Assembly (NCBI GenBank): GCA_963664585.2
Contig: CAXXEO010000015.1
Location: 6,597 to 70,596 of the forward strand
Source of the DNA: Oscillospiraceae bacterium
GTDB lineage: Bacteria > Bacillota > Clostridia > Oscillospirales > Ruminococcaceae
DNA: 64,000 nt
Reading direction: 5' to 3'
Shown: positions 1 through 64,000 of the stretch, one piece after another
How positions within the stretch are numbered: the stretch's first letter is position 1
Layout: each line of letters starts with the position of its first letter
Notes under the pieces: generated by a model
Told to the model about the DNA's origin: nothing
The model's input: the letters and a program-made list of their open reading frames with translations, nothing else
Databases searched by the model: none
Made by a program: the position numbers and the translations under genes

Positions 1-659
1 TCATCCCGGATAATTTCATTATACATCTGAAGCGCGGTGAGGGGCGTCTTGAGCTGATGCGATATCTCTGAAATCGTATCCTTCAGAAATTCTTGGTTTT
101 GCTTCTCCTTCGTGAGATGGGCAGTCAGCGAAGTGGCCATTACATTGACAGTGGAAAAAAGCTTAGACAAGCTCCCCTCTTCACTATCGCTTAAGCGAAT
201 GTTGTGATCGCCTGATAAAAACTGTGAAAGATCAGCATTGGCCTTTTCAAGCTTTCTGCTTTGTCCGGCAACGAAAAGAAGCAGTGGCGCAAGTATTGCA
301 AGTGACAAGGTGACGGTCAGCAAAAGTGCCCTCACTGCGTATTCTTGATGAAAGCTTCTGACCTCGGGTATCAGGCTGCTGTTGACACTGCTGTCATATC
401 CCGTTGGCTGCAGTAGAGCCCGTCCTGCCGTTAGATCCTCATTTGTTTTCTCGGCTGTAAAGGCAGTAGCAATTTGCTGCTTTTCTAAACTATTACGATA
501 TAAGTACCCTGCGACTGCATAATCGTGTGAGATCATTTCTTTTTTAATATTCTCAGAAATAATGCCTGCCGCGACCTGTCCCGCTATAATGAAACATAGC
601 AGAATCATGATGACAGCAATCAAAAAATTCCTCACATCTTTTTGGGCGAATAGCTTCAT
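1..659 (-). CDS. sensor histidine kinase, N-terminal ~219 aa (remainder lies outside the window)
   Basis: Not in the ORF track because it runs off the edge. Minus-strand reading from ATG 657-659 gives MKLFAQKDVRNFLIAVIMILL..., with hydrophobic segments and a HisKA H-box (SHQLKTPLTALQMYNEII) near position 1. It lies directly downstream of the response regulator. Confidence 0.75.
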   Translation of the reverse strand, partial: MKLFAQKDVRNFLIAVIMILLCFIIAGQVAAGIISENIKKEMISHDYAVAGYLYRNSLEKQQIATAFTAEKTNEDLTAGRALLQPTGYDSSVNSSLIPEVRSFHQEYAVRALLLTVTLSLAILAPLLLFVAGQSRKLEKANADLSQFLSGDHNIRLSDSEEGSLSKLFSTVNVMATSLTAHLTKEKQNQEFLKDTISEISHQLKTPLTALQMYNEIIRD

Positions 660-668
660 CTTACAGCC

Positions 669-1355
669 TCATTTCATAACATCCCATTTATAGCCCAATC
701 TACGGATAGTAAGCAGAAACTTTGGAGTTTCAGGATCGTCTTCAATCTTGCTTCTGAGCCTGCGCACATATACGGACAGGGTATTGTCATCCACAAAACT
801 GCCATTACCATCCCAAAGCTTGTCCAGAATCATTTCTCTTGTTAATATAATATTGGGGTTTTGCATCAGCAGGCACAAAAGCCGATACTCGGCCGCTGTA
901 AGATCAAGCTCTTTTTGATCCTTAAATGCGCGGCCTTCCGCCAGTTTGACAGTAAACCCGTTGGACTGCAGTTCAGTATGCCCCTGGTCGGATATTTTGG
1001 CACGGCGAAGTAATGCGTGGATCCTGGATACAAGCTCATTTAATTTAAACGGCTTTGTAATGTAGTCGTCACCGCCAATATCAAGCCCCATTACAATATT
1101 CACTTCTTCATCGGAAGCAGTTAAAAAAATGATAGGCACAGCCGATGACTGCCGCACTTTTTTGCAGATTTCAAAACCACTGCCATCAGGCAGCGCTAGA
1201 TCAAGAATTAACAGGTCATATTTATGATCCCTGAGCATAGAAAAGGCTTCGTTCACAGTCCTGGTTATGCTGACATCAAAGCCATTCTTTTGAAGAGAAA
1301 ATTCAAGCCCGTCGATCAGGCTCAAATCATCTTCAACCAGCAATATACGGTTCAT
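669..1355 (-). CDS. OmpR/PhoB-family response regulator
   Basis: ORF 669..1373. Receiver motifs MNRILLVEDD and LLILDLALPDGSG, plus a winged-helix C-terminus. Start moved to ATG 1353-1355, behind an AAGGGAGG RBS. Confidence 0.9.
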   Translation of the reverse strand: MNRILLVEDDLSLIDGLEFSLQKNGFDVSITRTVNEAFSMLRDHKYDLLILDLALPDGSGFEICKKVRQSSAVPIIFLTASDEEVNIVMGLDIGGDDYITKPFKLNELVSRIHALLRRAKISDQGHTELQSNGFTVKLAEGRAFKDQKELDLTAAEYRLLCLLMQNPNIILTREMILDKLWDGNGSFVDDNTLSVYVRRLRSKIEDDPETPKFLLTIRRLGYKWDVMK

Positions 1356-1411
1356 GCAAAGCCTCCCTTTCATTATGTTTCTCTTGCTATTACAATGCTT
1401 GTTTTTTTATA

Positions 1412-2341
1412 TCACAAGTCCAAATCCCAACGCTCTTCCAAAACATCTTTTCCCCATTCTGGATTTTCGTGGGTTTGCGTGATCTCAAAGCCTTTGCTCT
1501 TATAGATGTGTCTCGCCGCTTGCAGAAAGCTGATTGTTTCAAGAAAAATGTGCTGATAACCTTTTTCTCGGCAGAAATCCAATACCATATCCACAAGTTT
1601 GTTTCCTAAGCCTCTCCCCCGTGTTTCCGGTTCAAGAAGAAAATATCTGAGCTGTGCAATTTTGTCATCCACTTTGACAATCACAATGCTTCCTACAGGA
1701 TGTCCATCCAATTCCGCTATCAGCATGCACTCTTTTTGGTCATCGAAATGTTCATAAAAGTAATGTACATTCTTTTCTACATAGCTCCTAAATACAGAGG
1801 ACAAGCCATATTCTTTTTCATATAAATCCTGATGGCGCATAATGACATAATCAATATCGCTTTTTATAAAATTCCGAATAATAATGGGACTGACTGCATT
1901 AGATATCCTGTTTTGAATGACTTCCATAGCATCCATCACTTCAATAAGCTCGGCTTGACTTAGCGTCTCAATCATTTTTTTAACCTGCGCATCAGATTTT
2001 TGACTCAGCTCATCGACTTCTTGTCTCCCCTTTTCTGTAAGCATGATACAGTTCACCCGACTGTCTTTTTGGGACTGAGTCTTTACAACAAGCTGATTCA
2101 GCTCAAACCGCTTAATGATTCGGCTCATATAACTGCAGTCGATATTCAGCTGATTTACCATGGTATTTGCAGTGCAATAATCCATTTTACCAATCTCAAA
2201 TAAAACCCGTGCTTCCGTCAAAGAATAGCCGCTGTCTAGGAGGTGTCGGTCAAGTAACCCTAGCACATTGGTATAAAAACGATTAAAGCTTCTGATGTGA
2301 GCAATAGAATCTGATCGATTTTTCATATCCATCTTCTCCAT
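1412..2341 (-). CDS. MarR-type HTH fused to a GNAT N-acetyltransferase
   Basis: ORF 1412..2422. The N-terminal half is MarR-like (RSFNRFYTNVLGLL...LTEARVLFEI). The C-terminal half is GNAT-like (LLEPETRGRGLGNKLV). The start is uncertain (2341 or 2326). Confidence 0.8.
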   Translation of the reverse strand: MEKMDMKNRSDSIAHIRSFNRFYTNVLGLLDRHLLDSGYSLTEARVLFEIGKMDYCTANTMVNQLNIDCSYMSRIIKRFELNQLVVKTQSQKDSRVNCIMLTEKGRQEVDELSQKSDAQVKKMIETLSQAELIEVMDAMEVIQNRISNAVSPIIIRNFIKSDIDYVIMRHQDLYEKEYGLSSVFRSYVEKNVHYFYEHFDDQKECMLIAELDGHPVGSIVIVKVDDKIAQLRYFLLEPETRGRGLGNKLVDMVLDFCREKGYQHIFLETISFLQAARHIYKSKGFEITQTHENPEWGKDVLEERWDLDL

Positions 2342-2447
2342 ACAATAAAATAATATAGTTGACTTTGTCCACAATTCTATTGTAGGAGGAATTGAAGACT
2401 TAGTCAACTGCAATGAAAACAAATTACCAAAATCGCTTGCTTGAGAT

Positions 2448-2554
2448 TATAGCCAATTAACTTAAAAACTGGCTATATATATAACGTCATTTTCTTCCCC
2501 CGCCTTCGGCGGGGGAAGAAATCACAAGCTTGTTTTCAAATTAATCAACTATAT
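2448..2554 (+). repeat. F1 repeat copy, orientation A
   Basis: TATAGCCAATTAACTTAAAAACTGGCTATA...TTCTTCCCCCGCCTTCGGCGGGGGAAGAA...ACAAGCTTGT...TTAATCAACTATA, in a divergent intergenic region. Confidence 0.9.
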
Positions 2555-2729
2555 CATAGCGAAATATAAAACATGTACAAGAGTGGTAAGTCCTTGTCAA
2601 TTGAGAAATGCTTTTTTCATTCGAAAGACAGTCAGACTTTTATTGAAAGGGATACTGCCTTGTTATATAATCAATTATGCGACAACATATTTGTATTTAA
2701 CGAAACCTAAAAGTGCAAAGGGGTCAATT

Positions 2730-3179
2730 ATGGAGCTTCACTACATACCAACATTCGCATCAAAAGAAGACATTGAAATCTGGATGGAGCTTGTCGAACT
2801 GGTACAGGACAACTTCCCCGGTTTAGTCATCGAGGATTATAAGAAAGCGTTGGAACAAAGCATCACACAGAAGATGGCGCTTCTTGTAAAAACAGAAGGT
2901 AAAGCAGTGGGTACGATGCTGTTTTCTTATCAAAACAATGAAATATGCTTTCTTGCGGTGCACCCCCAGTACAGACAAAACGGTATTGCGACTGCATTAG
3001 TAACCGAAATGCTAAAACAGCTGCCGGAAGAGGCAAAAATCACCGTAAGCACATTCCGGCAAGATGACCCAAAAGGGAAAGCAGCACGGGCATTTTACAC
3101 GAATCTGGGTTTTACACCGGGAGCGCTCATAGAAGAATTCGGGTATCACTGTCAACAATTTGTTTATACCCGAAAGTAA
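2730..3179 (+). CDS. GNAT family N-acetyltransferase
   Basis: ORF 2583..3179, trimmed to ATG 2730 behind an AAAGGGG RBS. Acetyl-CoA motif VHPQYRQNGIATALV. Confidence 0.8.
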   Translation: MELHYIPTFASKEDIEIWMELVELVQDNFPGLVIEDYKKALEQSITQKMALLVKTEGKAVGTMLFSYQNNEICFLAVHPQYRQNGIATALVTEMLKQLPEEAKITVSTFRQDDPKGKAARAFYTNLGFTPGALIEEFGYHCQQFVYTRK

Positions 3180-3252
3180 TTAAAAATAGAGCAATACAGG
3201 TCAAGAAAACCTTCCTCCCAGCATGGTATTCTTTTTAGCAGGAGGTGAGATT

Positions 3253-4155
3253 ATGGAAAGCTGGGAAAAGATAGTTGCCGTGCAGCATATGCAGGATTAT
3301 ATCGAAGAGCATATGACAGAAACGATCACCCTCTTAATGCTGGCAAGTGCCGCCGGGTATTCGCCTTGGCACAGTGCGAGGATCTTCAAAGAGATTACAG
3401 GCAAAGCACCATTTGAATACATCCGCACCTTGCGCTTGTCCCATGCGGCCGCTAAACTGCATGATGAGGATGTCAAGATTATTGATGTAGCATTTGACTT
3501 TGTCTTTGATTCGCACGAAGGCTTCACAAGAGCATTCTCGCGAGAGTTTGGCATGACTCCGAAATACTACAGCAAGAACACGCCGCTGTTAAAGCTCTTT
3601 CTTCCCAGCCATGCCCGTGATTATTACCTTACTCAGCAAAAAGGAGATGGCAAAATGGCAAAAGATCTTCATACTGTATTTGTTCAGGTGGTTGACCGTC
3701 CAGCAAGAAAGCTGATTTTAAAGCGCGGCATCAAAGCGGCACATTACTTTGAATTCTGTGAGGAAGTCGGCTGCGAAGTATGGGATGTCCTTTCTGGCAT
3801 TAAAGAAGCTCTATATGAGCCAATTGGCATGTGGTTGCCGGAAAGCTTAAAAAAGCCCGGCACGTCGGTGTACACACAGGGTGTAGAAGTAGCTGAAGAT
3901 TATTCTGGTAAAGTACCTGAGGGATATGAATTGGTTCATCTGGCACCGTGCAAGATGATGGTTTTTCAGGGCCCGCCCTATGACGATGAGAAATTCGAAG
4001 AGGCAATCAGCGAGCTTTGGGAAGTGATGAAAAGCTATAACCCCGTGCTTTATGGCTTTGAATGGGCCGATGAGGATGGACCTAGATTTCAACTTGCACC
4101 GATGGGATACCGGGGTTATATAGAAGCGAGACCGGTTCGTCAGTTGGGCAAATAA
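3253..4155 (+). CDS. AraC-family transcriptional regulator with GyrI-like effector-binding domain
   Basis: ORF 3223..4155. Start at ATG 3253 after GGAGGTGAG. AraC HTH (SPWHSARIFKEITGKAPFEYIRTLRL...GFTRAFSREFGMTP) followed by a ~150-aa C-terminal ligand-binding-type domain. Confidence 0.85.
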   Translation: MESWEKIVAVQHMQDYIEEHMTETITLLMLASAAGYSPWHSARIFKEITGKAPFEYIRTLRLSHAAAKLHDEDVKIIDVAFDFVFDSHEGFTRAFSREFGMTPKYYSKNTPLLKLFLPSHARDYYLTQQKGDGKMAKDLHTVFVQVVDRPARKLILKRGIKAAHYFEFCEEVGCEVWDVLSGIKEALYEPIGMWLPESLKKPGTSVYTQGVEVAEDYSGKVPEGYELVHLAPCKMMVFQGPPYDDEKFEEAISELWEVMKSYNPVLYGFEWADEDGPRFQLAPMGYRGYIEARPVRQLGK

Positions 4156-4258
4156 AGCCAATTAACTTAAAAACTGGGTATATATAAAACGTCATTTTCT
4201 TCCCCCGCCTTCGGCGGGGGAAGAAATCACAAGCTTGTTTTCAAATTAATCAACTATA
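4153..4258 (+). repeat. F1 repeat copy, orientation A
   Basis: Begins TAAAGCCAATTAAC (consensus TATAGCC...). Its first 3 nt are the TAA stop of the AraC gene. Confidence 0.9.
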
Positions 4259-4347
4259 AAAATTCAATTCTTTCTTTACGAACGTCTTCCGATTTATTTC
4301 GGGTGGCGTTTTCTTCGCTCATAAAGTTTATGATTTCAAATCCCCCC

Positions 4348-4376
4348 TTGACATTTTCTATCATTTACAATACTAT
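4348..4376 (+). promoter_or_regulatory. sigma-A-type promoter, TTGACA-17-TACTAT
   Basis: TTGACA at 4348-4353, a 17-nt spacer, TACTAT at 4371-4376, about 65 nt upstream of ATG 4441. Confidence 0.55.
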
Positions 4377-4381
4377 GTACT

Positions 4382-4418
4382 TAGTGGTTTAGTAATTTAG
4401 TAATTTAGTAATTTAATA
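4382..4418 (+). repeat. 8-bp tandem repeat TAGTAATT, about 4.5 units, in the predicted 5' leader
   Basis: TAGTGGTT TAGTAATT TAGTAATT TAGTAATT TAATA, read directly. It lies between the predicted promoter and the RBS of the 4441 gene. Confidence 0.85.
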
Positions 4419-4440
4419 AACATTTAGTGAGGGATCAAAT

Positions 4441-4920
4441 ATGAAAATACCAACTACTTTAAAACACAAGCCGGTGATTGTATCCGAAAACTATGAAAAT
4501 GTTGACGGAAGAAACGCTTATAAATCCGATGCAAAAGGACTTTCCCTTGGTCTGGCGCAATGGAATGATCGCGGGAAGGTGGATATTTCTGCAAAGGTAT
4601 GGCGATATACGGGGGAAAAATGGTCGCGTCAGTCAGAAGAATTGCCCCTGCACAGAGTTATTGATCTGGCCATACTGGTTTGCCGGGCAAAGCAGCATTT
4701 CAAAGAAGCATACCGTTTTCAAAAGCTATATGACACTGAAAAGACAACAATCGACCGCATCGGCTTACAGGGCGACGTCATGACGGTTTCGATTTGTACA
4801 GATAATCCGATGATTGATGAGGACATCAAGCTGTTTTCGTCAGTCCTCAGCACCGATGATGAATTAATTGGCGAGCGTCTCTTTACCCTTTCGCGCATAC
4901 TGAAAGAAATGGGGTATTGA
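4441..4920 (+). CDS. conserved hypothetical protein (possibly a DUF6530-type family; name not certain)
   Basis: 159-aa ORF with a GTGAGGG RBS. No catalytic motif recognised. Confidence 0.5.
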   Translation: MKIPTTLKHKPVIVSENYENVDGRNAYKSDAKGLSLGLAQWNDRGKVDISAKVWRYTGEKWSRQSEELPLHRVIDLAILVCRAKQHFKEAYRFQKLYDTEKTTIDRIGLQGDVMTVSICTDNPMIDEDIKLFSSVLSTDDELIGERLFTLSRILKEMGY

Positions 4921-4923
4921 CAG

Positions 4924-5268
4924 ATGGAAAAGCAAAGCAAAAAAGAGCTGCTGGCAGCTTATAAAGAGCGTGCTATTATAGGCGGCGTTTATGCGATAAA
5001 AAATACAGCAAACGGAAAAATCCTTTTACAGTCCGCCGCTGATTTATATGGTTGTAAAAACCGCTTTGAGTTTGCACAGAAAACGGGAGGCTGTGCTGCT
5101 TTACAATTGCATGAAGACTGGAAAATATTCGGTGCTGTCGCCTTTACATTTGAAATATTGGAGCAGCTGGAGAAAAAGGATACACAAACTTTGAAAGAGT
5201 TTAGCCAAGACATTGAAGTTTTAAAAGAAATTTGGCTTGAAAAGCTGGCTGCCATTGAGCTTTATTGA
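4924..5268 (+). CDS. small GIY-YIG-like domain protein
   Basis: 114 aa. GVYAIKNTANGKILLQS...KNRFEF...FEILE resembles the GIY-(10-11 aa)-YIG, Arg and Glu pattern. Starts 4 nt after the previous stop. Confidence 0.5.
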   Translation: MEKQSKKELLAAYKERAIIGGVYAIKNTANGKILLQSAADLYGCKNRFEFAQKTGGCAALQLHEDWKIFGAVAFTFEILEQLEKKDTQTLKEFSQDIEVLKEIWLEKLAAIELY

Positions 5269-5282
5269 CAGGAGGATTGACG

Positions 5283-5558
5283 ATGCGTTCGATTGCAACG
5301 TTTTTGGATGAAGCAGGAAAGATTAAGAAGCTCCCAGCAAAAAGAGAGCCCAGACGTGCTGTCTTAGAGTATCTTGCCACCAGGTTTTCCTGTGACAGGG
5401 ATTATACAGAAAAAGAAGTAAACGTAATCATTGACAGCTGGCACACCTTCGGCGATTATTTTGTACTGCGACGTGAACTGATCGAGCAGAAGTTCCTTTG
5501 CAGAACAAGAGATGGCTCACGATACTGGAAAGAGGAAGTTGCTGCTATAGCCAATTAA
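5283..5558 (+). CDS. DUF2087-like domain protein
   Basis: ORF 5265..5558, trimmed to ATG 5283 after AGGAGG. YTEKEVNVIIDSWHTFGDYFVLRRELIE resembles DUF2087. The last four codons (ATA GCC AAT TAA) are F1 repeat sequence. Confidence 0.55.
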   Translation: MRSIATFLDEAGKIKKLPAKREPRRAVLEYLATRFSCDRDYTEKEVNVIIDSWHTFGDYFVLRRELIEQKFLCRTRDGSRYWKEEVAAIAN

Positions 5559-5644
5559 CTTAAAAACTGGCTATATATAAAACGTCATTTTCTTCCCCCG
5601 CCTTCGGCGGTGGAAGAAATCACAAGCTTGTTTTCAAGTTAATC
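5546..5644 (+). repeat. F1 repeat copy, orientation A, split by IS30-family copy 1 (remaining 11 bp at 6698..6708)
   Basis: The F1 sequence runs to ...CAAGTTAATC, then the IS end GCTACATTG. AATCAACTATA resumes after the IS. Confidence 0.9.
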
Positions 5645-6697
5645 GCTACATTGTAAAATGAAATGCGACAGAAAAAAGATAGCCCAAGGCAGCCAAAACG
5701 TGTAGAATAGAGTTTGCAACAACAACATTCACACAAGGAGGCAGCCATGAGCCACCACCATTTTACAACATTCGAACGAGGAAAGATAGAGGAACTCCGT
5801 CAAATCGGATATACGACCCGGAAAATCGCATCACGTCTGGGATGTCACCACAGCAGTATCGCTAGAGAATTGAAACGTTTTTGCGGTGCCCGAGCGTATA
5901 ACGCAGAAGAAGCACAACTGGATTACCAGAAGAAACGGCACAACAGCAAACCTCAAGGGAAATGGAACGAGGAGTTGTGCGCAGCTGTGGCAGAAAAGCT
6001 GAAAGAGACCTGGTCGCCAGAACAAATATCACATACCGTTACTTCAAGCCAACTGAGCTTTAAAACCATATACAACTGGCTTTATGCCGGACGACTGAAC
6101 GGACTTACCGCAGATGTGCTGCGCCGTAATGGAAAAAAGAGAAGCTGTAAAAATCTTGCGCATTATGCTCGTGGTACTTCTATCCGCAAGAGACCCAAAG
6201 AGGTATATACCAGAGAAACATTTGGGCATTGGGAACTTGATACGGTGGTTTTCTCTAGGGGTTCCAGCGGTTGCTTGGCCACCTTTGTGGAATGAAAAAC
6301 AAGGTTCTATACAGCCGTTCCCATTCCTGATCGAACGGCAGCTTCCATGGAAGCTGCAATCAAGCACCTGCACACTTTATTGCCACAAGGCACATTCAAA
6401 ACAGCAACAACAGATCGTGGCGGTGAATTTGCCTGTTATGATGTAATCCAGAAAGATCTAGGCTTAACTCTTTATTTCGCTGATCCATATTGTCCGCATC
6501 AGAGAGGAAGCAATGAGTACGGTAACGGTTTGCTCAGAGAGTTCTTTCCGAAAGGTACTGTTCTGTCCACTGTTTCTCATCAAAACCTATCTTCTTCTCT
6601 TCTGCTTATAAACAACAGACCCCGAAAATGTCTTAATTGGAATACACCTTCCCAGCTCTTTCTACTCGAACTGTCGCATTTGGCTTGACAATGTAGC
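5645..6697 (+). mobile_element. IS30-family insertion sequence, copy 1 (1053 bp), transposase inactivated
   Basis: Inverted repeats GCTACATTGTAAAATGAAATGCGACAG and CTGTCGCATTTGGCTTGACAATGTAGC. AATC is duplicated on both flanks. Confidence 0.9.
5747..6688 (+). pseudogene. IS30-family transposase with a nonsense mutation
   Basis: TGA at 6293-6295 where copy 3 has CGA, splitting the ORF into 5714..6295 and 6347..6688. Confidence 0.85.
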
Positions 6698-6805
6698 AAT
6701 CAACTATAGTGCTGACGCTGATCATTCGGAGAATTGACTTAGCCTGATGCATTTTAAATCCCGCCGGTTTACCGCTATTTTGGAACGCCTTTCGACATAG
6801 AAACA

Positions 6806-6847
6806 CCCCCAAAGCTAAACAGTATATATACTGTTTAGCTTTGGGGG
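6806..6847 (-). terminator. long perfect hairpin downstream of the kinase gene
   Basis: CCCCCAAAGCTAAACAGTAT AT ATACTGTTTAGCTTTGGGGG, a ~20-bp stem. On the minus strand it is followed by TGTTTCT. Confidence 0.6.
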
Positions 6848-6860
6848 TACAGCAGATTTG

Positions 6861-8300
6861 CTAGTTATTTTGATGGTAGAATTCCAGATACCGCTGATAA
6901 CGGCGTTGGTATTTTTCCCGGTTTTCCGGATGAGGGGCAATGATAAACTCTTGCCCGTTATCGAATTCCTCCAGATGTGAGATTTCGCCCATGGCAAGCA
7001 TTCCCAAACCGGCGGCTCCTAACAAAGAAGCCTGCTCATTATCGGAGACTTTCATTTCCTTTTGAAAAATATCTGCCAGCATTTGCAGCCATACGGGAGA
7101 TCTTACAATGCCGCCCGACACCTTGATCGCCTTAGGGATCGCATTTTCTTTGATAAGAACCTCATAGCACTGGAACAAATTGAACAAAACGCCTTCCAGA
7201 ATGCTGCCGTAAAGGTCACCTACAGTATGGGTGTTTTTGAGTTCTTTAAATCCGCCTAAACGCTTATCATCCCAGCCGGGGCTTCTTTCACCAAAAAGAA
7301 ACGGCAGAAAGATCGGCAGATCGTGATCATCCCGGGTGATCATTTCGTCCAGCTGGCGCAGGGAATAAGCATTTGCCATCACGCGGCCCGCAAACCACTC
7401 AAGACAGTTCGTGCTTCCTGAGGTTGCGGCCCCTACCAACCACTTTCCGGGTGCAAAATAACACCAAAGGCTTGGGACATCGGACATATAAGGACGGTCA
7501 TAAGCAACACGCAAAGCACCGCTGGTTCCTACGGAAAGGGTCATGATCCCATTTTTTAAAGCACCGCTCCCCACCTGATTCAGGGCGCCATCCGGATGCG
7601 CAGAAAGAACGGGGATGTCTTCTCTCACGCCCAGAAGCTGTGCGTACTGCGCAAGAAGCGGCTGCGTATAGGTATGGTCAACGAGTTTAGGCAGATTGCT
7701 TTTTTGCGTTTCTGTTATTTCAAGAGCATTTTGGTCCCAGTCAAGGGTATGTATGTTTAAAAGACCGGTTCCCGATGCGTTTGAAATGGATTGTGCCACA
7801 TCCCCCGTCAATTTGGAAAAAATATAACTTCCCTGATCTATAATCATATCCCCGGGCAAAATCTGAAGGCCGCTTTTCTTCAGATGTATCAGCTTAAATA
7901 ATGGATACATTGCATGAACCATGCCGCCGGTACTGTGATAATGCCGTATCGCCCAGTCGGTATCCCTTCGAAGCTCTTCTGCCTCGGCATAGGCTCCGGT
8001 GTAGGCCCATGTAAACGCACGTGTTTTGGGAATGAGATTTTGATCCACTACAAGAAGGTTATGCCAAGTACACGAGATACTGATACAGTCAATCGGATTA
8101 TCGCATATAAGCTCCCGGCCCACCTTCAGGATATATTCGAACACCTGATCAGCATCCTGACTAACAACATCGCTGCAAGACTCATCATAAGGAATCGTCC
8201 TTGTTTTGACGGGGCCGCTTAAACTGTTATAGATCATCGCTTTCGCAGAAGAAGTACTGGCCTCCAATATGAGTATATTCAAACTTAAAATCACTCCCAT
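6861..8300 (-). CDS. FGGY-family carbohydrate kinase (gluconokinase-like)
   Basis: 479 aa. FGGY features include FLPFLFGERSPGWD and GGIVRSPVWLQMLADIF. The N-terminal phosphate-1 motif is diverged (LILEASTSSAKA). Confidence 0.7.
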   Translation of the reverse strand: MGVILSLNILILEASTSSAKAMIYNSLSGPVKTRTIPYDESCSDVVSQDADQVFEYILKVGRELICDNPIDCISISCTWHNLLVVDQNLIPKTRAFTWAYTGAYAEAEELRRDTDWAIRHYHSTGGMVHAMYPLFKLIHLKKSGLQILPGDMIIDQGSYIFSKLTGDVAQSISNASGTGLLNIHTLDWDQNALEITETQKSNLPKLVDHTYTQPLLAQYAQLLGVREDIPVLSAHPDGALNQVGSGALKNGIMTLSVGTSGALRVAYDRPYMSDVPSLWCYFAPGKWLVGAATSGSTNCLEWFAGRVMANAYSLRQLDEMITRDDHDLPIFLPFLFGERSPGWDDKRLGGFKELKNTHTVGDLYGSILEGVLFNLFQCYEVLIKENAIPKAIKVSGGIVRSPVWLQMLADIFQKEMKVSDNEQASLLGAAGLGMLAMGEISHLEEFDNGQEFIIAPHPENREKYQRRYQRYLEFYHQNN

Positions 8301-8452
8301 ATCAATCTATACGATTAGTTCGTTTTTATTGAATTTTTCATCTTAAAGCCTTTTAAAAGCAAAGAATCATCCGATTTAAACAGCATAACCTGAAGCCATT
8401 TATCAAACAAAGTAAAGGTTGGCCTTTAAAGATATTGCTTCTATAGTTGATT

Positions 8453-9504
8453 GCTACATTGTAAAATGAAATGCGACAGAAAAAAGATAGCCCAAGGCAG
8501 CCAAAACGTGTAGAATAGAGTTTGCAACAACAACATTCACACAAGGAGGCAGCCATGAGCCACCACCATTTTACAACATTCGAACGAGGAAAGATAGAGG
8601 AACTCCGTCAAATCGGATATACGACCCGGAAAATCGCATCACGTCTGGGATGTCACACAGCAGTATCGCTAGAGAATTGAAACGTTTTTACGGTGCCCGA
8701 GCGTATAACGCAGAAGAAGCACAACTGGATTACCAGAAGAAACGGCACAACAGCAAACCTCAAGGGAAATGGAACGAGGAGTTGTGCGCAGTTGTGGCAG
8801 AAAAGCTGAAAGAGACCTGGTCGCCAGAACAAATATCACATACCGTTACTTCAAGCCAACTGAGCTTTAAAACAATATACAACTGGCTTTATGCCGGACG
8901 ACTGAACGGACTCACCGCAGATGTGCTGCGCCGTAATGGAAAAAAGAGAAGCTGTAAAAATCTTGCGCATTATGCTCGTGGTACTTCTATCCGCAAGAGA
9001 CCGAAAGAGGTATATACCAGAGAAACATTTGGGCATTGGGAACTTGATACGGTGGTTTCCTCTAGGGGTTCCAGTAGTTGCTTGGCCACCTTTGTGGAAC
9101 GAAAAACAAGGTTCTATACAGCCGTTCCCATTCCTGATCGAACGGCAGCTTCCATGGAAGCTGCAATCAAGCACCTGCACACTTTATTGCCACAAGGCAC
9201 ATTCAAAACAGCAACAACAGATCGTGGCGGTGAATTTGCCTGTTATGATGTAATCCAGAAAGATCTAGGCTTAACTCTTTATTTCGCTGATCCATATTGT
9301 CCGCGTCAGAGAGGAAGCAATGAGTACGGTAACGGTTTGCTCAGAGAGTTCTTTCCGAAAGGTACTGTTCTGTCAACTGTTTCTCATCAAAACCTGTCTT
9401 CTTCTCTTCTGCTTATAAACAATAGACCCCGAAAATGTCTTAATTGGAATACACCTTCCCAGCTCTTTCTACTCGAACTGTCGCATTTGGCTTGACAATG
9501 TAGC
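8453..9504 (+). mobile_element. IS30-family insertion sequence, copy 2 (1052 bp), transposase frameshifted
   Basis: Same inverted repeats as copy 1. Flanked by TATAGTTGATT and GATTAACTTG, so it sits inside an orientation-B F1 copy with GATT duplicated. Confidence 0.9.
8555..9495 (+). pseudogene. IS30-family transposase with a 1-nt deletion
   Basis: GATGTCACACAGC near 8656 versus GATGTCACCACAGC in copies 1 and 3. Only the 281-aa ORF 8650..9495 remains open. Confidence 0.85.
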
Positions 9505-9603
9505 GATTAACTTGAAAACAAGCTTGTGATTTCTTCCCCCGCCGAAGGCGGGGGAAGAAAATGACGTTTTAACTATAGCCAGTTTTTAAGTTAATTGGCT
9601 ATA
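9505..9603 (-). repeat. F1 repeat copy, orientation B, split by IS copy 2 (other 11 bp at 8442..8452)
   Basis: GATTAACTTGAAAACAAGCTTGTGATTTCTTCCCCCGCCGAAGGCGGGGGAAGAAAATGACG...TTAATTGGCTATA. The loop reads GAA on the top strand. Confidence 0.9.
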
Positions 9604-9674
9604 TATATATCTATTCTCTTGGGTTCATCTGCTTTTCCTTAAGCTTTTTATCCGCGCTGACGGCATATGAGAGG

Positions 9675-10955
9675 CTATTCCTTGCCCCAGAAGCTTTCAT
9701 GCTCCGCCCAAAGGCCAACAGCTGGATTAGATATATAAAACACCTCTTCCGAGTCGATGGTATTAAACCCATCCTTCATACTATGGATTGGGTATTTCTC
9801 CATCGCCTCTTCCAAAGACATATAGTGATAGTTGATGCCTTCAATTTCTTCCCTTGTCATATGGCCTGGAGCATAGGTAATCGTAAATCTGTCATCAGAG
9901 GAAGAATGGATGATGTGTGCCGCAACAGAAAGACTCTTTTGCAAATCCTCATTTTCCTGCGTCAGACGACAAATTCTATCCCGGCCCACATAGCCGTATT
10001 TTCGGATCAGCCTGTCGTTTTCTTTGTCCTCCCCGCAACCGCACAGACCCGGGGCAATGATAACCAGCTCTCCGCCGTCCTCTATACACATTCTGGTGCG
10101 GTAAATCGCCTTATTACCGATCCAGGTTCTTTTAAACTCTTTTTCATGCAGATAGACAATCACCTTTTTAAGTCTTTTGTCCAAAAAGGTAAGATTCTTT
10201 TGCTGGCTTATGGCAATGGCTTTTTCAAAGGTGTCTCTGTTTTCACCGATCGAAAGACATTCTACCTGAGGCTCCAAGCCTTTTACTGTAGTAACAGTGA
10301 GCATATAAAGGATGGGTACATTTTGCAAAAAATGCTCCAAAGCATAATCAAACAGTTTATGCACCGGAGTGTGGTCGCGGCCCATCATTTTTTCCATACC
10401 GTACAGCGCTCCGATATAATGGCTGGCATTGATCATCCCACTGCCGCCGCAGCCCACAAAAATATTCTTGTTATAGTTCGCCATGCCCACCACCTCGTGG
10501 GGCACTACCTGACCGACCGAAATAATGATGTCATAGCTTTTATCAAGAACGCGCTTGTTAATTTCAACGGGAACCGCTTCGCAGAAATAGCCGGCACTGA
10601 TTTCCTTGACAAATTCCGCCGGCACCTCTCCTATCTTGATGGTATCAGTCTTCCAGTTGTGTACTAAAAAACGATCATGTGGAATGGATGTATACATTTC
10701 ATCCAGCTCTTCTTCACTCATGGGCACATGGGTACCTAAGGCTGGCAGAATATCCACCTGAGCATTTTTGTCGGTCAAATACCGGTACAGCATCCGGGTG
10801 ATGGGGCCCGCATAGGAATTGGAACGTGACATATCGGGCGGAATAATCAGTGCTTTTTTAATATCCCTGTTTGCGAGTGCGTTTAATATGGCTTCATTAA
10901 TCTGCTCGTCACTGATCGGAAAGTCCTGTTTTGCATAAAGGCACAGATTACCCAT
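9675..10955 (-). CDS. LarA-like (DUF2088) nickel-dependent hydroxyacid racemase/epimerase family protein
   Basis: 426 aa with overall LarA-type organisation (...GQVVPHEVVGMANYNKNIFVGCGG...). Specificity is unknown. Confidence 0.65.
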   Translation of the reverse strand: MGNLCLYAKQDFPISDEQINEAILNALANRDIKKALIIPPDMSRSNSYAGPITRMLYRYLTDKNAQVDILPALGTHVPMSEEELDEMYTSIPHDRFLVHNWKTDTIKIGEVPAEFVKEISAGYFCEAVPVEINKRVLDKSYDIIISVGQVVPHEVVGMANYNKNIFVGCGGSGMINASHYIGALYGMEKMMGRDHTPVHKLFDYALEHFLQNVPILYMLTVTTVKGLEPQVECLSIGENRDTFEKAIAISQQKNLTFLDKRLKKVIVYLHEKEFKRTWIGNKAIYRTRMCIEDGGELVIIAPGLCGCGEDKENDRLIRKYGYVGRDRICRLTQENEDLQKSLSVAAHIIHSSSDDRFTITYAPGHMTREEIEGINYHYMSLEEAMEKYPIHSMKDGFNTIDSEEVFYISNPAVGLWAEHESFWGKE

Positions 10956-11070
10956 TTTCTTTTCTCCTATTCATTGGGGCTTATACTGTTGATACACATG
11001 TTTTCCATGTCGTCGGGAAATGGAAGCGTCTAAACTGCTGACATTACTTTCATATCAGCCCGTTTTATCA

Positions 11071-12474
11071 TCAGGCTTCGCTTTCCCACTGGGTATGGAA
11101 GTCTCCCTCGCGGTCAATACGTTGATAGGTATGAGCACCAAAACAGTCCCGCAGTGCCTGCACAAGGTTAAGCGGCATTTTATCCGTGTGTATACTGTCA
11201 TAGTAAGTGATCGTGGAGGCAAGAGCAGGCTCGGCAAGACCGGCCATCATGCCCTGCGCAACAACCTCTCTCCATGTTTTTTGCAGTTGATTTAGTTGTG
11301 GAGCAAACTCCTCGGTCAGAATAAGGTTATCGATATCCGGTTGTTGTCTGAGTGCATAGGTAATTTTCTCGAGAAGGCTTGAGCGTATGATACATCCGCC
11401 TCTCCATAGAGAAATGACATTCGGCAAATCAATCCCCCAACCGAAATCCTTGGATGCTTTTCGAATCAGCTCTATCCCCTGTGCATAACTGCAGATAATT
11501 CCGGCCAACAGTGCCTCTTCCAGGCTGTTTTGACCATTCTGTAAAACGAAGTTATGTTCTGGCGGTGTAAATAGTGCATTCCCCATCTGACGAAGATGTG
11601 TGTTCTTGGAAAGATAACGGGCAAATACTGCTTCAGAGATAGTGGGTATGTAAACGCCTCTTTCCATTCCTTCAATGAGGGTCCAACTGCCTGTTCCTTT
11701 TTGCTGCGCCACATCTAAAATATAATCAACCAACTGGCCACCTGTCAGTGGATCCTCTTTTTCTAGCACCAGCAAGGTGATATCAATCAGGTAGGAATCT
11801 AAAGCGCCCTTGGACCAGTCCTTAAAGGTTCCTGCGATCTCCTGATTGCTAAGCTTTAACCCCGTCCGCATCAAGTGATAGACATCTGCAATCAGTTGAA
11901 GAATTGCGTATTCAATACCATTATGCACCATCTTGACATAGTGTCCCGCTCCGCCGCCGCCGACATAGCCACAGCAGGAATCACTGCCGGCATGAGCGGC
12001 AATTAACTGTAAAATGCTGCCGCAATGCTCCCAAGCCTCGCGGCTTCCGCCAGCCATCATGCTGGGGCCCTCCAGAGCGCCTTTTTCACCGCCTGAAATG
12101 CCTGTTCCCAAATAGCAAATACCCTTTTCCTGTAAGGCCTGAAGCCGCCGCAAGGTATCCGTGTATCTGGAGTTTCCCCCATCAATCAATATATCACCCG
12201 GCACAAGATGGGGTGAAAGTTCCTCAATGACCATGTCAACCGGCGATCCCGCGGTAATCATAAGGAGTATGACTCTGGGCGTGGAAAGGCTTTCCACAAA
12301 TGCAGTCATCTCTTCAAAGACCTGCCAGTTCTTGTTTTCGGGACAACTAAACGATTTGCGTTCCTTTTCGGGTTTACTGTATAGTGCAGTGTTTACCCCA
12401 TGATGGATTAAATTCTTCGCCAGACTGCTGCCCATAACGCCCAGCCCATAGAGTCCAATTTGGTATTCCGTCAT
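11071..12474 (-). CDS. gnd: 6-phosphogluconate dehydrogenase, decarboxylating
   Basis: ORF 11071..12567, trimmed to MTEYQIGLYGLGVMGSSLAKNL. Contains IDGGNSRYTDTLRR and GTGISGGEKGALEGPSMMAGG. Confidence 0.9.
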   Translation of the reverse strand: MTEYQIGLYGLGVMGSSLAKNLIHHGVNTALYSKPEKERKSFSCPENKNWQVFEEMTAFVESLSTPRVILLMITAGSPVDMVIEELSPHLVPGDILIDGGNSRYTDTLRRLQALQEKGICYLGTGISGGEKGALEGPSMMAGGSREAWEHCGSILQLIAAHAGSDSCCGYVGGGGAGHYVKMVHNGIEYAILQLIADVYHLMRTGLKLSNQEIAGTFKDWSKGALDSYLIDITLLVLEKEDPLTGGQLVDYILDVAQQKGTGSWTLIEGMERGVYIPTISEAVFARYLSKNTHLRQMGNALFTPPEHNFVLQNGQNSLEEALLAGIICSYAQGIELIRKASKDFGWGIDLPNVISLWRGGCIIRSSLLEKITYALRQQPDIDNLILTEEFAPQLNQLQKTWREVVAQGMMAGLAEPALASTITYYDSIHTDKMPLNLVQALRDCFGAHTYQRIDREGDFHTQWESEA

Positions 12475-12588
12475 CAGTGTACCCGTCCTTTTTACAGTAT
12501 TGATTTGAAATTCTGCATTGCACAGTTGTCTGTTCCCTTTTGATGGTAAGTCATAACCGTCCGGCAATGGCGGACGGAAGTAAATGAA

Positions 12589-14100
12589 TCACTTACCATA
12601 ACTCATACTATTATTATCTTTGAGAACGACATCATGTGAACTTCCCTCAACGATGCTTGTCGCTGATACAAGCGTAATTTTTGCATTTTTTTGCAGCTCC
12701 GGAATCGTTAAAACGCCACAGTTGCACATGGTTGAACGAACTTTGCTTAATGAAAGCAATACATTGTCTTTGAGTTTCCCAGCGTAGGGAACATAGGAAT
12801 CAACACCTTCTTCAAAAGACAGCTTGTCATCTCCGCCCATGTCATAGCGCTGCCAGTTTCTCGCACGATTAGATCCTTCTCCCCAGTATTCTTTCATATA
12901 ATTACCGTTGATATTGATCTTGTTTGTTGGGCTTTCATCAAAACGAGAGAAATATCTGCCAAGCATGACGAAATCAGCACCCATTGCCAGTGCAAGAGTG
13001 ATGTGATAATCGTGAACAATGCCTCCGTCAGAACATACGGGGATGTAAATACCAGTTTCTTCGAAATATTCGTCACGAGCCTTTGTAACTTCAATCAAAG
13101 CGGTTGCCTGTCCCCGCCCAATTCCTTTCTGCTCACGGGTAATACAGATAGATCCGCCGCCAATGCCAACCTTAATAAAGTCAGCGCCCGCTTTGGCCAG
13201 AAATAAAAAGCCCTCGCGGTCAACCACATTTCCCGCACCGACTTTCACAGAATCACCGTATTTTTTACGAATATACTCGATCGTTATTTTCTGCCATTCC
13301 GAAAACCCTTCGGACGAATCAATGCACAGCACATCCGCTCCTGCGTTCACTAAAGCAGGAACTCGTTTGGCATAATCCCTTGTATTAATACCGGCACCGA
13401 CAACATATCTTTTGGAACTGTCGAGAAGCTCGTTTTCGTTCTTTTTATGAGAGGCGTAATCTTTGCGAAATACCATGGATTTAAGATTTTGCTGATTGTC
13501 GATCAATGGCAAAACATTCAGTTTGTTCTCCCAGATCATATCATTCGCTTCTTTGAGTGTCGTTTTTTCGTCAGCACAAACCAGATTTTCAAAATTAGTC
13601 ATAAATTCATATACTTTCAGATCGGCTGGCATTCTGCTGACACGATAATCTCTGCTTGTTACAAGGCCCACTAATTTTCCGGTCGCCGTACCATCCGACG
13701 TTACCGCAACGGTAGAATGTCCTGTTTTTTCTTTTAACATTAAAACATCAGCCAAGGTACTTTCAGGTGTGATATTTGAGTCACTCACCACAAACCCTGC
13801 TTTATAGCTTTTGACACGAGCAATCATCTGCACTTCGCTTTCGATCGTCTGCGAGCAGTAGAGAAAAGCGATTCCGCCCTCTTTTGCCAAAGCAATTGCC
13901 ATTTTGTCGTCAGAGACAGATTGCATTATAGCGGATACAAGCGGAATATTCATCTGAATGTCTGCATTTTCGCCTTTTTTGTATTTCACAACAGGTGTTT
14001 TCAGGCTTACGTTTGTCGGAGTGCATTCTGCCGACGTATACCCGGGCACAAGTAAATATTCTCCAAACGTATGTGATGGTTCCTTAAAATAAAAAGCCAT
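12589..14100 (-). CDS. IMP dehydrogenase-family protein with CBS pair
   Basis: About 503 aa. Active-site-like [17 protein letters not shown]-type insert lies between the barrel halves. Start at MAFYFKEP behind GAGGAG. Confidence 0.8.
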
Positions 14101-14144
14101 ATTCGTCACTCCTCAATCAAGTTTTTCCGATTATAATATCATAC

Positions 14145-14170
14145 CAGATATACTAAAGCAAGTATATCTG
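14145..14170. promoter_or_regulatory. 10-bp perfect inverted repeat, operator candidate
   Basis: CAGATATACT-N6-AGTATATCTG. It overlaps a minus-strand TTGCTT-17-TATTAT promoter-like sequence upstream of the IMPDH-like gene. Confidence 0.4.
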
Positions 14171-14359
14171 TGTTTTTAAATGCACTCTATTGCAATTATC
14201 TAAAAAACGAGACTTCTATCTTTCTGCCCCGCCTGCAACTGGACAGAAGGAGTTGAAATTTATATCATATGTATTTTCCCCGTCCGAGGTGGGGAAATGA
14301 TAAATTTAACGCATTTTCTATTTTGTTAAGGTGGATTTGCAAAAAACAGTTTGGTTCAA

Positions 14360-15154
14360 TCAAACATGTAAATCTCTTTTCGGGTAAAAGAAATATGCAA
14401 AAACAAAAAAAGCAGCAATAAGCATAAGCGACAGTATGACAATAAAAATATTAAGACCATATCCATCAACAAGATTTTTATAGCTGAAATATTTAAAGGG
14501 CGAAAGCAGGTTTAGAACGTTCAGCCGGTCCGTCAGGTCAGTTATTTTTGCTATTACAAAGGCAATAAACAGTATCCCCGTAGAAAAAGAGCCCGCGGAT
14601 TTCGGATTTTTCATAAAAGCAGCCAGCGCTGCTCCAAGCGACATAAAAATAAGCTGAATGATGAACATGCTCACCATAAACAAAGTAATTTCAACTGAAA
14701 TATCGTTTTCCTTATTATAAGCGGCGACCATAACGATTGAAGAGACAAGCGTGACAATATTGAGGATCACTATATTCACAAAAGCAGCAAGAAATTTGGA
14801 AGTAATAATGGCATTTCTTGAAACAGGCTTTATCATTAAGAATTCTGTGGTCTTGTCGTATTCCTCTTTGGCGATGATGCCCGCGCCAAGCAGTGCAGCA
14901 TGAATTGCAGCCGCAAGTTCAATGTAGAGGAACAACATTGCAAAATAGCCAGACATAGTGGTTATATCGAACGAACCCATTCCTATCAGCGCTTTCACTG
15001 AATATGGTATATCATTAAAAAGTGCGTAGGACTGCCCACCTGAAGAATAGGCGGTATACTTGCCCATGCCGCTCAAAACCAGCAAGAACATAGAGGTGCT
15101 CCATATGAAAAGGGATTTCCTGTTTGCTTTTATTTCCCTTAAAAAAATATTCAA
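14360..15154 (-). CDS. ABC-2 type transporter permease
   Basis: ORF 14360..15244, trimmed to a TTG start at 15152-15154 behind AAAGGAGGT (MNIFLREIKANRK...). Polytopic and similar in size and N-terminus to the adjacent permease. Confidence 0.75.
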   Translation of the reverse strand: MNIFLREIKANRKSLFIWSTSMFLLVLSGMGKYTAYSSGGQSYALFNDIPYSVKALIGMGSFDITTMSGYFAMLFLYIELAAAIHAALLGAGIIAKEEYDKTTEFLMIKPVSRNAIITSKFLAAFVNIVILNIVTLVSSIVMVAAYNKENDISVEITLFMVSMFIIQLIFMSLGAALAAFMKNPKSAGSFSTGILFIAFVIAKITDLTDRLNVLNLLSPFKYFSYKNLVDGYGLNIFIVILSLMLIAAFFVFAYFFYPKRDLHV

Positions 15155-15280
15155 AATCAGACCTCCTTTAATTATATCCCATACCAAACTGCGATTAAAC
15201 GATAATTCCAATGATGATTTCTCCGCTAACAGCGGCAAGGTCACAAACGAAAATTCAGTGTCATTTAAACTAAATTAAAT

Positions 15281-15384
15281 GCCTTGTAAAATCTAAATCC
15301 TTATGGCAATGGGTTAAATGTCTTTATATATTCCCCCGCCTTCGGCGGGGCAATATATAAGTTTAAGATGTTACATTGTACTAG
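15281..15384 (-). repeat. F2 repeat copy with GC hairpin core, orientation Y
   Basis: GCCTTGTAAAATCTAAATCCTTATGGCAATGGGTTAAATG...TATATTCCCCCGCCTTCGGCGGGGCAATATA...GATGTTACATTGTACTAG. Confidence 0.85.
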
Positions 15385-15396
15385 TATGGCAGCCTC

Positions 15397-16197
15397 TCAG
15401 TTCACACTATGAATATCCTTCTTGATATAAATAATATAACTTGCGAAAATGGCCAAAACAATAATAAGCGCTCCAGCAATCAGATATGGGGCTTCATAAC
15501 GTGCGTTATTAAGGATATAGGGTAAACTAAAGTACTTAAACGGCGAGATAAAACGAGCCAGATCGCTTTCTCCCGTTGCAATGATCGCGCCGAGAATATA
15601 GAACCCAAAGACAACGCCAAGCGAAACCGGAAGCACAGATTTAAGCTTTGGAAGGATAACCGAGATCATAAACCCTATTGCAAGAAAAATCAATTGGATA
15701 AACAGCAGAGTAAGGCTGATCATCAAGAACAGCTTGTTGTTGTAATCCGATGTTTTCACAATATTGGCGGTGATGGAAGCTCCAGCATAATAAAGCACAT
15801 TAGTAGCTAAAAGCATGGTAAGGGCAGCCAGAAGCTTTGCACTGACAATGGCACCACGTGAGACGGGCTTGACAAGAAGAAAATCCGCAGTTCGCTCACG
15901 CGTCTCCTTCGAAAGGATGGATACGCCGTAATTCATCGCCTGAATCGCCCCGCAGAGCGTGATAAATGAATATATCATCGAATAAAAGCCAAGAATTGTG
16001 GTAATGTTGTCAAGTGAAATACCCAGCATAGCCCGGATAGATGGCGGGTATCCACCCAGCAGCCTTTTGAAATCTTCAGCATCTTTCACAATGCTTGTAT
16101 AGACGGAAAAATAAATTACAGCGAGCGCTATGATGGCGCATGTCCATAGAATCGTCGACTTCCGCAGTGATTTAAGCTCATGTAAATACATATTCAT
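15397..16197 (-). CDS. ABC-2 type transporter permease
   Basis: 266 aa, six predicted hydrophobic segments, begins MNMYLHELKSLRKS. Confidence 0.75.
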   Translation of the reverse strand: MNMYLHELKSLRKSTILWTCAIIALAVIYFSVYTSIVKDAEDFKRLLGGYPPSIRAMLGISLDNITTILGFYSMIYSFITLCGAIQAMNYGVSILSKETRERTADFLLVKPVSRGAIVSAKLLAALTMLLATNVLYYAGASITANIVKTSDYNNKLFLMISLTLLFIQLIFLAIGFMISVILPKLKSVLPVSLGVVFGFYILGAIIATGESDLARFISPFKYFSLPYILNNARYEAPYLIAGALIIVLAIFASYIIYIKKDIHSVN

Positions 16198-16202
16198 GCC
16201 GC

Positions 16203-17084
16203 TTAATCCCCCTTGGCATAATAATGCATGAAGATTTCCTCAAGATCCGGCTCATCAATTGATATGTTGGTCAATTCTATATCTGCGATTTTTTTCATTA
16301 TCGAGTTAATATTTCCTTTAAATATGAAATCAGCTGTGTTTCCTTTTAGCTCCAGTTTGCTCACACCGCTGATACTCAAATATTCCCTGGGGATGGCAGC
16401 TTTTGCTTCAAAACTGATTTTTTTGTAGTTGTTTTCCTGTAGAGTGCTCATCTTTTCAAGCTCAATGATTTTGCCTTCTTTAATGAATGCTACCCTGCTG
16501 CACATTTTCTGGACCTCACTGAGAATATGCGAGGAAAAAAACACAGCCGCGCCCTTATGATTCTCTTCTGCGATCAGTTCGAAAAATTTCTGCTGCATCA
16601 GTGGATCAAGTCCACTGGTGGGCTCATCAAGTATGATTAATTTTGGCTCGTGCAAAAGTCCCTGGACGATTCCAACCTTCTTTTTGTTACCGAAAGAAAG
16701 GTCATCTATTTTCTTTTTTAGGTCAAGATCCATCATTTTTGCGAGCTCGTTCATCCGCTTTGTGCAGTTCTTTTTATAGAAGCTGGCGGAATACTCCAGC
16801 AAATCAATTACCCTCATATTGTCATAATAAAACACTTCACTTGGCAGATAGCCCACTTCGCTTCGCACCTCAGGAAACTCACTGCAGCTTTTGCCAAAAA
16901 TTGCAGCGCTGCCGCTCGAAGGGTAGATCAACCCAAGCAGAGTGCGGATAGTTGTCGACTTACCGGCACCATTCGGACCAATAAAGCCAAATATCTCGCC
17001 CTGCTCAACAGTAAGACTCACATCAATGATGCCTCTCGCCTTGCCATAATTTTTTGTGAGATTTTTGATTTCAATGACATCCAT
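16203..17084 (-). CDS. ABC transporter ATP-binding protein
   Basis: Walker A GPNGAGKST, signature LSFGNKKKV, Walker B LIILDEPTSGLD. Confidence 0.9.
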   Translation of the reverse strand: MDVIEIKNLTKNYGKARGIIDVSLTVEQGEIFGFIGPNGAGKSTTIRTLLGLIYPSSGSAAIFGKSCSEFPEVRSEVGYLPSEVFYYDNMRVIDLLEYSASFYKKNCTKRMNELAKMMDLDLKKKIDDLSFGNKKKVGIVQGLLHEPKLIILDEPTSGLDPLMQQKFFELIAEENHKGAAVFFSSHILSEVQKMCSRVAFIKEGKIIELEKMSTLQENNYKKISFEAKAAIPREYLSISGVSKLELKGNTADFIFKGNINSIMKKIADIELTNISIDEPDLEEIFMHYYAKGD

Positions 17085-17214
17085 TGATACTGCCTCCTAA
17101 AACCTGCTTAAAATCTCAATGATTTAAAATTTATCTTTAACTTTTATTATGTCAGTTTAGTCATCGTCTAATCGGATACAAAACTCATCTGCAAGCTTAA
17201 TTATAAAAATAGTA

Positions 17215-17238
17215 GGGCAGCCCCTTTCGGAGCTGCCC
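17215..17238 (-). terminator. intrinsic terminator candidate for the lipoprotein gene
   Basis: Minus strand: GGGCAGC-TCCGAAAGG-GCTGCCC followed by TACTATTTTTA. Confidence 0.5.
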
Positions 17239-17250
17239 GTGAAAGCAATG

Positions 17251-17356
17251 TATAGCCAATTAACTTGAAAATTGGCTATAGATAAAACGTCATTTTCTTC
17301 CCCCGCCTTCGGCGGGGGAAGAAATCACAAGCTTGTTTTCAAATGAATCAACTATA
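17251..17356 (+). repeat. F1 repeat copy, orientation A
   Basis: Variant with an 11-bp first stem, TATAGCCAATT AACTTGAAA AATTGGCTATA. Core loop TTC. Confidence 0.9.
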
Positions 17357-17391
17357 GTTGGCAAACCATTATGTTGATCCAGATTGTCTTC

Positions 17392-17922
17392 TTAGGTTGT
17401 TTGAAGAGGATTGTTTTTTAGAATATCCTCCACTTCTTCGTATCCTGTCAAAAATGCATAGTTGTAACGCGCTGGAAGCGCAAAAACATATTCGGAATTA
17501 TGACCCAGCTCACTAGGTCCTATTGGTGCTGCGCCAATATGGAATTTTTCTTGTTGTAATAAGTTCCATTGAGCAAGCGAAAATATCATGATAGGAATAT
17601 CCTGTCGTGGGTTTTGAGAAGTCCATTGAGGATGTCTAATGTAAATGAGAGGCCCTGTCTGGGTAGTCTTGCCATTTTGTGAACCTTCCAGATCGACTCC
17701 CTCCCATTTGTCAGTGATTATCGAATAGCCTTTCCAACTTGGCGGCAAGGAAAAGCTAAAGCTATATTGGGTGCTTTTGTAGACGACCAAGTCGGTCTTC
17801 TCATCTGTTTTACTAGTTTGTATTGGCACTTCTTTTACTTCTTCTTTCTTCGTCACATTGATGCAACCAGTCAAAGAAGAACAAAGGATTAAGACTAGTG
17901 CGAATAGTACTATCTTTTTCAT
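17392..17922 (-). CDS. putative lipoprotein of unknown function
   Basis: Signal peptide MKKIVLFALVLILCSSLTGC with a lipobox Cys. Confidence 0.65.
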   Translation of the reverse strand: MKKIVLFALVLILCSSLTGCINVTKKEEVKEVPIQTSKTDEKTDLVVYKSTQYSFSFSLPPSWKGYSIITDKWEGVDLEGSQNGKTTQTGPLIYIRHPQWTSQNPRQDIPIMIFSLAQWNLLQQEKFHIGAAPIGPSELGHNSEYVFALPARYNYAFLTGYEEVEDILKNNPLQTT

Positions 17923-18210
17923 GTTTTAACCTCCTGCAGAATACAAAAACCAACCTTATTTAGTCAGTCAGCAAATACGTTATTTGAGGAGAAACATTCA
18001 AATGCGACTTTGCTCTCACCGATCCCTGTTTAGCTATATTTACAATCATAGTATATCACGATTATTGTTAAAAAATTTTCCTTATTCATCCAATACCTCT
18101 CCAATCTCAGCCCCGGTCTAAACTAGAACCGACATGATTGGAGTATCCCGAGTATTGCAAATGAGTAAAGAGATGATAAATTACGAACTGTGCCCTAAAC
18201 CACAAACTGA

Positions 18211-19383
18211 TTAATGATGAAACAATCTGACTCTGGTGAATGCCATCGCAATGTTATATTTGTCACAGGTTCCAATCACATGATCATCGCGAATTGACCC
18301 GCCTGTTTGTGCGATGAATTCGACACCGCTTCTATGCGCACGTTCAATATTATCACCGAAAGGGAAGAAAGCGTCGGACCCCAATGATACTCCCATAAAT
18401 GTATCCAACCATCTTCTTTTTTCTTCATAGGTAAATGGGTCGGGTCTTTTTGTAAAAATTTCTTCCCAACAGCCATCCGAAAGAATTTGTGCGCTATCAA
18501 CGGAGAGGTAACCATCAATCGCATTGTCCCGTTCTGGACGTTGGATGCTTTCTTTAAAAGGGAGGTTTAGCACCTTGGGATTTTGGCGCAAATACCATTG
18601 ATCCGATTTATCCCCTGCCAGGCGAGTGCAATGAATTCTTGATTGCTGTCCGGCTCCAATCCCTATTGCCTGACTGTCTTTTACATAACATACAGAATTT
18701 GATTGTGTATATTTCAGGGTGAGTAATGCGATGATGAGATCAGTTTTAGCGTCACTGGGAATCTCTTTGTTCAGGGTTGGAATTTCTTGCAGTAATTCTT
18801 CTGAAATCTTCACCTCATTTGTTCCCTGTTCAAATGTAATTCCAAAAACGTCCTTTTGTTCAACCAAATTCGGTTTGTAATTTTCGTCGATCTGGATAAT
18901 CGTGTAAAGCCCCTTGCGCTTCTTTTTTAAAATGTCGAGTGCTTTTTCTTCATACTCGGGAGCGACAATGCCATCCGAAACTTCCCTGGCAATGAGCGTT
19001 GCCGTGGACACGTCGCAAATATCGGATAAAGCGATAAAGTCTCCATATGAAGACATCCTGTCCGCACCTCTAGCTCTTGCGTAAGCCGATGCCTGCGCGG
19101 ATAGCTCCAAATCATCCACGAAATATATTTTTCTTAGCGTTTTACTCAAAGGCTTACCTATCGCTGCCCCCGCTGGGCTGACATGCTTAAAAGACGCAGC
19201 CGCAGTAAAACCCGTTGCCTGTTTTAGTTCCTTTACCAATTGCCAACCGTTAAAGGCATCTAAAAGATTGATATAGCCTGGATTTCCATTCAGAATCTTT
19301 ATCGGCACCTCGCCGGTTTTCATAAATATTCTCGCTGGCTTTTGATTGGGATTGCATCCATATTTTAGTTCCATTTCAGTCAT
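18211..19383 (-). CDS. AICAR transformylase-type protein (PurH formyltransferase domain only)
   Basis: 390 aa. The MELKYGCNPNQKPARIF start and GIGAGQQSRIHCTRLA are typical of the AICARFT domain. No IMP cyclohydrolase/MGS domain. Confidence 0.75.
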   Translation of the reverse strand: MTEMELKYGCNPNQKPARIFMKTGEVPIKILNGNPGYINLLDAFNGWQLVKELKQATGFTAAASFKHVSPAGAAIGKPLSKTLRKIYFVDDLELSAQASAYARARGADRMSSYGDFIALSDICDVSTATLIAREVSDGIVAPEYEEKALDILKKKRKGLYTIIQIDENYKPNLVEQKDVFGITFEQGTNEVKISEELLQEIPTLNKEIPSDAKTDLIIALLTLKYTQSNSVCYVKDSQAIGIGAGQQSRIHCTRLAGDKSDQWYLRQNPKVLNLPFKESIQRPERDNAIDGYLSVDSAQILSDGCWEEIFTKRPDPFTYEEKRRWLDTFMGVSLGSDAFFPFGDNIERAHRSGVEFIAQTGGSIRDDHVIGTCDKYNIAMAFTRVRLFHH

Positions 19384-19413
19384 GCAGGTAAACTCCTATT
19401 CTAATTTATTCAA

Positions 19414-19459
19414 TAAAAAAGCCAACTATCCGGGTTGTTTGCCCAGACGGTCGGCTTTT
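19414..19459 (-). terminator. intrinsic terminator candidate
   Basis: Minus strand: AAAAGCCGAC...GTTGGCTTTTTTATTG, downstream of the flavin reductase-like gene. Confidence 0.45.
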
Positions 19460-19773
19460 ATGTCATACTCCCTTGTGGTTATCCACATCCGTCAGTAATA
19501 TGACTCTTTATTTTAGTTTAAACTCAAAATGACTGATTGTCAATGTTAAGCTATACGAAAAGTCACTGCCCTTATCCAAGTTCCATTTAACACGAATCCC
19601 AATTTCAACAGCAATGATCCACCTCTGTTTCCCCCGCCTCCGGTGGCGAAACAGAGGGAATAATTAAGTGTGATTTAGAGAAGATTCAGTATGAACGATG
19701 TAGGAAATAGGGTGATGATAAAAGGGATGTACTTATCGATCTTCACAGCCTTGTTAATGGATTTTTGTTATTT

Positions 19774-20427
19774 CTATTCGTTGATCAACTTCACAACCTG
19801 TAGTGAAGCAATGGCAGATTGACTTCCTTCTCCGTTTTTTGGATCTTTTGGAGAATGAATATTGATCATAAACCCTTTATCCCCACAAAGGGCAGTGACT
19901 CCGTTATGGCCTTCGTCAACAGCTGCATGCTGTATCCTGCCAATGATCATGGCATTTATCCCACTGCCTGAGAGATCAGCAAAGGATTCCAGTGTGCATT
20001 CATAGGTTAAAAATGCCTCTCGGATACGGGGGGGCTTTATAACTTTTGATGGTTCTGCTGTAAACCCGCCAATGGAAATTTCATCAGTATTTTCACCGTT
20101 TTCTTCGATTGTTTTGATACAGCTGTCATAATAGCTTGGGGCAAGAAAATTGATACAAAATTCTTTGTCTCTCAAAATATTCTTATAAGTATGCGTATGC
20201 TGCATTAATCCAGTTAGGATCGCAAAAAAGCCACCGCCATCACCGGAAAAAGCGCTCCATGCATGGAGGCAGACATTCGGCTTTCCGTTTTCCTTAAGCG
20301 TTGTAATCAAAAACAAAACAGACGGAACACCACCTGCGAATTCAAAGTGGGAAAATATCTGATACTGTCCCGGCCAACATTCTCTGAAATAATCCGGTTT
20401 AGAATTGCCTATTTCAACCTTCATCAT
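19774..20427 (-). CDS. flavin reductase-like domain protein
   Basis: ORF 19774..20451. The likely start is MMKVEIG behind AAAGGA. Family assignment comes from overall resemblance only. Confidence 0.5.
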   Translation of the reverse strand: MMKVEIGNSKPDYFRECWPGQYQIFSHFEFAGGVPSVLFLITTLKENGKPNVCLHAWSAFSGDGGGFFAILTGLMQHTHTYKNILRDKEFCINFLAPSYYDSCIKTIEENGENTDEISIGGFTAEPSKVIKPPRIREAFLTYECTLESFADLSGSGINAMIIGRIQHAAVDEGHNGVTALCGDKGFMINIHSPKDPKNGEGSQSAIASLQVVKLINE

Positions 20428-20518
20428 TATGTTCCTTTGCAATAAATTCATAATCCTCTATTGTATGCAAGTGCTCAGTATCAACTTCATGTGTGTGAGA
20501 CGCTCGCCCTGAATATAG

Positions 20519-21640
20519 TCAACGCTTATTCTCTTCGCATGCCTGTTTCATGACATAGGCGAATCCAAAGCGCTTATAATCTTCCCAGAATTGATGGCGA
20601 TTTTCCGGAAATTGCGATGGTTCACTCAGTCGTTTTTGTTCATGGAGGGCTTCTTCTTTCGGGCGTTCTTCTGTAAGCAAATCCTGTTGGCACCGATCAA
20701 AAAGAGCCTCACCCTTGGGTGAGTTTACCAAAATCAATGAAACTCCAAGGGAATCAAACCATTCGGGACTGTATTTTTCAATTCCCCAATAATCCGCGAT
20801 CGTCAGGTCTGAGACGCGATGAATGTCGGTAAATCGGCACTGTGAGCAGGAAGGCCGCATAATGGTCCCCGTTATAAAGAACAACTGATAAAAGCGGTCA
20901 TCCTCGTGTATCTTCGGGTTTTTGTCCATCGTAAAAAGAAAACCTCTATTGCTGTTATTACGACTCCAGCCGTTTCTCTTCGAGCGAAACTGTACGCCGG
21001 TGATCTTTCCCCCATGTTCACGCTCAAGCAAGCGCTTATACTCCTCCCAGACCAGTGGGCTTGGTATGCTGTGGCAAATCAGATCACATAGGTACAGCTT
21101 TTCTGAGAGCGGTGAACTGCCGATTAATCCGCGCAGCCCCGCCGTCTGACAGGGAGTGCCTGTGAATAGAACGACTCGTCCTTCTTTCAGATCGTCCTTG
21201 ATCTTTGCATAGGTGCTGCCCATGTCACTTTGCACATATTTAGAGATCCGCATTCGATCACGCTGTTCAGGCGTTTCCGCGCGCTGATGGAGTACATATA
21301 AATTTTCGTCGAAATCCGCCCCGTAGATGACACCGCCTTGTCGAAGGATTGCGTCCGAAATGGCGGTAAAGGCTCCGCCGGATGTGGATTCACGCAAAAC
21401 ATCCTGTGATTTATGGCGTGCCACGTAAAAACGGGGTGTATCGCTTTGCTTGTAGCTGCCCTCAACATTGAGTGGGCAGATCGCGGAACACCTGTGGCAA
21501 TCCACGCAGCGTGACTCGTCAATTTCAGGATATAAAAAGCCTTCCTCATCCGACTTCATGGTAATAGCATGTTTGGCGCAGATGCTGTAACAGGCACTGC
21601 AACCGCAGCAGTCCTCTTTCTTTTCATAAACGGATTGCAT
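20519..21640 (-). CDS. FrhB/FdhB-like (coenzyme F420 hydrogenase beta-type) protein with N-terminal 2x[4Fe-4S] ferredoxin domain
   Basis: CCGCSACYSICAKHAI and CVDCHRCSAICPL cysteine clusters. Start at MQSVYEKKE behind AAGGGAG. Confidence 0.65.
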   Translation of the reverse strand: MQSVYEKKEDCCGCSACYSICAKHAITMKSDEEGFLYPEIDESRCVDCHRCSAICPLNVEGSYKQSDTPRFYVARHKSQDVLRESTSGGAFTAISDAILRQGGVIYGADFDENLYVLHQRAETPEQRDRMRISKYVQSDMGSTYAKIKDDLKEGRVVLFTGTPCQTAGLRGLIGSSPLSEKLYLCDLICHSIPSPLVWEEYKRLLEREHGGKITGVQFRSKRNGWSRNNSNRGFLFTMDKNPKIHEDDRFYQLFFITGTIMRPSCSQCRFTDIHRVSDLTIADYWGIEKYSPEWFDSLGVSLILVNSPKGEALFDRCQQDLLTEERPKEEALHEQKRLSEPSQFPENRHQFWEDYKRFGFAYVMKQACEENKR

Positions 21641-21723
21641 GTTACACACTCCCTTCATTTTTGAGATACTGCCGATACTGGAAAGACTCGTACACGATCA
21701 TACAAATCATCAGTGAGCTTATC

Positions 21724-21762
21724 AAAAATCGGCCGTTTCATTTACAGAAATGGCCGATTTTT
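21724..21762 (-). terminator. bidirectional intrinsic terminator after the aldolase gene
   Basis: AAAAATCGGCC-N17-GGCCGATTTTT. Confidence 0.7.
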
Positions 21763-21810
21763 CGATAAACTGGCTGCCTTTCAGACAGCTTTGCATCAAT
21801 TTTTGTCTTA

Positions 21811-22746
21811 TTATGCTTTGCCGCTGCAACCAAGAACGTTTCTCATCTTATGTGCAACAACTGTTTTAATGTTTTCCCTGGCTGGAGTCAGATATTGTCT
21901 TGGGTCAAAGTGCGACGGATTCTCATAAAGGTGTTTCCTGATGGACGCCGTCATGGCAAGTCTCAGATCAGAATCAATATTTATTTTGCAGACGGCCATT
22001 GATGAAGCCCTTCTCAGCATATCTTCGGGTACGCCGATGGCATCCGGCATTTTTCCGCCGAACTCATTCACGATTTTTACATATTCAGGCATAACCGAAG
22101 ACGCCCCGTGTAAAACGATGGGGAAACCGGGTATCCTCTTTTCGATTTCTTCCAATATATCGAATCTGAGCTGGGGCTTTTGCCCCTGTTTGAACTTATA
22201 GGCTCCATGGCTGGTACCAATGGCAATGGCAAGAGAGTCGACTCCGGTGCGGGCTACAAACTCTTCCACTTCGTCGGGATTGGTAAATGCGGAATCCTTG
22301 TCTGAGACATTGATATTGTCCTCGATACCCGCAAGCTTTCCCAGTTCTCCTTCAACAACAATTCCTTTTGAATGCGCATATTCCACAATTTGTTTTGTGA
22401 TTCTGATATTTTCCGCGAACGGATATTTTGATCCGTCGATCATGACGGACGAAAAACCGCCATCCACACAGGCCATGCAAATTTCAAAATCTTCTCCGTG
22501 GTCAAGATGCAAAGCAACGGTAATTCCGGTGTCCTCAATTGCGGCCTCGACCAATTTGATCAAATAGACATGCTTCGCATATTTCCTTGCTCCGGCAGAA
22601 ACCTGAAGAATCAGCGGTGCATTTTCTTCTTTTGCCGCTTCAGCGATTCCCTGGATAATCTCCATGTTGTTCACATTGAAAGCGCCAACAGCATACTTGC
22701 CTTCATATGCCTTTTTGAACATTTCTGTAGTGGTTACAAGAGGCAT
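21811..22746 (-). CDS. fba: class II fructose-1,6-bisphosphate aldolase
   Basis: MPLVTTTEMFKKAYEGKYAVGAFNVNNME...LHLDHG...GTSHGAYKF. Confidence 0.9.
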   Translation of the reverse strand: MPLVTTTEMFKKAYEGKYAVGAFNVNNMEIIQGIAEAAKEENAPLILQVSAGARKYAKHVYLIKLVEAAIEDTGITVALHLDHGEDFEICMACVDGGFSSVMIDGSKYPFAENIRITKQIVEYAHSKGIVVEGELGKLAGIEDNINVSDKDSAFTNPDEVEEFVARTGVDSLAIAIGTSHGAYKFKQGQKPQLRFDILEEIEKRIPGFPIVLHGASSVMPEYVKIVNEFGGKMPDAIGVPEDMLRRASSMAVCKINIDSDLRLAMTASIRKHLYENPSHFDPRQYLTPARENIKTVVAHKMRNVLGCSGKA

Positions 22747-22896
22747 GGTCTGATCTCCTTTCATGCAAAAAGCCCCACAGGCTTTATCTTTCGATTATTA
22801 TTTTATCACTGCATCCATAATTTGCATAGCCTTAAGATGATGTATTTTTGTATACGAACTGTAAATACTCTTTTTTAAAAATGTCTTCGATCATTT

Positions 22897-23002
22897 TATA
22901 GTTGATTAACTTGAAAACAAGCTTGTGATTTCTTCCCCCGCCTTTGGCGGGGGAAGAAAATGACGTTTTATCTATAGCCAATTTTCAAGTTAATTGGCTA
23001 TA
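22897..23002 (-). repeat. F1 repeat copy, orientation B
   Basis: TATAGTTGATTAACTTGAAAACAAGCTTGTGATTTCTTCCCCCGCCTTTGGCGGGGG... The loop reads TTT on the top strand despite B orientation. Confidence 0.9.
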
Positions 23003-23197
23003 GTATGCACCCTTTGCGTTATGAATTGTTATAGTGCGAATATTTTAAATTATATAGGAACGCCCATTTAATGATTAATCTCAGTTACTTTTTATATTTC
23101 GAATTACATATAGAAGCGCTTACCGAAAGTAATCGGCAAGCGCTTTAGTTTTAAAAAAATATCAATGATTCGGTTGGGATATCATGAAAATCAGGTC

Positions 23198-24061
23198 TTA
23201 CTTTTTCTTTGATTGAGAAGTGACATAGGCCATGCCAGCGATACCGGCCACAAGAGCGGCAAAAGCCGCGCCCAGATTGCTGCCGGTGTTGGGGCCTGCG
23301 AGAGGGACCGGCGCTTCAGGAACGGTTACAGTAGGCGCCTCGGCCATGGGGACTTTCACTTCTGGAACAAAGGTAACCTCGCCCCAGATGGAGACTTCGT
23401 CTTTTTCGGAAGCTGTGCTGGAGGTGCTAGAGCTGGTTGAGCTGCTGTCAACTTCATAGAAGCCATACAGTATTGACGGGTAACAATGATATTCTTTCAT
23501 GAATATTTCAGTATGATACTCTAAAAATTCTTCTTCATCATCTGACTTGTCTTCACTGTCTTGAGCTTTATAGCTGCAGACCATAGGTCGTTGTACTTCA
23601 CTTTCCTTGTAATACCAGCCGGTAAATTTAAAACCGCTAAAGGTAGGCGCCTTAGGATTATATAAATCCTCATCAATTGTCGTTTGCATATTCACCGTCG
23701 TCGGCAATTCTTCGCCAGTAGAGCATCGGTAATGGAGATCTACCCTGCGGCCATCATAATACCATGTGCCAACCAGATGGACATTGCTTGTGATCTCATT
23801 TTCTGAGAAATTAAAAATTTCGCCTTTACCATCAATTTTCTATCCTCGGAAGTACCAGCAGCCTATTATCAAAGGAACATTGGGATCTTCTGCGCAAGTG
23901 TTTTCCACAATTGATTGTTTTTTGGGTGTATCAACGCTGCTGGGTGAGAGTCCGTCAAAGCTGAAAGCAACCGTATACTTGATGTCTTCCCCTGCCATCA
24001 CCAGCGATGACATTGAAAGAATCAGAAACGCCGAGATTAAAACTGCTATAAATTTTTTCAT
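23198..24061 (-). pseudogene. cell-surface protein with Listeria-Bacteroides (InlB B-repeat-like) repeats, interrupted by an in-frame TAG
   Basis: ORFs 23840..24061 (signal peptide MKKFIAVLISAFLILSMSSLVMA) and 23198..23707 share one frame. A single TAG at 23840-23842 is the only stop between them. GWY-type repeats (GCWYF, GTWYY, FTGWYY). The C-terminus has PNTG, a hydrophobic stretch, then KKK. Confidence 0.6.
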
Positions 24062-24408
24062 TTTGTTGTCTCCTTATGTAGTGTCATTTTTTATTTCAGG
24101 GTGTTTTTGCAATAAACTATCAGCAAAAAATACCCCTTTACAAACATCATGTTCTCATAAAGCCCGTTTTTTAGCGTCTTGTTGGTATTCCGGTACCTTA
24201 CTTTAGATTTTCTCAATTTTGCAGTTTTGATTAAAGTCATCACTGCTTTGTTTTTTCATCCTCGTCTATCACTATATACTTATAAAGTCACAACAATGTC
24301 ACTCAAAATTCGACATTTAAATACAATTTATTCACTATATGAATTAGATATTGATTTATACGAGTTAGTCTTTTTATTTGACAAAGCCTCCTCACAAAAA
24401 AGGGCTGT

Positions 24409-24461
24409 AAAAAAGCACCAACTCTCATCTAAATTTCTTTTAGAAAGAGAAGGTGCTTTTT
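24409..24461. terminator. A-run / hairpin / T-run bidirectional terminator
   Basis: AAAAAAGCACC...TCTCATCTAAA...TTTAGAAAGAGAAGGTGCTTTTT. The sequence is related to the hairpin at 25145. Confidence 0.55.
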
Positions 24462-24698
24462 ATTATCAAAATTTAAAGACATGGCTGTATATTTAAGAGG
24501 TCTAAAAGTTTGTACATAAAAAATAGGGATGTAAAAGAACAATAGGAGTTTCTCAGGAGCTTAGTAAGAACATTTGCAGCAAACTCCAATTTGCGTTAAA
24601 GCAGTATCGTGATGGCGAAGGCTATGATGCGTCGGAGGCAAGCCCCCCTTCAGGCGAGAGGGGTGGTGGTTGTTGACCCTGATTTTCAGTCATTAGAC

Positions 24699-24944
24699 TT
24701 ATAAAATAACCATCTTTGCTTGCACGCTTTCTAATTTGTTTAATGCTTTATCCAAGTCCAACATTTCAGCGTTCCCGCCGGCTAATTGCAGTATAAGAAC
24801 GCCTTCGTCAGAAGAGTCGTTTACAGTTTCATGCAGTCCCAATCTCATTTTTATGGAATGGCCGAATTTAGACAGTACTTCTTGTACCTCGGTGGATTTT
24901 TCTCTTCTCGCATCGATTTTCACAATCATAATATTACAGTCCAT
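24699..24944 (-). CDS. small ACT/NikR-C-like regulatory-type protein (81 aa)
   Basis: ORF 24699..25064, trimmed to MDCNIMIVKIDARREKSTEVQEVLSKFG behind GAAAGGTG. Any resemblance to the TM1266-type family is tentative. Confidence 0.4.
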   Translation of the reverse strand: MDCNIMIVKIDARREKSTEVQEVLSKFGHSIKMRLGLHETVNDSSDEGVLILQLAGGNAEMLDLDKALNKLESVQAKMVIL

Positions 24945-25144
24945 AATTACACCTTTCAAAATAAATTTTTCTAATACTAATCCCAAATAAAACGAGTTTT
25001 CTGTCTCTATTTTCCCCACCAGAGGCGGGAAAACAGAAGCAAAAATCAAGTGGCATTTAAACAAGGTTGAGTATAACTATAACACTTATCATATACAATA
25101 CTACGTTTCTTATTCAAGCAGGCATTCTTTATACCCTGCCAACC

Positions 25145-25191
25145 AAAAAGCGCCTTCTCTATCTAAAGTTTCATTTAGATAGAGAAGGCGC
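25145..25191 (-). terminator. strong intrinsic terminator after the thiolase gene
   Basis: GCGCCTTCTCTATCTAAA-GTTTCA-TTTAGATAGAGAAGGCGC, followed by CTTTTTGG on the minus strand. Confidence 0.75.
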
Positions 25192-25252
25192 ACTTTGCAT
25201 TAATCCAAATGCTCAAAAGGTTGTGGTAAATAATACGAAAAAACCGGAATAT

Positions 25253-26437
25253 TTATTTCATCCCTTCCAAAAGAGCAGAAACACCCATACCGCCGCCAAT
25301 GCACAACGTCGCCAAACCAAGCCTTGTCTTTCTCCGCTGCATTTCATGAAGTAAAGTCACTAAAATGCGGCATCCTGATGCGCCAACCGGATGTCCGATG
25401 GCAATTGCTCCACCATTCACATTCACTTTAGTGGAATCCCATCCCAGCTCCATCCCAACAGCGATAGACTGGGCGGCAAATGCTTCGTTGGCTTCGATCA
25501 GATCCAGTTGGGCAATGTTCAAACCGGTTTTTGCGAATAACTTACTGGTGGAAACCACAGGTCCAATTCCCATGATTGACGGATCAACCCCTGCAGTTGA
25601 CCCTGCAACCCATTTTGCCATAGGGGATACACCAAGTTCTTCAGCTTTTTTGGCACTCATGACAACGACTGCTGCTGCGCCATCATTGATTCCGGAAGCA
25701 TTGGCGGCTGTAACTGTACCATTTTCTTTAAAGGCAGGCCTTAACTTAGCAAGCTGTCCGGCAGTAACACCATCGCGTGGGGATTCATCTGTATCAAAAA
25801 GAATGGTTTCATTTTTTACTTTGATTGGTACAGGAACAATTTCCTCGATAAATTTCCCCGCTTTGCGGGCAGCTTCGCACTTCTGCTGGCTAAACACCGC
25901 AAATTCATCCTGCATTGCACGTGTAATGCCATATTTCTCCGCAACATTTTCCGCTGTGATTCCCATGTGATAATCATTAAACGCGTCCCACAAAGCGTCA
26001 TGGACCATTGTATCCATCAGAACGCCATCATTCATGCGATATCCATAACGCGCATTATTTAACGCGAAAGGCGCAGACGACATATTTTCCATGCCTCCCG
26101 CCACGATAATGTCGGCTTCTCCCGCCATAATCATCGCAGCGGCCAGATTTACACTTTGCAGGCCAGAACCGCACACGAGGTTAAGTGTCAGTGCAGGTAC
26201 TTCTACAGGAATTCCTGCGCTTATTGACGCCTGACGGGCGATATTTTGCCCCTGCGCGGCTTGAAGTACGCAGCCCATCAGTACTTGATCCACCTTGGCG
26301 GCAGGTATCCCCGCTCGATTAAGCGCTTCTTTTATCACGATGGAACCAAGCTGTGCGGCCGAAACATTTGTTAGCATTCCGCCCATCTTACCAACTGGAG
26401 TACGGCAAGCCCCTGCAATCACTACTTGTTTAGTCAT
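25253..26437 (-). CDS. acetyl-CoA C-acetyltransferase (thiolase II)
   Basis: [26 protein letters not shown] (active Cys), [26 protein letters not shown]. Confidence 0.92.
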
Positions 26438-26488
26438 CTTTCTCCTCCAATTTCAGATCATGACCCTCACCGCGCCTCTAGCTGCTGC

Positions 26489-27688
26489 TTAAATGACGCC
26501 ATTCTCTGCATACTTTTCCATCTGGTCCTGTGTCATTCCCAGCACGCCCATATAAATATCCTTATTATGCTGCCCAAGAGTCGGCGCAGGCACTTTAATT
26601 TGTGGTTTGGTATCCATCAGCTTTACTGGAGTACCATTCACTTTCATGGTGCCGATAACCGGATGCTCCATCTTAACAAACATTTCCCTTGCGTTTGCAA
26701 TGTGATCGTCCTCAACGATCTGTTTCAGATCATAAATCGGCCCAGCGGGGATCCCCTTACCCAGAGCAATGTCTACTACTTCATTGACGGTATAGTTTTT
26801 TGTCCATGATTCAATATATTCTTTTTGCACCTCATTATTTTTCACCCGGTCAGGGACGGTCAAAAAGCGTTCATCGGTAATCATCTCAGGCATGTGAACC
26901 ACTTCATTGCAGAATATCTCATACAGTTTTTGGTTACCGCAGGCAATAATCACATAGCCATCCTTCGCTTTATAGGAATCATACGGTGCTATGGAGGCAT
27001 AGGCATTCCCGTTTCGCTCAGGGACTTGCTTCGATTCGAAATACCGTTCAAAGGCGTTTTCCAGACTGGCAACCACAGAATCCACCAAGGACACATCTAC
27101 AACTTGACCATGCCCGATGAGTCCACGGGCATTAACAGCAGCCAGAATGCCAATGACCAGATTCATTCCTCCTAAAATATCTCCCATCGCATTACCGGAA
27201 CGGGTAGGGCCGCTTCCTTTTTGCCCGGTTAGGCTCATAAGTCCTCCCATGGCCTGCGAAATGATATCATACCCGGGGCGCTGCGAATAAGGGCCATAAC
27301 TGCCAAAGCCAGATACTGCCGCATAAATCAGCTGGTCGTTTACTTGTTTCAATACGTCATAGCCAAGCCCCAGTTTGTCCATTACGCCCGGCCGATAATT
27401 TTCGATCACGATATCTGCCTTTTTCACAAGCTCAAGAAAGATCTTTTTCCCTTCTGGATGCTTTAAGTTTAGGGTAACGCCAACTTTATTGCGGTTTAAA
27501 TTTGCGAAATAGACACTTTCCCCATTCACATAGGGAGCATAACCCCGGGCATCGTCGCCTTGCCCGGGCATTTCAATTTTAATCACATTGGCGCCTAAAT
27601 CTGCAAGCATCATGCCGCAGTATGGGCCTGCCACAACCCTCGTTAAATCCAGAACGGTCAGGTTTTCCAAAGCTTCTCTTTTTTCCAT
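26489..27688 (-). CDS. family III CoA-transferase (CaiB/BaiF type)
   Basis: LTVLDLTRVVAGPYCGMMLADLGANVIKIE and YRPGVMDKLGLGYD are typical family III motifs. Confidence 0.88.
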   Translation of the reverse strand: MEKREALENLTVLDLTRVVAGPYCGMMLADLGANVIKIEMPGQGDDARGYAPYVNGESVYFANLNRNKVGVTLNLKHPEGKKIFLELVKKADIVIENYRPGVMDKLGLGYDVLKQVNDQLIYAAVSGFGSYGPYSQRPGYDIISQAMGGLMSLTGQKGSGPTRSGNAMGDILGGMNLVIGILAAVNARGLIGHGQVVDVSLVDSVVASLENAFERYFESKQVPERNGNAYASIAPYDSYKAKDGYVIIACGNQKLYEIFCNEVVHMPEMITDERFLTVPDRVKNNEVQKEYIESWTKNYTVNEVVDIALGKGIPAGPIYDLKQIVEDDHIANAREMFVKMEHPVIGTMKVNGTPVKLMDTKPQIKVPAPTLGQHNKDIYMGVLGMTQDQMEKYAENGVI

Positions 27689-27804
27689 TATTGTTATCCT
27701 TTACGCATGACCTAATTTGTGATTGTAACTGTTAGCGCTTTTAGGTTATATGCTTTATAGTTTTGATGCGACCAGACAGTTACGGCGTATAAACGCGTGC
27801 TTTA

Positions 27805-28122
27805 TTAATCAATATTAATTTTCATTCTCATGAAAGCGGAGCCCATGGATTTGCCAAGAGAATCCAAGCGAAGAGAAAGCGTAGCTCCGCCTCCCAATGC
27901 ATGCTTCATCACAAAGTTGAACCCATGCAGAGACGGAACCTCGTACCGTATAATCTCTCCTTTGACCATATCCCCAAAATAAGCCCGGACTTTTTCGACG
28001 GTAACCTCGCGTTTGATCAGCTCATAATCTTTGGGATCGCGGGCAAACACGCAAACATTGCTGGTATCTCCTTTATCTCCAGAACGACCATGCGCTAGTT
28101 CTTTCAAGTATATCTCTGCCAT
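27805..28122 (-). CDS. DUF4387-type protein (AtuA C-terminal-like module)
   Basis: ORF 27805..28188, trimmed to MAEIYLKELAHGRSGDKGDTSNV behind GGAGGTG. It lies 2 nt after the DUF1446 gene stop. Confidence 0.6.
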   Translation of the reverse strand: MAEIYLKELAHGRSGDKGDTSNVCVFARDPKDYELIKREVTVEKVRAYFGDMVKGEIIRYEVPSLHGFNFVMKHALGGGATLSLRLDSLGKSMGSAFMRMKINID

Positions 28123-28124
28123 CC

Positions 28125-29492
28125 TTATTTCACCTCCAAAATATGAGAAGTCAGTTTCACGGCATCTCGCGGAACCAAGGTCGGCCACAGCCCGATTACC
28201 TCCTGGACACTTGCGCGGCCGCCGAAAAAGCTTGCTCCGGGAGGGCCATTGAGCTGAAGCGGCGATATTTCAGGTATCAACTTGGCTGCTTCCGTTTTTT
28301 CATTCGCGCGAATCGCGATCCGAAGTACAACTTCATTCATATTTTTAATGAATTCGGGATTCATATTGGCAACTCCTAAATGCAAAGAGTTAAGCCCTAC
28401 ATAGCTAATATGGATATCCTCTGCCTGTAAACCTTTTCGTTTCATTTTCTTCATGAGGATTTCCGCTGCAACCTGTGCCTTTTCATAAGCATCCGGCCAT
28501 GCGAAGCTCAAATAAGTGACTACTTTAAAGCCCGCATGGTAACCAATGCAAAGCTTTAGCAGATCGGGTCTTTGTTTGCCTTTGATGTTGCCGATCCGAA
28601 CACGGTTGTTTCCAACTTGCGTAATCGTGGCATTGCTGATATCCACATTAACATCCGGGGTCAAATAGTTCGCCGGATCATGTACTTCATAAAGAAATTG
28701 CTCTTTGACGGACTGCTCGCAAATAATACCGCCGCAGCCAGGGGCTTTGGTAATTTTAAAATCGTCATCCGTCATTTCAGCAATTGGAAAGCCTAACTGG
28801 TCCATATCAGGAACGCCTCTCCAGTCATACTGGTAGTTACCGCCGGCTCCCTGTCCTCCGCATTCTAGCAGGTGACCGGCCATAATACCGCGCGCCAGAT
28901 TGTCCCAGTCGTCTTTTTTCCATCCGAGCTCATGCATAAGAGGAGAAAGGAAAAGCGCAGAATCCGTAGAGCGGCCTGTTACCACTGTATTGGCACCCTG
29001 TTCCAGGCACTCCACGATGGGTTCATGACCATGGTAGACATTGACATTCAAAATTTTATCCTTAATATCATTGAAGTCGCCGATATCATCGATATTATCA
29101 AATTTTATACCCTGCGCCATCAGAGAAGGAAGCTGCTCCTTCATATCGTCGCCCAGTACATAACCGATTTTGTATCCGTGCAGTCCCTTTTCCGCCGCAA
29201 CCTTTTGAAGCTCCCCGACGCAGCCGGTAATGTTCATACCGCCGGCATTCGTGATAATACCGATATTTTTATCATAGCTCTCTTTTGCAATCTCGTTCAT
29301 CAACGTGATAAAATCCCTTGCATAACCAGCTTGCGGGTTTTTTAGCTTCTGCCGTTCCATAATGGACAGTGTCAGTTCTGCCAGATAATCACATGCCATA
29401 TAGTTTAGATTTGCGTGACGAATCATATGTATTGCTGCGTCATTGCTGTCACCCCAAAATCCCTGGCCCCCGCCAATAGCGATCTTCTTCAT
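28125..29492 (-). CDS. DUF1446 / AtuA-like (acyclic terpene utilisation family) protein
   Basis: ORF 28125..29681, trimmed to MKKIAIGGGQGFWGDS. The longer ORF would read through an F2 repeat. Confidence 0.7.
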   Translation of the reverse strand: MKKIAIGGGQGFWGDSNDAAIHMIRHANLNYMACDYLAELTLSIMERQKLKNPQAGYARDFITLMNEIAKESYDKNIGIITNAGGMNITGCVGELQKVAAEKGLHGYKIGYVLGDDMKEQLPSLMAQGIKFDNIDDIGDFNDIKDKILNVNVYHGHEPIVECLEQGANTVVTGRSTDSALFLSPLMHELGWKKDDWDNLARGIMAGHLLECGGQGAGGNYQYDWRGVPDMDQLGFPIAEMTDDDFKITKAPGCGGIICEQSVKEQFLYEVHDPANYLTPDVNVDISNATITQVGNNRVRIGNIKGKQRPDLLKLCIGYHAGFKVVTYLSFAWPDAYEKAQVAAEILMKKMKRKGLQAEDIHISYVGLNSLHLGVANMNPEFIKNMNEVVLRIAIRANEKTEAAKLIPEISPLQLNGPPGASFFGGRASVQEVIGLWPTLVPRDAVKLTSHILEVK

Positions 29493-29614
29493 AATTTTGC
29501 CTCTCATTCTTAAATCCGTTTGTTTTCTCAAACTTAATCCTGTTTCAATGGCGCTCAATTTAACTCTGTTTAGACTGCCAGAAGGAAGAAAACAGGTTCT
29601 GGATGACTGCCTGA

Positions 29615-29700
29615 CTAGTACATTGCAAAATCTTAAACTTGTATATTCCCCCGCCTTCGGCGGGGGAATATACAAGAACACTTAACCCATTGCCATAAGT
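29615..29700 (+). repeat. F2 repeat copy with GC hairpin core, orientation X, right end diverged
   Basis: CTAGTACATTGCAAAATCTTAAACTTGTATATTCCCCCGCCTTCGGCGGGGGAATATACAAGAACACTTAACCCATTGCCATAAG. Confidence 0.85.
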
Positions 29701-29738
29701 GTATCATATTTCGTGTTAATGTTAGTACAACGAAACAC

Positions 29739-29750
29739 TACAACGTTGTA
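29739..29750. promoter_or_regulatory. LacI-type operator candidate TACAACGTTGTA
   Basis: A 12-bp perfect palindrome with a central CG, plus a second GTACAACG half-site at 29725. It lies between the LacI gene and the divergent AtuA-like operon. Confidence 0.45.
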
Positions 29751-29984
29751 CTTAAAATATACAGGAAACAATAATGCTTGTCAATTCAAATTGTTGCACT
29801 TTTTTTAAAGACGTTTATAATAATATTCATCATACTATTTTAATCTGCCCCGCCTGTTGTGACAGAATTAAATTTTCCCACTTATTTGTTTATTTCGGTT
29901 TCTTTCTTCCTCCGCAGCTTAACTGCTATTTGGGGATCGTATAATATTTCGCTATTAAACCTAATTACATAAGGAGGTTTTGCA

Positions 29985-31001
29985 TTGCTTACACTAAAAG
30001 AATTAGCGGCTCATGTCGGTGTTTCTCCCAGCACAGTTTCTGTGGTTTTAAGAGGAGAATCAAAGGAAAGAAAAATTTCCAAGAAAACACAGGATAAAAT
30101 ATGGAACGCTGTGCAAGAATTAGGATATCAGCCGAATATTGCTGCTCGCAGATTGCGAAACCAGTCTGAAGAGCAAAGCCTTACGATTGCCCTATTTTGG
30201 GTTAATGATTTTCGTGCTTCTATGCTGGCACGCTTCCTGCGCGCGCTGCAAACTGCGGTTCTGCAGAGTTTCCAAAAATGTGAAATTATAATTTGCCCTT
30301 ATAGAAATGACCAGCTTTCTACAGAGTCACTTTTGAAAGGGTTGAATCTGTTTAACGCCGCGATTGTTTGTAACGCATCTCAAGCGGACATGGCGTTTCT
30401 AGAAAATACGGACTTTTACATCCCAATCGTGCTTTATAACCGACATTCCCAAAAATTTTGCACAGTCAATGTGGATGATACTCAAATGGGAATGCTCCCT
30501 GCGAAAGTATTCTCATCCAGAGGACATCGAAAAATGGCTGTGCTCACTTCATGGTCTGCTTTTATGGGGATGGATATTCGTACAAAAAGTTTTTTAGAGA
30601 CGGGGACTGAAAATCTCATGGAAACCATTGCGATCATTGAGCAAGAGAATTCCATGGCCGGTGGGTTTAAAGGAGCGCAGGAGTTATGCGCTTTGCCTGA
30701 CCGCCCGGACTGTATATTCTGCGCTTCTGACGCCATGGCTCTTGGCGCACTTCGGGCCTTTCATAATGCCAATATCCGCGTCCCAGAAGACATTGAAATC
30801 ATCAGCGTGGGCAACGGCGACCAAGAGCAGGAAGAATATTCTTTTCCTGCTCTTTCTGTGGTGCGTCTTCCTATGGAAGAAATGGCCGTGTCTTGTTTTG
30901 ATCTTCTGCTGGATCTGGTAAACAACCAAATTAAGCCTCCACATTCAGTTGAACTTCCCATTGTTTATATCCCGCGCGAAAGCTGCGGAGAATTGCTTTA
31001 A
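29985..31001 (+). CDS. LacI-family transcriptional regulator
   Basis: TTG start behind AAGGAGG. HTH LKELAAHVGVSPSTVSVVLRG followed by a periplasmic-binding-fold domain. Confidence 0.9.
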   Translation: MLTLKELAAHVGVSPSTVSVVLRGESKERKISKKTQDKIWNAVQELGYQPNIAARRLRNQSEEQSLTIALFWVNDFRASMLARFLRALQTAVLQSFQKCEIIICPYRNDQLSTESLLKGLNLFNAAIVCNASQADMAFLENTDFYIPIVLYNRHSQKFCTVNVDDTQMGMLPAKVFSSRGHRKMAVLTSWSAFMGMDIRTKSFLETGTENLMETIAIIEQENSMAGGFKGAQELCALPDRPDCIFCASDAMALGALRAFHNANIRVPEDIEIISVGNGDQEQEEYSFPALSVVRLPMEEMAVSCFDLLLDLVNNQIKPPHSVELPIVYIPRESCGELL

Positions 31002-31138
31002 TTTAATAGAAATTGGCGTCCACTTCTCAACCCGTCAACATAAAAGTCAGATGCCGAAGATTCAGTTTCAAAGTGTGAAAAGCAGTTCTTTATGGGTCTT
31101 TCTTGATTGTATTTAAGCCTTTTTGGGGCATCAGAAAA

Positions 31139-31165
31139 GCGTCTTGGATAAGACGCTTTTTGTTT
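31139..31165 (+). terminator. intrinsic terminator of the LacI gene
   Basis: GCGTCTT-GGAT-AAGACGC followed by TTTTTGTTTT. Confidence 0.8.
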
Positions 31166-31180
31166 TACTTCTTTATGAGT

Positions 31181-31286
31181 TATAGTTGATTAACTTGAAA
31201 ACAAGCTTGTGATTTCTTCCCCAGCCTTCGGCGGGGGAAGAAAATGACGTTTTATATATAGCCAGTTTTTAAGTTAATTGGCTATA
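31181..31286 (-). repeat. F1 repeat copy, orientation B
   Basis: Core CCCCAGCCTTCGGCGGGGG (loop TTC on the top strand). Its end abuts the TAA stop of the 31287 gene. Confidence 0.9.
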
Positions 31287-31973
31287 TTAGCAGCTGCACC
31301 GAGGTTCAATCACAGTTTTCGAAGAATATGGAAATGTAAACTCGACAATCCCGCTGGAATAAGGTGCAATATCATATTGTTGGAAATAGACAATCATCCC
31401 TTCTGGCGTAAGGTAAAATTGTTTTGGGTTAAATGTATTAGCTACATTCTTTTGGTAGTCCTCGAAATAGATATTACTTCCTCCTTCAATTTGTGAAGCA
31501 ATTTGCTTAATAATTGATGTCATCATGTATTCTTTATAATTTACACATGGCAGAAACATTTGCTTGAGCAGCATACATAGGCCAGTTTGCAAATTCCATG
31601 TGTCTGAGCATCTTGTTGTGTTGCCATGCGCTCCGCCCGTATACTCATACCGGTCAGAATACAAGCTGACTGCGCAGTTTTGATGATACGTTATTTCAAA
31701 TGTTAAAACTGCCTCAAAGGTCCTGATTGGAAACCCATTTGCCACCGAATCTTGATACAATTGGACAGACATTTCAAATAACTTCCGCCTACAATATTTT
31801 TGATATTCCAGCGCCCTTGTTTTATAAAAATAATTCATCTTGTTAACTGCATTGCAAAATTTTAAAGACCTAAACTGAGGGTACTCAATTTTATAGCTTA
31901 GCAACAATTCTTGTTTAAAATACATCTCCTCTTGTATTGTCATTCTAATAAACTGCAGATTATTAATTATCAT
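31287..31973 (-). CDS. DUF3298/DUF4163-type domain protein
   Basis: 228 aa. YEYTGGAHGNT motif. Confidence 0.6.
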   Translation of the reverse strand: MIINNLQFIRMTIQEEMYFKQELLLSYKIEYPQFRSLKFCNAVNKMNYFYKTRALEYQKYCRRKLFEMSVQLYQDSVANGFPIRTFEAVLTFEITYHQNCAVSLYSDRYEYTGGAHGNTTRCSDTWNLQTGLCMLLKQMFLPCVNYKEYMMTSIIKQIASQIEGGSNIYFEDYQKNVANTFNPKQFYLTPEGMIVYFQQYDIAPYSSGIVEFTFPYSSKTVIEPRCSC

Positions 31974-32216
31974 AATTCAGCTTCCCCCTTAATGCAGCAT
32001 ATGCAGCATGGAAGAAGTCCGCCTGTAATTCCACATCATTTAGATCGCCAGACAAGCATTGTTTTTAGAAAAGGCATTCTTATTATGTAATATTTATCTC
32101 GAATCACGAATATAAACGAATCTCAATCGCACAGATGCCAATGGTAATATTTATATATTTGCGATTCATTAAATACTGGAACAAGAATTGCAAACCCTAC
32201 CACTGAGGTGAAATAG

Positions 32217-32657
32217 ATGAAAAGGCAAAAGAAATATATTACAGTATACTGTATTGGCTCATTAGGATATAGCGCTATTGAAGTGTTATGGCGGGGATAT
32301 ACACATTGGACTATGGGAATTGTCGGCGGTATTAGTTTTATACTGCTGCATTTTATAAATTGCAACTTAGAAAGACATAGTCACTTAATTAAATGTATGA
32401 TCGGCTCGTTAACAATCACGTCAATTGAGTTCGCAAGCGGGTGTATATTTAATTTTGCTTTACACATGAATGTATGGGATTATTCCAATCAACCGGGGAA
32501 TATACTGGGACAAATTTGCCCCTTATACTGCCTTTATTGGTTTCTATTGTGTATTCCGACCATGGCATTTAGCAGTCTTATTCAAAAGCAAATTTTCGCT
32601 GTTTCTGCTTCTTGCTTTCCCTCGACAAATAAACCGGGATTTTCAAACCACTCATAG
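32217..32657 (+). CDS. small polytopic membrane protein (possibly the 'putative ABC-transporter type IV' family)
   Basis: 146 aa, four hydrophobic segments, AGGTGA RBS. Confidence 0.5.
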   Translation: MKRQKKYITVYCIGSLGYSAIEVLWRGYTHWTMGIVGGISFILLHFINCNLERHSHLIKCMIGSLTITSIEFASGCIFNFALHMNVWDYSNQPGNILGQICPLYCLYWFLLCIPTMAFSSLIQKQIFAVSASCFPSTNKPGFSNHS

Positions 32658-32828
32658 GTATCCAATCGCTGGATTTAGCCATGATCACTCATCCATCATA
32701 TCTTCACTTTATAGATTACGCCAATCCCCCTGTCGTAGTAATTATTCTACAACAGAGGAATTGGCGTAATGTACGTTTTACTGGTACAGTTCACTATTTT
32801 ATTGCGGGTTTATCCGCGAATTGAGCCG

Positions 32829-33038
32829 TCATTCATATTCGATTTTAAATCCGGTGTTTTCAATACAATCCTTTATTTGCTCTTCATTCGCGGGCTCGTT
32901 ATATTCAACCTTTATTGTGCCTGTAGTCAGGTTGACGCCAATTTCCTGAACCCCCTCTATTTTATCCAGCGCATTTTTTATCTGGGTTTTGCATTGCTTA
33001 TTCTGAATCCCTGAAACACTACAAAGTAACGTGTTCAT
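32829..33038 (-). CDS. heavy-metal-associated (HMA) fold protein lacking the CxxC metal site
   Basis: 69 aa with a ferredoxin-like HMA pattern (VSGIQNKQCKTQIKNALDKIEGVQEIGVNL..GTIKVEY). Only one Cys sits where MxCxxC is expected. Confidence 0.55.
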   Translation of the reverse strand: MNTLLCSVSGIQNKQCKTQIKNALDKIEGVQEIGVNLTTGTIKVEYNEPANEEQIKDCIENTGFKIEYE

Positions 33039-33053
33039 TTTAATCCATCCTTT

Positions 33054-33212
33054 TTAAATTTTATCGGTCATCATTTTTTCATGTTTGCCATCATGCACAC
33101 CAATTTTATGTCCGTCAATAATCCCTGCATCTGCATTTTCTTTTGGCTTCATTTTTCTTAATTCCGGATTGCTTTTTGGTCTGTCTTTCATTTTGTTTTT
33201 ATTATTATCCAT
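33054..33212 (-). CDS. possible 52-aa Lys/His-rich small protein
   Basis: Below the ORF-track cutoff. My own translation: MDNNKNKMKDRPKSNPELRKMKPKENADAGIIDGHKIGVHDGKHEKMMTDKI. AAGGGAAAAGGA lies upstream. The ORF ends 15 nt before the HMA gene start. Confidence 0.3.
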   Translation of the reverse strand: MDNNKNKMKDRPKSNPELRKMKPKENADAGIIDGHKIGVHDGKHEKMMTDKI

Positions 33213-33255
33213 CTAATCCTTTTCCCTTCATTCAAGTAATGGCACTGTCTTCTAG

Positions 33256-33319
33256 TGCTTTTAAAATCTAAATCTTTTATGGCAATGGGTTAAATATAAA
33301 AGTTGAAAATGTTGCATTG
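33256..33319 (-). repeat. F2 repeat copy without the GC hairpin, orientation Y, fused to an F1 copy
   Basis: GTGCTTTTAAAATCTAAATCTTTTATGGCAATGGGTTAAATATAAAAGTTGAAAATGTTGCATTGTA, joined directly to TAGCCAATT. Confidence 0.75.
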
Positions 33320-33423
33320 TATAGCCAATTAACTTAAAAACTGGCTATATATAACGTCATTTTCTTCCCCCGCTTTCGGCGGGGGAAGAAATCACAAGCT
33401 TGTTTTCAAGTTAATCAACTATA
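33320..33423 (+). repeat. F1 repeat copy, orientation A
   Basis: Core variant CCCCCGCTTTCGGCGGGGG. Confidence 0.9.
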
Positions 33424-33821
33424 CTAGTATTAATTCAATAAAATGATTTATTCAATTAGACCGATGATTCGCGCAGAAGATGAAACATCATAAACATTTT
33501 CTCATAGCTTTTTTAGTTATTTCAACCGTTATTAGGTGCGAATTTTGTCATTTTGTGTTACACTGATTCTGTAAGAAAAAATATTTGAAGAGCTATACTA
33601 TATCGCATTAAAAAAATATTTAAAAATGTATTTAGCGTTTGGAAATTGGAGGTGCCAAATGTAATCTCAGAAATAATCAGAAAAACCATGTCATCTATGG
33701 ATCAACAACCGGTGAGCAATGCAGTCTTACAGTTTAATTACTTTTTAACCCATGTGAATGGGTATTGGTTTCAAAGTATAATTATTTTTTCAACTATATT
33801 AATAATAAAGGGGATAATAAA

Positions 33822-33959
33822 ATGGGTGATAAAAGTATAAAAAATAATCAGGTTAAGAAAAAGAAGAAAGCAGATATCAGTACTTCATCTTCCCCGGCAT
33901 CATTCAAGCCGGTTGTAACACAGCCTGAATTAATCAAAAAGAAGAAAAAACCTCTCTAG
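33822..33959 (+). CDS. possible 45-aa Lys-rich small protein
   Basis: MGDKSIKNNQVKKKKKADISTSSSPASFKPVVTQPELIKKKKKPL behind AAAGGGGA. Its stop lies inside the F2 terminus. Coding status is uncertain. Confidence 0.25.
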   Translation: MGDKSIKNNQVKKKKKADISTSSSPASFKPVVTQPELIKKKKKPL

Positions 33960-34046
33960 TACAATGCAACATCTTAAATTTTCCCCCGCCTTCGGCGGGG
34001 GAAAATACAAAAACATTTAACCCATTGTCATAAAATACAAAGCCCT
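33956..34046 (+). repeat. F2 repeat copy with GC hairpin core, orientation X, internal deletion near the right end
   Basis: CTAGTACAATGCAACATCTTAAATTTTCCCCCGCCTTCGGCGGGGGAAAATACAAAAACATTTAACCCATTGTCATAAAATACAAAGCC. Confidence 0.85.
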
Positions 34047-34082
34047 AGTATTGATAAATAATCAAGATGAAATGAGAGCAGA

Positions 34083-34949
34083 ATGATAAGGCGCAAAAAC
34101 TATGCGATGACACATGGCGGAAAATTTCATGCGGATGATGTGTTTTCAGCTGCACTTTTAAAAATAATAGAACCGAGTACCGAAATTGTGCGTACTTTTG
34201 AAGTACCTGAAAATTTTGATGGAATCATTTTTGATATCGGACTTGGAAGATTTGATCACCATCAAGAAGATGCAGAGATGCGGGCAAACGGTGTGCCCTA
34301 TGCGGCATTCGGCTTATTATGGCGCGAGTTTGGAGAAAGCATCTTTGGAGCCGACTGTCCAAAAGAACAAGCAGCACGTTTTGATGAAGCTTTTATCCAG
34401 CCGCTGGATGAAAATGACAACACAGGTTGCCATAGCGATCTGGCGGGTGTAATTGGTGCATTCAACCCCACTTGGGATTCGGACGAGTCTTCTGACCGGT
34501 GTTTTGAAAGAGCTGTCGACTTTGCAACTGTCATTCTGAACAAGAAAATTGATAATATCAAAAGCATTCAAAGGGCGAAAGAGCTTGTTGAAGCTGCCCT
34601 TGCCGATTCAAGGGATAACATTGTTGTTCTGCCTAGGTTTGCCCCATGGAAAATGGTTCTTGTAGAATCCGATGCAGAGTTTGTTGTTTATCCCTCTCAA
34701 AGGGGAGGGTATAATGCGCAGGTAATTCCAGCCGACTTCGATGCAAATGAACCAAAATGTAGTTTCCCCAAGGAATGGGCAGGTAAGCCGGCAGAAGAGC
34801 TAAAGAAAATCTCCGATGTGAGTTCGCTGACATTTTGTCATAAAGGTCGCTTTCTTATATCAGCAGATCGCTTAGAGGATATAATAAAAGCTTGTAAACT
34901 TGCACGTGATAAAGCGAGTAAAGCCAGAGAGGAATACGAATCATCATGA
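34083..34949 (+). CDS. MYG1 / UPF0160 family metal-dependent hydrolase
   Basis: MTHGGKFHADDVFSAALL and GRFDHHQ motifs. The start may be ATG 34107. Confidence 0.8.
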   Translation: MIRRKNYAMTHGGKFHADDVFSAALLKIIEPSTEIVRTFEVPENFDGIIFDIGLGRFDHHQEDAEMRANGVPYAAFGLLWREFGESIFGADCPKEQAARFDEAFIQPLDENDNTGCHSDLAGVIGAFNPTWDSDESSDRCFERAVDFATVILNKKIDNIKSIQRAKELVEAALADSRDNIVVLPRFAPWKMVLVESDAEFVVYPSQRGGYNAQVIPADFDANEPKCSFPKEWAGKPAEELKKISDVSSLTFCHKGRFLISADRLEDIIKACKLARDKASKAREEYESS

Positions 34950-36094
34950 ATTTCGAAGCGCTGGGGCTGGGTGAAAACATTATCAAAGGCCTTGCCATGC
35001 AGGGGATTGACGCACCTACTTCTGTACAGGAACAGTCAATTCCAAAAATAATGGAAAATCTAGATCTTGTCATCCAGTCTGAAACAGGATCAGGCAAGAC
35101 ACTTGCGTATCTGCTTCCCATTTATGCGAGACTAGACCCCTCTCTGCGCGTTATGCAGGTAATTGTTTTAGTACCTACACATGAACTCGCCATGCAAGTT
35201 CATCATCAGGCAGAGCTGTTTTCGAAGAATTCCGAGATCGCGCTCAAATCGATCGTACTATTTGGCGATGTGAACATGAAGACGCAGATCGAAAGATTAA
35301 AAGAGAAGCCTCAGATCATTATTGGAACCGCAGGCAGGATTCTTGAGTTAATCAAGACGAAAAAGATTTGTGCCCATACAATAAAAACTATCGTGATCGA
35401 TGAGGCCGATAAGATGCTGGATGCAAAAAATATTGAGAGTGTAAAAGCAATCATAAAGTCCACGATGCGAGATACCCAAATGGTCATGCTATCAGCAAGT
35501 ATCTCTGAAAAAGCACTTAAAACGGCCAGAGAAATTGCAAAGACACCAGAATTAATAAAGACTGCGCAAACATTAAAGATTCCGGACAATATCAAACACC
35601 AGTATATTGTCTGCGACCAAAGAGACAAGACCGAAACACTGCGTAAGCTGATTCATATCCTTAACCCTCATCGTGCAATCGCTTTTATCAATAATGCAGA
35701 TGAAATTGAAGCCGCAACTGCCAAACTGAAGTATCACAAACTGAATGCTGAGTGTATTTACGGCACAAGTGAAAAACAAAATCGCAAGAATACACTTACA
35801 GATTTTGCTAGTGGAAAGCTTCAATTTCTCATTGCTACAGATATTGCGGCACGAGGACTGCACATTGAGAACATTGAAACCATATTCAACCTGAGCATTT
35901 CAGAAGATCCTCTGGATTATCTTCATCGTTCCGGCAGAACAGGTCGCGGCGACGCACCTGGATTATCCATTTCTATTGTAACTAAACGAGAACTGCCACT
36001 CATTAAAAAATACCAAAACGTCTTTAAAATTAACATCATGCAGATACAGATGCATGAAGGGAAAATAACGGATGGCAACAAGCGCCTTTTATAG
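34946..36094 (+). CDS. DEAD-box ATP-dependent RNA helicase
   Basis: Q motif PTSVQEQSIP, Walker A SETGSGKT, DEAD (VIDEADKML), SAS, HRSGRTGR. Its ATG overlaps the MYG1 stop (ATGA). Confidence 0.9.
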   Translation: MNFEALGLGENIIKGLAMQGIDAPTSVQEQSIPKIMENLDLVIQSETGSGKTLAYLLPIYARLDPSLRVMQVIVLVPTHELAMQVHHQAELFSKNSEIALKSIVLFGDVNMKTQIERLKEKPQIIIGTAGRILELIKTKKICAHTIKTIVIDEADKMLDAKNIESVKAIIKSTMRDTQMVMLSASISEKALKTAREIAKTPELIKTAQTLKIPDNIKHQYIVCDQRDKTETLRKLIHILNPHRAIAFINNADEIEAATAKLKYHKLNAECIYGTSEKQNRKNTLTDFASGKLQFLIATDIAARGLHIENIETIFNLSISEDPLDYLHRSGRTGRGDAPGLSISIVTKRELPLIKKYQNVFKINIMQIQMHEGKITDGNKRLL

Positions 36095-36171
36095 ACCTGT
36101 GACTATTGGGTGCTTTCCCTTTCTTTGATAACCGGCATACACAAGTTTGGATTTTGCATCCTATAGCCAGT

Positions 36172-36216
36172 AAAAAGCGGCTTAACCAAAAGATTTAAGC
36201 CGCTTTTTACTTTTTG
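36172..36216 (+). terminator. intrinsic terminator of the helicase gene
   Basis: AAAAAGCGGCTTAA-N9-TTAAGCCGCTTTTTACTTTTT. Confidence 0.8.
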
Positions 36217-36250
36217 TCTGGGATAGACATAAGCCTCTAAGCCAATGCTT

Positions 36251-36354
36251 AGAGTTGATTAACTTGAAAACAAGCTTGTGATTTCTTCCCCCACCTTCGG
36301 CGGGGGAAGAAAATGACGTTTTATTTATACCGGTTTTTAAGATAATTGGCTATA
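36251..36354 (-). repeat. F1 repeat copy, orientation B
   Basis: The terminus is AGAGTTGATT (not TATAG). Core CCCCCACCTTCGGCGGGGG, loop TTC on the top strand. Confidence 0.88.
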
Positions 36355-36456
36355 ATCTACAGCTTTACTTGATTTGACTTGGATTCTTTCACAGCTCAAA
36401 GAGCCTTCGGCCGTATATCTTAACAACGAGATCTCACTATAGTATAATGATGAATA

Positions 36457-36562
36457 TATAGTTGATTAACTTGAAAACAAGCTTGTGATTTCTTCCCCCG
36501 CCGAAGGCGGGGGAAGAAAATGACGTTTTATATATAGCCAGTTTTTAAGTTAATTGGCTATA
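36457..36562 (-). repeat. F1 repeat copy, orientation B
   Basis: Near-consensus. The loop reads GAA on the top strand. It lies 102 bp from the previous copy. Confidence 0.9.
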
Positions 36563-36609
36563 CTTAGCTTGTAATATATGAAACCGACTGCAAAGCGGAG
36601 GAATGGATA

Positions 36610-36933
36610 ATGAATTTATTTGACTTGTCAGATTTACCTTTGGATAAGGAGCTTATTACAGTACTAGCAGAGTTAAAAAGCACGAGAATAGAACGCATTA
36701 TAAGCACAGGGCAAATTTCTGACTGGTACGATCAAACAGAAACTGAGTTTGTGGCGCTGCTTATGGGTAAGGCAAAATTACAATTTGAAGATGGAAGAAT
36801 TATAACACTTTTCCAGGGGGATACGCTTGTATTAAAATCCCATGAAAAGCACAAAGTGGTCTATACATCCTGCAGCCCGCCTTGCGTTTGGCTGTGTGTT
36901 TTTTTAGGTGGTGAGACTGAAGATGCAGTTTGA
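36610..36933 (+). CDS. cupin domain protein
   Basis: 107 aa with a single cupin barrel pattern (FVALLMGKAKLQFEDGRIITLFQGDTLVLKSHEKHKV). Confidence 0.6.
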   Translation: MNLFDLSDLPLDKELITVLAELKSTRIERIISTGQISDWYDQTETEFVALLMGKAKLQFEDGRIITLFQGDTLVLKSHEKHKVVYTSCSPPCVWLCVFLGGETEDAV

Positions 36934-37462
36934 ATACCAACTGACCCGATCCAAAAGAAAGACTTTTTCGATCAGTATATCAAGGGATCTAAAAGTACTG
37001 ATAAAAGCGCCGCTCAAAGCATCCGTAAAAGATATTGAAGCAATGATCGCAGCTCATTCGGATTGGATAGAAAAGCACATCGTTCTCAGAAAAGAACTAG
37101 AGGAGAAAGAACAGAGCAACGTTTTAACACCTGTAGAAATTGAGCGATTGAAACAGAATGCAAAAGCCATTTTGCCCCAAAAAGTAGAACATTTTAGCAA
37201 AATCATGGGTGTAACGCCCGCTTGTGTAAAAATAACCTCTGCCACTACCCGTTGGGGCAGTTGCAGTGGAAGAAACAGTCTGTGTTTTTCATACAGACTG
37301 ATGTTGCTTCCAGAGGGCGCTATTGACTACATCGTAGTACATGAGTTGGCACATATCAGAGTTAAGAATCACAGCAAGAAGTTCTATAAAGAAATCGAGA
37401 CATATATGCCGGATTATAAGGACAGGATTATGGCCATTAAACAGTTTAATAAACAAAGATAG
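36923..37462 (+). CDS. YgjP-like (DUF45 / M48-type) metallopeptidase
   Basis: ORF 36908..37462, trimmed to MQFEYQLTRSKRKTFSI. HELAHIRVKNH zinc motif. Confidence 0.75.
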   Translation: MQFEYQLTRSKRKTFSISISRDLKVLIKAPLKASVKDIEAMIAAHSDWIEKHIVLRKELEEKEQSNVLTPVEIERLKQNAKAILPQKVEHFSKIMGVTPACVKITSATTRWGSCSGRNSLCFSYRLMLLPEGAIDYIVVHELAHIRVKNHSKKFYKEIETYMPDYKDRIMAIKQFNKQR

Positions 37463-37533
37463 CTTTAGGATCGCAATACTTCTCTATATAAGTCTATGGC
37501 AAGAAACGTGGATAAGCATACCCGTTGGGTTTA

Positions 37534-37575
37534 TATAGTTGATTAACTTGAAAACAAGCTTGTTTTGCTTCTTCG
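37534..37575 (-). repeat. solo F1 terminal fragment (B-side TIR only)
   Basis: TATAGTTGATTAACTTGAAAACAAGCTTGT, then divergence. No GC core. Confidence 0.75.
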
Positions 37576-37587
37576 TCTATTTCACTT

Positions 37588-38082
37588 TTATGATAGAGAC
37601 AGAATCACTGTATGGCTCTCAAGATATTTCGCCTGATCAGAAGTCATTTTCGCTTTATCTTTAACAATTTCCGCAGCAGTGTCAGGTATATACGTATCTT
37701 CGTTTATATCCAAAGGAAGGCCCAGATAGAAAGCCACAAACATCCTGACTGATCCGGTTCCAATTTCATGAGGGGCATTTACAAAAACTGTTTCCAGATC
37801 TTTGCATTTGAACTCACTGGCCTCGCTTTCTTTTATTAAAAAAGCATCTGCCAGATCTTTGATTGGAATGTGATAAAGATTACTGATTTCCAAAAAGGTA
37901 TAGGATCCGCGGATATCGACAGGATTATATTGATTGGAATATTCCTCTTGCTTTAATTTTTGGGGGATTTTAGTGGACTCGGTGGTCCAAAGACCGAGAA
38001 AGGAAGTTAAAACGATTCCTGCTATTGCAATACATATAGAAGCGATCAGGGAATTTTGCGGTTTAATTTTCAAATGAGCCAC
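37588..38082 (-). CDS. membrane-anchored hypothetical protein
   Basis: 164 aa with one N-terminal TM segment (LIASICIAIAGIVLTSFLGLW). It overlaps the upstream gene by 20 nt. The start is uncertain. Confidence 0.5.
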   Translation of the reverse strand: MAHLKIKPQNSLIASICIAIAGIVLTSFLGLWTTESTKIPQKLKQEEYSNQYNPVDIRGSYTFLEISNLYHIPIKDLADAFLIKESEASEFKCKDLETVFVNAPHEIGTGSVRMFVAFYLGLPLDINEDTYIPDTAAEIVKDKAKMTSDQAKYLESHTVILSLS

Positions 38083-38917
38083 CTTCTTTCTTGCAAGAAA
38101 TGGTTACGGTATCATTGATCGGACATGATATTTCGCTGGTGCACTGATGGCAGCTTATACACTGATGATCATTCACCATGTTTGAAGTTGACACTTCAAT
38201 ATTCATCGGGCATACTGCGTCGCATTTTTTACAGCCAACACAGGTGTCTTTGTTGCGCCGTATTTTAAAGATGCGGAACCGGTTAAACAGTCCAAGGAGT
38301 GCCCCATAAGGGCAAAAATACTTACACCAGGGCCTTTCTATAAATAATGAAAGGACAGTAATCACGCCAAGTGCTATGTACGCCGATAAGGCAACTTCAC
38401 TTGTAAAAAAGTTGAACAACGCATAATAAGGGTCTACTGATTGGAATAACAATTTGGCTGTGACGGCAGTTTGGTAGAGGACCATCGCCAAAACTCCGTA
38501 TCTTAAATATCGCAGCAGGTTGTCCAGCTTTTGAGGTACAAAGCAGTTGTACTTTTTGGGGAAAAGCCTTCTGCCGATTTTCCCAATCCATTCTTGAAAT
38601 GTGCCAAACGGACATATATACCCACAAAAAAGTGCCCCAAAAAGAAGTGCGACAATCATTCCCAAAATCATCAGTATGAACGATGAATTGTGGATCTTTT
38701 GAATGAAGCTTCCCGAAGTTGCGAATTCATAAATGGTTGCAACCCCTCCAAATGGGCAAACTGCGTGTAATGATGCATCTGGAAGAAAAGGTATTCTAAT
38801 CCCCTTTTCCGCTAACCACTTACTGATGGAAATGCTAAATACCAAAACCAAAACAGAAACCTGCGTCATTGTTCTCCAAGTACCCGCTTTGCTCTTTTTT
38901 GCATTCATTTGCTTCAC
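38063..38917 (-). CDS. polytopic 4Fe-4S binding membrane protein (NapH/MauN-like)
   Basis: Several TM segments, CPFG motifs, and a C-terminal CVGCKKCDAVCP ... CISCHQC cluster. Confidence 0.7.
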   Translation of the reverse strand: MKQMNAKKSKAGTWRTMTQVSVLVLVFSISISKWLAEKGIRIPFLPDASLHAVCPFGGVATIYEFATSGSFIQKIHNSSFILMILGMIVALLFGALFCGYICPFGTFQEWIGKIGRRLFPKKYNCFVPQKLDNLLRYLRYGVLAMVLYQTAVTAKLLFQSVDPYYALFNFFTSEVALSAYIALGVITVLSLFIERPWCKYFCPYGALLGLFNRFRIFKIRRNKDTCVGCKKCDAVCPMNIEVSTSNMVNDHQCISCHQCTSEISCPINDTVTISCKKEGGSFEN

Positions 38918-39191
38918 GTCCTTATCTTTATTATTTTAAAGATAACTGTCAACCATGGCAAAAATGTGTTTTTAATTTTCTTAATCTGTGGTGTCGCCTG
39001 CGAAACAATACTTCCATCTTTATTAATAGCCTCTTACTTTATCGAAAATATTTAGAGTCTTTAAATAAACCTGGTGATATCATAAAAAGAAACACGGGAG
39101 TTAGCCTGACCGGCCTCCCCACTTGACCGTCAATTTTTACAGAGTATAATTGAAAATATAATATGATAAAAGAAAGCTTACAGGTGACTTA

Positions 39192-40586
39192 ATGCATTTC
39201 AATTCTGTGAAGAGAAACATTGAGCAAAGACGCGATCTTATTTTAAATGGTCCTGTATCGACAACCATTTTACTGCTTTCCGTCCCCGCACTCATGATGG
39301 GTCTCGTACAGTCTGCAATACCGGTGATTGATGGCCTTTTTCTCAACAATATCGCCGGTACCATCGCAGCAAGCGCCGTTTCATATTGCACGCCCATTGT
39401 CAACATGGCCGTAGCGCTGGCGCAGGGCTTGAGTGTAGCCGGGATGGCAATTATCGGTCAGTCCAATGGGAAAGGAGACTTTAAAGAGGGTCAGCGCATT
39501 TCAACCCAGATGATCGTCTTTGCTTTCTTGCTGGGTTTGATTTTAGTTCCGGTTCTTATCACCTTCGCCTTCCCTGTGTCGTCGCATGTAAATGCAGAGA
39601 TTTCTCACGATGTTTTTTTATATCTTTCTCTAAGCGCTTTCGTACTGCCTTTTTCATTTATGGAATCAATCTATAATGCTATCAAGAATGCAAGCGGAAA
39701 ACCAGAGGATTCTTTTACACGAATGGCGCTCATGCTGGTACTCAAAATAATATTTAACGCTTTATTCATTGCCGTCTTCCGTTGGGGCATTATCGGTTCC
39801 GTAATGGCTTCACTGGTATCCAATATTTTAATTACCACATGGATGTATTATGAACTGTTTATCAAATCCGGCAATGACAAACTTATCTTAACTGGTTTTA
39901 AATTTGATCGTCAGATTATACGAGAGCTTCTGCATATCGGTTTACCATCCATGCTTTCAAGCGTCATGCTCAATCTGGGGTTTTACCTGATTAACAATGA
40001 GGTTCAGAAATTCGGCGCGATTGTCTTGAATGGCCAGGGTATTGCCAATAACATCTCATCCGTTTGCTTTATAGTTCCTGCATCATTTGGTTCGTCTGTC
40101 ACCACCATGGTCAGCATGAACATTGGGGCGGGTCAGGGTCAGAAAGCACGCGAATCATGTTTGGTTGGCTGTATCATTAGCGCAATCACCGCCGTTATTT
40201 TGATTGCAATTGTCGTGCCGCTGTCATCACGAATTACCATCCTTTTCACACGATCAAAAGATGTCCTTGAAATTGCAAATAACGCTTTACATATCTATAC
40301 CTATTCCGTGGTGGGCTTTGCTATATGTATGGTACAGCAAGGGGCGTTTATCGGTTTGGGACTGACGCGTGTTACTTTGGTTATCAGCATTCTGCGCGTA
40401 TGGCTTTTGCGGTATGTCTTCATCTTACTAACAGAGCGTTATCTCGGCTTTTATTCGGTATTCTGGGGCAATCTCTTTTCAAATTATATGGGTGCTGTGA
40501 TAACGACCATACTGATTTTAAGGGTAAATTGGGTCTCATCTATACCCCAAAAGGAATTGGTGAAAAACGGCATTGAAACTTCCTAA
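39192..40586 (+). CDS. MATE family efflux transporter
   Basis: 464 aa, 12 hydrophobic segments, typical MATE N-terminus (ILNGPVSTTILLLSVPALMMGLVQS). Confidence 0.85.
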   Translation: MHFNSVKRNIEQRRDLILNGPVSTTILLLSVPALMMGLVQSAIPVIDGLFLNNIAGTIAASAVSYCTPIVNMAVALAQGLSVAGMAIIGQSNGKGDFKEGQRISTQMIVFAFLLGLILVPVLITFAFPVSSHVNAEISHDVFLYLSLSAFVLPFSFMESIYNAIKNASGKPEDSFTRMALMLVLKIIFNALFIAVFRWGIIGSVMASLVSNILITTWMYYELFIKSGNDKLILTGFKFDRQIIRELLHIGLPSMLSSVMLNLGFYLINNEVQKFGAIVLNGQGIANNISSVCFIVPASFGSSVTTMVSMNIGAGQGQKARESCLVGCIISAITAVILIAIVVPLSSRITILFTRSKDVLEIANNALHIYTYSVVGFAICMVQQGAFIGLGLTRVTLVISILRVWLLRYVFILLTERYLGFYSVFWGNLFSNYMGAVITTILILRVNWVSSIPQKELVKNGIETS

Positions 40587-40597
40587 TAATATGTCGG

Positions 40598-40658
40598 CGC
40601 AATGTAACATTGTATATTCCCCCGCCTTCGGCAGGGGAATATACAAAAACGTTTAAGC
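40598..40658 (+). repeat. partial F2 repeat with GC hairpin core
   Basis: GCGCAATGTAACATTGTATATTCCCCCGCCTTCGGCAGGGGAATATACAAAAACGTTTAAGC. It lacks the TTAACCCATTGCC arm. Confidence 0.7.
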
Positions 40659-40672
40659 AAAAAATTAAAAGA

Positions 40673-40703
40673 ACAGGGACTCTGTAAAGAATCCCTGTCT
40701 TTC
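40673..40703 (+). terminator. terminator candidate after the MATE gene
   Basis: ACAGGGA-N12-TCCCTGT followed by CTTTCC. The T-run is weak. Confidence 0.4.
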
Positions 40704-40986
40704 CAAGCTAATATTTAGTATCCCCGTAGGAAATTAAGAAGCCCAACTTAACCATCCCCCATTTTCTTTATATGCTAAACTGCTCGTATCATAATGGGTT
40801 CAAAGATAGATCGTTTCAACTTAATCATCTCCGATTCCGAACTAAATCCTTGCTTGCTCTTCATATTCAATTGTTAACTTGGGTACCGATTCATAAAGAA
40901 TACTGTCATACCCAATAGTTATTATGGTCTTTCGCCCTGATATTATTCAGTTTATTTTAATCCTATATTTTCCAGAATTAAAACAT

Positions 40987-41033
40987 TAAAAAAGCTCTGC
41001 CTGATGCATGATAAACACAGGCAGAGCTTTTTT
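40987..41033. terminator. bidirectional intrinsic terminator at the LysR gene end
   Basis: AAAAAAGCTCTGCCTG-N14-CAGGCAGAGCTTTTTTT. Confidence 0.8.
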
Positions 41034-41036
41034 TGA

Positions 41037-41906
41037 TTAAATCAATGATTTGTAAACGTCCAGAAATGGCTTAATCGCAGGATTATGGTTATTGGGTGCA
41101 TGCGCAAAGACAAAGGGAGTCATAAAGGGATGCTCCCCAATGTTTGTCATGGTCACATTTGCCGGCAGAGAATTCTTTAAAAACTCGGGTAGGAATGCAA
41201 CACCCAGTTTAGATTCAATCATGGCTAGCTGAGCACATAAAAAGTTTGTTTGGAGATAATGATGGGGCCGGTATCCATGCTGTGCACAAAGCTGTTTCAT
41301 ATCGTCGCCATAATCATCTTGCAGAATAATCAGGGTTTGCTCTTTCAGTATTTTTTGATCCTCAGGCTCCATAGACATGAAAGGGTGTTCATTATGAGCA
41401 CAGATCCCCCAAGACTCCGGATAGAGATTGTTCAAGACAGGTAAATCAAACTGTTCGGCACAGCTACTAGAACATAAGGCGATATCAATAAGCCCTTTCT
41501 TATAGCGATATGCAAGAATTTTATAAGAGAACTGCAAACAGGTGATTTCTATTTGTGGGTAAAGTTCTGAAAATGCTTGCATAGCTTTACACAAAAGTGC
41601 GTGTTCATAAGGGCCAACCCCGATTTTAATAGAACCGGTAATCCCCATAGACGCCTTTTGCGTTCGGTCAACCATGCCACTATAATACTCCAGCAAAAAA
41701 ATTGCTTCGCACAAAAAATGATCTCCCGCAGGCGTCAATTCCACTACACGGCTGTCTCGATAAAGCAGTGTTACACCAAGCTGTTCTTCCAAACACGCAA
41801 TTTGTCGACTCATGGCCGTTTGTGTAATGTGACAATCTTCGGCGGCTTTGGTGAAATTAAGATGCCGCGCCACACTGACATAACACTTCAGCTTATAAAA
41901 ATCCAT
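41037..41906 (-). CDS. LysR-family transcriptional regulator
   Basis: MDFYKLKCYVSVARHLNFTKAAEDCHITQTAMSRQIACLEEQLGVTL. Confidence 0.9.
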   Translation of the reverse strand: MDFYKLKCYVSVARHLNFTKAAEDCHITQTAMSRQIACLEEQLGVTLLYRDSRVVELTPAGDHFLCEAIFLLEYYSGMVDRTQKASMGITGSIKIGVGPYEHALLCKAMQAFSELYPQIEITCLQFSYKILAYRYKKGLIDIALCSSSCAEQFDLPVLNNLYPESWGICAHNEHPFMSMEPEDQKILKEQTLIILQDDYGDDMKQLCAQHGYRPHHYLQTNFLCAQLAMIESKLGVAFLPEFLKNSLPANVTMTNIGEHPFMTPFVFAHAPNNHNPAIKPFLDVYKSLI

Positions 41907-41975
41907 TTACAACATCCTTTCCGCAGTATCGAGCACCCATAGAAATGGCAAAACATTTATTGATGGGTGCATGTT

Positions 41976-41995
41976 TTTTATGCATTGTACAAATT
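41976..41995 (+). promoter_or_regulatory. 20-nt motif TTTTATGCATTGTACAAATT, copy 1
   Basis: Identical 20-mer at 52996..53015. Contains the palindromes ATGCAT and TTGTACAA. It sits 70 bp from the LysR start and just before TATAAT at 42001. Confidence 0.5.
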
Positions 41996-42160
41996 CTTGT
42001 TATAATGCTAGAATTTCTATGGTGAACTTAACATATTTTCGTTGAATATAATGCACAATTTGCTTTTTTGATTTTTGTTTAATATTCATACATTCGAAAA
42101 TTCTTTTGTCGAAAAGGCAAGAATGCAATGTCCTATTTTGTGCTAAACAGAGGAGCGGCT

Positions 42161-42481
42161 ATGAAAAATCAAAATCAATATCGCTGGGGCCTGCCTTTAC
42201 TGTGCCTTCTGAGTTATCTGGTTTCCGGCAAAGAAAACATAGCCATGTCAATTTCCGACACCTTTTTTTTGGTGGGCATTGTCTGCTTGATTGTGGGCGG
42301 CGCGAAGATTGTAAAAAAAACGGGTTTCTTTTATCTTCCCCGATACGGATTTAAACAATTTTTTTCAATTATCACCAACGCGAAATATTCTCGAGAACCA
42401 ATAGGTGATAGTTATACAGAGTTTCTTCATTCAACTTCAAAGGATGATACATATAAGTTCCTCTCATACTGGCTTTGGTAA
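42161..42481 (+). CDS. DUF3899-like small membrane protein
   Basis: ORF 42128..42481, trimmed to MKNQNQYRWGLPLL behind GAGGAG. Confidence 0.55.
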   Translation: MKNQNQYRWGLPLLCLLSYLVSGKENIAMSISDTFFLVGIVCLIVGGAKIVKKTGFFYLPRYGFKQFFSIITNAKYSREPIGDSYTEFLHSTSKDDTYKFLSYWLW

Positions 42482-42559
42482 TGCTCGTGATTTCAGCAGT
42501 CTTCTCCTTATTATAAATGATTAAAACTTAAATGTCAAAATCATACACGGAAGTTTAAT

Positions 42560-42594
42560 AATACAAATTAACCATGGTTGTAAATTTGTATTTT
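42560..42594. promoter_or_regulatory. AT-rich imperfect palindrome centred on CCATGG upstream of the first binding-protein gene
   Basis: AATACAAATTAACCATGGTTGTAAATTTGTATTTT. It shares TACAAATT with the 20-nt motif. Confidence 0.35.
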
Positions 42595-42619
42595 AAATAA
42601 ATATCTAGGAGGAAAAAAC

Positions 42620-44392
42620 ATGAAAAAAAGAATTCCCATCGCGATACTGGCATGTGTTTTAGTGCTCTCGTCTGTTTTGGCTGGTTGTGGATCTTCGGGT
42701 GCATCACAATCTGCTAGCCAATCGAGTAAAAGCTCAGCAGTCACGGGCCCAAAAATTTTCAATTGGACAACCAATGCCGCAGCCACTACGATGAACGCGC
42801 ACACGACTGAAAAAGTTGATGTTGAAATCATCGATCTTGTACAGGCCAGTCTGTATCAGTGGATGCCCGGTGCGGACCGCAAGACCACTTATCTGGATGT
42901 AGATCTAGCTTTGGAGAAACCAACTGCCAGCACGGACGGAAGCACCTGGACGATCAAAATTAATCCTAAAGCGAAATGGGCTAATGGCGATCCGATCAAT
43001 GCGGACACCTTTATTTATTCATGGAAAATGGCCCTCGACCCCAAGATGCTCAATACCCCCGGCGGCACCACCTGTGGGACAAATTACATTAAAGTTGAAA
43101 ATGCCATGGCTTACTATACCCAGGTTTCCACCGGCAAGCCAGTGGATTGGGCAAACGTAGGCTTCAAGAAGGTTGACGACTATACGTTGTCTGTCAAAAC
43201 AGAAGGAAAGTTTACACAGCAGGAAGTCATGCAGCATTTTGCCTGGCGGACAACCGGCCCTGTGTACCAAAAGCTGTATGAGGCGGGATTGGATGCTTCA
43301 AAGCTCACAACTACATATGGTACAGATAAAGACAAATATATAGCTTCCGGACCTTTTAGCATAAAAACATGGGTCAAGGGTGCTGATATCGTTCTCGAAA
43401 AAAATGCCAACTATTTGCATGCCGACCAAGTAAAGCTTAGTGGTATCAATGTACGCGTTGCAGCCGACGATGGAACAAAGCAGCAACTGTTCGAAAAGGG
43501 AGACCTTGACTATATGCTCCTGTCGACAGGTACCCTTTCGAAATACTCCGATGACCCAAGAGTCATCTCTTATGATACACAGACCATCCGTTGCATCGAA
43601 ATCAACAGGACAAACCCGGATAAGCCCATATTACACAATAAAAACTTCTTGCAGGCTCTATATTATGCCGTAGACAGAGATGCGATGGCTAAGCTTGTCT
43701 ATGGTATCCCCTCCCCGCTTATCATTTCCACCAGATCCATGGCTTTAGACAACGGCACCAAGTACAGAGATTTGCCGGTAGCCAAAGCCAATATTCCGGA
43801 AAAGAACGGGTATAATCCCACACTGGCAAAAGAGCTTTTTGATAAAGCGCTAGCCGAAGAAAAGTTGACAAAGTTGACATTGCAGCTAAACTATTTTGAC
43901 ACGATTGAAGCGACCAAGGTATTGTCTGAATACATGCAGAAGAGCCTTGCCCAGATATTCGGAGCAGATAAATTTGAACTCAAGCTCCAGTCGTCTTCAA
44001 CAGCCCTGCAAATCATGCAAGCATCGATAACATCAAACCCTGCCTCCTATGAGCTTTCCTGGATGGGTTGGGGTCTGTCGGCTGAGGCCTATTCTCCGGC
44101 CGCAAAGTTCCAGGTTTATCTGAGTAACTCTTCGCGCAGAGTCGCAAATTATGGAAACAAAGAAATTGATGCACTGTATGCAGAGGCTATCACCGATGCA
44201 GTCAGAGCAGACAAGCAGAAAGTCGCTGAGCTGAGTGCAAAAATGGAAAAAATATTCCGTGACGAAGTCTTAAACGTACCTGTTTTCCAGGTGCAGAATT
44301 ATGTACTGCTTTCTGAAAGATTAAAGGCACCTGCAAATACCAATCTGCCCGGTTTAGGCTGGGGCTGGAAATTTGCAGATATTGTTAAATAA
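42620..44392 (+). CDS. ABC transporter substrate-binding lipoprotein, family 5 (peptide/nickel type)
   Basis: Lipobox VLAGCGSS. 590 aa. Confidence 0.88.
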   Translation: MKKRIPIAILACVLVLSSVLAGCGSSGASQSASQSSKSSAVTGPKIFNWTTNAAATTMNAHTTEKVDVEIIDLVQASLYQWMPGADRKTTYLDVDLALEKPTASTDGSTWTIKINPKAKWANGDPINADTFIYSWKMALDPKMLNTPGGTTCGTNYIKVENAMAYYTQVSTGKPVDWANVGFKKVDDYTLSVKTEGKFTQQEVMQHFAWRTTGPVYQKLYEAGLDASKLTTTYGTDKDKYIASGPFSIKTWVKGADIVLEKNANYLHADQVKLSGINVRVAADDGTKQQLFEKGDLDYMLLSTGTLSKYSDDPRVISYDTQTIRCIEINRTNPDKPILHNKNFLQALYYAVDRDAMAKLVYGIPSPLIISTRSMALDNGTKYRDLPVAKANIPEKNGYNPTLAKELFDKALAEEKLTKLTLQLNYFDTIEATKVLSEYMQKSLAQIFGADKFELKLQSSSTALQIMQASITSNPASYELSWMGWGLSAEAYSPAAKFQVYLSNSSRRVANYGNKEIDALYAEAITDAVRADKQKVAELSAKMEKIFRDEVLNVPVFQVQNYVLLSERLKAPANTNLPGLGWGWKFADIVK

Positions 44393-44412
44393 CTAGTTTC
44401 TCCTCCTTTATA

Positions 44413-44449
44413 GCAGTACAGCGGGATTAAATTCATCCCGCTGTACTGC
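44413..44449 (+). other. 14-bp perfect stem-loop just after the binding-protein gene, no T-run
   Basis: GCAGTACAGCGGGA-N9-TCCCGCTGTACTGC. Confidence 0.6.
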
Positions 44450-44632
44450 ACTTCTTAAAAAACGAATAAAATATGATGACGAAGCGATAAAGTGCATTGC
44501 TATTTGCTTTCTCTTTGGCGCTGGTGCCGTCGGTGACAGATGATTTCCCTCTTGGACTGGGCTCTGTCATTTTTATATATCAGGGATTTTAAAAATCAAT
44601 CATTCCCAAACGCAAGTAGGAGAAAAAGAACT

Positions 44633-45583
44633 ATGACCAGGTACATTATTGAGCGCATTATTGCAATGTTGCTGACTCTATTTATTATTATGACCATCGC
44701 TTTTGTTGTCGTGAGGCTGATGCCAGGCAGCGTTTATGACAATCCCGAGCTTCCACAAAGTGTCATTGAAGCTCTTGAGAAGAAAGCGCATCTGGATCAG
44801 CCCATGATTATTCAATATGGCTATTTCCTAAAGGGCATTCTTCTGGAAAATGACTGGGGCACATCGGTGAAAATTGAACCGGCGGTACCTGCTTTTGATG
44901 TGCTGAAGGCAAGAATACCCGCATCTCTCAGCGTTAATCTGATTTCATTATTTATCTCCATACCCCTTGGTATCATTGCCGGCACGATTGCAGCATTGAA
45001 AAAAAATAAAATGACAGATACCGTTATTTCATTTTTCGTTGTGGTTTGTATATCAGTGCCTTCTTTTGTTTTTGCCTCAATGCTACAGTATTTTCTGGCC
45101 TTTAAGCTAAATCTGTTCCCTCTTTTATATGAATCCACAGGCACGTTGGGGCTTAAACTGTATTCTATGATTGTGCCCGTTATTGCGTTGGCTCTTGGGC
45201 CGATTGCCACAATCACCCGGTATTTGAGGGGCGAACTGATCGAAACCTTGGGCTCCGAATTTATGCTGCTGGCTCAGACAAAGGGCCTGACGCGTGTGCA
45301 GGCGACAGTGAGGCACGCGTTTCGAAACTCCTGCGTTCCCCTTGTCAACATTATTATCCCCATGTTTACGAGCATTCTCGGCGGTTCGCTGGTCGTAGAA
45401 AAGATATTTTCCATTCCCGGTGTGGGAAATATAATGATCAATTCAATCAACAGTAACGACTATTCATTGACCGTCGCCGTCCTGATCTTTTATTCACTAG
45501 TTTCACTTATTACAATGCTGATTGTCGATATCTCTTACGGAATCGTCGATCCTCGCATCAGACTGGGAGGAAAGTCACGATGA
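44633..45583 (+). CDS. ABC transporter permease (OppB/DppB type)
   Basis: ORF 44540..45583, trimmed to MTRYIIERIIAML. EAA-like loop QTKGLTRVQATVRHAFRN. Confidence 0.88.
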   Translation: MTRYIIERIIAMLLTLFIIMTIAFVVVRLMPGSVYDNPELPQSVIEALEKKAHLDQPMIIQYGYFLKGILLENDWGTSVKIEPAVPAFDVLKARIPASLSVNLISLFISIPLGIIAGTIAALKKNKMTDTVISFFVVVCISVPSFVFASMLQYFLAFKLNLFPLLYESTGTLGLKLYSMIVPVIALALGPIATITRYLRGELIETLGSEFMLLAQTKGLTRVQATVRHAFRNSCVPLVNIIIPMFTSILGGSLVVEKIFSIPGVGNIMINSINSNDYSLTVAVLIFYSLVSLITMLIVDISYGIVDPRIRLGGKSR

Positions 45584-46707
45584 ATTCGATAGATAATATT
45601 CCTCAGGAAAAATTTGTCTTCGTCCACAACGACGAAAAAATTCTTGATGCCAAGTTTGAGACACAACCCATTGGATATTTGAAGGATGCCCTGATCAGGC
45701 TCAAAAGGAATAAAGCGTCAGTGGTGGCTTTTTATATCATCTGTATCATTGCCTTTTTCTCTGTTTTCGGACCGGCGATGAATTCATACGGCTTTAACGA
45801 TCAGAATGTGCAACACGCAAACATGCCGCCTAAAATCCCAGTTCTGGAAAATTTGGGTATTGCTGATGGAACGCGGCTGCTTTCTAACAAAAAAGCAACC
45901 AGCCTGACCGACACCAGCAAATTTCCCGAGGGCTCTATCGTCTCTGTACAAAATGAACGGCTCATCAATGGCGTCGAAATGGTCGATGTAGTCGTCGATT
46001 ATTACAAGTATGTAGGCGCTGAAGGCAAGTATTATTGGATGGGCACCGACTATCTGGGCAGGGACCAGTGGACAAGACTGTGGAGAGGCTCACGGGTGTC
46101 GCTGATTATTGCGCTTCTTTCCGTCGCTGTCAATACAATCATGGGAATTGTCTATGGTGCCATTGCAGGATACTACGGCGGCTCAGTGGACATGGTGATG
46201 ATGAGAATCACCGAAATTATCAGTGCCTTTCCCGAAGTCGTTGTTGTCACCCTTTTTATTATGTTTTTCGGTACAGGCATGACGTCCATTATTTTCGCCT
46301 TGGTCATCAGGGGATGGGTTCCAGTGGCGAGAATGGTTCGCGCACAGTTTTTTCGGTTCAAAGAAAGAGAGTATGTCTTGGCTGCCAAAACATTGGGTGT
46401 TAAGGACAGCGCTTTGATCTTCAAACACATTCTGCCCAACTCGATGGGACCCATTATCACCAGAATGATGATCGCAGTGCCGTCAGCCATCTTTACCGAG
46501 TCATTTCTGGCCTATATCGGACTGGGCCTGCAGGCTCCGGAACCATCAATCGGCATACTGCTGTCAAATGGCCAGAAAGTGCTTCTGCTCTACCCTTATC
46601 AAACACTGTTCCCCGCTATCCTGATTTCAACATTGATGATCTGTTTTAACATGTTCTCCAATGGCCTGAGAGACGCACTTAACCCAACAATGCGCGGTCA
46701 AGAATAA
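45580..46707 (+). CDS. ABC transporter permease (OppC/DppC type)
   Basis: 375 aa. MGTDYLGRDQWTRLW and LAAKTLGVKDSALIFKHILPN. Confidence 0.88.
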   Translation: MNSIDNIPQEKFVFVHNDEKILDAKFETQPIGYLKDALIRLKRNKASVVAFYIICIIAFFSVFGPAMNSYGFNDQNVQHANMPPKIPVLENLGIADGTRLLSNKKATSLTDTSKFPEGSIVSVQNERLINGVEMVDVVVDYYKYVGAEGKYYWMGTDYLGRDQWTRLWRGSRVSLIIALLSVAVNTIMGIVYGAIAGYYGGSVDMVMMRITEIISAFPEVVVVTLFIMFFGTGMTSIIFALVIRGWVPVARMVRAQFFRFKEREYVLAAKTLGVKDSALIFKHILPNSMGPIITRMMIAVPSAIFTESFLAYIGLGLQAPEPSIGILLSNGQKVLLLYPYQTLFPAILISTLMICFNMFSNGLRDALNPTMRGQE

Positions 46708-46719
46708 TGAGGTGCAAAT

Positions 46720-47775
46720 ATGAATGATCATAGAGAAGAGATATTAAGCGTAAAAGACTTACGCGTATCTTTCCGGGGTTATGCAGGGAATGTACGTGCA
46801 GTCAGGGGCGTCTCGTTTGATCTCAAAAAAGGCGAGACCATTGCTATCGTCGGTGAATCAGGCTCGGGAAAATCGGTCACCGTTAAAACCATTATGGGTA
46901 TTCTCTCAAAAAACGCCATCATAGACAGCGGCGAAATATCGTACGAGGGCAAGGATCTGACCAAAGTTTCTGAGGATGATTTTCATCAAATCCGCGGAAA
47001 AAAGATCGGACTCATCTTTCAAGATCCGTTGTCCGCTTTGAATCCCATCATGAAAATCGGCAATCAGATAACCGAGGTTCTGATACTGGAGAAAAAGATG
47101 TCAAAGGAAGTGGCGAAAGCCAAGGCCATTGAACTGATGACCGCGGTGGGTATCCCACAGCCAGAAGTGCGTTTTAACCAGTACCCATTCCAATTTTCCG
47201 GGGGTATGCGGCAAAGAATCGTCATTGCGATCGCTTTAGCCAACGATCCTGAAGTTTTAATTTGTGATGAGCCTACAACGGCACTGGATGTAACCGTTCA
47301 GGCCAAGATTTTGGAACTCATCGATCAAATTAAGAAAGAAAGAAACATCTCGGTCATATTTATCACACATGACCTGGGGGTCGTGGCCAATATAGCGGAC
47401 CGTGTCTATGTGATGTACGCAGGTAAAATCGTCGAGTATGGAACCTGTGAAGATATTTTCTTCTCTCCTGCTCATCCCTACACCTGGGCTCTGTTGTCTT
47501 CTATGCCCGATCTGGAAACCAAAGAAAAACTTCTTGCGATTCCAGGTACACCCCCCAATATGGTGTATCCACCCAAGGGGGATGCATTTGCCGAAAGAAA
47601 TCAATATGCCATGCAGATTGACTTTGAAGAGGAGCCGCCCTATTTTAAGGTAAGTGAGACGCATTATGCTGCTACCTGGCTTCTGCATCCCAACGCACCC
47701 AAAGCCTTGCCGCCGGAAATCCTCAGAAACAGAATTGCGCGCATGCGGTCAGAGGAGGTAAATAGCGTTGGATAG
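46720..47775 (+). CDS. ABC transporter ATP-binding protein (OppD type)
   Basis: [27 protein letters not shown]. Confidence 0.9.
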   Translation: MNDHREEILSVKDLRVSFRGYAGNVRAVRGVSFDLKKGETIAIVGESGSGKSVTVKTIMGILSKNAIIDSGEISYEGKDLTKVSEDDFHQIRGKKIGLIFQDPLSALNPIMKIGNQITEVLILEKKMSKEVAKAKAIELMTAVGIPQPEVRFNQYPFQFSGGMRQRIVIAIALANDPEVLICDEPTTALDVTVQAKILELIDQIKKERNISVIFITHDLGVVANIADRVYVMYAGKIVEYGTCEDIFFSPAHPYTWALLSSMPDLETKEKLLAIPGTPPNMVYPPKGDAFAERNQYAMQIDFEEEPPYFKVSETHYAATWLLHPNAPKALPPEILRNRIARMRSEEVNSVG

Positions 47776-48715
47776 TACACAAAAAGACAACCTGCTTGAA
47801 GTGAAAAATCTGAATATGCAGTTTAGTTCGGGAAAGGGAAAGAACAAAGCAGTGGTAAAGGCCATTGACAACGTTTCTTTCAACGTGCGTGAAGCAGAGA
47901 CCTTCGGCCTTGTGGGAGAAAGCGGATGTGGAAAAACCACGACAGGAAGAACTATTATCCGTTTATATGACCCCCTCAGCGGTGAAGTAAAGTTCAGGGG
48001 CCGTGAAATCACTGGAAAAATGACCGGAGATTTGCGAAAATACATAACCTCCAATATTGCGATGATCTTTCAGGACCCGGTCGAGTCGCTGAATCCCCGT
48101 ATGACTGTACGGGAAATTATTGGCGAAGGGCTTAAGGTAAAGGGAATCAAGGACACGCAGGAAATCGACCGAAGAGTCTATGATATGCTTGACAAGGTGG
48201 GTCTTACCCATGAGCACGCGAGCCGCTACCCCCATGAGTTTTCTGGCGGGCAACGTCAGCGCATTGGCATAGCGAGGGCCATCATTACAAATCCTGCTCT
48301 TGTGATTGCGGATGAACCCGTGTCGGCATTGGATGTATCGATCCGGGCACAGGTCATCAACCTGCTCAACGACCTGAAGAAGGAACTGGGTCTGACCGTG
48401 CTTTTTATTGCCCATGACCTATCGGTCGTCAAATATTTCTCCGACAGAATAGGCGTTATGTACTATGGGAAGCTGGTAGAAATAGCGGAAAGCGAAGAGC
48501 TGTATCGAAACCCTATTCATCCCTATACCAAGGCACTTCTTTCCGCGGTGCCCCAGCCAAACCCCGTTTCAGAAAAGAAAAGGGTTCGTATCGCTTATGA
48601 CCCCAAGAAACAGCATGATTACAGTGTGGAAAAACCCAGTCTTGTCGAAATCACAAAAGGGCACTTTGTATATGCGTCCCCTTCCGAAGCAGAGAGTTAT
48701 CACAAAGTTTTATAA
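47768..48715 (+). CDS. ABC transporter ATP-binding protein (OppF type)
   Basis: [31 protein letters not shown] start. Confidence 0.88.
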   Translation: MDSTQKDNLLEVKNLNMQFSSGKGKNKAVVKAIDNVSFNVREAETFGLVGESGCGKTTTGRTIIRLYDPLSGEVKFRGREITGKMTGDLRKYITSNIAMIFQDPVESLNPRMTVREIIGEGLKVKGIKDTQEIDRRVYDMLDKVGLTHEHASRYPHEFSGGQRQRIGIARAIITNPALVIADEPVSALDVSIRAQVINLLNDLKKELGLTVLFIAHDLSVVKYFSDRIGVMYYGKLVEIAESEELYRNPIHPYTKALLSAVPQPNPVSEKKRVRIAYDPKKQHDYSVEKPSLVEITKGHFVYASPSEAESYHKVL

Positions 48716-48745
48716 TAACAATCAAAAGAATGGAGGCTGTGTCTC

Positions 48746-49915
48746 TTGCTGCTGGTTAAAAACTGCAATCTAATTGATATGGCGGGAATCTATGAAGAAA
48801 AATACGATCTATTAATTGAAGAGGGTAAAATCAAGGAGGTCGGCAAAAACATCAAGGCTGTGGAAGGATGGGACGTAATCGATGCGGCGGGAAGGCTTGT
48901 GACACCCGGCATTGTAGAATCCCATTGCCACACCGGATTTTCCGCTTGGGCGGCAGACGATGCTGACGTCAATGAAACAACCAATGCCGCTGTTCCCGGA
49001 ATCCGTGGAGTGGACGCTGTCAATCCAATGGACTTCTCATTCCGAAACGCACTGGAAAATGGAGTAACCACCTTGATTACCGGACCGGGCAGTTCCAATG
49101 TGATCGGCGGAACCTTTGTTGCGATTAAATCCTATGGGAAGACCGTAGAGGAATCTGTGATCAACCCCGAAATCTGTATGAAAATGGCGCTCGGAGAGAA
49201 CCCCAAACTTAACTATGGCAAAAGAGGAAAGGCACCCTCTACCAGAATGATGAGCGCCGCCCTCATACGAGAGCAGCTTTTCAAGGCAAAGGAATACCGC
49301 CAAAACTGGCAAAGCTATCAGGATAAAATTGCGGCCAGAGAAACAGCCAGCTTTACTTATGACATCCATCTGCATTCGCTGATGCGTGTGTTTGACGGGA
49401 TGCGTGTAAAAATCCATTGTCATCAGGCGGATGATATTATAACCGCAATGCGCATTGCTGATGAATTTGGGCTTCGATACACACTGGAGCATTGTACAGA
49501 AGGACATTTGATTTTAGATGAAATCAAAAAGAGAAACGCACAGTGCATTCTGGGGCCAATCGTCGGCGGCAAGGGGAAATTCGAGCTGCGCAATAAAACG
49601 GCGCAGATCGCAGGTATTTTTGAAAAAAACGGTATTGAATTCTCCATTACCACTGACAACGGCGTAATCCCCATGGATGGACTGCTCATGCAAGTGGCTA
49701 TTTTGGTTAAAAATGGACTTTCACGAAAAGGCGCTTTACGTGCTATTACCATTAATGCAGCGAGAGTGACCGATGTTGACGGCCGTGTCGGAAGCCTTGA
49801 GATCGGAAAAGACGCGGATCTCGTGATTTGGAACGTGGATCCTTTGGCGACCATGAGTGAGGTTGGTATGGTCATTGTCGATGGCAAGGTGAGATTTGAA
49901 AGAGAGGCTGTGTAA
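48746..49915 (+). CDS. metal-dependent amidohydrolase, paralog 1
   Basis: TTG start behind GGAGG. HxH motif intact (PGIVESHCHTG). C-terminal GSLEIGKDADLVIW. Confidence 0.8.
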   Translation: MLLVKNCNLIDMAGIYEEKYDLLIEEGKIKEVGKNIKAVEGWDVIDAAGRLVTPGIVESHCHTGFSAWAADDADVNETTNAAVPGIRGVDAVNPMDFSFRNALENGVTTLITGPGSSNVIGGTFVAIKSYGKTVEESVINPEICMKMALGENPKLNYGKRGKAPSTRMMSAALIREQLFKAKEYRQNWQSYQDKIAARETASFTYDIHLHSLMRVFDGMRVKIHCHQADDIITAMRIADEFGLRYTLEHCTEGHLILDEIKKRNAQCILGPIVGGKGKFELRNKTAQIAGIFEKNGIEFSITTDNGVIPMDGLLMQVAILVKNGLSRKGALRAITINAARVTDVDGRVGSLEIGKDADLVIWNVDPLATMSEVGMVIVDGKVRFEREAV

Positions 49916-49916
49916 G

Positions 49917-51056
49917 ATGTTCATCATTAAGAATTGTAATTTGATCAATATGGCGGACATTTTCGAACAGCCCAAAGACCTGATCATTGAAGATGGAAAA
50001 ATTAAAGAGATTGTGGACTGCGGGACATTTCCGGACTTTCAGGGCGCTGAGACCATCGATGCGGGCGGATGCTATGTAACACCCGGTTTTGTTGAGCCTC
50101 ATTGTCAAGTAGGCGTCAAAGAGCAGGTATATCGCTTTGAAGGCAATGATGCTGATGAGGTGAGTGGTCCGATTTTACCCCAGCTTCGTGCGATTGATGC
50201 GATCAACCCGGGCGACGAGGGCTTCCAGATGGCATTAAAAGGTGGAGTCACTACTGTTATAACAGGCCCGGGAGATTCGAACCTCATAGGCGGAACCTTT
50301 GCAGCCGTCAAAACCTTTGGCGAAACGGTCAGCGATATGGTAATCGAAGACGAAATTGCTTTTAAAATGGTTTTGGGAAATGAGCCCAAGAATGCATACG
50401 GCAGCAAGGGTAATATGCCAAAAACCAGAATGGCGTCTGCAAGCTTAATACGCGAAGCACTTTATAAGGCAAAAGAATATTATGGGAACTACAAAAGCGC
50501 TCAATCGCAAAAATTTGATATCAAAATGCATTCACTCATGAGAGTGTTTGATGGCATGCTGGTGAAAATTAAAGCGAATCAGGCCAATGATATCATGACG
50601 GCCATCAGACTGGCCGAGGAATTTGGTCTAAATTACACGATAGACGAGTGTTGCGACGCCCATTTGATTCTCCAACAGCTTAAAGACCACAATGTGAAAT
50701 GTATTGTCGGACCGCTCTATGGTTCAATTCATGACTATGAGCACAGAAACAGGAATGCTGCTGCTGCCGGTGTTTTAGAGCAAAATCAGATACCATTCGC
50801 TGTTTCTACGGGTCATCCTGCCATGAACCAGGAATTAACGACTGTACAGCTGGCTATCTTGCATAAAAAGGGCTTGTCCCGCAAGAAGGCATTTCAAGCG
50901 GCCACGATAGACGCAGCCAGACTAGTCGGACTTGAAAACCGTATAGGCAGCCTTGAGATCGGTAAGGATGCTGATATTGTGATCTGGGACGGGGATCCGC
51001 TGGATTATTACTCTTCAGCAGTCAAAGTGATTATTAATGGAAAAATAGCGCTCTAG
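49917..51056 (+). CDS. amidohydrolase-fold protein, paralog 2, with a degenerate HxH motif
   Basis: Collinear with paralog 1 (KNCNLINMADIF..., GSLEIGKDADIVIW), but the metal motif reads PGFVEPHCQVG. Confidence 0.78.
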   Translation: MFIIKNCNLINMADIFEQPKDLIIEDGKIKEIVDCGTFPDFQGAETIDAGGCYVTPGFVEPHCQVGVKEQVYRFEGNDADEVSGPILPQLRAIDAINPGDEGFQMALKGGVTTVITGPGDSNLIGGTFAAVKTFGETVSDMVIEDEIAFKMVLGNEPKNAYGSKGNMPKTRMASASLIREALYKAKEYYGNYKSAQSQKFDIKMHSLMRVFDGMLVKIKANQANDIMTAIRLAEEFGLNYTIDECCDAHLILQQLKDHNVKCIVGPLYGSIHDYEHRNRNAAAAGVLEQNQIPFAVSTGHPAMNQELTTVQLAILHKKGLSRKKAFQAATIDAARLVGLENRIGSLEIGKDADIVIWDGDPLDYYSSAVKVIINGKIAL

Positions 51057-51198
51057 TATAGATTCAGAATATGCAAGGCTAAGATTTTACAGAGTGCTAG
51101 CAAATATTAAAATTTTGCATGTATACAGCTTGTATATCTGTGGCAGCGAAGAAAATACCCATTGGACATAAAATGACGGATGAAAAACTAGCATGCAT

Positions 51199-51233
51199 GC
51201 GGAGAAGCCCTTTCAGGGGATAGGCTTCTCCGC
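51199..51233 (+). terminator. hairpin after the first ABC/amidohydrolase operon, no clear T-run
   Basis: GCGGAGAAGCC-N13-GGCTTCTCCGC. Confidence 0.45.
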
Positions 51234-51259
51234 AATAGCTTTGCCCATTCAATTTGTCA

Positions 51260-51365
51260 TATAGTTGATTAACTTGAAAACAAGCTTGCGATTTCTTCCC
51301 CCGCCGAAGGCGGGGGAAGAAAATGACGTTATATATATAGCCAGTTTTTAAGTTAATTGGCTATA
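51260..51365 (-). repeat. F1 repeat copy, orientation B
   Basis: Near-consensus. The loop reads GAA on the top strand. Confidence 0.9.
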
Positions 51366-51507
51366 GATCACGCCAGTCTGCATACAGGATGATTGGACAA
51401 AAGACTGTGAATATAGTTTTTTTGCTAATTTCTCAAGAATCATAGACACAAAGCCATTATTAATAAAAAATGTATCAAAAGGTAACTGAGAAAGGAAACA
51501 ACAAAAA

Positions 51508-52779
51508 ATGCTGGATCAAAAAATTTATAACGAGTACATTGCTATTTTGGAAGAAGAACTCATCCCCGCTCTGGGGTGTACTGAGCCGATTGCGATTGCC
51601 TACGCGGCGGCGAAAGCAAGAGAGGTGCTGGGTGATCTTCCTGAGAAGATCATTGCAGAATGCAGTGGCAATATTATTAAGAATGTAAAAGGCGTCACTG
51701 TTCCAGGGACCGGAGACATGAAAGGCATTGAGACTGCCGCGATTTTGGGGGCAGTGTGCGGCAATTCTTCCAAAAAGCTGGAGGTGCTTGCCGAAGTAAA
51801 GCCTGCAGATGTTCTGTATGCAAAAGAACTTGTAGAAAAGAATATCTGCGAGGTTCGTCTCATCCCGAATGTCGCCGGATTAAACATCGTGATTCACGCC
51901 ATCAAAGGGGATGAAAGTGTAGTCGTAGAGCTGTTCGGCTCACATACTAATATTGTGAGAATCGAAAAAGACGGCCAAGTCATTTTAAAAACCGATCCCA
52001 ACTGTTCAAACGCCAATGCACCGGATCATAGTCTTCTGAATTTAATAGATATCTATAAATTTATAGAAGAAGTGAATATTGAGGATATAAAACTGGTACT
52101 TGACCGCCAAATTGAATTCAATATGAATATCGCAGAAGAAGGACTGCATCATCACTATGGTGCCAATGTGGGCGCAACTTTGCTCAAGCATTATGGCGAT
52201 GATGTCAAGGTGCGCGCCCGAGCTTATGCTGCTGCCGGCAGCGATGCCAGAATGGGAGGATGTGCACTTCCCGTTGTGATTAATTCAGGCAGTGGAAACC
52301 AAGGTCTGACCGCTTCTCTGCCTGTTGTCCTCTATGCCAAAGAATTGGGTGCCAGTAAAGAAGCCACTTATCGTGCGCTGGCTTTGAGCAATCTGGTAGC
52401 CATCTATCAAAAAAACGGACTGGGCAAGCTGAGTGCATACTGTGGGGCGGTTTCAGCAGCATGCGGCAGCGCAGTCGCGATCACCTATCTCATGGGTGGA
52501 GACCGTGAAGCCATGGGCAGAAGTGTGACTAATACGTTGGGCAATGTTTCAGGAATTGTATGCGACGGCGCAAAATCCTCCTGCGCTGCAAAAATCGCCT
52601 CTTCATTGGATGCGGCGATCATGGCAAGCATGATGGCCATGGACAATGAAGTGTTTGGTGTCAACGAGGGTCTGGTGAAGGGAAATGTGGAAGACACCAT
52701 CAGAAGCATCGCCAGAATGGGGCGCGATGGTATGCGCGATACTGATATAGAGATCCTGAATATTATGATTGGGAAATAG
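51508..52779 (+). CDS. UPF0597 / L-cysteine desulfidase family protein
   Basis: LIPALGCTEPIAIAYAAAKA N-terminal motif and GIVCDGAKSSCAAK. 423 aa. Confidence 0.8.
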   Translation: MLDQKIYNEYIAILEEELIPALGCTEPIAIAYAAAKAREVLGDLPEKIIAECSGNIIKNVKGVTVPGTGDMKGIETAAILGAVCGNSSKKLEVLAEVKPADVLYAKELVEKNICEVRLIPNVAGLNIVIHAIKGDESVVVELFGSHTNIVRIEKDGQVILKTDPNCSNANAPDHSLLNLIDIYKFIEEVNIEDIKLVLDRQIEFNMNIAEEGLHHHYGANVGATLLKHYGDDVKVRARAYAAAGSDARMGGCALPVVINSGSGNQGLTASLPVVLYAKELGASKEATYRALALSNLVAIYQKNGLGKLSAYCGAVSAACGSAVAITYLMGGDREAMGRSVTNTLGNVSGIVCDGAKSSCAAKIASSLDAAIMASMMAMDNEVFGVNEGLVKGNVEDTIRSIARMGRDGMRDTDIEILNIMIGK

Positions 52780-52995
52780 GGATACGCAACAAATTTTTAT
52801 GTATTTTTAATTTTTGTGCTATAATTAGAAAATGGATAATTTTGATAAATTATAAACTGCTAATATTCTCTTTTTTTAATGAAAAGATATATAGAAGGAA
52901 TATATCGCATACTTTTGTGTATATATTGCAAATTACGCTCATTAATTTGTGAGTTTATATGAATTTAGCCAAACTTTTTCTGATAGCTATATACG

Positions 52996-53015
52996 TTTTA
53001 TGCATTGTACAAATT
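52996..53015 (+). promoter_or_regulatory. 20-nt motif TTTTATGCATTGTACAAATT, copy 2
   Basis: Exact copy of 41976..41995, same orientation, in the 640-bp AT-rich region upstream of the second ABC operon. Confidence 0.5.
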
Positions 53016-53207
53016 ATTAACCTAGTGATAAGATTAATAGTGTCTGTTTGCCGAGTTTTCGAGAAATTTAAACATCTTCATAACTAGGATCTAATGGGCA
53101 GAGCATAAGCCTATGAGAAAAATGCATGACTCGAAAATATGATCGGCGGTTAAGAAAATGACAAGGATTTTATTGAATGACATGTGGCACTCTTTTGCAT
53201 GAAAATA

Positions 53208-53241
53208 TTGACAAGCCTGCAAGGTGCTATTATAATAGCAC
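53208..53241 (+). promoter_or_regulatory. consensus promoter TTGACA-17-TATAAT overlapped by an 18-bp perfect palindrome
   Basis: TTGACA 53208-53213, TATAAT 53231-53236. GTGCTATTATAATAGCAC spans 53224-53241. Confidence 0.55.
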
Positions 53242-53249
53242 ACATAGCA

Positions 53250-53285
53250 AAGGTGCTGCAGGTTTTTATCTGTAGTACCTTTTTT
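53250..53285 (+). terminator. leader hairpin plus T-run (attenuator candidate)
   Basis: AAGGTGCTGCAG-N8-CTGTAGTACCTT (two G-U pairs) followed by TTTT. It starts within about 10 nt of the predicted transcription start. Confidence 0.4.
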
Positions 53286-53418
53286 AATAAAATCATTCTA
53301 GCTACAAGTATTGTGACAAATACACTTAGAAGAATTCAGTGTGCTTAAAACAGTGATATGCCTGTCAATCTTTTATTTTGGGTTTCCTACATCACATTTA
53401 ATATATTGGAGGTAAAAA

Positions 53419-54957
53419 ATGAAAGGTCTCACAAAAATCCTAGCGCTTACGCTCTGTATGGCGATGCTGCTGACCGCCTGTAGCTCAGGTACTGCGTCCA
53501 GCTCTTCAAAATCGCAGGCGTCCTCCCAGACAACAGTGAAAGATACCCTGACAGTCGCACTTAAAAGCGAAGCGACAAATCTGGATCCTCATAACAATAC
53601 CAGCTTAAATTCGTTTATGATCGAAAACCTGATTTATGACCGCTTAGTTGACAAGAACACGAAAGGCGAAATCGTTCCGATGCTCGCTACCAAATGGGAA
53701 GTGCTCGACTCAACCACCATCAGATTCTTCCTTCGCAATGATGTGGTCTTCTCGAATGGTGAGAAGCTGACGGCTGAAGACGTCAAGTACACCATCGCCC
53801 GTGCTGAGGTTATGACCGCCAGCAAAACCTACTTCTCGAGCTTTGACGGGGCAAACACAAAGGTAATTGATCCCTATACCATTGATATTAAGATGAAGAC
53901 CCCCTTCGCGCCTGTATTCAACTATCTTGCCTCTGCCCGCGGAAATATCGTCTGTAAGAAGACGATGGAAGCCGTAGGAAGCGATGCATACGGAAGAAAC
54001 CCGGTTGGCTCTGGTAAGATGAAATTCTCCAAATGGGTTTCGGGCGACCGTATTGAGCTGGTCAGAAATGACAGCTATTGGGGCACCAAGCCCTCATACA
54101 AAAATCTTGTTCTTCGCGTAATTATCGAGCCCGCCAACCGCGCCATTGAACTTGAGACCGGCGGCGTTGACATTTCTTTCGGTATTGATCCCGGTGATAT
54201 GGATAGGCTGGAAAAGAACAAAGATACCAAAATCGTAGAAGGACCCGGATATGGTTACGGATATTTTGCTTTCAATACAATGAAATTTGATCTTTTTAAA
54301 GATATCAGAGTCAGAGAGGCGCTCTCTATTGCGCTTGACATCCCCACGTTAGTCGATTCCGTTTATAAGGGAAATGCGGAAGTGGCCAACAGTGTTCTCA
54401 ACAGCAAAATTTTCTCTTATGTGAATTCAGGCACAATCAAATATGATCCAGAAAAAGCAAAGTCCTTGTTAAAAGAAGCCGGTTTTGATTTCTCAAAGGT
54501 TATCACGATCAGCACAAATGAAGATGTAGCTGCAAAGGATGCTGCTGAAATTGTCCAAAGCATGTGGAAGAAAATCGGCGTTAACGCGCAAATCGAAAGC
54601 TATGACTTGGCTACAATGGCTTCAAAAACCACCGCTGGCGCTTTGATGTTCTACTTCCAACAATCCTCTGCTGCTACCGGTGACCCGGATCAGGGGATGG
54701 CTCTTTGGATCAGCAAAACATCTTTTGTCCATGATGAAAAGGCGATCTTTGACGCCTGTGCTCTTGGTAAAGCTACCTATGACACCAAAGAAAGAGCGAA
54801 AATATATGAAACAGCTCAAAAGCTGGCTTGGGACTACCACGGCCAAATTCCGATTTCATATGTGAACGTTGTCTATGGCACACGCGCCAATGTGCAGAAT
54901 CTTGATCCGCATCCGGGTTCTACACCTGATCTTTCCTTGATCACTTTTACCAAATAA
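53419..54957 (+). CDS. ABC transporter substrate-binding lipoprotein, family 5
   Basis: Lipobox LLTACSSG. 512 aa. Confidence 0.88.
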   Translation: MKGLTKILALTLCMAMLLTACSSGTASSSSKSQASSQTTVKDTLTVALKSEATNLDPHNNTSLNSFMIENLIYDRLVDKNTKGEIVPMLATKWEVLDSTTIRFFLRNDVVFSNGEKLTAEDVKYTIARAEVMTASKTYFSSFDGANTKVIDPYTIDIKMKTPFAPVFNYLASARGNIVCKKTMEAVGSDAYGRNPVGSGKMKFSKWVSGDRIELVRNDSYWGTKPSYKNLVLRVIIEPANRAIELETGGVDISFGIDPGDMDRLEKNKDTKIVEGPGYGYGYFAFNTMKFDLFKDIRVREALSIALDIPTLVDSVYKGNAEVANSVLNSKIFSYVNSGTIKYDPEKAKSLLKEAGFDFSKVITISTNEDVAAKDAAEIVQSMWKKIGVNAQIESYDLATMASKTTAGALMFYFQQSSAATGDPDQGMALWISKTSFVHDEKAIFDACALGKATYDTKERAKIYETAQKLAWDYHGQIPISYVNVVYGTRANVQNLDPHPGSTPDLSLITFTK

Positions 54958-54991
54958 GATTTCCTTGCGTTCGCCATAAAATCATCGTTAG

Positions 54992-55023
54992 GCAGAGCCG
55001 CCAGCTCTTACTGGAGGCTCTGC
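54992..55023 (+). other. stem-loop just after the binding-protein gene, no T-run
   Basis: GCAGAGCC-N16-GGCTCTGC. Confidence 0.5.
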
Positions 55024-55075
55024 TCTAACATGTAAGACTATTTCAATGTTTAAATGCTTCTAAGGAGTGAACCAA

Positions 55076-56086
55076 GTGTACAAGTATATAGTCCGAAGGC
55101 TCTTTTTGATGATCCCTGTGCTTTTAGGGGTCATGTTTTCGATCTTTCTGCTTCTTGAGATGACGCCCGGCGATCCTGCGCGTCTATTGCTGGGGCAGGA
55201 TGCAACCGATGAGGCTGTCGAAATCCTGAGAGAGGAGCTCGGTCTGAACAGACCGTTTCTGATAAGATTTGGGGATTTTGTATTTAAAGCGGTAACGAAA
55301 TTTGATTTTGGAACGTCATATAGTACAAAGCAGCCGGTCACTGTTGAGATCTTAGAGAGATACCCTGCCACACTGCTTTACGCGACACTGTGCATCGGAA
55401 TCTCGGTTTTAATCGGAATTCCTTTGGGAATTATTTCTGCTACAAAGCAGTATTCAATCTTCGACAATGTGGCCATGACATTTGCTCTTTTGGGTGTATC
55501 CATGCCGACATTTTGGTTCGGTCTTATGCTAATCCTTTTGTTTTCAGTAAACCTGGGCTGGTTCCCGGCCTCGGGATTTTATGGACCTGCTTATTGGGTT
55601 CTTCCCTCTTTGACGGTAGGTATCAGTTCATCGGGTACCATTACCCGTATGACCAGATCCAGTATGCTTGAGGTTGTCAGGCAGGATTATATCAGAACAG
55701 CCCGAGCAAAGGGTCAGTCTGAAAATGTAATCATTTTTAAACACGCGCTTAAAAATGCTCTGATTCCCATTATAACGGTCATCGGCATTCAGTTCGGGGC
55801 AAGCCTTGGTGGTGCGATTATATCAGAGCAGATCTTCTCAATCCCCGGGATCGGAAAGCTGATGGTTGACGCAATTAAAGCCAGAAACTTTCCTGTTGTT
55901 CAGGGTGGCGTACTTAGCATCGCGTTGGTATTCAGCCTTGTGAATCTAATTGTTGATTTGCTGTATGCCTTTATCGATCCCAGAATCAAATCACAGTTTA
56001 GCGTAAGCAAGAAGACAAAAAAAATTGCCGCTTGTGCTGTCCCTGGCGGAGATTCAACGATTTCTAAGCAAGGAGGTGTGAGTTAA
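55076..56086 (+). CDS. ABC transporter permease (DppB type)
   Basis: ORF 55067..56086. The likely start is GTG 55076 behind AAGGAG (MYKYIVRRLFLMIPVLLG). Confidence 0.88.
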   Translation: MYKYIVRRLFLMIPVLLGVMFSIFLLLEMTPGDPARLLLGQDATDEAVEILREELGLNRPFLIRFGDFVFKAVTKFDFGTSYSTKQPVTVEILERYPATLLYATLCIGISVLIGIPLGIISATKQYSIFDNVAMTFALLGVSMPTFWFGLMLILLFSVNLGWFPASGFYGPAYWVLPSLTVGISSSGTITRMTRSSMLEVVRQDYIRTARAKGQSENVIIFKHALKNALIPIITVIGIQFGASLGGAIISEQIFSIPGIGKLMVDAIKARNFPVVQGGVLSIALVFSLVNLIVDLLYAFIDPRIKSQFSVSKKTKKIAACAVPGGDSTISKQGGVS

Positions 56087-56980
56087 TTGGACACTCAAAA
56101 TGTAGCCGCTTCTGTTGAAACAAAAAAACCACACAAAAAAAAGAGCCAGTTTAAAGAGATATGGAAGAGATTTACAAGAAACAAAATGGCAGTTTTTGGA
56201 CTCTTGGTTTTATCACTGATGATCTTTGTCTCAGTCTTTGCTGATGTAATCGCACCATATGATTTCGATGCCCAAGATTTAACGGCGAAATTTCTTTCGC
56301 CGAGTGCTGCTCATCTTATGGGTACAGATAACTTCGGCCGAGATATATTTAGCAGAATTTTATATGGTTCCAGAGTTTCGCTGCAGGTCGGTTTGATTTC
56401 GGTCGGAATCGGCGCCATAATCGGCGGAGCGATGGGAGCAGTGGCCGCTTTTTACGGCGGATATGCTGACACGATTATTATGCGTATCGTCGATATTATG
56501 ATCGCGATGCCCGGTATATTGCTGGCGATTGCGATCTGTGCCGCACTGGGACCTGGAATGGTAAATACAATGATTGCGGTCGGAATCAGTTCTGTGCCCA
56601 CATATGCCCGAGTTGTCCGATCCTCGGTGCTGACAATCAAGCAACAGGAATTTATCGAGGCGGCAAGGGCAATTGGTGCCAATGACGGCCGTTTGATTCT
56701 TCGTCATATTATTCCCAACTCTCTCGCACCCATCATCGTTCAGGCCTCTTTGGGTGTTGCGAGAGCGATTCTGGCTGCTGCAAGCATGAGCTTTATCGGT
56801 CTGGGCATTCAGCCGCCTAACCCCGAATGGGGTGCCATGCTTTCTGCGGGGCGAGGCTATATCAGAAATTACCCTCATATGGTTTTCTACCCCGGCCTTG
56901 CCATTATGATCACAATCTTTTCAATGAATCTTTTGGGTGACGGTCTTCGCGATGCGTTAGATCCTCGTCTGAAGAGATAG
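56087..56980 (+). CDS. ABC transporter permease (DppC type)
   Basis: TTG start. LMGTDNFGRDIFSRILYG and AARAIGANDGRLILRHIIPN. Confidence 0.88.
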   Translation: MDTQNVAASVETKKPHKKKSQFKEIWKRFTRNKMAVFGLLVLSLMIFVSVFADVIAPYDFDAQDLTAKFLSPSAAHLMGTDNFGRDIFSRILYGSRVSLQVGLISVGIGAIIGGAMGAVAAFYGGYADTIIMRIVDIMIAMPGILLAIAICAALGPGMVNTMIAVGISSVPTYARVVRSSVLTIKQQEFIEAARAIGANDGRLILRHIIPNSLAPIIVQASLGVARAILAAASMSFIGLGIQPPNPEWGAMLSAGRGYIRNYPHMVFYPGLAIMITIFSMNLLGDGLRDALDPRLKR

Positions 56981-56995
56981 AATAGGGGTATGCCA

Positions 56996-57979
56996 ATGAA
57001 ACTGCTTGAAGTAAAAAATACTACAATCCATTATATAACCGATGATGGGACAGTAAAGGCCGTAAACGGCATTAATTTGGATATTGCAAAAGGCGAGACA
57101 TTGGGTTTGGTTGGTGAAACGGGTGCTGGGAAAACGACAACCGCATTGGGAATTTTAAGGTTGGTACCAGATCCGCCCGGCAAAATGCTCAGCGGTGAAA
57201 TACTATTTGAAGGCGAAAATCTTCTTGAAAAAACTGAATACGAAATGAGAAAGATCAGGGGAAACAAGATATCCATGATATTTCAGGACCCCATGACCGC
57301 TCTTAATCCGGTTCTCACAGTGGGCGACCAGATAGCAGAGGTGATTCATCTACACCAGAAGATAAGCCGTACCGAAGCCGTACAAAAGGCCTGTCATATG
57401 CTGGAACTGGTTGGCATCCCCCCCGAAAGAATTTCGGATTATCCGCATCAGTTTTCAGGTGGCATGAAACAACGTGTGGTCATAGCCATTGCTCTGGCCT
57501 GCAATCCAACCCTGTTGATAGCCGACGAACCAACCACCGCTCTGGATGTCACCATTCAGGCACAGGTCATTGAGATGATGGACCATTTAAAGAAAGAGCT
57601 TGGCACCTCTACCCTCTTGATCACCCATGATCTTGGCGTCGTGGCAGAGATGTGCGACCGCGTGGCAATTATGTATGCAGGTGAAATCGTGGAGAGTGGA
57701 ACGCTGGAACACGTTTATAATCATACATCTCATCCGTACACCAAGGGACTTTTTGGTTCGATACCCAATCTGATTGACGATGTCGACCGTTTAAATCCTA
57801 TCCATGGTTTGATGCCCGATCCCACCAACCTGCCCAGCGGATGTACATTTCACCCGCGTTGTCCATATAAAATGGCAGCCTGTGAAATCACCAACCCCCC
57901 TGTGATAGAGACAGAAGAAGGGCATAAGGTCAAGTGTCTGCTCTTTTCTGCGAAGGAAGAAGGTGCTTTGAATGGATAA
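56996..57979 (+). CDS. ABC transporter ATP-binding protein (DppD type)
   Basis: [28 protein letters not shown]. Confidence 0.9.
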
Positions 57980-58934
57980 GCTGCTGGAAGTAAAAAATCT
58001 AAAGAAGTATTTTAAAACACCACGTGGAATGCTCCACGCAGTGGACGGAGTCAGCTTTTCGATTGAAAAAGGGAAAACCCTCGGCGTGGTGGGAGAATCC
58101 GGCTGTGGAAAATCCACGCTTGGCAGAGTTGTGCTCAATCTTCTGGACGCTACAGACGGCGAAATATACTTCGAAGGCGAATGCGTTGGCGGAGCAAAGG
58201 GCAAAAAATTGGCAGAGCTGCGCCATAAGATGCAAATCATCTTTCAGGACCCTTTCTCATCATTGAATCCTCGTATGTCTGTCAGCGAGATTATTGGAGA
58301 ACCACTGAAGATATATAATATGTGCAAAACCAAGGATGAGTACTACGCCAGAATTGCCGAACTTATGGAGACGGTAGGTCTTGCCGAAAGGCTTGAAAAC
58401 GCCTACCCGCATGAGTTGGATGGTGGCCGCAGGCAAAGAGTAGGAATTGCAAGAGCACTGTCACTGGATCCAAAATTTATTGTCTGCGATGAGCCGGTCT
58501 CGGCTTTGGATGTTTCTATTCAGGCGCAAATACTCAACCTTATGCAGGACCTTCAAAAGCAACATGGTCTTACCTATATGTTTATTACACACAATCTTTC
58601 TGTGGTCAAGCATATTTCCAATGATATTCTTGTCATGTATCTTGGCAATGTTGTGGAAAAATGCGACGCAAAAGAATTGTTCCGTACTCACTATCATCCT
58701 TATACGCAAGCCTTGCTGTCCGCGATACCCATTCCTGCCATTGGTATGCACAAAGAACGGATTCTTCTCAAGGGAGAAATTTCTTCGCCAATAAATCCAA
58801 AACCAGGATGTCGGTTTGCTGCCCGTTGCCCCTATGCAACCGATTTGTGCACAACCCAGCAGCCTGAGCTGATAGAGCTTTCGCCAAATCATTTTGTTGC
58901 GTGCCATCATGTGAAAGAAATAAACAGCCTGTGA
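57972..58934 (+). CDS. ABC transporter ATP-binding protein (DppF type)
   Basis: [28 protein letters not shown]. Confidence 0.9.
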
Positions 58935-58951
58935 TTAAAGGAGTGGAACAC

Positions 58952-59683
58952 ATGAACAAAAAGCCTGTGATCATGATCTCTGCAGCCCATGATATCGATC
59001 CGGTGCGTCACTGTGAACAATATGTTCTCAACAAAACATATTCGCTTGCAGTGATTGCAGGTGGCGGCATTCCCGTTTTACCGGTAGACCCAGCATTGGC
59101 AGATGAGTATGTGAAAATAGCCGACGGTCTGGTACTCACCGGTGGATGGCCGATCCACCCGGCAAACATCTCCTCTGGAGCCGTTACCAAAGAGGAGCAA
59201 GCCAAATACATGAAAGAGGTTCGTGACCCCTACGACCTGAAGCTATACTGGGCGTTCAGAGATGCAGGCAAGCCCATCATGGGCATTTGCCGGGGGCATC
59301 AGATGATCAACATAGGACAGGGCGGGGATCTCATTTACGACCTTCCGGGCGTATTCGGCACCGAACATAGAGAGGGCATCTCCCATATGATTAAGACAGA
59401 GCCTGGCTCTATTGTCGCACGACTTTATGGCGAAGAGTTTTTGATCAACAGCCACCACAGCTATTATGTAAACAAGTTAGGTGAAGGCATCAAAATCACT
59501 GCCTGGTCACCAGAGGGTGTTCCCGAGGCGCTCGAGCATGAAACACTTCCTATTTTCGGACTGCAATGGCATCCCGAAAGAATGAGGGGGGAAATGGCAA
59601 ATCCTCCAAAAGGCCCAGATATGACAAAGCTGTTCCAGTATTTTGCCAATCTGTGCTGCCAATCTGAAACTGAAAAAGCGTAA
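58952..59683 (+). CDS. peptidase C26 / class I glutamine amidotransferase-like gamma-glutamyl hydrolase, paralog 1
   Basis: ORF 58901..59683, trimmed to MNKKPVIMISA behind AAAGGAG. Nucleophile elbow GICRGHQ and LQWHPE are intact. Confidence 0.8.
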   Translation: MNKKPVIMISAAHDIDPVRHCEQYVLNKTYSLAVIAGGGIPVLPVDPALADEYVKIADGLVLTGGWPIHPANISSGAVTKEEQAKYMKEVRDPYDLKLYWAFRDAGKPIMGICRGHQMINIGQGGDLIYDLPGVFGTEHREGISHMIKTEPGSIVARLYGEEFLINSHHSYYVNKLGEGIKITAWSPEGVPEALEHETLPIFGLQWHPERMRGEMANPPKGPDMTKLFQYFANLCCQSETEKA

Positions 59684-59694
59684 AGGAGTTGCCG

Positions 59695-60423
59695 ATGATG
59701 AATAAAAAACCTGTCATTGTAGTGACCAGCGAACATGGTTTTTCAGCGGCCAATATGGGTTCTGTTCCCCTTTATATTCTTGACAAAGCCTATTCTCATG
59801 CGATCACCGCCGCTGGTGGTATCCCGATTACGCCTTTGGGTCCCTGTATGGAAGACAGATATTGTGAAATGGCTGATGGCCTTCTCCTCACAGGTGGTTC
59901 AAATATCCATTCGGGGCGCTATAATACTCCGTTCATCGATCAAGATGCATCGTATGGTATCAGCTATCATCGTGACAATATAGAGTTTGACCTCTTCAAA
60001 GCATTTTTTGAAGCCGGAAAACCTATAATGGGAATCTGCCGTGGAAATCAACTGATTAACGTTGCCCTTGGCGGTACACTTGTTCAAGATTTAATGAAGG
60101 TCAAAGGCACCGAGCATTCCGATGGGAGCTCTCAGCAGATCAATGCAGAGCCTGATTCGATCCTTGAAAAGCTTTATGGCAAGGAATTTCAAGCAAATAC
60201 CTTCCATCGCCAGGCAATTGATAAACTGGGTGCGGGTCTCAAAATTACCGCCTATGCGCAAGACGGTATTCCCGAGGCGTTGGAGCATGAAACCAAACCC
60301 GTCTTTTCCGTTCAGTTCAGACCTGAGCTGATGTGCAAAGAGGCCGGGACGAATTTTGATGGGCCGGATATGATCAGCCTTTTTGAGTACTTTGTTAATC
60401 TTTGCCGCGATGAGGCAAAATAA
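59695..60423 (+). CDS. peptidase C26-like protein, paralog 2, with the His of the HPE motif replaced
   Basis: MMNKKPVIVVTS. GICRGNQ is present, but the triad motif reads VQFRPE instead of WHPE. Confidence 0.78.
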   Translation: MMNKKPVIVVTSEHGFSAANMGSVPLYILDKAYSHAITAAGGIPITPLGPCMEDRYCEMADGLLLTGGSNIHSGRYNTPFIDQDASYGISYHRDNIEFDLFKAFFEAGKPIMGICRGNQLINVALGGTLVQDLMKVKGTEHSDGSSQQINAEPDSILEKLYGKEFQANTFHRQAIDKLGAGLKITAYAQDGIPEALEHETKPVFSVQFRPELMCKEAGTNFDGPDMISLFEYFVNLCRDEAK

Positions 60424-60456
60424 AGACACGATCAGAAAACGAAATATTAATAACAT

Positions 60457-60495
60457 AAAACAATCCTCTGCCGTGATGGCAGAGGATTGTTTTTA
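60457..60495 (+). terminator. intrinsic terminator of the second ABC/C26 operon
   Basis: AAAACAATCCTCTGCC-GTGA-GGCAGAGGATTGTTTTT. The F1 terminus starts inside the T-run. Confidence 0.85.
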
Positions 60496-60504
60496 TAGTT
60501 GATT

Positions 60505-61557
60505 GCTACATTGTAAAATGAAATGCGACAGAAAAAAGATAGCCCAAGGCAGCCAAAACGTGTAGAATAGAGTTTGCAACAACAACATTCACACAAGGAG
60601 GCAGCCATGAGCCACCACCATTTTACAACATTCGAACGAGGAAAGATAGAGGAACTCCGTCAAATCGGATATACGACCCGGAAAATCGCATCACGTCTGG
60701 GATGTCACCACAGCAGTATTGCTAGAGAATTGAAACGTTTTTACGGTGCCCGAGCGTATAACGCAGAAGAAGCACAACTGGATTACCAGAAGAAACGGCA
60801 CAACAGCAAACCTCAAGGGAAATGGAACGAGGAGTTGTGCGCAGCTGTGGCAGAAAAGCTGAAAGAGACCTGGTCGCCAGAACAAATATCACATACCGTT
60901 ACTTCAAGCCAACTGAGCTTTAAAACAATATACAACTGGCTTTATGCCGGACGACTGAACGGACTCACCGCAGATGTGCTGCGCCGTAATGGAAAAAAGA
61001 GAAGCTGTAAAAATCTTGCGCATTATGCTCGTGGTACTTCTATCCACAAGAGACCCAAAGAGGTATATACCAGAGAAACATTTGGGCATTGGGAACTTGA
61101 TACGGTGGTTTTCTCTAGGGGTTCCAGCGGTTGCTTGGCCACCTTTGTGGAACGAAAAACAAGGTTCTATACAGCCGTTCCCATTCCTGATCGAACGGCA
61201 GCTTCCATGGAAGCTGCAATCAAGCACCTGCACACTTTATTGCCACAAGGCACATTCAAAACAGCAACAACAGATCGTGGCGGTGAATTTGCCTGTTATG
61301 ATGTAATCCAGAAAGATCTAGGCTTAACTCTTTATTTCGCTGATCCATATTGTCCGCATCAGAGAGGAAGCAATGAGTACGGTAACGGTTTGCTCAGAGA
61401 GTTCTTTCCGAAAGGTACTGTTCTGTCCACTGTTTCTCATCAAAACCTGTCTTCTTCTCTTCTGCTTATAAACAATAGACCCCGAAAATGTCTTAATTGG
61501 AATACACCTTCCCAGCTCTTTCTACTCGAACTGTCGCATTTGGCTTGACAATGTAGC
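60505..61557 (+). mobile_element. IS30-family insertion sequence, copy 3 (1053 bp), intact
   Basis: Same 27-bp inverted repeats. Flanked by TATAGTTGATT and GATTCACTTG (GATT duplicated), inside an orientation-B F1 copy. Confidence 0.92.
60607..61548 (+). CDS. IS30-family transposase (313 aa from ATG behind AAGGAGG)
   Basis: N-terminal HTH (FERGKIEELRQIGYTTRKIASRLGCHHSSIAREL). DDE region WELDTV ... TDRGGEF ... PHQRGSNEYGNGLLREFFPKG. Confidence 0.92.
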   Translation: MSHHHFTTFERGKIEELRQIGYTTRKIASRLGCHHSSIARELKRFYGARAYNAEEAQLDYQKKRHNSKPQGKWNEELCAAVAEKLKETWSPEQISHTVTSSQLSFKTIYNWLYAGRLNGLTADVLRRNGKKRSCKNLAHYARGTSIHKRPKEVYTRETFGHWELDTVVFSRGSSGCLATFVERKTRFYTAVPIPDRTAASMEAAIKHLHTLLPQGTFKTATTDRGGEFACYDVIQKDLGLTLYFADPYCPHQRGSNEYGNGLLREFFPKGTVLSTVSHQNLSSSLLLINNRPRKCLNWNTPSQLFLLELSHLA

Positions 61558-61656
61558 GATTCACTTGAAAACAAGCTTGTATTTTCTTCCCTCGCCTTCG
61601 GCGGGGGAAGAAAATGACGTTTTATATATAGCCAGTTTTTAAGTGAATTGGCTATA
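61558..61656 (-). repeat. F1 repeat copy, orientation B, split by IS copy 3 (other 11 bp at 60494..60504)
   Basis: GATTCACTTGAAAACAAGCTTGTATTTTCTTCCCTCGCCTTCGGCGGGGGAAGAAAATGACG...GAATTGGCTATA. Loop TTC on the top strand. Confidence 0.9.
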
Positions 61657-61674
61657 TGTTCTGAATCAATTATT

Positions 61675-62613
61675 CTATTTTGACTTTTTAGCAACATAAG
61701 AAGTTAACATAGGAACACATATTGCCGTAACCACAACTGCCGCTGCAATTTGTGCCGTAGCCACGGCAACATACGGTTGCATCGTCTTGTCCAGTAAAGC
61801 GACTGCTGCCGGGGTTGCGACTGCATTTCCAGCAGCACTCGAAACTGCGGCGGCCGCATAGCCTGGTCTTCTATTAATCGATTTATCTACTAATATGAGT
61901 GGAATACCCCCTATTGCCATGACTAAAATGCCTAGGAGAACACCACTATAACCGGCTTTCATCACATTTGTAAAGTTTATGCCGGCACCTAAAGCAAATG
62001 CAAAGCAAGGGATCATAATATCAATTCCAGGCTTAAAGAGTATTCTTATATCGTCATCCAGATTTCCTAGAATGATTCCAACTATCAATGGACCTATAGC
62101 GCCCAATAAACTTATGACAGGAATATCAGCCATACCTGATGCTCCTAGCGCGAGCAAAGTTAAAAAAGGACCGTCTTTAATGTTAAGTACGCTTAAGGCG
62201 CCAATATCTATAGGATCACCATACTCCGAAACCAGGGCGGCATATAAACCGCCATTACCGCTTGTCATAGCGCTGACTAGGGCTAGCACAGAAATCCCGA
62301 AAATCCCTTCCATCCCAAATCGTTTAGCAACCAGCAGTGCAAACCCAGCCCCGATTAAAAACTTAGCAATTACTAATACGGCTCCCCTTTTCAATGCTTC
62401 AGGAGCCTCCTTAAATTTTAACTGGCTTCCGACAAACATTAAAAATACGCCTACTAAAGCAGCTGAGCCTTTGCTTGAAAATACTGCTGTTGTAAAGGAT
62501 CCTATTTCAAGAAGTGCAGGGCAAAAGGTATTGAATGCAGCACCTATTAACAAAGGAACAACCATCAATCCCCCAGGTATTTTCTTTACCCGCGATAAAA
62601 TTTTCAAATTCAT
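61675..62613 (-). CDS. kdgT: 2-keto-3-deoxygluconate permease family transporter
   Basis: KKIPGGLMVVPLLIGAAFNTFCP N-terminus. 312 aa, polytopic. Confidence 0.8.
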   Translation of the reverse strand: MNLKILSRVKKIPGGLMVVPLLIGAAFNTFCPALLEIGSFTTAVFSSKGSAALVGVFLMFVGSQLKFKEAPEALKRGAVLVIAKFLIGAGFALLVAKRFGMEGIFGISVLALVSAMTSGNGGLYAALVSEYGDPIDIGALSVLNIKDGPFLTLLALGASGMADIPVISLLGAIGPLIVGIILGNLDDDIRILFKPGIDIMIPCFAFALGAGINFTNVMKAGYSGVLLGILVMAIGGIPLILVDKSINRRPGYAAAAVSSAAGNAVATPAAVALLDKTMQPYVAVATAQIAAAVVVTAICVPMLTSYVAKKSK

Positions 62614-62670
62614 TGTTTCCTTTCTCAGCCCCTTTTTGTTAGTTTATCATCTTTTCGCTCACATTGAAAC

Positions 62671-62776
62671 TATAGTTGATTAACTTGAAAACAAGCTTAT
62701 GATTTCTTCCCCCGCCTTCGGCGGGGGAAGAAAATGGAGTTTTATATATAGCCAGTTTTTAAGTTAATTGGCTATA
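62671..62776 (-). repeat. F1 repeat copy, orientation B, fused to an F2 copy
   Basis: Consensus core with TTC on the top strand. It ends GGCTATA, immediately followed by GTACAATGCAAC. Confidence 0.9.
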
Positions 62777-62878
62777 GTACAATGCAACATCATAAACTTG
62801 TAGTTTTTCGCGCCTTCGGCGGGGGAAACTACAAGAACATTTAACCCATTGCCATAAAAGATTTTGATTTTACAAGCC
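62777..62878 (+). repeat. F2 repeat copy with GC hairpin core, orientation X
   Basis: GTACAATGCAACATCATAAACTTGTAGTTTTTCGCGCCTTCGGCGGGGGAAACTACAAGAACATTTAACCCATTGCCATAAAAGATTTTGATTTTACAAGCC. Confidence 0.85.
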
Positions 62879-63078
62879 ACTAGAATTATGATTGGAGCCA
62901 GATCAAGAAAATCATTTATATCAGGATATCGATACCTATTTTGGACGAGTGAAATCATTTCTCAATATGCTTTGTGTTAGAATTACTAAGCATTTCTATA
63001 AATTTATATCTATACTTTATGGTCGCATGAATAAAAAAACGTTATAATAAAAATAAGAATAAAGAGGAGGTACATAAA

Positions 63079-63690
63079 GTGTCTATTGATGTTTCATTGT
63101 TTTTAGAAAACCTAGAAAAAAAGGGTTTTAAAACAAAGCACGTAAAAACCGCCAAAGATGCATGTAGTTTTCTTCTTTCTGAGATCGGCATCAATTCTTC
63201 AGTCGGAATCGGAGGATCAATGACGATTGAAGAACTTGGCATTGCGGATGCTCTTGCCGAACGGGGTAATCCTGTTTTTTGGCACTGGAAAGTTCCTTCG
63301 GAAAAAGCAAAGGAAACCAGAGAAAAAGCAAATTCATCCGATGTCTATCTCTGTTCCACGAACGCAGTTTCCATGGGCGGAACCTTTTACAATATTGACG
63401 GAACCGGAAACCGAGTTGCAGCCATTTCTTATGGAGGACAGCCTCTTTTTATCGTGATGAGCACAAGCAAAATTGCCCAAACGGAAAATGATGCAATGAA
63501 AAGGGTGAAGGATATAGCCTGTACACTCAATGCAAGGCGACTAAAACTCAATACACCCTGTGCAATAACAGGAAAATGTATTGATTGCTCTTCACCACAG
63601 CGTTTTTGCAATGTTACCTGCATTCTTGAAAGGCCAACTGGGAACCGAGAAGTACATATTGTGGTTGTAGATGAGAAACTTGGGTATTAG
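63079..63690 (+). CDS. LUD-domain (lactate utilisation protein-like, DUF162) protein
   Basis: GTG start behind AAAGAGGAGG. 203 aa. VGIGGSMTIEELGI and a C-terminal Cys cluster CAITGKCIDCSSPQRFC. Confidence 0.65.
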   Translation: MSIDVSLFLENLEKKGFKTKHVKTAKDACSFLLSEIGINSSVGIGGSMTIEELGIADALAERGNPVFWHWKVPSEKAKETREKANSSDVYLCSTNAVSMGGTFYNIDGTGNRVAAISYGGQPLFIVMSTSKIAQTENDAMKRVKDIACTLNARRLKLNTPCAITGKCIDCSSPQRFCNVTCILERPTGNREVHIVVVDEKLGY

Positions 63691-63711
63691 CCCGCATAAC
63701 ACGTATTCTTT

Positions 63712-63743
63712 AAAAACCCGTCATCAAGTATGGCGGGTTTTTT
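63712..63743 (+). terminator. intrinsic terminator of the LUD-domain gene
   Basis: AAAAACCCGTCA-N7-TGGCGGGTTTTTT. Confidence 0.75.
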
Positions 63744-63774
63744 GTATCCTGCCATCCGACTTTCATTGCATATA

Positions 63775-63880
63775 TATAGCCAATTAACTTAAAAACTGGC
63801 TATATATAAAACGTCATTTTCTTCCCCCGCCTTCGGCGGGGGAAGAAATCACAAGCTTGTTTTCAAGTTAATCAACTATA
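63775..63880 (+). repeat. F1 repeat copy, orientation A (consensus-like, 106 bp)
   Basis: The full consensus can be read directly here. Confidence 0.92.
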
Positions 63881-63925
63881 CTCTGCGCCCTGCTCTCACT
63901 ATTCTAGAATCTCCTCACTATAGTG

Positions 63926-63982
63926 CTAGTACAATGTAACATCTTTAACCCATTGCCATAAAAGATTTGGATTTTACATGGC
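63926..63982 (+). repeat. F2 repeat copy without the GC hairpin, orientation X
   Basis: CTAGTACAATGTAACATCTTTAACCCATTGCCATAAAAGATTTGGATTTTACATGGC. Confidence 0.8.
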
Positions 63983-64000
63983 GCAAAAAAAAGCAGAGAC

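Follow-up and report, generated by a model that had tools for sequence, protein, structure and literature searches.

F1, a probable new MITE family with Correia-like termini in Oscillospiraceae DNA, and an IS30-family element inserted at one position of its ends

The Correia elements (CREE/NEMIS) of Neisseria are known for promoter activity, RNase III cleavage and IHF binding, and the mechanism that mobilises them is still described as undetermined; effects on transcripts are documented for both Correia and ERIC elements. Nested insertions of BOX, RUP and SPRITE are known, and one account describes the insertion of ISPpu9 in REP. RUP of Streptococcus pneumoniae is a MITE of 107 bp derived from IS630-Spn1, which is its candidate partner with matching TIRs. 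IS1397 and ISKpn1 of the IS3 family insert at a fixed position in REP/BIME sequences. In the IS30 family, HTH_38 and rve domains, IRs of ~26 bp, a length of ~1.05 kb and a sequence-specific choice of target are typical.

The sequence analysed here, referred to as the window, is a 64-kb stretch of Oscillospiraceae DNA. Its initial annotation had reported a repeat of about 106 bp at 15 sites, six in one orientation and nine in the other. Both counts were reproduced for this repeat, here named F1, which is present as 14 copies of 104-106 bp and one solo end (included in the nine). The 31-nt hairpin core was found at 14 sites with 0-1 mismatch, the expectation from 100 shuffles being 0. Comparison of the earlier consensus with the window by blastn yielded 11 uninterrupted copies (104-106 bp) and three further matches of 99 nt (5546 on the plus strand, 9505 and 61558 on the minus strand), of which the final 7 nt are located ~1.06 kb away. 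Identity to the consensus ranges from 91.5 to 100%, with the copies at 36457 and 63775 matching it exactly. F1 accounts for ~2.4% of the window and also for three apparent split repeats. We consider F1 to be a MITE, that is, a non-autonomous transposon moved by a transposase whose gene lies in another part of the genome, with a probability of about 0.85. The copies are as follows.

2448-2553, plus strand: F1 copy of 106 bp, loop TTC, between divergent genes
4153-4258, plus strand: F1 copy with left tip TAAAG, its first 3 nt being the stop codon of ORF 3223-4155
5546-6708, plus strand: F1 copy split by an IS30-family IS, left part 5546-5644, right part with duplicated AATC 6698-6708
8442-9603, minus strand: F1 copy split by an IS at the same site, tip TATAGTTGATT at 8442-8452, remainder 9505-9603, GATT duplicated
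17251-17356, plus strand: F1 copy of the subfamily with G17, T22 and G31, shared with 22897; loop TTC
22897-23002, minus strand: F1 copy of the subfamily of 17251; inverted loop, AAA in element orientation
31181-31286, minus strand: F1 copy with inverted loop GAA, adjoining the stop codon of ORF 31287-31973 (minus strand)
33320-33423, plus strand: F1 copy of 104 bp in the GTAC TA of an F2 repeat end, reading GCATTG-TA-F1-TA-CTAG
36250-36354, minus strand: most diverged F1 copy (91.5%), inverted loop
36457-36562, minus strand: F1 copy equal to the consensus (blastn match, 100%)
37534-37571, minus strand: solo right-end TIR remnant of F1, 38 nt, reading TATAGTTGATTAACTTGAAAACAAGCTTGT..
51260-51365, minus strand: F1 copy, loop TTC in element orientation
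60494-61656, minus strand: F1 copy split by an IS at the same site, tip 60494-60504, remainder 61558-61656; inverted loop
62671-62776, minus strand: F1 copy in the CTAG TA of an F2 end, reading AAC-TA-F1-TA-GTACAATGC; inverted loop
63775-63880, plus strand: F1 copy equal to the consensus (100% identity)

The TIRs of F1 are 26 nt long and match at 20 of 26 positions, as had been read by eye. They are kept in 18/18 copies, the conserved part being TAG-YYR-ATTAAC-TT-R-AAAA. With stops in 6/6 frames the element has no coding capacity, and its 104-106 bp fall below the <300 bp limit for MITEs. Each copy is bounded by TA...TA. How these TA dinucleotides arose can be read from a second repeat, F2, two copies of which host F1.

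62775-62890 (approximate limits), plus strand: F2 repeat hosting the F1 copy at 62671, with the same GC palindrome core and a compensated outer stem
33243-33427 (approximate limits), minus strand: F2 repeat without the hairpin, split by the F1 copy at 33320

The empty F2 end reads CTAGTACAATGCAAC and is found at 29615, 33956, 15386 (reverse complement) and 63927, and the filled ends read C-TA-F1-TA-GTACAATGC at 62671 and CTAG-TA-F1-TA-CAATGC at 33320. The two F1 copies thus occupy two different TA dinucleotides of F2, the other F2 copies being empty, and comparison of the two filled with the four empty paralogous ends shows that the TA target is duplicated by F1. Small size, lack of coding, TIRs, TA duplication and many dispersed similar copies are among the characters by which MITEs are recognised; these were found in F1, which we regard as a new MITE family of a kind already known. 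The TA duplication had not been noticed in the initial annotation, nor had the IS30 insertions in the split copies, the loop inversion in five copies and the GC core common to F1 and F2.

The three split copies (5546, 8442/9505 and 60494/61558) are interrupted at the same nucleotide, in both orientations, by copies of one IS.

5645-6697, plus strand: IS30-family IS of 1053 bp with a CGA>TGA nonsense change in the transposase gene, ORFs 5714-6295 and 6347-6688
8453-9504, plus strand: IS30-family IS of 1052 bp, frameshifted by a 1-nt deletion and lying in its F1 in the orientation opposite to that of the 5645 copy
60505-61557, plus strand: IS30-family IS of 1053 bp with an intact transposase gene (ATG at 60607 to stop at 61548; HTH_38 and rve) and IRs GCTACATTGTAAAATGAAATGCGACAG

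On entering the right TIR, the IS separates GATT from AAC and duplicates the 4 bp AATC, and four insertions at the identical F1 nucleotide, in both orientations, were counted in all. The IS copies are 98.6-99.2% identical to each other, whereas their host F1 copies differ far more. On the basis of its transposase domains (HTH_38, 9e-12; rve, 4e-8), its 26-nt IRs and homologues labelled as IS30 family by their sources, the IS is assigned to the IS30 family. Relatives down to 68% protein identity were found at the same TIR position of other metagenome MITEs, and this clade occupies one fixed TIR position in at least 9 independent contigs; homologues of <=60% identity and a truncated copy at 70% are sited outside MITE TIRs. 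At one of the loci with a different MITE core (L009), the inner TIR has no similarity to TTGAAAA and yet the IS is present at the same site, so the terminal TATAGYYRATT/AAC seems to be what the IS recognises. An IS30-family clade might have evolved to recognise exactly the F1-type terminal sequence as its insertion site, a tentative reading linked to the Correia superfamily considered below. We found in the literature no description of an IS30 clade at one nucleotide of a TIR class whose MITE cores are unrelated, and no mention of Correia repeats as targets of IS1655 or of other members of the IS30 family.

The fixed position of this clade could also mean that F1 is itself an IS30-derived MITE or is handled by IS30-type transposases, the entry next to AACTTGAAAAC being IR-targeting of a pseudo-IR. 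According to the work of Olasz and Kiss, IS30-family elements reportedly perform IR-targeting and make 2-3-bp duplications. Here the donor IR and the inner TIR are separated by exactly the duplicated 4 bp, and a weak likeness between the IR of the IS (ACATTGTAAAAT) and the inner TIR can be seen by eye. However, the IRs of the IS do not match the F1 termini, the IS makes a 4-bp and not a TA duplication, and the IS at L009 sits beside an inner TIR without the TTGAAAA similarity. We consider this origin improbable.

As had been claimed, F1 copies are intergenic or touch stop codons: this holds for 15/15 sites, those at 4153 and 31286 abutting a stop codon, and with a non-coding share of 16.6% in the window it corresponds to P ~2e-12. 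Copies are located in divergent promoter regions and in intergenic spaces of the tandem and convergent kinds; both orientations with respect to transcription are found, and the orientation with respect to flanking genes shows no bias. The RNA folds have energies of -40.9 kcal/mol (z = -8.4) on one strand and -52.5 kcal/mol (z = -11.4) on the other. A G-U asymmetry in the stem formed by the TIRs is not statistically meaningful, with an estimated ~1 in 8 by chance. Folds of such stability, a strictly intergenic location with some copies directly after stop codons, and the precedent of Correia and ERIC elements would be consistent with a duplicated regulatory module of the host, for example a terminator, an attenuator or a hairpin that stabilises mRNA, in place of a selfish transposon. 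The hairpin is followed by no T-run in either orientation and a terminator scan made no call, in agreement with the earlier statement that F1 is not simply a terminator, and an identity as intrinsic terminator was rejected on the lack of a T-run. Presence in all three kinds of intergenic space and in both orientations also argues against such a module, and TIRs, TA duplication and nesting in another repeat are features of a transposon, of which a regulatory effect would be a by-product. We regard the regulatory reading as very improbable.

A perfect stem of 14 bp closed by a 3-nt loop, as had been described for F1, is present in nine copies out of 14, and each of the remaining five has a single mismatch in the stem. 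The loop is inverted in 5/14 copies of the window, or 5/18 when contig L006 is included, and these inversions are possibly strand-biased. A 23-bp GC palindrome, TTCCCCCGCCTTCGGCGGGGGAA, is common to F1 and F2, two otherwise unrelated repeats, and its 8-bp core is found again in a MITE of another locus (L028). The stems are perfect Watson-Crick palindromes whose outer parts are different but complementary. MITEs do not usually require a GC palindrome that is long and perfect, and this one, common to an unrelated repeat and with inverting loops, offers a compact natural case for the study of palindrome dynamics. The shared palindrome, the complementary outer parts and the inverting loops speak for a reading in which the palindrome is the functional unit, spread as a single-stranded DNA hairpin by a Y1 enzyme (RAYT or IS200-like) in the manner of REP/REPIN sequences, with the inverted repeats secondary; in L006, moreover, one F1 copy has a Y1_Tnp gene at a distance of 900 bp. 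This gene, however, belongs to an ordinary IS200-like unit that carries different hairpins of its own, the GC palindrome being absent from its flanks, and as the sole Y1 gene seen it led us to reject a RAYT/REP origin. Moreover, the sharply bounded repeated unit is the whole 106-bp TIR element with its TA duplication, which is not a Y1 product, and no isolated GC palindrome was found outside F1 and F2 in the window. The REP/REPIN reading is more improbable still: of the initial label, MITE/REP-like, the MITE half agrees with the size, TIRs, stops, near-identical copies and TA duplication, and a REP-like mechanism is unsupported because no RAYT association was found.

F1 is not confined to the window, as four further copies with unique flanks were found on L006, an independent ENA contig of 19.3 kb. 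An assembly or local-duplication artefact is next to impossible, its one favourable point being the probable origin of the window in a metagenome-assembled genome, since every copy has unique flanks, substitutions are scattered among the copies and group them into subfamilies, and L006 belongs to another ENA assembly record. Within the sequences searched, the exact F1 family appears to be limited to this organism and one related contig. No copy was found in 21 kb of the nearest relative available (L002, FGGY kinase 64% identity). A search of Rfam, as had been recommended, gave no match at gathering thresholds or permissive E-values; full-text literature searched for TIR strings and 'Correia-like' had none for F1; and only chance matches were obtained with a 30-nt TIR by BLAST against plasmids and phages and with the right-TIR 21-mer against JGI metagenome contigs (3 matches). 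In two scans of viral contigs, TIR patterns gave chance matches inside phage genes only, except for L015. That F1 had not been recognised as a named family agrees with the Rfam, plasmid, phage, JGI and literature searches, but its termini are clearly Correia-like. Related elements (L001, L007, L009, L015 and L028) share the termini and TA ends of F1 while differing in their cores, which measure 67-165 bp, and form a TIR-defined superfamily. At least one locus of the genome collection, L001 in an Oscillospiraceae MAG, matched a gapped TIR pattern, and tandem members in L001 and L015 have one TA in common.

For F1 as a MITE, the following course of events can be proposed. A transposase with its gene at another place in the genome would bind the 26-bp TIRs and insert the body of 102 bp at a TA dinucleotide, with duplication of the TA. 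We infer that this enzyme is probably of the IS630/Tc1-mariner DDE type, because insertion strictly at TA, with 2 bp duplicated, is the hallmark of such enzymes; the TA duplication is the whole basis of this assignment, and duplications of 2-3 bp are also made by IS30-family enzymes. That F1 has gone through a recent burst is indicated by the copies that equal the consensus and by the density, about one copy per 4-5 kb; the density is based on 83 kb of sequence (14 copies and one remnant in 64 kb, four in the 19.3 kb of L006), so that any wider copy number is an extrapolation. Only intergenic insertions would have survived, and the all-intergenic sites without orientation bias fit a selfish element filtered by selection. 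Once inserted, the right TIR would become a specific target of the resident IS30-family IS. If co-transcribed, F1 RNA could fold into one long hairpin, and Correia-like effects on transcripts are possible. Neither the window nor L006 nor any fetched locus contained a transposase gene bounded by F1-type TIRs, no IS630-like gene was found in the sequences examined, and the window has no unpaired TIRs that would signal an autonomous partner; the genes beside the solo TIR at 37534 are ferredoxin-like, not transposases.

MITEs are common, and finding one more family of them in an uncultured anaerobe is not in itself a surprise. Three things set F1 apart: the single entry point of the IS30-family clade, the odd behaviour of the GC palindrome, and the likeness to Correia. 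F1 and Correia are both non-coding, have 26-bp TIRs starting with TATAG-NNN-ATTAAC, duplicate a TA target, include a short size class of 104-108 bp, reach high copy number in intergenic DNA and have transcripts that can fold into a long TIR stem. The right end of F1, TATAGTTGATTAAC, matches the Correia end TATAGTGGATTAAC at 13/14 positions (chance ~3e-7 per comparison); against the Correia 26-bp repeat, TATAGTGGATTAA(C/A)..., the F1 ends agree at 11-13 of the first 14 nt and diverge from position 15 on. Judged from these alignments, the likeness is a TIR-class similarity, not identity. No similarity extends past about 20 nt of the TIR, the hosts differ (Bacillota/Clostridia-like for F1, Betaproteobacteria for Correia), and where Correia has its own core and, in the long form, an IHF site, F1 carries a perfect GC palindrome of 14 bp. 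As the palindrome is unrelated to the Correia sequences consulted, F1 is not filed as a Correia element, and an assignment to Correia sensu stricto was rejected on the missing Correia core. Tentatively, and with more doubt than confidence, F1 and the elements of L001, L007, L009, L015 and L028 might be seen as a Clostridial counterpart of Correia, forming a cross-phylum MITE superfamily defined by TATAG-NNN-ATTAAC termini and TA duplication, with one transposase family. If this is true, the source genome should still encode that enzyme, since the consensus-identical F1 copies suggest current activity; finding it would answer what mobilises Correia elements, and an apparently active Correia relative in another phylum is a concrete place to seek it.

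F1 also resembles RUP, compared here by description only: both are Firmicute MITEs that insert at TA with duplication and into other repeats or IS elements, with near-identical copies suggesting recent activity, but the counterpart of IS630-Spn1 has not been found so far for F1. In its interrupting element, F1 parallels the targeting of REP/BIME, where an abundant intergenic repeat likewise gives an IS a safe landing site at a single fixed position. The IS in F1 is like IS30 and IS1655 in domains, IRs, length and sequence-specific target choice, and unlike the family in its apparent 4-bp duplication (AATC) instead of 2-3 bp and in having a foreign TIR as target. ISPpu9 and ISPpu10 are of the IS110 family and target the REP hairpin, whereas F1 presents an IS30-family element and a MITE TIR, with a targeting common to the IS clade down to 68% protein identity and across MITEs with unrelated cores. 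The habit of site choice described for IS3 and IS110 elements in REP sequences is thereby extended to the IS30 family in MITE ends.

A sensitive blastn search of the window, with the consensus of the initial annotation for the F1 repeat as query, returned 11 copies of 104-106 bp without interruption, three that match consensus positions 1-99 only (5546, 9505 and 61558) and a 38-nt right-end remnant at 37534, in agreement with the coordinates and orientation count first reported. Identity to the consensus was 91.5-100%, with two copies equal to it. The 31-nt hairpin core was present at 14 sites of the window with at most one mismatch and in none of 100 dinucleotide-preserving shuffles; the repeat is therefore real. 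An assembly or local-duplication artefact is an improbable reading. The terminal inverted repeats (TIRs) of F1 agree at 20 of 26 positions, as had been described, and stops are present in all six reading frames. All 15 sites fall in the non-coding 16.6% of the window (P ~2e-12), with two copies abutting stop codons and mixed orientation relative to the neighbouring genes. The copy at 4153 starts with TAAAG, not TATAG, and the ORF of an AraC-family regulator (3223-4155) ends on that TAA (4153-4155), so that the F1 copy supplies the stop of the gene.

The target site of F1 was revealed by F2, an intergenic repeat of ~100-120 bp (family D8 of the window repeat search) of the form CTAGTACAATGCAACATCTTAAAC[TTGTATATTCCCCCGCCTTCGGCGGGGGAATATACAA]GAACATTTAACCCATTGCCATAAAAGATTT.GATTTTACAAG.CACTAG, with CTAG at start and end. 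F2 occurs both with and without the GC palindrome, as follows:

approx. 15262-15386, minus strand, F2 copy
approx. 29615-29698, plus strand, F2 copy
approx. 33956-34033, plus strand, F2 copy
approx. 40598-40669, partial F2 copy
approx. 62775-62890, plus strand, F2 copy
approx. 33243-33321, minus strand, F2 copy without hairpin
approx. 63927-63990, plus strand, F2 copy without hairpin

The copy at 63927 looks as though sequence between TTAA(A/C)C repeats has been deleted. The F2 end is CTAGTACAATGCAAC in four copies. F1 is nested in this end at 62671 (C-TA-[F1]-TA-GTACAATGC) and at 33320 (CTAG-TA-[F1]-TA-CAATGC), using two different TA dinucleotides, and comparison of empty and filled paralogous F2 ends shows a 2-bp TA duplication by F1. 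TA borders all 18 known F1 copies of the window and of L006, an ENA contig. F2 is also a preferred neighbour or target of F1.

We conclude, with a probability of roughly 85%, that F1 is a non-autonomous DNA transposon that targets TA and is mobilised in trans, and that it has amplified recently and been tolerated only between genes. F1 would be moved by a transposase encoded elsewhere and insert into TA with duplication of the dinucleotide; recent amplification would be followed by survival only at intergenic sites. A resident IS30-family element then enters the right TIR. It is from the TA duplication only that we infer an IS630/Tc1-like type of transposase. The enzyme would be a DDE transposase of about 340 aa, encoded in a 1-2-kb segment with TATAGYYRATTAAC...GTTAATYRRCTATA at its ends and TA outside them; the partner transposase was not found in the window, L006 or the related loci examined. 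Of the earlier description of F1 as "MITE/REP-like", the MITE part is borne out by the TA duplication, the TIRs and the lack of an open frame, and the REP part, by which F1 would be a REP/RAYT unit, is unlikely. An IS200-like Y1 transposase gene is encoded at L006:11867-12325 (minus strand), but it has its own terminal hairpins, unrelated to the F1 palindrome. This gene lies ~900 bp from an IS30-interrupted F1 copy.

The F1 copies at 5546, 8442/9505 and 60494/61558 are each interrupted by one and the same element of 1052-1053 bp, which belongs to the IS30 family since its transposase carries HTH_38 and rve domains, and which has the inverted repeats GCTACATTGTAAAATGAAATGCGACAG:

5645-6697, IS30-family copy, pseudogene with a CGA>TGA nonsense codon at ~6293
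8453-9504, IS30-family copy, pseudogene with a 1-nt deletion near 8655
60505-61557, IS30-family copy, the only one of the three with an intact transposase gene (313 aa)

In every interrupted copy the cut in the right TIR falls between ...GTTAATC and AACTATA, with AATC on both sides of the insertion; with respect to F1, the IS at 5546 points one way and those at 8442 and 60494 the other. Identity among the IS copies is 98.6-99.2%, whereas their host F1 copies diverge by up to ~8%; the insertions are therefore independent, not copies of a single composite. A fourth insertion at the same junction was found on L006, with a transposase 97% identical. The transposase falls in a 90% protein cluster with 36 distinct members, carried on contigs as long as 478 kb, which makes this IS an abundant one in the source organism. 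The right TIR of F1 is thus a dedicated landing site of the resident IS30-family element. That an IS30-type enzyme also mobilises F1 itself is a poor alternative to movement by a TA-targeting transposase.

The same TIR class, with the same cut point, borders IS30 homologues of 68-79% protein identity on short metagenome contigs. L009 carries a complete MITE of ~165 bp, TATAGTTGATTAACTCC...GAAGTTAATC[IS]AATCAACTATA; the flanks in L007, L008 and L010 are ...CAAGCTAATC/IS/GATTAGCTTGAAAA and IS/GATTAACTTCGG, that in L028 is TATAGTTAATT/IS, and those in L012 and L013 are TIR-like. In L011 the right flank (GATTGGCTATA) continues the reading frame of an IS3-family transposase gene fragment; what the IS recognised there therefore seems to be a TIR-like sequence and not a MITE. 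Insertion in such sites was not found for IS30 relatives at 60% identity or below, nor for a truncated relative at 70%. Fixed-site insertion is thus common to this entire clade of IS30-family elements.

As RNA, F1 is predicted to fold over its whole length into one long hairpin, of -40.9 kcal/mol (z = -8.4) on one strand and -52.5 kcal/mol (z = -11.4) on the other, where four TIR mismatches allow G-U pairing and so give 22 contiguous pairs. Folding of F1 as single-stranded DNA predicts three separate hairpins. Such folding is what a host regulatory hairpin would call for, a weak rival to the transposon reading; the GC hairpin is followed by no T-run and is not a canonical terminator, as the initial annotation had held. 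RNase III processing or Correia-like promoter effects are conceivable by analogy.

F1 and F2 share an identical 23-bp core, TTCCCCCGCCTTCGGCGGGGGAA, and the L028 MITE has the same 8-bp palindrome core with other outer arms. The outer stems differ between contexts yet are perfectly complementary, with 11 of 18 pairs changed on both sides; 87.7% of cells are paired versus 78.3% in shuffles (0/500), a comparison that spans families and hence demonstrates palindromy, not descent with compensation. Two compensated positions set the F2 copy at 62807 apart from its relatives. Of the 14 F1 copies of the window, 5 carry the 3-nt loop inverted with respect to the element (5 of 18 including L006, whose four copies have none), and inversion has recurred, since it is found in one member of a subfamily and not in its sister copy. 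On the plus strand of the window, 16 of 19 GC hairpins have TTC or TTT as the loop, and every inversion belongs to a minus-oriented element (Fisher P = 0.03 for F1 only and 0.003 with F2 added, on small numbers). C-GAA-G is a very stable DNA triloop. Between ~32 and 44 kb of the window, genes pass from a mostly minus to a mostly plus orientation, and GC skew goes from negative through about zero to positive; this may reflect no more than how operons are arranged locally. The window showed no replication genes, and the loop pattern does not switch in this region.

Other hairpins were also observed. Long perfect palindromes at L006:14747-14787 and L028:3717-3757 are intergenic and outside any recognised repeat, with 18-bp stems, a CCCCGCC/GGCGGGG-type apex and a 3-nt loop; hairpins of this kind may be widespread among these organisms. 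A perfect palindrome at 6803-6850 with a 20-bp stem (ACCCCCAAAGCTAAACAGTATATATACTGTTTAGCTTTGGGGGT), downstream of an FGGY kinase gene, probably acts as a bidirectional terminator where convergent units meet. A ZMP/ZTP riboswitch (Rfam RF01750, 56.3 bits) lies at 19434-19509 (minus strand), upstream of the minus-strand ORF 18211-19383, and a degenerate GC hairpin (~19620-19660) just upstream of it.

Of the sources searched, the window and L006 (4 copies in 19.3 kb) were the only ones to contain the exact F1 family. It was absent from JGI metagenome contigs and from plasmid and phage records, and had no match in full-text literature or in Rfam, in keeping with the initial annotation, which did not recognise it as a named family. 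The host, a Clostridia-like organism, has been sampled poorly: a relative search with its FGGY kinase gave nothing above 68% identity apart from itself, the named relatives (42-48%) being Christensenellales, Saccharofermentanales and Oscillospiraceae MAG proteins. The F1 family is only part of a wider TIR class, TATAG-YYR-ATTAAC-TT-R-AAAA. Elements of 67 to ~165 bp with the same ends and unrelated cores are present in an Oscillospiraceae MAG (L001), an IMG/VR contig (L015) and metagenome contigs (L007, L009 and L028). Those of L001 (7734-7839 and approx. 7838-7981) and L015 (4243-4345 and 4344-4410) are in tandem, with one TA in common; the 67-bp element of L015 derives, by deletion between ACC repeats, from a palindrome-bearing L028-type MITE.

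F1 is of interest for Correia-class termini in another phylum, for the IS30 clade that targets such termini and for the behaviour of its palindrome. Correia repeats of Neisseria are described as TATAGTGGATTAACAAAAACCGGTACGG and variants, and the right end of F1, TATAGTTGATTAAC, agrees with them at 13 of the first 14 nt (by chance ~3e-7 per comparison), other members of the TIR class agreeing at 9-13 positions. Correia elements are 104-108 or 153-157 bp long with 26-bp TIRs and TA duplication, encode no transposase, and are described in the literature as having an undetermined mobilising mechanism. F1 resembles them in size class, 26-bp TIRs, TA duplication and lack of an encoded transposase, but contains none of the Correia core sequence and so falls outside the Correia elements proper; it is classed here as a new MITE family with Correia-class termini. 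The closest Firmicute analogue of F1 is RUP of pneumococcus (107 bp, TA, IS630-Spn1).

Follow-up and report, generated by a model that had tools for sequence, protein, structure and literature searches.

In two families of short repeats, F1 and F2, the polarity of the 3-nt loop within a GC-rich hairpin is uncoupled from the orientation of the flanks carrying it. Within the 64,000-nucleotide stretch of DNA analyzed here (hereafter the window), the exact reverse-complement loop is held by five of the 14 copies of F1 and by one of the five F2 copies bearing the hairpin, and comparison of the copies shows, on the level of sequence, that such flips arose repeatedly and independently in resident elements. 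We consider it rather probable that this reflects recurrent template-switch loop inversion, with the excess of TTC loops on the top strand of the window most likely being a small-sample or regional effect. Both families resemble transposons, have no coding capacity, and occur in multiple copies, as is typical of MITEs; their host chromosome is that of an uncultured member of the Bacillota, with its nearest named relatives falling within the Oscillospiraceae.

Repeat families and their hairpin cores

F1 is 106 nt long, intergenic and without open reading frame, and occurs in 14 copies per 64 kb in the window and in four further copies in the ENA assembly L102. Its ends form terminal inverted repeats (TATAGCCAATTAACTT... 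and ...AAGTTAATCAACTATA), the element aligns to its own reverse complement with 65-70% identity, and its predicted fold is a rod with paired termini. Duplication of a TA target is seen at 33320, where the filled site cattgTA(F1)TActag can be compared with the intact F2 sequence cattgTActag. F1 thus combines the features of a MITE, being short, non-coding, and multi-copy with terminal inverted repeats and a target-site duplication. An autonomous element sharing its termini was found neither in the window nor in L102.

Six copies lie in orientation A (+), at 2448..2553 (palindrome at 2491-2521), 4153..4258, 5546..5644 (stem mismatch GGCGGT), 17251..17356, 33320..33425 (stem mismatch CCCGCT), and 63775..63880, the last being identical to the family consensus; the copy at 33320 is nested inside an F2 backbone. 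All six carry the canonical top-strand loop TTC. Eight copies lie in orientation B (-). Three of them show the canonical top-strand loop GAA, namely 9505..9603, 36457..36562, and 51260..51365, the latter hosting the sole core within a strongly positive GC-skew block. The remaining five are flipped: 31181..31286 (stem mismatch CCAGCC), 36250..36354 (CCCACC), 61558..61656 (CTCGCC), and 62671..62776, which adjoins F2 at 62775, read TTC on the top strand, and 22897..23002 reads TTT, corresponding to a flip plus one point change. In addition, a truncated F1 end of 38 nt without hairpin is located at 37534..37571 (-).

F2 is ~90-110 nt long, likewise without open reading frame, and is represented by seven copies or backbones in the window, five of which bear the hairpin and are intergenic. 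Orientation X (+) with hairpin module and loop TTC is found at 29606..29708, 33951..34033, and 62775..62885 (stem mismatch CGCGCC), as well as in a truncated copy retaining only the central part (40605..40656, stem mismatch GGCAGG). The single hairpin-bearing copy in orientation Y (-), at 15300..15392 between two minus-strand ABC-2 permease genes, is flipped. Two backbones differ in the center: the one at 33262..33319 (Y, -), host of F1 33320, has a different 13-nt sequence replacing the GC hairpin, and the one at 63926..63990 (+) lacks the module (...AACATC joined to TTTAACCC...), as seen by comparison with the hairpin-bearing copy at 29650. The hairpin-free backbone at 63926-63990 shows that copies can acquire or lose the palindromic module of ~47 nt. 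This module may be independently mobile, but the empty copy is accounted for just as well by slippage loss between the TTAAAC and TTTAAC repeats on either side. At the gathering score, Rfam 15 returned no match to F1 or F2; the only match in the window was a ZTP riboswitch.

F1 and F2 share the central GC-rich palindrome with core arms CCCCCGCC and GGCGGGGG around the 3-nt loop, the arms reaching 14 bp in F1. Searching the window for CCCGCCNNNGGCGGG with up to one mismatch gave 20 matches versus 0.01 expected by chance. Nineteen of these fall within F1 or F2 repeats and follow the form CCCCCGCC-NNN-GGCGGGGG, the remaining one at 25015 being unrelated. The stems had been described as perfect palindromes in the initial annotation, which needs correction: seven cores (5597, 31221, 33369, 36290, 40621, 61591, and 62809) have a single mismatched position within the inner 6 bp, and core 15335 is mismatched further out. 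Likewise, the coordinates given there for cores are element starts.

Loop polarity relative to flank orientation

On the top strand, 16 of the 19 cores read TTC or TTT and three read GAA, in line with the initial count. In orientation A of F1 all six loops are TTC, and the eight orientation B loops comprise three GAA, four TTC, and one TTT. The four F2 X cores (29650, 33985, 40621, and 62809) all read TTC; the single Y core at 15335 also does, which equals GAA in the family frame. These polarities had been reported before and were all recovered. Translated into the frame of each family, F1 loops are GAA or CAA in 13 cases and TTC or TTT in five, and F2 loops split 4 to 1 among the five hairpin copies, with clustering having taken in four of these (3 to 1) and the truncated copy 40621 having been added separately.

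The assignment of flank orientation produced no inconsistent edge within either family, and in the flipped F2 copy the asymmetric edge AGACA/GAACA has not changed sides. Among flipped F1 copies no common diagnostic substitution was found, nor any substitution separating them from unflipped copies; three left-arm substitutions are in fact common to 22897 (flipped) and 17251 (unflipped). Divergence of the flipped F1 copies is not below that of the unflipped ones. Since the asymmetric edges did not move and the flipped copies have no substitution in common, the inversions appear to be recurrent and confined to the palindrome. The loop is its sole asymmetric mark, and the earlier notion that this mark became inverted relative to the flanks is thereby supported. 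Orthologous loci were absent among the 103 fetched loci, and for a window gene the next-best homologue is 75% identical; inversion in situ is deduced from the comparison of copies.

The flips fit the signature of template-switch "loop inversion": TTC and GAA are swapped in both F1 and F2 as same-length, exact reverse complements, complementary arms enclose the loop, and the sequence beyond them is unchanged. Loop inversions have been ascribed to template switching (PMC8794818), spacer inversion at inverted repeats is described in PMC8604942, and arm correction as well as strand or direction effects are documented in PMC5941160. The enzymology of the flipping, which we infer, would proceed from the self-complementarity of the arms: a nascent strand having copied one arm could re-pair with the other, whether the latter sits in the same strand, on the far side of the replication fork, or in a different copy of the hairpin. 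The loop would then be copied off the wrong strand before the nascent strand returns, leaving the exact reverse complement in place and the sequence outside the palindrome unaltered. Template switching had already been proposed as the route, and the exact same-length reverse complements, the palindrome with 14-bp arms, and the recurrence across copies, families, and genomes speak for it.

The same hairpin in other genomes

The comparison set consisted of 101 loci from other genomes; L102 and a distant relative (L103) are ENA assemblies. In the 101 loci, from Ruminococcus and Oscillospiraceae genomes, the same hairpin was found within at least five other repeat families, and family-frame polarities were again mixed (TGC 14 and GCA 2; TTC 8 and GAA 2; TTC 3 and GAA 2; ATA 3 and TAT 2). 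Two elements, L037_4961 and L054_7049, are chimeras with the left flank from one family and the right flank from another, and the same template switching would account for both chimeric flanks and swapped loops. L102 is the only other examined DNA with F1; none of its four copies is flipped, and their loops read 2:2 on one strand.

Strand bias and alternative explanations

The top-strand ratio of 16:3 corresponds to a one-sided binomial probability of 0.0022 (two-sided 0.0044), reproducing the previously estimated ~0.002, and to a Bayes factor of ~27 for the window count against a uniform alternative. Flips placing TTC on the top strand occurred in 6 of 9 candidate copies versus 0 of 10 in the reverse direction (Fisher p = 0.003). 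Tests conditioned on orientation are weaker than the plain binomial: orientation against flip status gave Fisher p = 0.031 for F1 and 0.20 for F2, combining to 0.038 by Fisher's method and to 0.003 in a pooled table. The bias toward TTC is thus nominally significant, and it is uncorroborated by the other data. The initial interpretation therefore holds in part: inversion of the loop stands, whereas a process specific to a chromosome strand is not established by 19 copies, given the 2:2 reading in L102 and the 11 concordant versus 11 discordant pairs of loops within loci of other genomes.

Replication could nevertheless leave a directional trace, if the flipping rate were set by the loop on fork-exposed single-stranded DNA, so that at equilibrium the G-rich strand, which templates lagging-strand synthesis, would carry GAA and its complement TTC. 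The d(C-GAA-G) triloop hairpin is reportedly unusually stable (Hirao et al.); nearest-neighbor folding finds the TTC and GAA hairpins energetically equal, favoring neither side. The window itself leans this way, as all six flips run in one direction within the 16:3 ratio, GAA, with GC skew taken as a proxy for the replication strand, lies on the locally G-rich strand in 13:3 cases, core 51300, which alone falls within the block of strongly positive skew, reads GAA, and TTC cores mostly lie in negative-skew neighborhoods. Strand or fork dependence of quasipalindrome switching is also on record (Rosche 1997, Yoshiyama 2001, and Seier 2011, as cited in PMC5941160). Elsewhere the counts lean likewise, at 16:9 for other genomes and 2:1 for L102, so a real replication-strand effect may exist, and loop polarity may be modestly linked to the replication (GC-skew) strand. 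These independent data (18:10) are, however, not significant (exact one-sided binomial ~0.09), TGC/GCA loops give no signal (13:18), purine- versus pyrimidine-rich loops overall stand at 43:35 (summed 2-kb counts, other genomes), and the even local concordance likewise speaks against directionality. Within the window, testing skew sign against loop gave Fisher p = 0.5 in 4-kb bins and ~0.1 in ±2-kb windows, skew in Firmicutes is confounded with gene direction, which itself has no association, and an ori or ter marker is absent. Taken together, directional flipping linked to the replication strand is conceivable though on the unlikely side. The stronger version, in which the chromosome strand and not the element sets the polarity and the hairpin is a passive recorder of fork-directional inversion, we consider rather unlikely; if true, MITE hairpins would record replication direction and provide natural, genome-scale evidence of strand-asymmetric template switching at hairpins.

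A purely genealogical origin, with one ancient flip giving rise to a second master copy and hence to two old loop subfamilies that inserted with orientation bias, so that both the uncoupling and the strand bias would mirror the sites and orientations of insertion of each subfamily, would agree with MITE copies being non-independent samples, with all five flipped F1 copies lying in orientation B, and with the lack of a flipped copy in L102. It is very unlikely in view of the missing distinguishing substitution between flipped and unflipped copies, the presence of both loop states in the sublineage defined by three substitutions (17251 and 22897), and the recurrence of the uncoupling in F2 and in at least four unrelated families of other genomes. 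Many copies lie just 3' of genes, as would suit selection at the RNA level for a UUC loop in a hairpin terminating or stabilizing transcripts. The sense-strand counts contradict such a preference, with UUC 5 versus GAA 4 (plus one AAA) in the window and TTC 10 versus GAA 10 relative to flanking-gene direction in other genomes, where TGC and GCA are found 10 and 9 times. The suggested check against transcription direction was hence run, and the bias does not track it. Moreover, on both strands an A-run rather than a U-run comes after the stem, RNA folding energies of the two loops are identical, and there is no Rfam family match, making this explanation extremely improbable. Hardly credible, finally, is an assembly or consensus artefact from strand-confused reads inside a perfect palindrome: the source is a metagenome-assembled genome, and the L102 and L103 contigs are named in long-read style (e.g., ctg29651l), but unique flanks anchor the reads, the copies at 36250 and 36457, separated by 207 bp, show opposite polarities, many independent assemblies contain flips, and no mechanism favoring one contig strand is known.

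Comparison with known systems

The probable template-switch loop inversion places the hairpins beside the quasipalindrome mutations of the Ripley model, with which they share the exact, same-length reverse-complement loop within a perfect inverted repeat, the recurrence, and arms kept nearly perfect. Those mutations affect unique loci or rRNA stems, whereas here dozens of copies of mobile repeats are involved and the inversion is read from their sequences; chromosome-strand directionality lies outside the established picture of template switching and is a possibility here. Hairpin-associated inversions in plastids were reportedly described by Kelchner and Wendel in 1996. Small inversions of this type in plastid genomes (PMC6824564) resemble ours in that short loops enclosed between inverted repeats invert back and forth, homoplasiously and independently of the flanks; they differ in residing in organelle genomes, at single-copy, non-mobile loci, and usually with longer loops.

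With respect to the modular architecture, Elhai et al. are said to have reported in 2008 small dispersed hairpin repeats nested in cyanobacterial MITEs, in some backbone copies only. The likeness lies in a very short hairpin module that is present or absent between copies of a larger repeat; sequences and phylum differ, and the hairpin-free F2 is equally explicable by slippage. REP/REPIN sequences with their RAYT transposases (PMC3116915) are abundant intergenic palindromes as well, and their strand-specific handling in single-stranded form could in principle give replication-linked polarity. REPs have neither terminal inverted repeats nor TA duplication, both of which F1 has. No Y1 (RAYT) transposase was detected in Pfam scans of 30 window proteins, and on these grounds an assignment of F1 and F2 to this system was rejected. 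A single Y1 transposase was encountered, in L102; it belongs to an ordinary IS200 copy, which is widespread at 85-93% identity and has end hairpins of its own that are unrelated. The hairpin was also dismissed as a Rho-independent terminator: GGAAGAAA follows the stem on both strands, without a U-tract, and polarity is unrelated to gene direction.

The Correia elements of Neisseria duplicate a TA target, as F1 does. They are furthermore intergenic and transposon-like, ~100-150 bp long with terminal inverted repeats, and fold to long hairpins like F1 (PMC5039591). The terminal 14 nt nearly coincide, with TATAGTGGATTAAC in Correia elements versus TATAGTTGATTAAC and TATAGCCAATTAAC in F1. In contrast, Correia elements belong to a different host phylum, lack a GC-rich central palindrome, and are not described to flip loops. 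F1 was not classified as a Correia element, as the 26-bp repeat (tatagtggattaac/aaatt...) matches over its first 14 nt only (13/14, at one end), the rest of the repeat and the core being different.

F1 serves in turn as target for IS30-family insertion sequences, whose ends (GCTACATTGT...) are unlike the F1 termini. Copy 1 (5645..6697, +), with a frameshifted transposase, sits in an F1 end and interrupts F1 5546 near its right end, leaving the remainder AATCAACTATA at 6698-6708. Two further copies use the same F1 insertion site: copy 2 (8453..9504, +), whose transposase reading frame is damaged at the 5' end, splits off the other end of F1 9505 (8442-8452), and copy 3 (60505..61557, +) that of F1 61558 (60494-60504). 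The latter encodes an intact transposase of 313 aa, for the homologues of which the precomputed Pfam domains are PF13936 and PF00665.

A GC-rich hairpin in two dispersed repeat families

A search of the whole window with the pattern CCCGCCNNNGGCGGG, allowing at most one mismatch, returned 20 matches against 0.01 expected. All except one belong to two dispersed repeat families, F1 and F2 (19/20). F1 spans 106 nt, is bordered by terminal inverted repeats (TATAGCCAATTAACTT... and ...AAGTTAATCAACTATA) and carries a central palindrome, TTTCTTCCCCCGCC-NNN-GGCGGGGGAAGAAA, with 14-bp arms; as a single strand it is predicted to fold into a rod with paired termini. The window holds six F1 copies in orientation A and eight in orientation B, plus a truncated end at 37534. 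F2 (~90–110 nt) has the same core within other stem extensions (TATATTCC.../...GGAATATA) and is represented by four hairpin-bearing copies in orientation X and one in Y. The surrounding DNA, a Bacillota chromosome, encodes ordinary housekeeping functions (IMPDH, 6-phosphogluconate dehydrogenase, aldolase, thiolase, Opp transporters, a DEAD-box helicase) and has strong Shine-Dalgarno sites, its nearest named relatives being Sporobacter and Hydrogenoanaerobacterium at ~64–65% protein identity. A cyanobacterial host of the Nostoc type with SDR repeats was rejected on account of these sites, the gene content, and the homologues.

In respect to size, copy number, terminal inverted repeats, and TA duplication, F1 fits the structural description of a MITE. 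No cognate transposase was found for it in the window or in the F1-bearing contig L102, neither F1 nor F2 matched a family in Rfam, and F1 was not found in PLSDB plasmids, JGI metagenomes (two patterns), and IMG/VR or in the contig of a distant relative, L103, whose helicase is 73% identical. The F1 ends TATAGTTGATTAAC and TATAGCCAATTAAC, located for example at 2448–2463 and 22897–22912, nearly coincide with the initial 14 nt of the Correia repeat TATAGTGGATTAAC of Neisseria (PMC5039591). Beyond these terminal 14 nt, however, the sequences differ, and F1 is therefore not a Correia element. Correia elements duplicate TA, as is likewise observed for F1. The likeness may reflect related transposases in very distant phyla. 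F1 was also rejected as a REP/RAYT system, as a terminator, and as a member of an Rfam family. RAYT/IS200 involvement was also dropped: the IS200/IS605-family Y1 transposase gene at 11867–12325 (minus strand) of L102, a 19.3-kb contig bearing F1 plus the IS of the window (ENA ERZ21831019), is an ordinary IS200 copy with its own small flanking hairpins, which are unrelated to those studied here. Near-identical proteins, at 85–93% identity, have an extremely wide distribution across gut-type assemblies in ENA.

The hairpin is separable from the F2 backbone. At 63926–63990, a backbone devoid of the ~47-nt palindromic module reads ...AACATC/TTTAACCC..., and at 33262–33319 an unrelated 13-nt center takes the place of the GC hairpin in a backbone that hosts a nested F1. 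The module is flanked by TTAAAC and TTTAAC, so that both its insertion and a slippage-mediated loss of the palindrome are possible. F1 was found nested in or abutting F2 at adjacent TA sites (33320 and 62775). F1 itself is a target: three plus-strand copies of an IS30-family IS, at 5645–6697, 8453–9504, and 60505–61557 (one intact, one frameshifted, one with a 5'-damaged ORF), are inserted at the identical F1-end position, GTTAATC/AAC, with a 4-bp duplication AATC/GATT and in either orientation relative to F1. L102 shows the same arrangement at about 9899–10952. This repeated insertion at one site marks the F1 termini as a preferred target of the IS30-family IS.

Loop inversion, probably in resident copies

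The 3-nt loops were compared on the top strand as well as in a family frame, in which every copy is oriented by its flanks and a loop reverse-complemented relative to them is termed flipped. On the top strand, TTC was read in all six A copies of F1, in all four X copies of F2, and in its single Y copy, while the eight B copies of F1 gave the expected complement GAA three times, TTC four times, and TTT once. Our recount of the 19 cores thus agrees with the 16 TTC-type and three GAA loops of the initial annotation, which had also described all stems as perfect palindromes; seven cores have a stem mismatch each, so this does not hold throughout. Its further claim that loop polarity is uncoupled from element orientation was borne out by five flipped F1 copies and one flipped F2 copy. 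With the four L102 copies included, F1 comprises 13 canonical and five flipped copies, and no inconsistency in flank orientation was found across the oriented copies.

The flipped loop is the exact reverse complement in every case, with one extra point change in the F1 copy starting at 22897. At the flipped core of F2, the edge AGACA/GAACA, an asymmetric sequence beside the palindrome, lies on its usual side; the module was therefore not re-inserted backwards, and only the palindrome interior was inverted. A single flipped master copy is unlikely as the source, since the flipped F1 copies have no diagnostic substitution in common and the left arm of the flipped copy 22897 equals that of the unflipped copy 17251, including three substitutions unique to both, at opposite loop states. 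These sequence comparisons argue for several independent flip events in resident copies. No significant age difference was found, mean divergence being, if anything, slightly higher in flipped (3.6 differences) than in unflipped F1 copies (2.3). The loci retrieved for comparison include no orthologous pair.

An established mutational route that homogenizes the arms of inverted repeats and inverts their spacers is template switching, as in the Ripley model (PMC8604942, PMC5941160). Loop inversions in large rRNA phylogenies have been ascribed to it (PMC8794818), and analogous small inversions are well known from plastid hairpins (e.g., PMC6824564). A template switch within a palindrome would convert the loop into its exact same-length complement and leave the flanks alone. 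The observed pattern of exact complements, perfect arms, intact flanks, and same-site chimeras (described below) fits template switching, in line with the mechanism proposed in the initial annotation, and the loop behavior of the F1 and F2 cores belongs with this type of inversion; the enzymology we infer. The process is known, and the instance is new, residing in an undescribed MITE family.

The same hairpin in other genomes

A pattern scan of a genome collection with the broad TTCCCCCGCCNNNGGCGGGGGAA provided at least 101 loci, the majority in MAGs of Ruminococcus and Oscillospiraceae; these loci were reused as an independent data set and clustered into families by their flanks. Among the matches listed, the hairpin TTCCCCCGCC-NNN-GGCGGGGGAA forms the center of several unrelated repeat families, each having its own stem extension (examples are L037 at 4961, L054 at 7049, L010 at 5050, and L061 at 6992), and therein looks like a putative conserved module. 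Both loop polarities occurred within single family frames, again among the matches listed: TGC 14 and GCA 2 in fam1; TTC 8, GAA 2, and TGC 2 in fam3; TTC 3 and GAA 2 in fam5; ATA 3 and TAT 2, plus others, in fam2. The loci L037_4961 and L054_7049 are chimeras, combining the left flank of one family with the right flank of another and joined exactly at the hairpin, which marks the shared palindrome as a hot spot at which strands or templates are exchanged.

Origin of the top-strand excess

The one-sided binomial probability of about 0.002 originally put forward for the TTC excess was recomputed as 0.0022 (two-sided 0.0044). Tests conditioned on orientation, holding the observed orientations and the number of flips fixed, are weaker: Fisher tests gave p = 0.031 for F1 and p = 0.20 for F2, joined by Fisher's method to p = 0.038, and the pooled table gave p = 0.003. 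An RNA-level explanation, by which the loop would follow transcription, was rejected. Cores between co-directional genes of the window read UUC five times, GAA four times, and AAA once on the sense strand, and the matches listed from other genomes were equally balanced (TTC 10 and GAA 10; TGC 10 and GCA 9). Moreover, on both strands an A-run comes after the hairpin, so that the hairpin is no intrinsic terminator. An energetic asymmetry was likewise discarded, TTC and GAA hairpins having identical energies in nearest-neighbor DNA and RNA models. As for a general strand effect, the other hairpins of the window are too few in number, and their loops are not enriched in pyrimidines on the top strand.

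Concerning replication, gene strand and GC skew both change sign at about 30000–42000, with mostly minus-strand genes and negative skew to the left (9.7–29.7 kb) and plus-strand genes and positive skew to the right (42–61.5 kb). The switch looks like an origin, but dnaA, dnaN, and further origin markers were not found in the window, and it may be a local inversion or a mere gene-orientation effect; in Firmicutes, GC skew is confounded with gene direction. Most cores of the window lie in locally negative-skew DNA, and the single one in a strongly positive-skew block (51300) reads GAA. Counted on the locally G-rich strand for cores with a local |skew| of at least 0.03, GAA exceeds TTC by 13 to 3 in the window, by 16 to 9 among the matches listed from other genomes, and by 2 to 1 in L102; the independent, non-window counts combine to 18:10, which is not significant. 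TGC/GCA loops showed no effect of the G-rich strand (13:18 among the matches listed). None of the four F1 copies of L102 is flipped, and one strand of this contig reads two TTC and two GAA/CAA. When cores sharing a locus and a loop class were paired in other genomes, 11 pairs were concordant and 11 discordant among the matches listed. In our reading, the count behind the top-strand excess is genuine, but the excess is not proven to be a chromosomal property. Its most likely origin is chance or regional sampling, and replication-linked polarity is kept as a live minority hypothesis that we consider rather improbable. As a whole, the interpretation given in the initial annotation is partly supported.

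If the bias is noise, the repeats provide a clean natural case of a multi-copy element with repeated template-switch inversion of its loop, and of chimeras arising at a common palindrome. Such a case is useful to modelers of complex mutations, and loops of this kind are unreliable for marking phylogeny or orientation. If the strand link is true, hundreds of identical hairpins dispersed over a chromosome would themselves report how hairpin processing differs between the replication strands, which to our knowledge has so far been measurable solely through reporter constructs in E. coli and yeast. Whatever the bias, two leads point to undescribed MITE biology of gut Firmicutes: the widespread GC-rich hairpin module in repeat families of Oscillospiraceae and Ruminococcus, and the Correia-like ends of F1.

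Other features of the window

A ZMP/ZTP riboswitch (Rfam RF01750, 56 bits) is located on the minus strand at 19434–19509, upstream of an AICARFT/IMPCHase-type gene at 18214–19383. Downstream of genes lies a pair of long perfect palindromes that have no relation to F1 or F2 (6805–6848 and 60457–60493); the arms measure 20 bp around TATA in one and 16 bp around GTGAT in the other, and both are probably terminators.

Follow-up and report, generated by a model that had tools for sequence, protein, structure and literature searches.

F2, an old CTAG-flanked and hairpin-centred MITE that probably does not derive from the resident IS30-family element

The short repeat F2, present as seven copies and one relic within the window (the whole 64-kb stretch of DNA that was analysed), is probably an old MITE centred on a hairpin and flanked by CTAG. 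Judging from sequence comparison, it would have been spread by a transposase encoded outside the window and would not derive from the IS30-family element that resides there. F2 itself matters little, being one more lineage-restricted MITE family in a poorly sampled Clostridia genome. The locus as a whole naturally and cleanly documents three layers of mobile DNA that were laid down in a fixed order, namely F2, a second MITE family called F1, and the IS30-family element.

F2 copies and their surroundings

The window has a G+C content of about 42% and is unusually rich in short repeats, with F1, F2 and three 1053-bp copies of the insertion sequence (IS). The closest homologues of its genes are found in Clostridia. 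For instance, the ABC-2 permease encoded at 15397-16197 shares 80% identity with a protein of Clostridium arbusti, and further homologues come from Ruminiclostridium and Desulfitobacterium.

With the F2 copy at 15281 as query, BLAST recovered the copies at 29615 (E = 1e-25), 62777 (5e-23) and 33956 (4e-18), and the shorter copies were also matched. BLAST and alignment together bore out the positions and the size of about 105 bp given for F2 in a preliminary description of the window, including the partial copy at 40598 and the relic near 14262. The end sequences given there are correct, as is the left end of the IS (GCTACATTGTAAAATGAAATGC). The F2 material studied consists of these eight copies, relic counted, from a single 64-kb window (Table 1). 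They are 58-110 bp long, are all intergenic and have no coding capacity. Copy 1 lies between two co-directional ABC-2 permease genes (neighbours assigned by Pfam) and copy 2 upstream of an AtuA-family gene, while copy 5 starts 12 bp past the stop codon of a MatE gene.

Table 1 Mobile elements and repeats discussed in the text (window positions unless a contig or plasmid is named)
Feature	Coordinates	Strand	Description
F2 copy 1	15280-15384	-	full length, 105 bp; CTAG at left tip (15381-15384), absent at right tip
F2 copy 2	29615-29699	+	left tip and hairpin intact; right arm gone after CCATAAG
F2 copy 3	33252-33427	-	short form, hairpin deleted; CTAG on both sides (33252-33255, 33424-33427)
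F2 copy 4	33956-34048	+	93 bp, small internal deletions; CTAG on both sides (33956-33959, 34045-34048)
F2 copy 5	40598-40657	+	partial: hairpin and inner parts of both arms
F2 copy 6	62670-62883	+	full length; CTAG on both sides; nested F1 at 62671-62776
F2 copy 7	63926-63983	+	short form; hairpin deletion junction differs from copy 3; CTAG at left tip only
F2 relic	14262-14330	+	degenerate; decayed hairpin, then ATTTAACGCATT
F1 in F2 copy 3	33320-33423	+	flanked by duplicated TA
F1 in F2 copy 6 (left CTAG)	62671-62776	-	flanked by duplicated TA
IS30-family IS, intact	60505-61557	+	1053 bp; 27-nt IRs; ORF 60574/60607-61548; GATT duplication, in F1 terminus
IS30-family IS, disrupted ORF	5645-6697	+	same F1 target; AATC duplication
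IS30-family IS, shortened ORF	8453-9504	+	same F1 target; GATT duplication
Hairpin stem elsewhere	L148, 5950-6040		F1-like end
Hairpin stem elsewhere	Ruminococcus albus 7 plasmid pRUMAL02 (L153), 177676-177998		looks MITE-like

Ends, central hairpin and CTAG flanks

The full consensus of F2 reads CTAGTACAATGCAACATCTTAAACTTGTATATTCCCCCGCCTTCGGCGGGGGAATATACAAGAACATTTAACCCATTGCCATAAAAGATTTAGATTTTACAAGGCACTAG and comes to about 110 bp with its CTAG flanks. It is laid out as CTAG-TACAATGYAACATCTTAAAC, followed further in by the hairpin CTTGTATATTCCCCCGCC-TTC-GGCGGGGGAATATACAAG and, at the other end, by GATTTAGATTTTACAAGSCA-CTAG. The left end has the consensus TACAATGYAACAT and the right end the consensus TGCCTTGTAAAAT. 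At the tips, the left side begins with (CTAG/TA)TACAATGYAACATC... and the right side closes with ...GATTTTACAAGSCA, which reads TGCCTTGTAAAATC... inward. When the copies are aligned together with their flanks, the left boundary is sharp, as similarity begins abruptly at CTAGTACAATG in all six copies that keep the left end. On the right, similarity ends after ...TTTTACAAGSCA. The 24-nt ends form imperfect inverted repeats (CTAGTACAATGCAACATCTTAAAC versus CTAGTGCCTTGTAAAATCTAAATC), which agree at 17 of 24 positions with CTAG included and at 13 of 20 without it (P = 0.001).

At the centre of F2, an 18-bp stem and a loop of 3 nt form a perfect hairpin, and the DNA fold of the consensus has an energy of -24 kcal/mol (z = -7.6). 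Two copies have lost this hairpin. In the copy at 63926, CATC is joined directly to TTTAACCC, and at 33320 the junction runs from ...TTTTATAT to TTAACCC. Since these junctions differ, the two losses are independent deletions of the palindrome and do not represent an ancestral form without a hairpin. No Rfam family matched F2, and the stem has no T-run downstream and is therefore no intrinsic terminator; the identification of the hairpin as a known RNA or a terminator was rejected.

CTAG is scarce in the window (63 sites in 64 kb). It is found at the left tip of F2 in six of six copies and at both tips in three of the five copies that have a right end, being missing on the right in the other two. 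Outside CTAG, no direct repeat was detected in the three copies with CTAG on both sides, and the idea that CTAG is part of the terminal inverted repeat (TIR), with the duplication further out, was rejected on that ground. Because the flank is always the same palindrome, CTAG is not separable from an extension of the TIR. Most simply, F2 would have inserted at CTAG with a duplication of either the whole tetranucleotide or its central TA; the flanks fit C-TA-[F2]-TA-G and, equally, a 4-bp CTAG duplication. By a rough reckoning, the retention of CTAG on both sides in three of five copies plausibly fits an identity of 87% between copies.

F2 is thus short (<300 bp) and non-coding, carries TIRs and occurs in multiple dispersed copies, as is expected of a MITE. 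With its sharp ends and the CTAG on both sides of three of the five copies that have a right end, these features uphold the earlier reading of F2 as a non-autonomous element. It is the structure of the repeat that suggests its past mobility.

Nested insertions and the relative age of the repeats

The F1 family has a length of 106 bp and about 15 copies in 64 kb, with the ends TATAGCCAATTAAC... and ...GTTAATCAACTATA (TATAG...CTATA). Two of these copies lie in the left tip of an F2 copy. In F2 copy 6, F1 occupies the TA of the left CTAG, giving C-TA[F1]TA-G, and the tetranucleotide is split into a C at 62670 and a TAG at 62775-62777. In F2 copy 3, the TA that F1 interrupts belongs to GTAC and lies 2 bp deeper inside the element, with CTAG following past F1. 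Excising F1 together with one TA gives back CTAGTACAATGC at both sites. The nested insertions are direct evidence that F1 is a TA-duplicating MITE. They also show that F1 arrived after F2 at both sites, the other F2 copies being its empty sites. What had previously been described, from two F2 copies next to the TATAGCC end of F1, as one and the same F1-F2 composite consists of separate F1 insertions at adjacent TA dinucleotides of the F2 tip. Both insertions share their relative orientation, and a preference of F1 for CTAGTAC-like sites is hinted at.

The transposase of the IS (313 aa from 60607-61548) contains the Pfam domains HTH_38 and rve, and homologues that share about 50% identity with it bear the annotation IS30-family transposase. 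The IS ends are GCTACATTGTAAAATGAAATGCGACAG (IRL) and, as reverse complement, GCTACATTGTCAAGCCAAATGCGACAG (IRR). The metagenomic contig L136 carries an IS copy that is 98% identical to the one in the window. The three window copies and the L136 copy all inserted at one position of the F1 terminus, TATAGTTGATT^AACTTG, each with a perfect 4-bp GATT/AATC duplication. These insertions are located at 5641-6701, 8449-9508 and 60501-61561 in the window and at 9885-10954 in L136. The target is the near-palindrome AGTTGATTAACT. IS30 transposase is known to pick nearly palindromic hot spots or its own IRs by itself, and the duplications made by E. coli IS30 are 2 bp long (PMC9333248). Relatives of the IS from other metagenomes (L142-L148, 68-79% amino acid identity) are also flanked by F1-like termini. 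Together with the four of four insertions in the F1 terminus, this suggests that the whole IS30 clade appears to use the end of a MITE as an insertion hot spot. Such a clade would be useful for studying target choice in the IS30 family and the build-up of repeat-dense genomes.

The order of nesting is F2, then F1, then the IS, and the pairwise identities agree with it. Copies of F2 are about 87% identical and differ by many deletions and indels. Among F1 copies the identity is 94%, and among IS copies it is 98.4-99.1%.

The shared hairpin module

F1 and F2 contain an identical 23-nt hairpin core, TTCCCCCGCC-TTC-GGCGGGGGAA, despite their unrelated ends. Nineteen such hairpins occur in the window, e.g., at 2498, 9537, 15334, 22936, 31220, 36496, 51299 and 62710, and none was found there outside F1 or F2. 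In 16 of the 19, the plus strand has TTC or TTT as the 3-nt loop, regardless of the orientation of the element. The loop is flipped in six of the nine copies expected to show GAA on the plus strand, compared with none of the other ten (one-sided Fisher test, about 0.003). Loop polarity had no link to the direction of neighbouring genes. In F2 copy 6, the same change from TATAT to TAGTT is present in both arms of the hairpin.

The same stem (CCCCCGCC/GGCGGGGG) is found with other loops (TGC, GTA) in other Clostridia (Table 1). The element of R. albus is bordered by two adjacent coding sequences, each with the annotation polysaccharide pyruvyl transferase family protein, and it may have split a single gene. 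The common core in two MITE families, the co-variation of the arms and the loop flips point to a hairpin that is selected separately. Still, it is doubtful that the GC hairpin of F2 is such a separately selected module and not passive filling of the MITE. These signs hint at a constraint on a DNA hairpin carried by mobile elements, one that would be strand-specific and possibly replication-linked.

Comparison of F2 with the ends of the IS30-family element

According to the preliminary description, both F2 ends share the inward-facing block TACATTG(T/C)AAAAT with the IS, and F2 is a candidate for a MITE that the IS30-family transposase could mobilise. The alignment of all F2 termini with IRL and IRR retained part of the first statement. 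The AT-rich 13-nt block at IRL positions 3-15 (TACATTGTAAAAT) is matched at 10-12 of 13 positions by the left ends of F2 and at 7-11 of 13 by the right ends, with the T after CTAG aligned to IRL position 3, and the match is indeed inward-facing at both ends. The exact block (TACATTGCAAAAT) occurs in one left end only, that of the F2 copy at 29615. IRR (TACATTGTCAAGC) matches the F2 ends poorly (5-9 of 13), and at IR positions 16-27 the agreement is at chance level (1-5 of 12).

The likeness was evaluated with a joint statistic over both ends, in the same register and with the best 13-nt window. Column shuffles attained the observed 21 of 26 matches to IRL in 0.3% of cases, and the share was also 0.3% for random 27-mers from the window that served as pseudo-IRs (P of about 0.003). 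Single F2 ends had local scores of 6-11, for which random 30-mers gave P = 0.024 at a score of at least 9 and P = 0.001 at a score of at least 11. The likeness to IRL, which was spotted post hoc, thus nominally, if modestly, exceeds AT-rich noise. The terminal similarity proved better than that of shuffled sequence, so that one of the refuting outcomes named in the preliminary description did not occur, and the IS30 idea is consequently weakened rather than refuted.

The weakening comes from several sides. An inner IR box, AA.(T/C)GC(G/A)(A/C)CA (AA.TGCGACA in this IS), keeps a constant distance from the tip across six lineages, i.e., the window IS, L143/L148, the Paenibacillus, Brevibacillus and Listeria elements, and E. 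coli IS30. The IRs were recovered from the relatives at 68-79% amino acid identity (L142-L148), from those at about 50% (Paenibacillus, Brevibacillus and Listeria plasmids) and from E. coli IS30, whose IR (TGTAGATTCAATTGGTCAACGCAACAG) lies directly upstream of the annotated IS30 transposase. In F2, this box is absent at the expected register, with 1-5 of 12 matches. An alignment by hand of the F2 left end (AATGCAACA) to the inner box gave 8 of 14 matches, which is below the outer block and at the wrong distance from the tip, and it was rejected. Furthermore, the 13-nt match requires a shift of 2 nt from the tips, and in that register the flanks of F2 are CT and AG, without a duplication. If CTAG is taken as the duplication, the tip of F2 is the T of TACAATG, so that the tip-anchored identity is only 5-9 of 27.

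F2 has no similarity to the interior of the IS (best local score 11 versus 12.3 ± 1.5 in shuffles, P = 0.93). The possibility that it holds internal IS sequence was rejected on this result, and matches of 11-14 nt inside the transposase genes of relatives are due to chance. As for the targets, none of the seven F2 copies lies in an F1 terminus, where all four IS copies are found. Since the IS30 transposase selects its target itself (PMC9333248), the targets of a MITE that this enzyme mobilises should be the same as those of the IS. This mismatch is weakened, as F2 may predate F1, but it still counts.

Origin of F2

Descent from the resident element would make F2 a non-autonomous IS30-family derivative with two IRL-like ends, which the transposase at 60574-61548, or its ancestor, would mobilise or have mobilised in trans. 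What links F2 to IS30 elements is the outer 13-nt IRL block, matched by both ends facing inward with the joint probability given above; a possible 4-bp duplication and a palindromic target would agree with such a link. Within the IRL block, ATTGTAA(A/T)AT is conserved in distant relatives; the CTAG duplication would have the same length as that of the resident IS, and IS30-family enzymes favour palindromic targets (PMC9333248). The same kind of end test applied to F2 and F1 gave only about 0.45. Nevertheless, such a descent is unlikely, and an IS30-mobilisable MITE, as first proposed, is not supported, as the shift, the inner box, the body and the target all disagree. The inner box seen family-wide is missing from F2. 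The register that fits the IS leaves no target duplication, and the one that makes CTAG the duplication takes most of the IR match away. IRR is a poor match, and the two elements have no common internal sequence. Their targets differ, with the IS entering the F1 terminus at GATT, and the IS copies are much younger than F2. No description of an IS30-family MITE was found in the literature searched. The likeness to IRL is most likely a coincidence of AT-rich ends, or at most a remote relic without function. A tempting but weak claim to a first IS30-derived MITE is thereby removed.

F1 offers another possible relationship. Both families could be sister MITEs of one TA-duplicating transposase of the IS630/Tc1-mariner type, with CTAG being a TA in a preferred context. 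F1 duplicates TA, in one case inside CTAG, and the F2 flanks are compatible with C-TA-[element]-TA-G. Both elements measure about 105 bp and have the 23-nt hairpin core TTCCCCCGCCTTCGGCGGGGGAA in common. A preference of IS630 for TA within 5'-CTAG-3' was described by Tenzen and Ohtsubo (1991, as cited in PMC2170065). However, F1 and F2 have terminal repeats that bear no relation to each other (local score 6 and P of about 0.45 over all four end pairs), which makes recognition of both by a single enzyme unlikely. F1 is found in many TA contexts and F2 in CTAG only, and their ages differ. A common enzyme is hence quite improbable, and F2 as a relative of F1 was rejected on account of the unrelated ends. 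The hairpin suggests a third reading, in which F2 is a REP-like structured repeat that the host maintains around the GC hairpin, spread by another route such as a Y1/RAYT-type enzyme or recombination, and retained because of some role as DNA or as RNA. In favour of it are the high stability of the hairpin, matching changes in both arms of two copies that preserve the pairing, and a loop polarity biased to one chromosome strand. The hairpin core also recurs in F1, an unrelated family, and in the F1-like elements from other Clostridia, and a Y1 transposase gene is present in the related contig L136. Against this stand the genuine TIRs and the direct CTAG flanks, which Y1 elements lack, and the two copies that persist without a hairpin. 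The hairpin never occurs outside F1 or F2 in the window, has no T-run after its stem and has no match in Rfam. A host-maintained repeat of this kind is very unlikely.

The favoured reading, an old MITE moved by an enzyme from outside the window, would imply the following course of events. F2 would have transposed by a cut-and-paste or a copy-and-paste route, with a transposase encoded outside the window acting in trans. This enzyme would insert at the palindrome CTAG and duplicate CTAG or the central TA, a behaviour of IS5-type and IS630/Tc1-mariner-type enzymes, unlike that of the resident IS30-family element. Once F2 had stopped moving, its copies gathered about 13% substitutions and suffered truncations, and the palindromic centre was lost twice independently. 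Two copies were later hit by the younger F1, and F1 has in turn become the specific target of the still younger IS. Judged by its target only, the F2 enzyme may have been IS630-like or IS5-like. Among 20 ORFs scanned against Pfam (the neighbours of F2 and the low-GC stretch at 31-38 kb), there was no other transposase that could be the parent of F2, and no candidate for a parent IS with F2-like ends was found anywhere.

Several known elements resemble F2 in part. MITEPsy1 of Pseudomonas syringae, which derives from the IS5-family ISPsy2, is 100 nt long with 18-nt terminal repeats and a 4-nt CTAG/YTAA duplication (PMC3189936). It belongs to the same size class and has the same flanking tetranucleotide. 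Its ends (GGAAGGTCTGAAAAAGCC, GGAAGGT...) are unlike those of F2 (TACAATG.../TGCCTTG...), MITEPsy1 being the only IS5-derived MITE compared. MITEs of the IS630/Tc1-mariner type insert at TA, and the F2 flanks fit this as C-TA-[F2]-TA-G, an assignment by target alone. The Correia elements (CREE) of Neisseria (PMC3898611) and the RUP elements of streptococci are, like F2, non-coding sequences of about 100-155 bp with TIRs of about 25 nt and no transposase of their own. They are also densely dispersed in intergenic DNA, and have long and short forms that arise by internal deletion. They have no sequence relationship to F2, come from another phylum and lack the long, perfect GC hairpin that F2 has in its middle. 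Moreover, Correia elements resemble F1 in duplicating TA in a variety of contexts, whereas F2 is always found beside CTAG.

Distribution beyond the window

The most conserved 17-mer of F2, TTAACCCATTGCCATAA, was used as a search seed. In 185,579 species genomes it gave 58 singleton matches, and in metagenome contigs 76 matches, none of which extended past the seed. Two scans of viral contigs with the F2 seed returned five single matches and zero, respectively. Plasmids contained short chance matches and the hairpin core in R. albus, and no F2. Contig L136 has four F1 copies and no F2 in 19 kb, and L059, which holds the closest relative of the flanking gene (83% amino acid identity), has neither F1 nor F2 nor the IS in 20 kb. 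As these searches revealed no F2 beyond the window, the family is confined to this lineage on present data. In the protein collection, no relatives above 90% identity exist for the permease (15397-16197) or for the LUD-domain protein encoded at 63079-63690, both of which form single-member clusters.

Further observations in the window

In L059, 35 bp separate the two permease genes, compared with about 240 bp, including F2, in the window; the flanks are too diverged to be aligned. A segment of about 125 bp at 15156-15280 is absent from L059. It connects F2 copy 1 to the probable TTG start codon of the permease gene downstream. The ribosome binding site of this gene (AAAGGAGG) lies near 15165. 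The segment, which has a small hairpin (CCGCTGTTAGCGG), may represent what is left of another insertion.

An intergenic stretch of low G+C content (35%) at about 31-34 kb, with two F2 copies and one F1, is the place around which gene orientation turns from mostly minus to mostly plus and the GC skew reverses its sign. This switch could be related to replication or mark a point of rearrangement. There was no dnaA-type gene among the ORFs checked. Finally, a ZMP/ZTP riboswitch (Rfam RF01750; 56 bits versus a gathering score of 39) is located at 19434-19509 on the minus strand, upstream of the gene at 18211-19383.

Follow-up and report, generated by a model that had tools for sequence, protein, structure and literature searches.

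REPs, found singly or clustered, have a conserved tetranucleotide on their 5' side and are associated with a RAYT gene, and the loops of the E. coli REP/BIME repeats are targeted by IS1397. In E. coli the loss of inverted repeats by deletion between short direct repeats is a classical phenomenon, and Sinden et al. in 1991 and DasGupta et al. in 1987 (both cited in PMC7999016) reportedly worked on such palindrome-stimulated deletion in that organism. Correia elements (CREE) of Neisseria are 100–155 bp in length; they have inverted repeats of 26 bp, duplicate a TA target and lack a transposase of their own (PMC3898611), and the identity of the transposase that moves them is still debated (PMC3898611). 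In two further reports, template switching at short inverted repeats is described as leading to homogenisation of the arms and inversion of the spacer (PMC8604942, PMC8794818).

The 64-kb stretch of DNA analysed here (the window) contains a GC-rich hairpin, CCCCCGCC-TTC/GAA-GGCGGGGG (the core), which lies in two kinds of larger repeat named F1 and F2. Like the REPs, the core is a short GC-rich extragenic palindrome present in many copies. Unlike them, it never stands alone (19 of 19 copies are embedded) and has no 5' tetranucleotide, and a RAYT gene was not found in the window. F1 is similar to the Correia elements in its length of approximately 106 nt, its TA borders, its multi-copy and intergenic occurrence and in that no cognate transposase was seen. 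Of the first 14 nucleotides of its ends, TATAGTTGATTAAC... and TATAGCCAATTAAC..., 13 agree with the published Correia repeat tatagtggattaac... (PMC5039591), and comparison with the 26-bp CREE repeat starting TATAGTGGATTAA gives the same 13 of 14 identities followed by divergence beyond. However, the host belongs to the Clostridia and not to Neisseria, the interior of F1 is an unrelated GC hairpin and the likeness is confined to the ends. Because of the non-Neisseria host and the unrelated interior, we call F1 Correia-like and not a member of that family.

F1 and F2 are probably two MITE families with a common palindromic apex; the families are new, their kind is known. Both are presumably mobile themselves. 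The GC hairpin, on the other hand, is probably not an element of its own, but the fixed apex of the long central palindrome in these two non-autonomous families. The data behind this and our other conclusions are the window and a 19-kb stretch of a related metagenome contig (L109). The locus is a cautionary case, where a polymorphism of filled and empty hairpin sites resembles mobility and classical palindrome instability explains it better.

The GC core and its place in F1

In the 64-kb window the core pattern CCCCCGCCNNNGGCGGGGG has 18 matches with at most two mismatches (0.01 expected), and a 19th copy at 62807 is more degenerate, with three changes in the left arm. The core is built of an 8-bp GC stem and a 3-nt loop. 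All 19 copies are located at the centre of an F1 (n = 14) or an F2 (n = 5) element, in agreement with the original prediction that one GC core is common to these two scaffolds. Around the core the stem is extended by the arms TTTCTT/AAGAAA in F1 and (C)TTGTATATT/AATATACAA(G) with variants in F2, and every F1 and F2 copy lies between ORFs. Divergence among F1 copies is 2.4% in the core stem against 4–5% in the flanks, a flank value that is inflated by IS junctions, and among F2 copies it is about 6% in stem and flanks alike. The core is not clearly better conserved than its flanks when the F1 and F2 copies are compared.

F1 is 106 nt in length, reads TATAGCCAATTAACTTAAAAACTGGCTATATATAAAACGTCATTTTCTT-core-AAGAAATCACAAGCTTGTTTTCAAGTTAATCAACTATA and is present in the window in 14 copies that are 88–97% mutually alike. 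Its inverted ends span about 22 nt (TATAGCCAATTAACTTAAAAAC versus TATAGTTGATTAACTTGAAAAC) and are bordered by TA on either side. The element folds over its full length as a long hairpin of −27.8 kcal/mol (z = −9.7, one strand), with z values for F1 of about −8 to −10. F1 is probably a MITE by its short length (<300 bp), multi-copy, non-coding and intergenic nature and terminal inverted repeats; no cognate autonomous element with matching ends was found for it. The core occupies one invariant position in 18 of 18 full F1 copies, 14 of them in the window and four on L109. The only core-less piece of F1 in the window is a 30-nt end fragment (37534–37563, plus strand), which consists of the inverted end and about 10 nt more.

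Six full copies are in plus orientation. Those at 2448–2553 (core 2497–2515), 4153–4258 (core 4202–4220) and 17251–17356 (core 17300–17318) have the loop TTC in the sense of the element; the other three are at 5546–5644 (core 5595–5613), 33320–33423 (core 33367–33385, adjoining the core-less F2 copy at 33246–33325) and 63775–63880 (core 63824–63842). The eight copies in minus orientation include three with an unflipped loop, namely 9505–9603 (core 9536–9554, GAA on the plus strand), 36457–36562 (core 36495–36513) and 51260–51365 (core 51298–51316). In the remaining five the loop is inverted relative to the element: 22897–23002 (core 22935–22953, TTT on the plus strand), which is the sister of 17251–17356 by three common substitutions; 31181–31286 (core 31219–31237) and 36250–36354 (core 36288–36306), each with one stem mismatch; 61558–61656 (core 61589–61607); and 62671–62776 (core 62709–62727), which adjoins F2 at 62775.

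Three of these F1 copies are interrupted by an IS30-family insertion sequence of 1,053 bp (HTH_38 + rve). In the copy at 5546–5644 the right inverted end is split by the insertion at 5645–6697 and its remainder lies at 6698–6708. The other end of the copy at 9505–9603 is found at 8442–8452, beyond the insertion at 8453–9504, and that of the copy at 61558–61656 at 60494–60504, beyond the insertion at 60505–61557, which has an intact transposase of the 313-aa type. All insertions have entered the F1 end at one and the same base (TTGATT^AAC), duplicating 4 bp, and the same is seen on L109. In targeting a repeat at an exact position this element is like IS1397; it differs in belonging to another family and in entering a MITE at its inverted end instead of a hairpin loop.

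Outside F1 and F2, no perfect or near-perfect core was present when all GC-rich hairpins of the window whose stem is perfect over 6 bp or more were listed. The other perfect GC-rich hairpins are unrelated native ones, for example at 6805, 25150, 44413 and 60457. The best outside candidates are at 19631 (three mismatches) and at 14277 and 25013 (four mismatches each), every one with unique flanks, and shuffled sequence is expected to give 0.07 matches at three mismatches and 0.6 at four. The hairpin at 19631 is above this chance level; it has the appearance of an ordinary structured hairpin between genes, and a ZTP riboswitch lies downstream of it. The sites at 14224 and 29846 have only a CCCCGCC-type half-site in common with the core, and a different 13-nt motif is common to the two. 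The degenerate solo cores that had been proposed at such places could thus not be confirmed, being half-sites or hairpins with three to four mismatches and no conserved boundaries. A similar GC apex is present in a plain terminator on L109 (14766), and the CCCCCGCC/GGCGGGGG stem occurs with another loop and other arms in a third scaffold from a different organism (contig L110, at 5007).

F2 copies with and without the hairpin

F2 is a repeat of about 85–110 nt, its individual copies varying from about 65 to 115 nt, and reads CTAGTACAATGCAACATCTTAAACTTGTATATT-core-AATATACAAGAACATTTAACCCATTGCCATAAAAGATTTAGATTTTACAAGCCACTAG. The window contains exactly seven copies and one scrap of the left end, and F2 is, like F1, short, multi-copy, non-coding and intergenic, as is characteristic of MITEs. 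CTAGT is common to both ends and (C)TAG is found at the borders, with no longer inverted repeat common to the ends. The core is present in five of the seven copies and absent from two.

The most complete of the filled copies, at 29615–29700 (plus), has an 18-bp perfect stem at 29638–29676 around a core at 29648–29666. The copy at 15271–15386 (minus) is essentially intact; its core at 15333–15351 has one mismatch and a loop that is inverted relative to F2, and its extended stem carries a compensated G>A / C>T change. The copy at 62775–62887 (plus) has a core equivalent at 62807–62825 whose three left-arm changes are uncompensated, together with two compensated pairs in the extended stem (TAGTTT/AAACTA). 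The F2 alignment supports the earlier classification of the copies at 15281, 29615 and 62775 as filled. The site with which this analysis is mainly concerned, at 33956–34046 (plus), reads CTAGTACAATGCAACATCTTAAATTTT-CCCCCGCCTTCGGCGGGGG-AAAATACAAAAACATTTAACCCATTGTCATAA... with its core at 33983–34001; its left arm is 6 nt shorter and its right scaffold 11 nt shorter, and the loss of CTTGTA in the arm leaves a stem of TTTT/AAAA plus core. A further truncated copy with the core, at 40597–40660 (plus; core 40619–40637, one mismatch), can be added to the filled copies listed before: it lacks 8 nt of the left scaffold and its right scaffold ends after TTTAA. These last two filled copies thus carry further small deletions beside the stem, which differ from each other. 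AACAT had been noted on both sides of the hairpin block in filled copies, and this is exact in the copies at 33956 and 62775, but only variants are found at 29615 (AAAAT/AACAC) and 15281 (AACAT/GACAT).

The two copies from which the core is absent differ in structure, and neither has a significant fold. The copy at 63926–63990 (plus) has lost the hairpin by a 48-nt deletion with the junction AACATCTT|TAACCC, and has the ACAATGTAAC variant in common with two filled copies, those at 15281 and 40619. The strings that the original prediction quoted for this empty copy (AACATCTTTAACCC) and for the filled one at 33956 match the sequence exactly. In filled F2 copies the palindrome is enclosed by an imperfect direct repeat of 10–12 nt, AACATCTTAAAC / AACATTTAACCC, and the junction at 63926 falls inside this repeat. 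The copy at 33246–33325 (minus) has a 35-nt deletion that removes the core and the right arm and keeps the left arm, with its junction in ATATT/ACATT. What had been taken for a short AT filler in this copy is no filler: it is CAACTTTTATATT, homologous to the left stem arm of F2, AAACTTGTATATT, and it is joined straight to TAACCC. Since the copy retains the left arm of F2, it is a deletion derivative of a filled copy.

The left breakpoints of the two core-less copies are 13 nt apart, one lying after AACATCTT (63926) and the other after ...TATATT (33256), and the right breakpoints agree within about 5 nt. Both junctions are located in short repeated bases. In total, four different deletions are found at or beside the hairpin among seven F2 copies, which is the pattern expected of palindrome-stimulated slippage. 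Slipped-strand deletion, with short repeats on either side of the stem or reaching into it, would produce the empty copy as well as the one with the supposed filler. However, the 63926 junction would also look this way if an empty site were ancestral and a target of roughly 10 nt had been duplicated, the right breakpoints of the two core-less copies nearly coincide, and the sample is small (seven F2 copies, two of them core-less); these three points count against the deletion reading.

Loop inversion and paired changes in the stem

Read in the sense of the element, the F1 loop is TTC in nine copies, GAA in four (31219, 36288, 61589 and 62709) and AAA in one (22935). Relative to the element that carries it, the loop is inverted in 5/14 F1 copies and 1/5 F2 copies (15333), that is in 6 of the 19 cores. 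The sisters 17300 and 22935, which have three diagnostic substitutions in common, are opposite in loop orientation, and at least two inversion events are therefore needed. The AT-rich extension of the stem varies between the families and among the F2 copies only by changes in both arms: at the pairs 8/36, 9/35 and 10/34 the changes are two-sided and no cell is unpaired. Shuffles give a covariation score of 0.126 ± 0.018 and none of 500 reaches the observed 0.208, which is also above every slid control. Changes in the GC core, in contrast to those in the extension, are all one-sided.

Intrastrand template switching at the palindrome would invert the 3-nt loop, and by copying a change from one arm to the other it would also keep the stem perfect. 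Loop inversion and arm homogenisation are described for template switching at short inverted repeats in the reports cited above (PMC8604942, PMC8794818), and in the present repeats the process is deduced from a comparison of their copies. Because template switching yields both outcomes, loop inversion and paired arm changes by themselves are no argument for selection on RNA structure. Together with the four different F2 deletions, the inverted loops in 6 of 19 cores and the compensated changes in the stem extension uphold the other option raised in the original prediction, that of recurrent rearrangement at the palindrome. As judged from the sequences, the mechanism would be one of replication error, with slippage and template switching as its two components. 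Loop inversion, paired arm changes and slippage deletion are thereby seen side by side within one bacterial repeat family, a compact natural case that is relevant to the question of how perfect stems persist without selection.

The inverted loops are biased in strand: they are found in six of the nine copies in minus orientation and in none of the ten in plus orientation (Fisher test, about 0.003). As all inversions are in minus-orientation copies, the plus strand reads TTC or TTT in 16 of 19 cores. Simple random flipping does not predict such a bias, and in this respect the locus differs from the known quasipalindrome template-switch mutation. Among the window copies the loop bias has no link to the direction of flanking genes or transcription, and on L109 none of the four F1 copies has an inverted loop.

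GC skew and gene orientation switch near 33 kb in the window. A replication origin at this place was considered as a source of the loop bias and was rejected, since DnaA boxes are not enriched (20 matches, 17.6 expected) and the genes nearby are not of the kind associated with origins.

A T-rich stretch precedes the stem on both strands and an A-rich one follows it (AAGAAA in F1, AATATA in F2), which is the reverse of a terminator. The hairpin is unlikely to be an intrinsic terminator because a U-tract is absent on both strands. Furthermore, none of the F1 or F2 hairpins is among the terminator-like sites, where nearby native terminators are detected. With Rfam 15, the sole match in the window at gathering score is a ZTP riboswitch elsewhere, and an E-value scan of 62600–64000 gave nothing relevant. 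The hairpin seems to be mainly a structural part of the elements. It might have a post-transcriptional effect on stability or RNase III processing.

Origin of the common core and related sequences

F1 and F2 have only TT-core-AA (23 nt) in common, and any likeness of their flanks beyond it is no better than that of shuffles (p = 0.33–0.84). F2 is repeatedly located next to F1: the copies at 62775 and 33256 abut an F1 copy, and that at 63926 is 46 nt away from one. Because the F2 copies are more diverged than the F1 copies, F2 looks older than the current F1 burst. The common core presumably has a single origin. With the hairpin as a fixed apex, it would be carried along passively whenever F1 or F2 is copied, and one historical event (a capture, a chimera or a template switch) would have put the same 23 nt in both scaffolds before the families expanded. 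Nothing that we observed explains the presence of an identical 23-mer in two otherwise unrelated scaffolds, and this weighs against the explanation that we favour.

This identity of 23 nt in dissimilar scaffolds speaks for a functional cassette, in which the hairpin would be a selected signal for RNA stability or processing, or a site bound by a protein of the host or by a transposase, exchanged between MITEs by recombination or gene conversion, with the core-less copies being decayed. Such a cassette would also account for a stem kept through compensated changes and for the CCCCCGCC/GGCGGGGG stem in the third scaffold of a different organism (L110), and the frequent position of F2 directly beside F1 would favour exchange. 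Against it, the core is not better conserved than its flanks, its mutations are all one-sided, and its loop orientation is unlinked to the direction of transcription, with neither U-tract nor Rfam match. Paired arm changes are equally predicted by template switching without selection (PMC8794818). We regard the functional cassette as unlikely, though it has the most weight among the alternatives. Lower still is the probability that we assign to a related idea, that the 23-nt hairpin is a cassette which passes from one unrelated MITE scaffold to another, and now and then to a new site, through template switching between palindromes or by a structure-specific enzyme. If this were true, the strand-biased loop orientation would record a mechanism that depends on the direction of replication, and the mobile elements of one genome would exchange palindrome apexes horizontally as units.

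The original prediction also offered a tiny mobile hairpin, and the notion can be stated precisely: the hairpin, alone or with its AT-rich arms, would be a very small mobile element that inserts in AT-rich targets with a duplication of about 10 nt and excises precisely, and 63926 would be an unoccupied target. The filled F2 block is indeed flanked by AACATCTTAAAC / AACATTTAACCC where 63926 has one hybrid copy, a perfect palindrome is formally equal to two abutting inverted ends, and two weak core-like hairpins exist outside F1 and F2 (19631 and 14277). But solo copies with conserved boundaries are absent, the core position in F1 is invariant in all 18 copies with no flanking direct repeat, and the copy at 33256 keeps half of the supposed insert. 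The heterogeneous, slippage-type left breakpoints among the seven F2 copies point the same way. Moreover, the flanking repeat has indels on both sides when compared with the empty sequence and gives no clean duplication, and since the extended arms of F1 are not those of F2, no single insert fits both. The defining features of REP/RAYT systems are absent here, and to our knowledge no other mechanism moves a palindrome of 19–39 nt. Nor was a candidate enzyme found in the window or on L109: tblastn finds no Y1 transposase in the window, as had been stated before for Y1/HUH genes, and the hairpins of the IS200-type TnpA on L109 are different. A mobile hairpin is the least probable of the explanations considered. 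Only marginally better is the chance that the centre of F2 derives from F1, by insertion of F1 at the TA of TTTAA in a proto-F2 and subsequent palindrome-driven deletion of the F1 ends. The TA borders of F1 and the TTTAA contained in the empty F2 (AACATCTTTAACCC) would allow this, as would the repeated adjacency of F1 and F2, the frequency of deletions around the palindrome and short runs such as TTAA(A)CTTGT which occur both in F1 and in the left arm of F2. The flank alignments, however, do not exceed shuffles (p = 0.33–0.84), the apparent matches require ad hoc deletions, and F2 is the more diverged family and so looks older than the current F1 burst.

L109 was reached through an IS30 transposase that is 97% identical to that of the window. 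It covers 19 kb of a metagenome contig from ENA, has 42% GC and contains four F1 copies, all with the core, in which the segment of F1 plus insertion is 98% identical to that of the window. L109 also carries a 152-aa IS200-type TnpA (Y1), flanked by the hairpins CCGCCGGC-TTA-GCCGGCGG and CCACCGAC-ATA-GTCGGTGG, which are unrelated to the core. A Y1/HUH link to the core was rejected on the combined grounds that the window has no such gene and that these TnpA hairpins are unrelated. TnpA of this type is widespread in Clostridia, on Oscillospiraceae-type contigs; those contigs with a 93% identical IS200 TnpA (L110–L119) contained neither F1 nor F2, and one hairpin was present there in an unrelated scaffold.

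The host is an uncultured Firmicute of the Clostridia type to which no sequenced genome is close: the best named matches of its IMPDH-like protein are 81–88% identical and come from Clostridia. Core, F1 and F2 are all absent from the contigs of relatives with an 87–88% identical IMPDH-like protein (L106–L108), and from L104 in addition. When 185,579 species genomes were scanned for the F2 arm TTAACCCATTGYCATAA, the 103 matches were single chance ones, none of them with core, F1 or F2, and a metagenome scan with the F1 end GATTAAYTTGAAAACAAGCTTG gave one chance match. No match was found to TT-core-AA in a viral scan or to F1 and F2 in a plasmid BLAST, and full-text literature searches with the core and F1 end sequences found no mention of them.

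In metagenomes unrelated to the window (L120 and L122), IS30-family transposases of only 78–79% identity are found at the same position in MITEs with TATAGTTGATTAAC ends. The interiors of these MITEs are longer and different and do not contain the core. The same ends with different interiors indicate that ends and interiors of this MITE superfamily have been exchanged over time. Such exchange makes a one-off gain of the GC hairpin plausible and a mobile hairpin unneeded. These surroundings of the hairpin may matter more than the hairpin itself, namely a MITE with Correia-type ends in Clostridia and an IS30-family insertion at one exact base in several unrelated metagenomes. The combination of Correia-type ends and IS30 targeting could help to identify the mobiliser of Correia-type elements.

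The termini of F2 resemble the left inverted repeat (IRL) of the IS30-family element, TACAATGTAACAT versus TACATTGTAAAAT and TTGTAAAATCTAAAT versus TTGTAAAATGAAAT. The scores are 18 and 20; for segments of the window in general, the 99th percentile lies at 18 and the 99.9th at 22. F2 may therefore be a MITE of the resident IS30-family element.

Ends of F1 and F2 and the IS30-family element

The inverted ends of F1, the MITE family with a central GC hairpin (core), resemble the Correia repeat of Neisseria. Of their first 14 nucleotides, 13 match that repeat (all F1 copies, for example 63775–63880; TATAGTtGATTAAC in F1 against tatagtggattaac), and the likeness extends to the size (106 nt) and the TA borders. 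However, in contrast to the Neisseria Correia elements, F1 is hosted by a Clostridia-type Firmicute. No cognate transposase was seen.

The F1 ends serve as insertion site of a 1,053 bp long IS30-family element, which in every copy seen is inserted at one identical base of the inverted end (TTGATT^AAC), with a 4-bp duplication (GATT/AATC). The only intact transposase ORF is that of the copy at 60505–61557, while the ORFs at 5645–6697 and 8453–9504 carry a nonsense change and a frameshift, respectively. A further copy lies in an F1 inverted end of L109, a piece of a related metagenome contig, at about 9906–10960. More distant relatives, with 78–79% identical transposases, occupy the same position on two contigs of other metagenomes (L120 and L122), in MITEs which have the ends of F1 and different interiors.

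Similarity to the resident element's left inverted repeat is seen at both termini of F2, the second MITE family (11 of 13 and 13 of 14 nt; for example 63926–63945 and 62860–62887). These matches have the correct inward orientation, and the similarity reaches or exceeds the 99th percentile among segments of the window. Judging from its termini, F2 is possibly a MITE of this IS30-family element. The two families are found joined in a head-to-head F1–F2 composite, which occurs twice and in opposite orientations (62671–62887 and 33246–33423). In both composites the left end of F2 adjoins the TATAGCCAATT end of F1, and the junctions differ by 3 nt. A third F2 is situated 46 nt away from an F1 (63880/63926).

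Core-like hairpins outside F1 and F2

A degenerate core-like hairpin (19612–19650) is located just upstream of a minus-strand ZMP/ZTP riboswitch (19434–19509; Rfam RF01750, 56 bits), which precedes a minus-strand gene at 18211–19383. The CTGCCCCGCCTG sites, regarded in the original prediction as half-cores, do not have the appearance of hairpin remnants and are sites of a 13-nt motif, CAGGCGGGGCAGA, shared by 14215–14240 and 29840–29860 (minus strand). Both regions lie upstream of minus-strand genes, one IMPDH-like and the other of the AtuA family, and the motif looks like a common regulatory site rather than a hairpin remnant.

The same 8-bp stem is present with another loop (CCCCCGCC-AAT-GGCGGGGG) in a different organism (L110, 4967–5066), where it sits in a third scaffold with its own AT-rich stem extension. 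Because the outer stem is followed by a T-run, this hairpin is probably a terminator. An IS200-type element in L109 (11740–12470), encoding a 152-aa Y1 TnpA, has the architecture of the core, namely 8-bp GC stems and 3-nt loops, but differs from it in sequence.

Loop orientation and the region around 32000–34000

Despite mixed element orientation, the plus-strand loop reads TTC or TTT in 16 of the 19 window hairpins. Loop inversions (n = 6) are confined to minus-oriented copies (6/9 versus 0/10). Loop orientation in these 19 hairpins shows no correlation with the direction of the neighbouring genes, and the bias is absent from the four copies of L109.

Neither an enrichment of DnaA boxes nor genes of an origin type could be found at about 32000–34000. 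The cumulative GC skew reaches its minimum there, gene orientation changes from mostly minus to mostly plus, and the GC content is the lowest of the window (0.35). Copies of F1 and F2 cluster in the same region.
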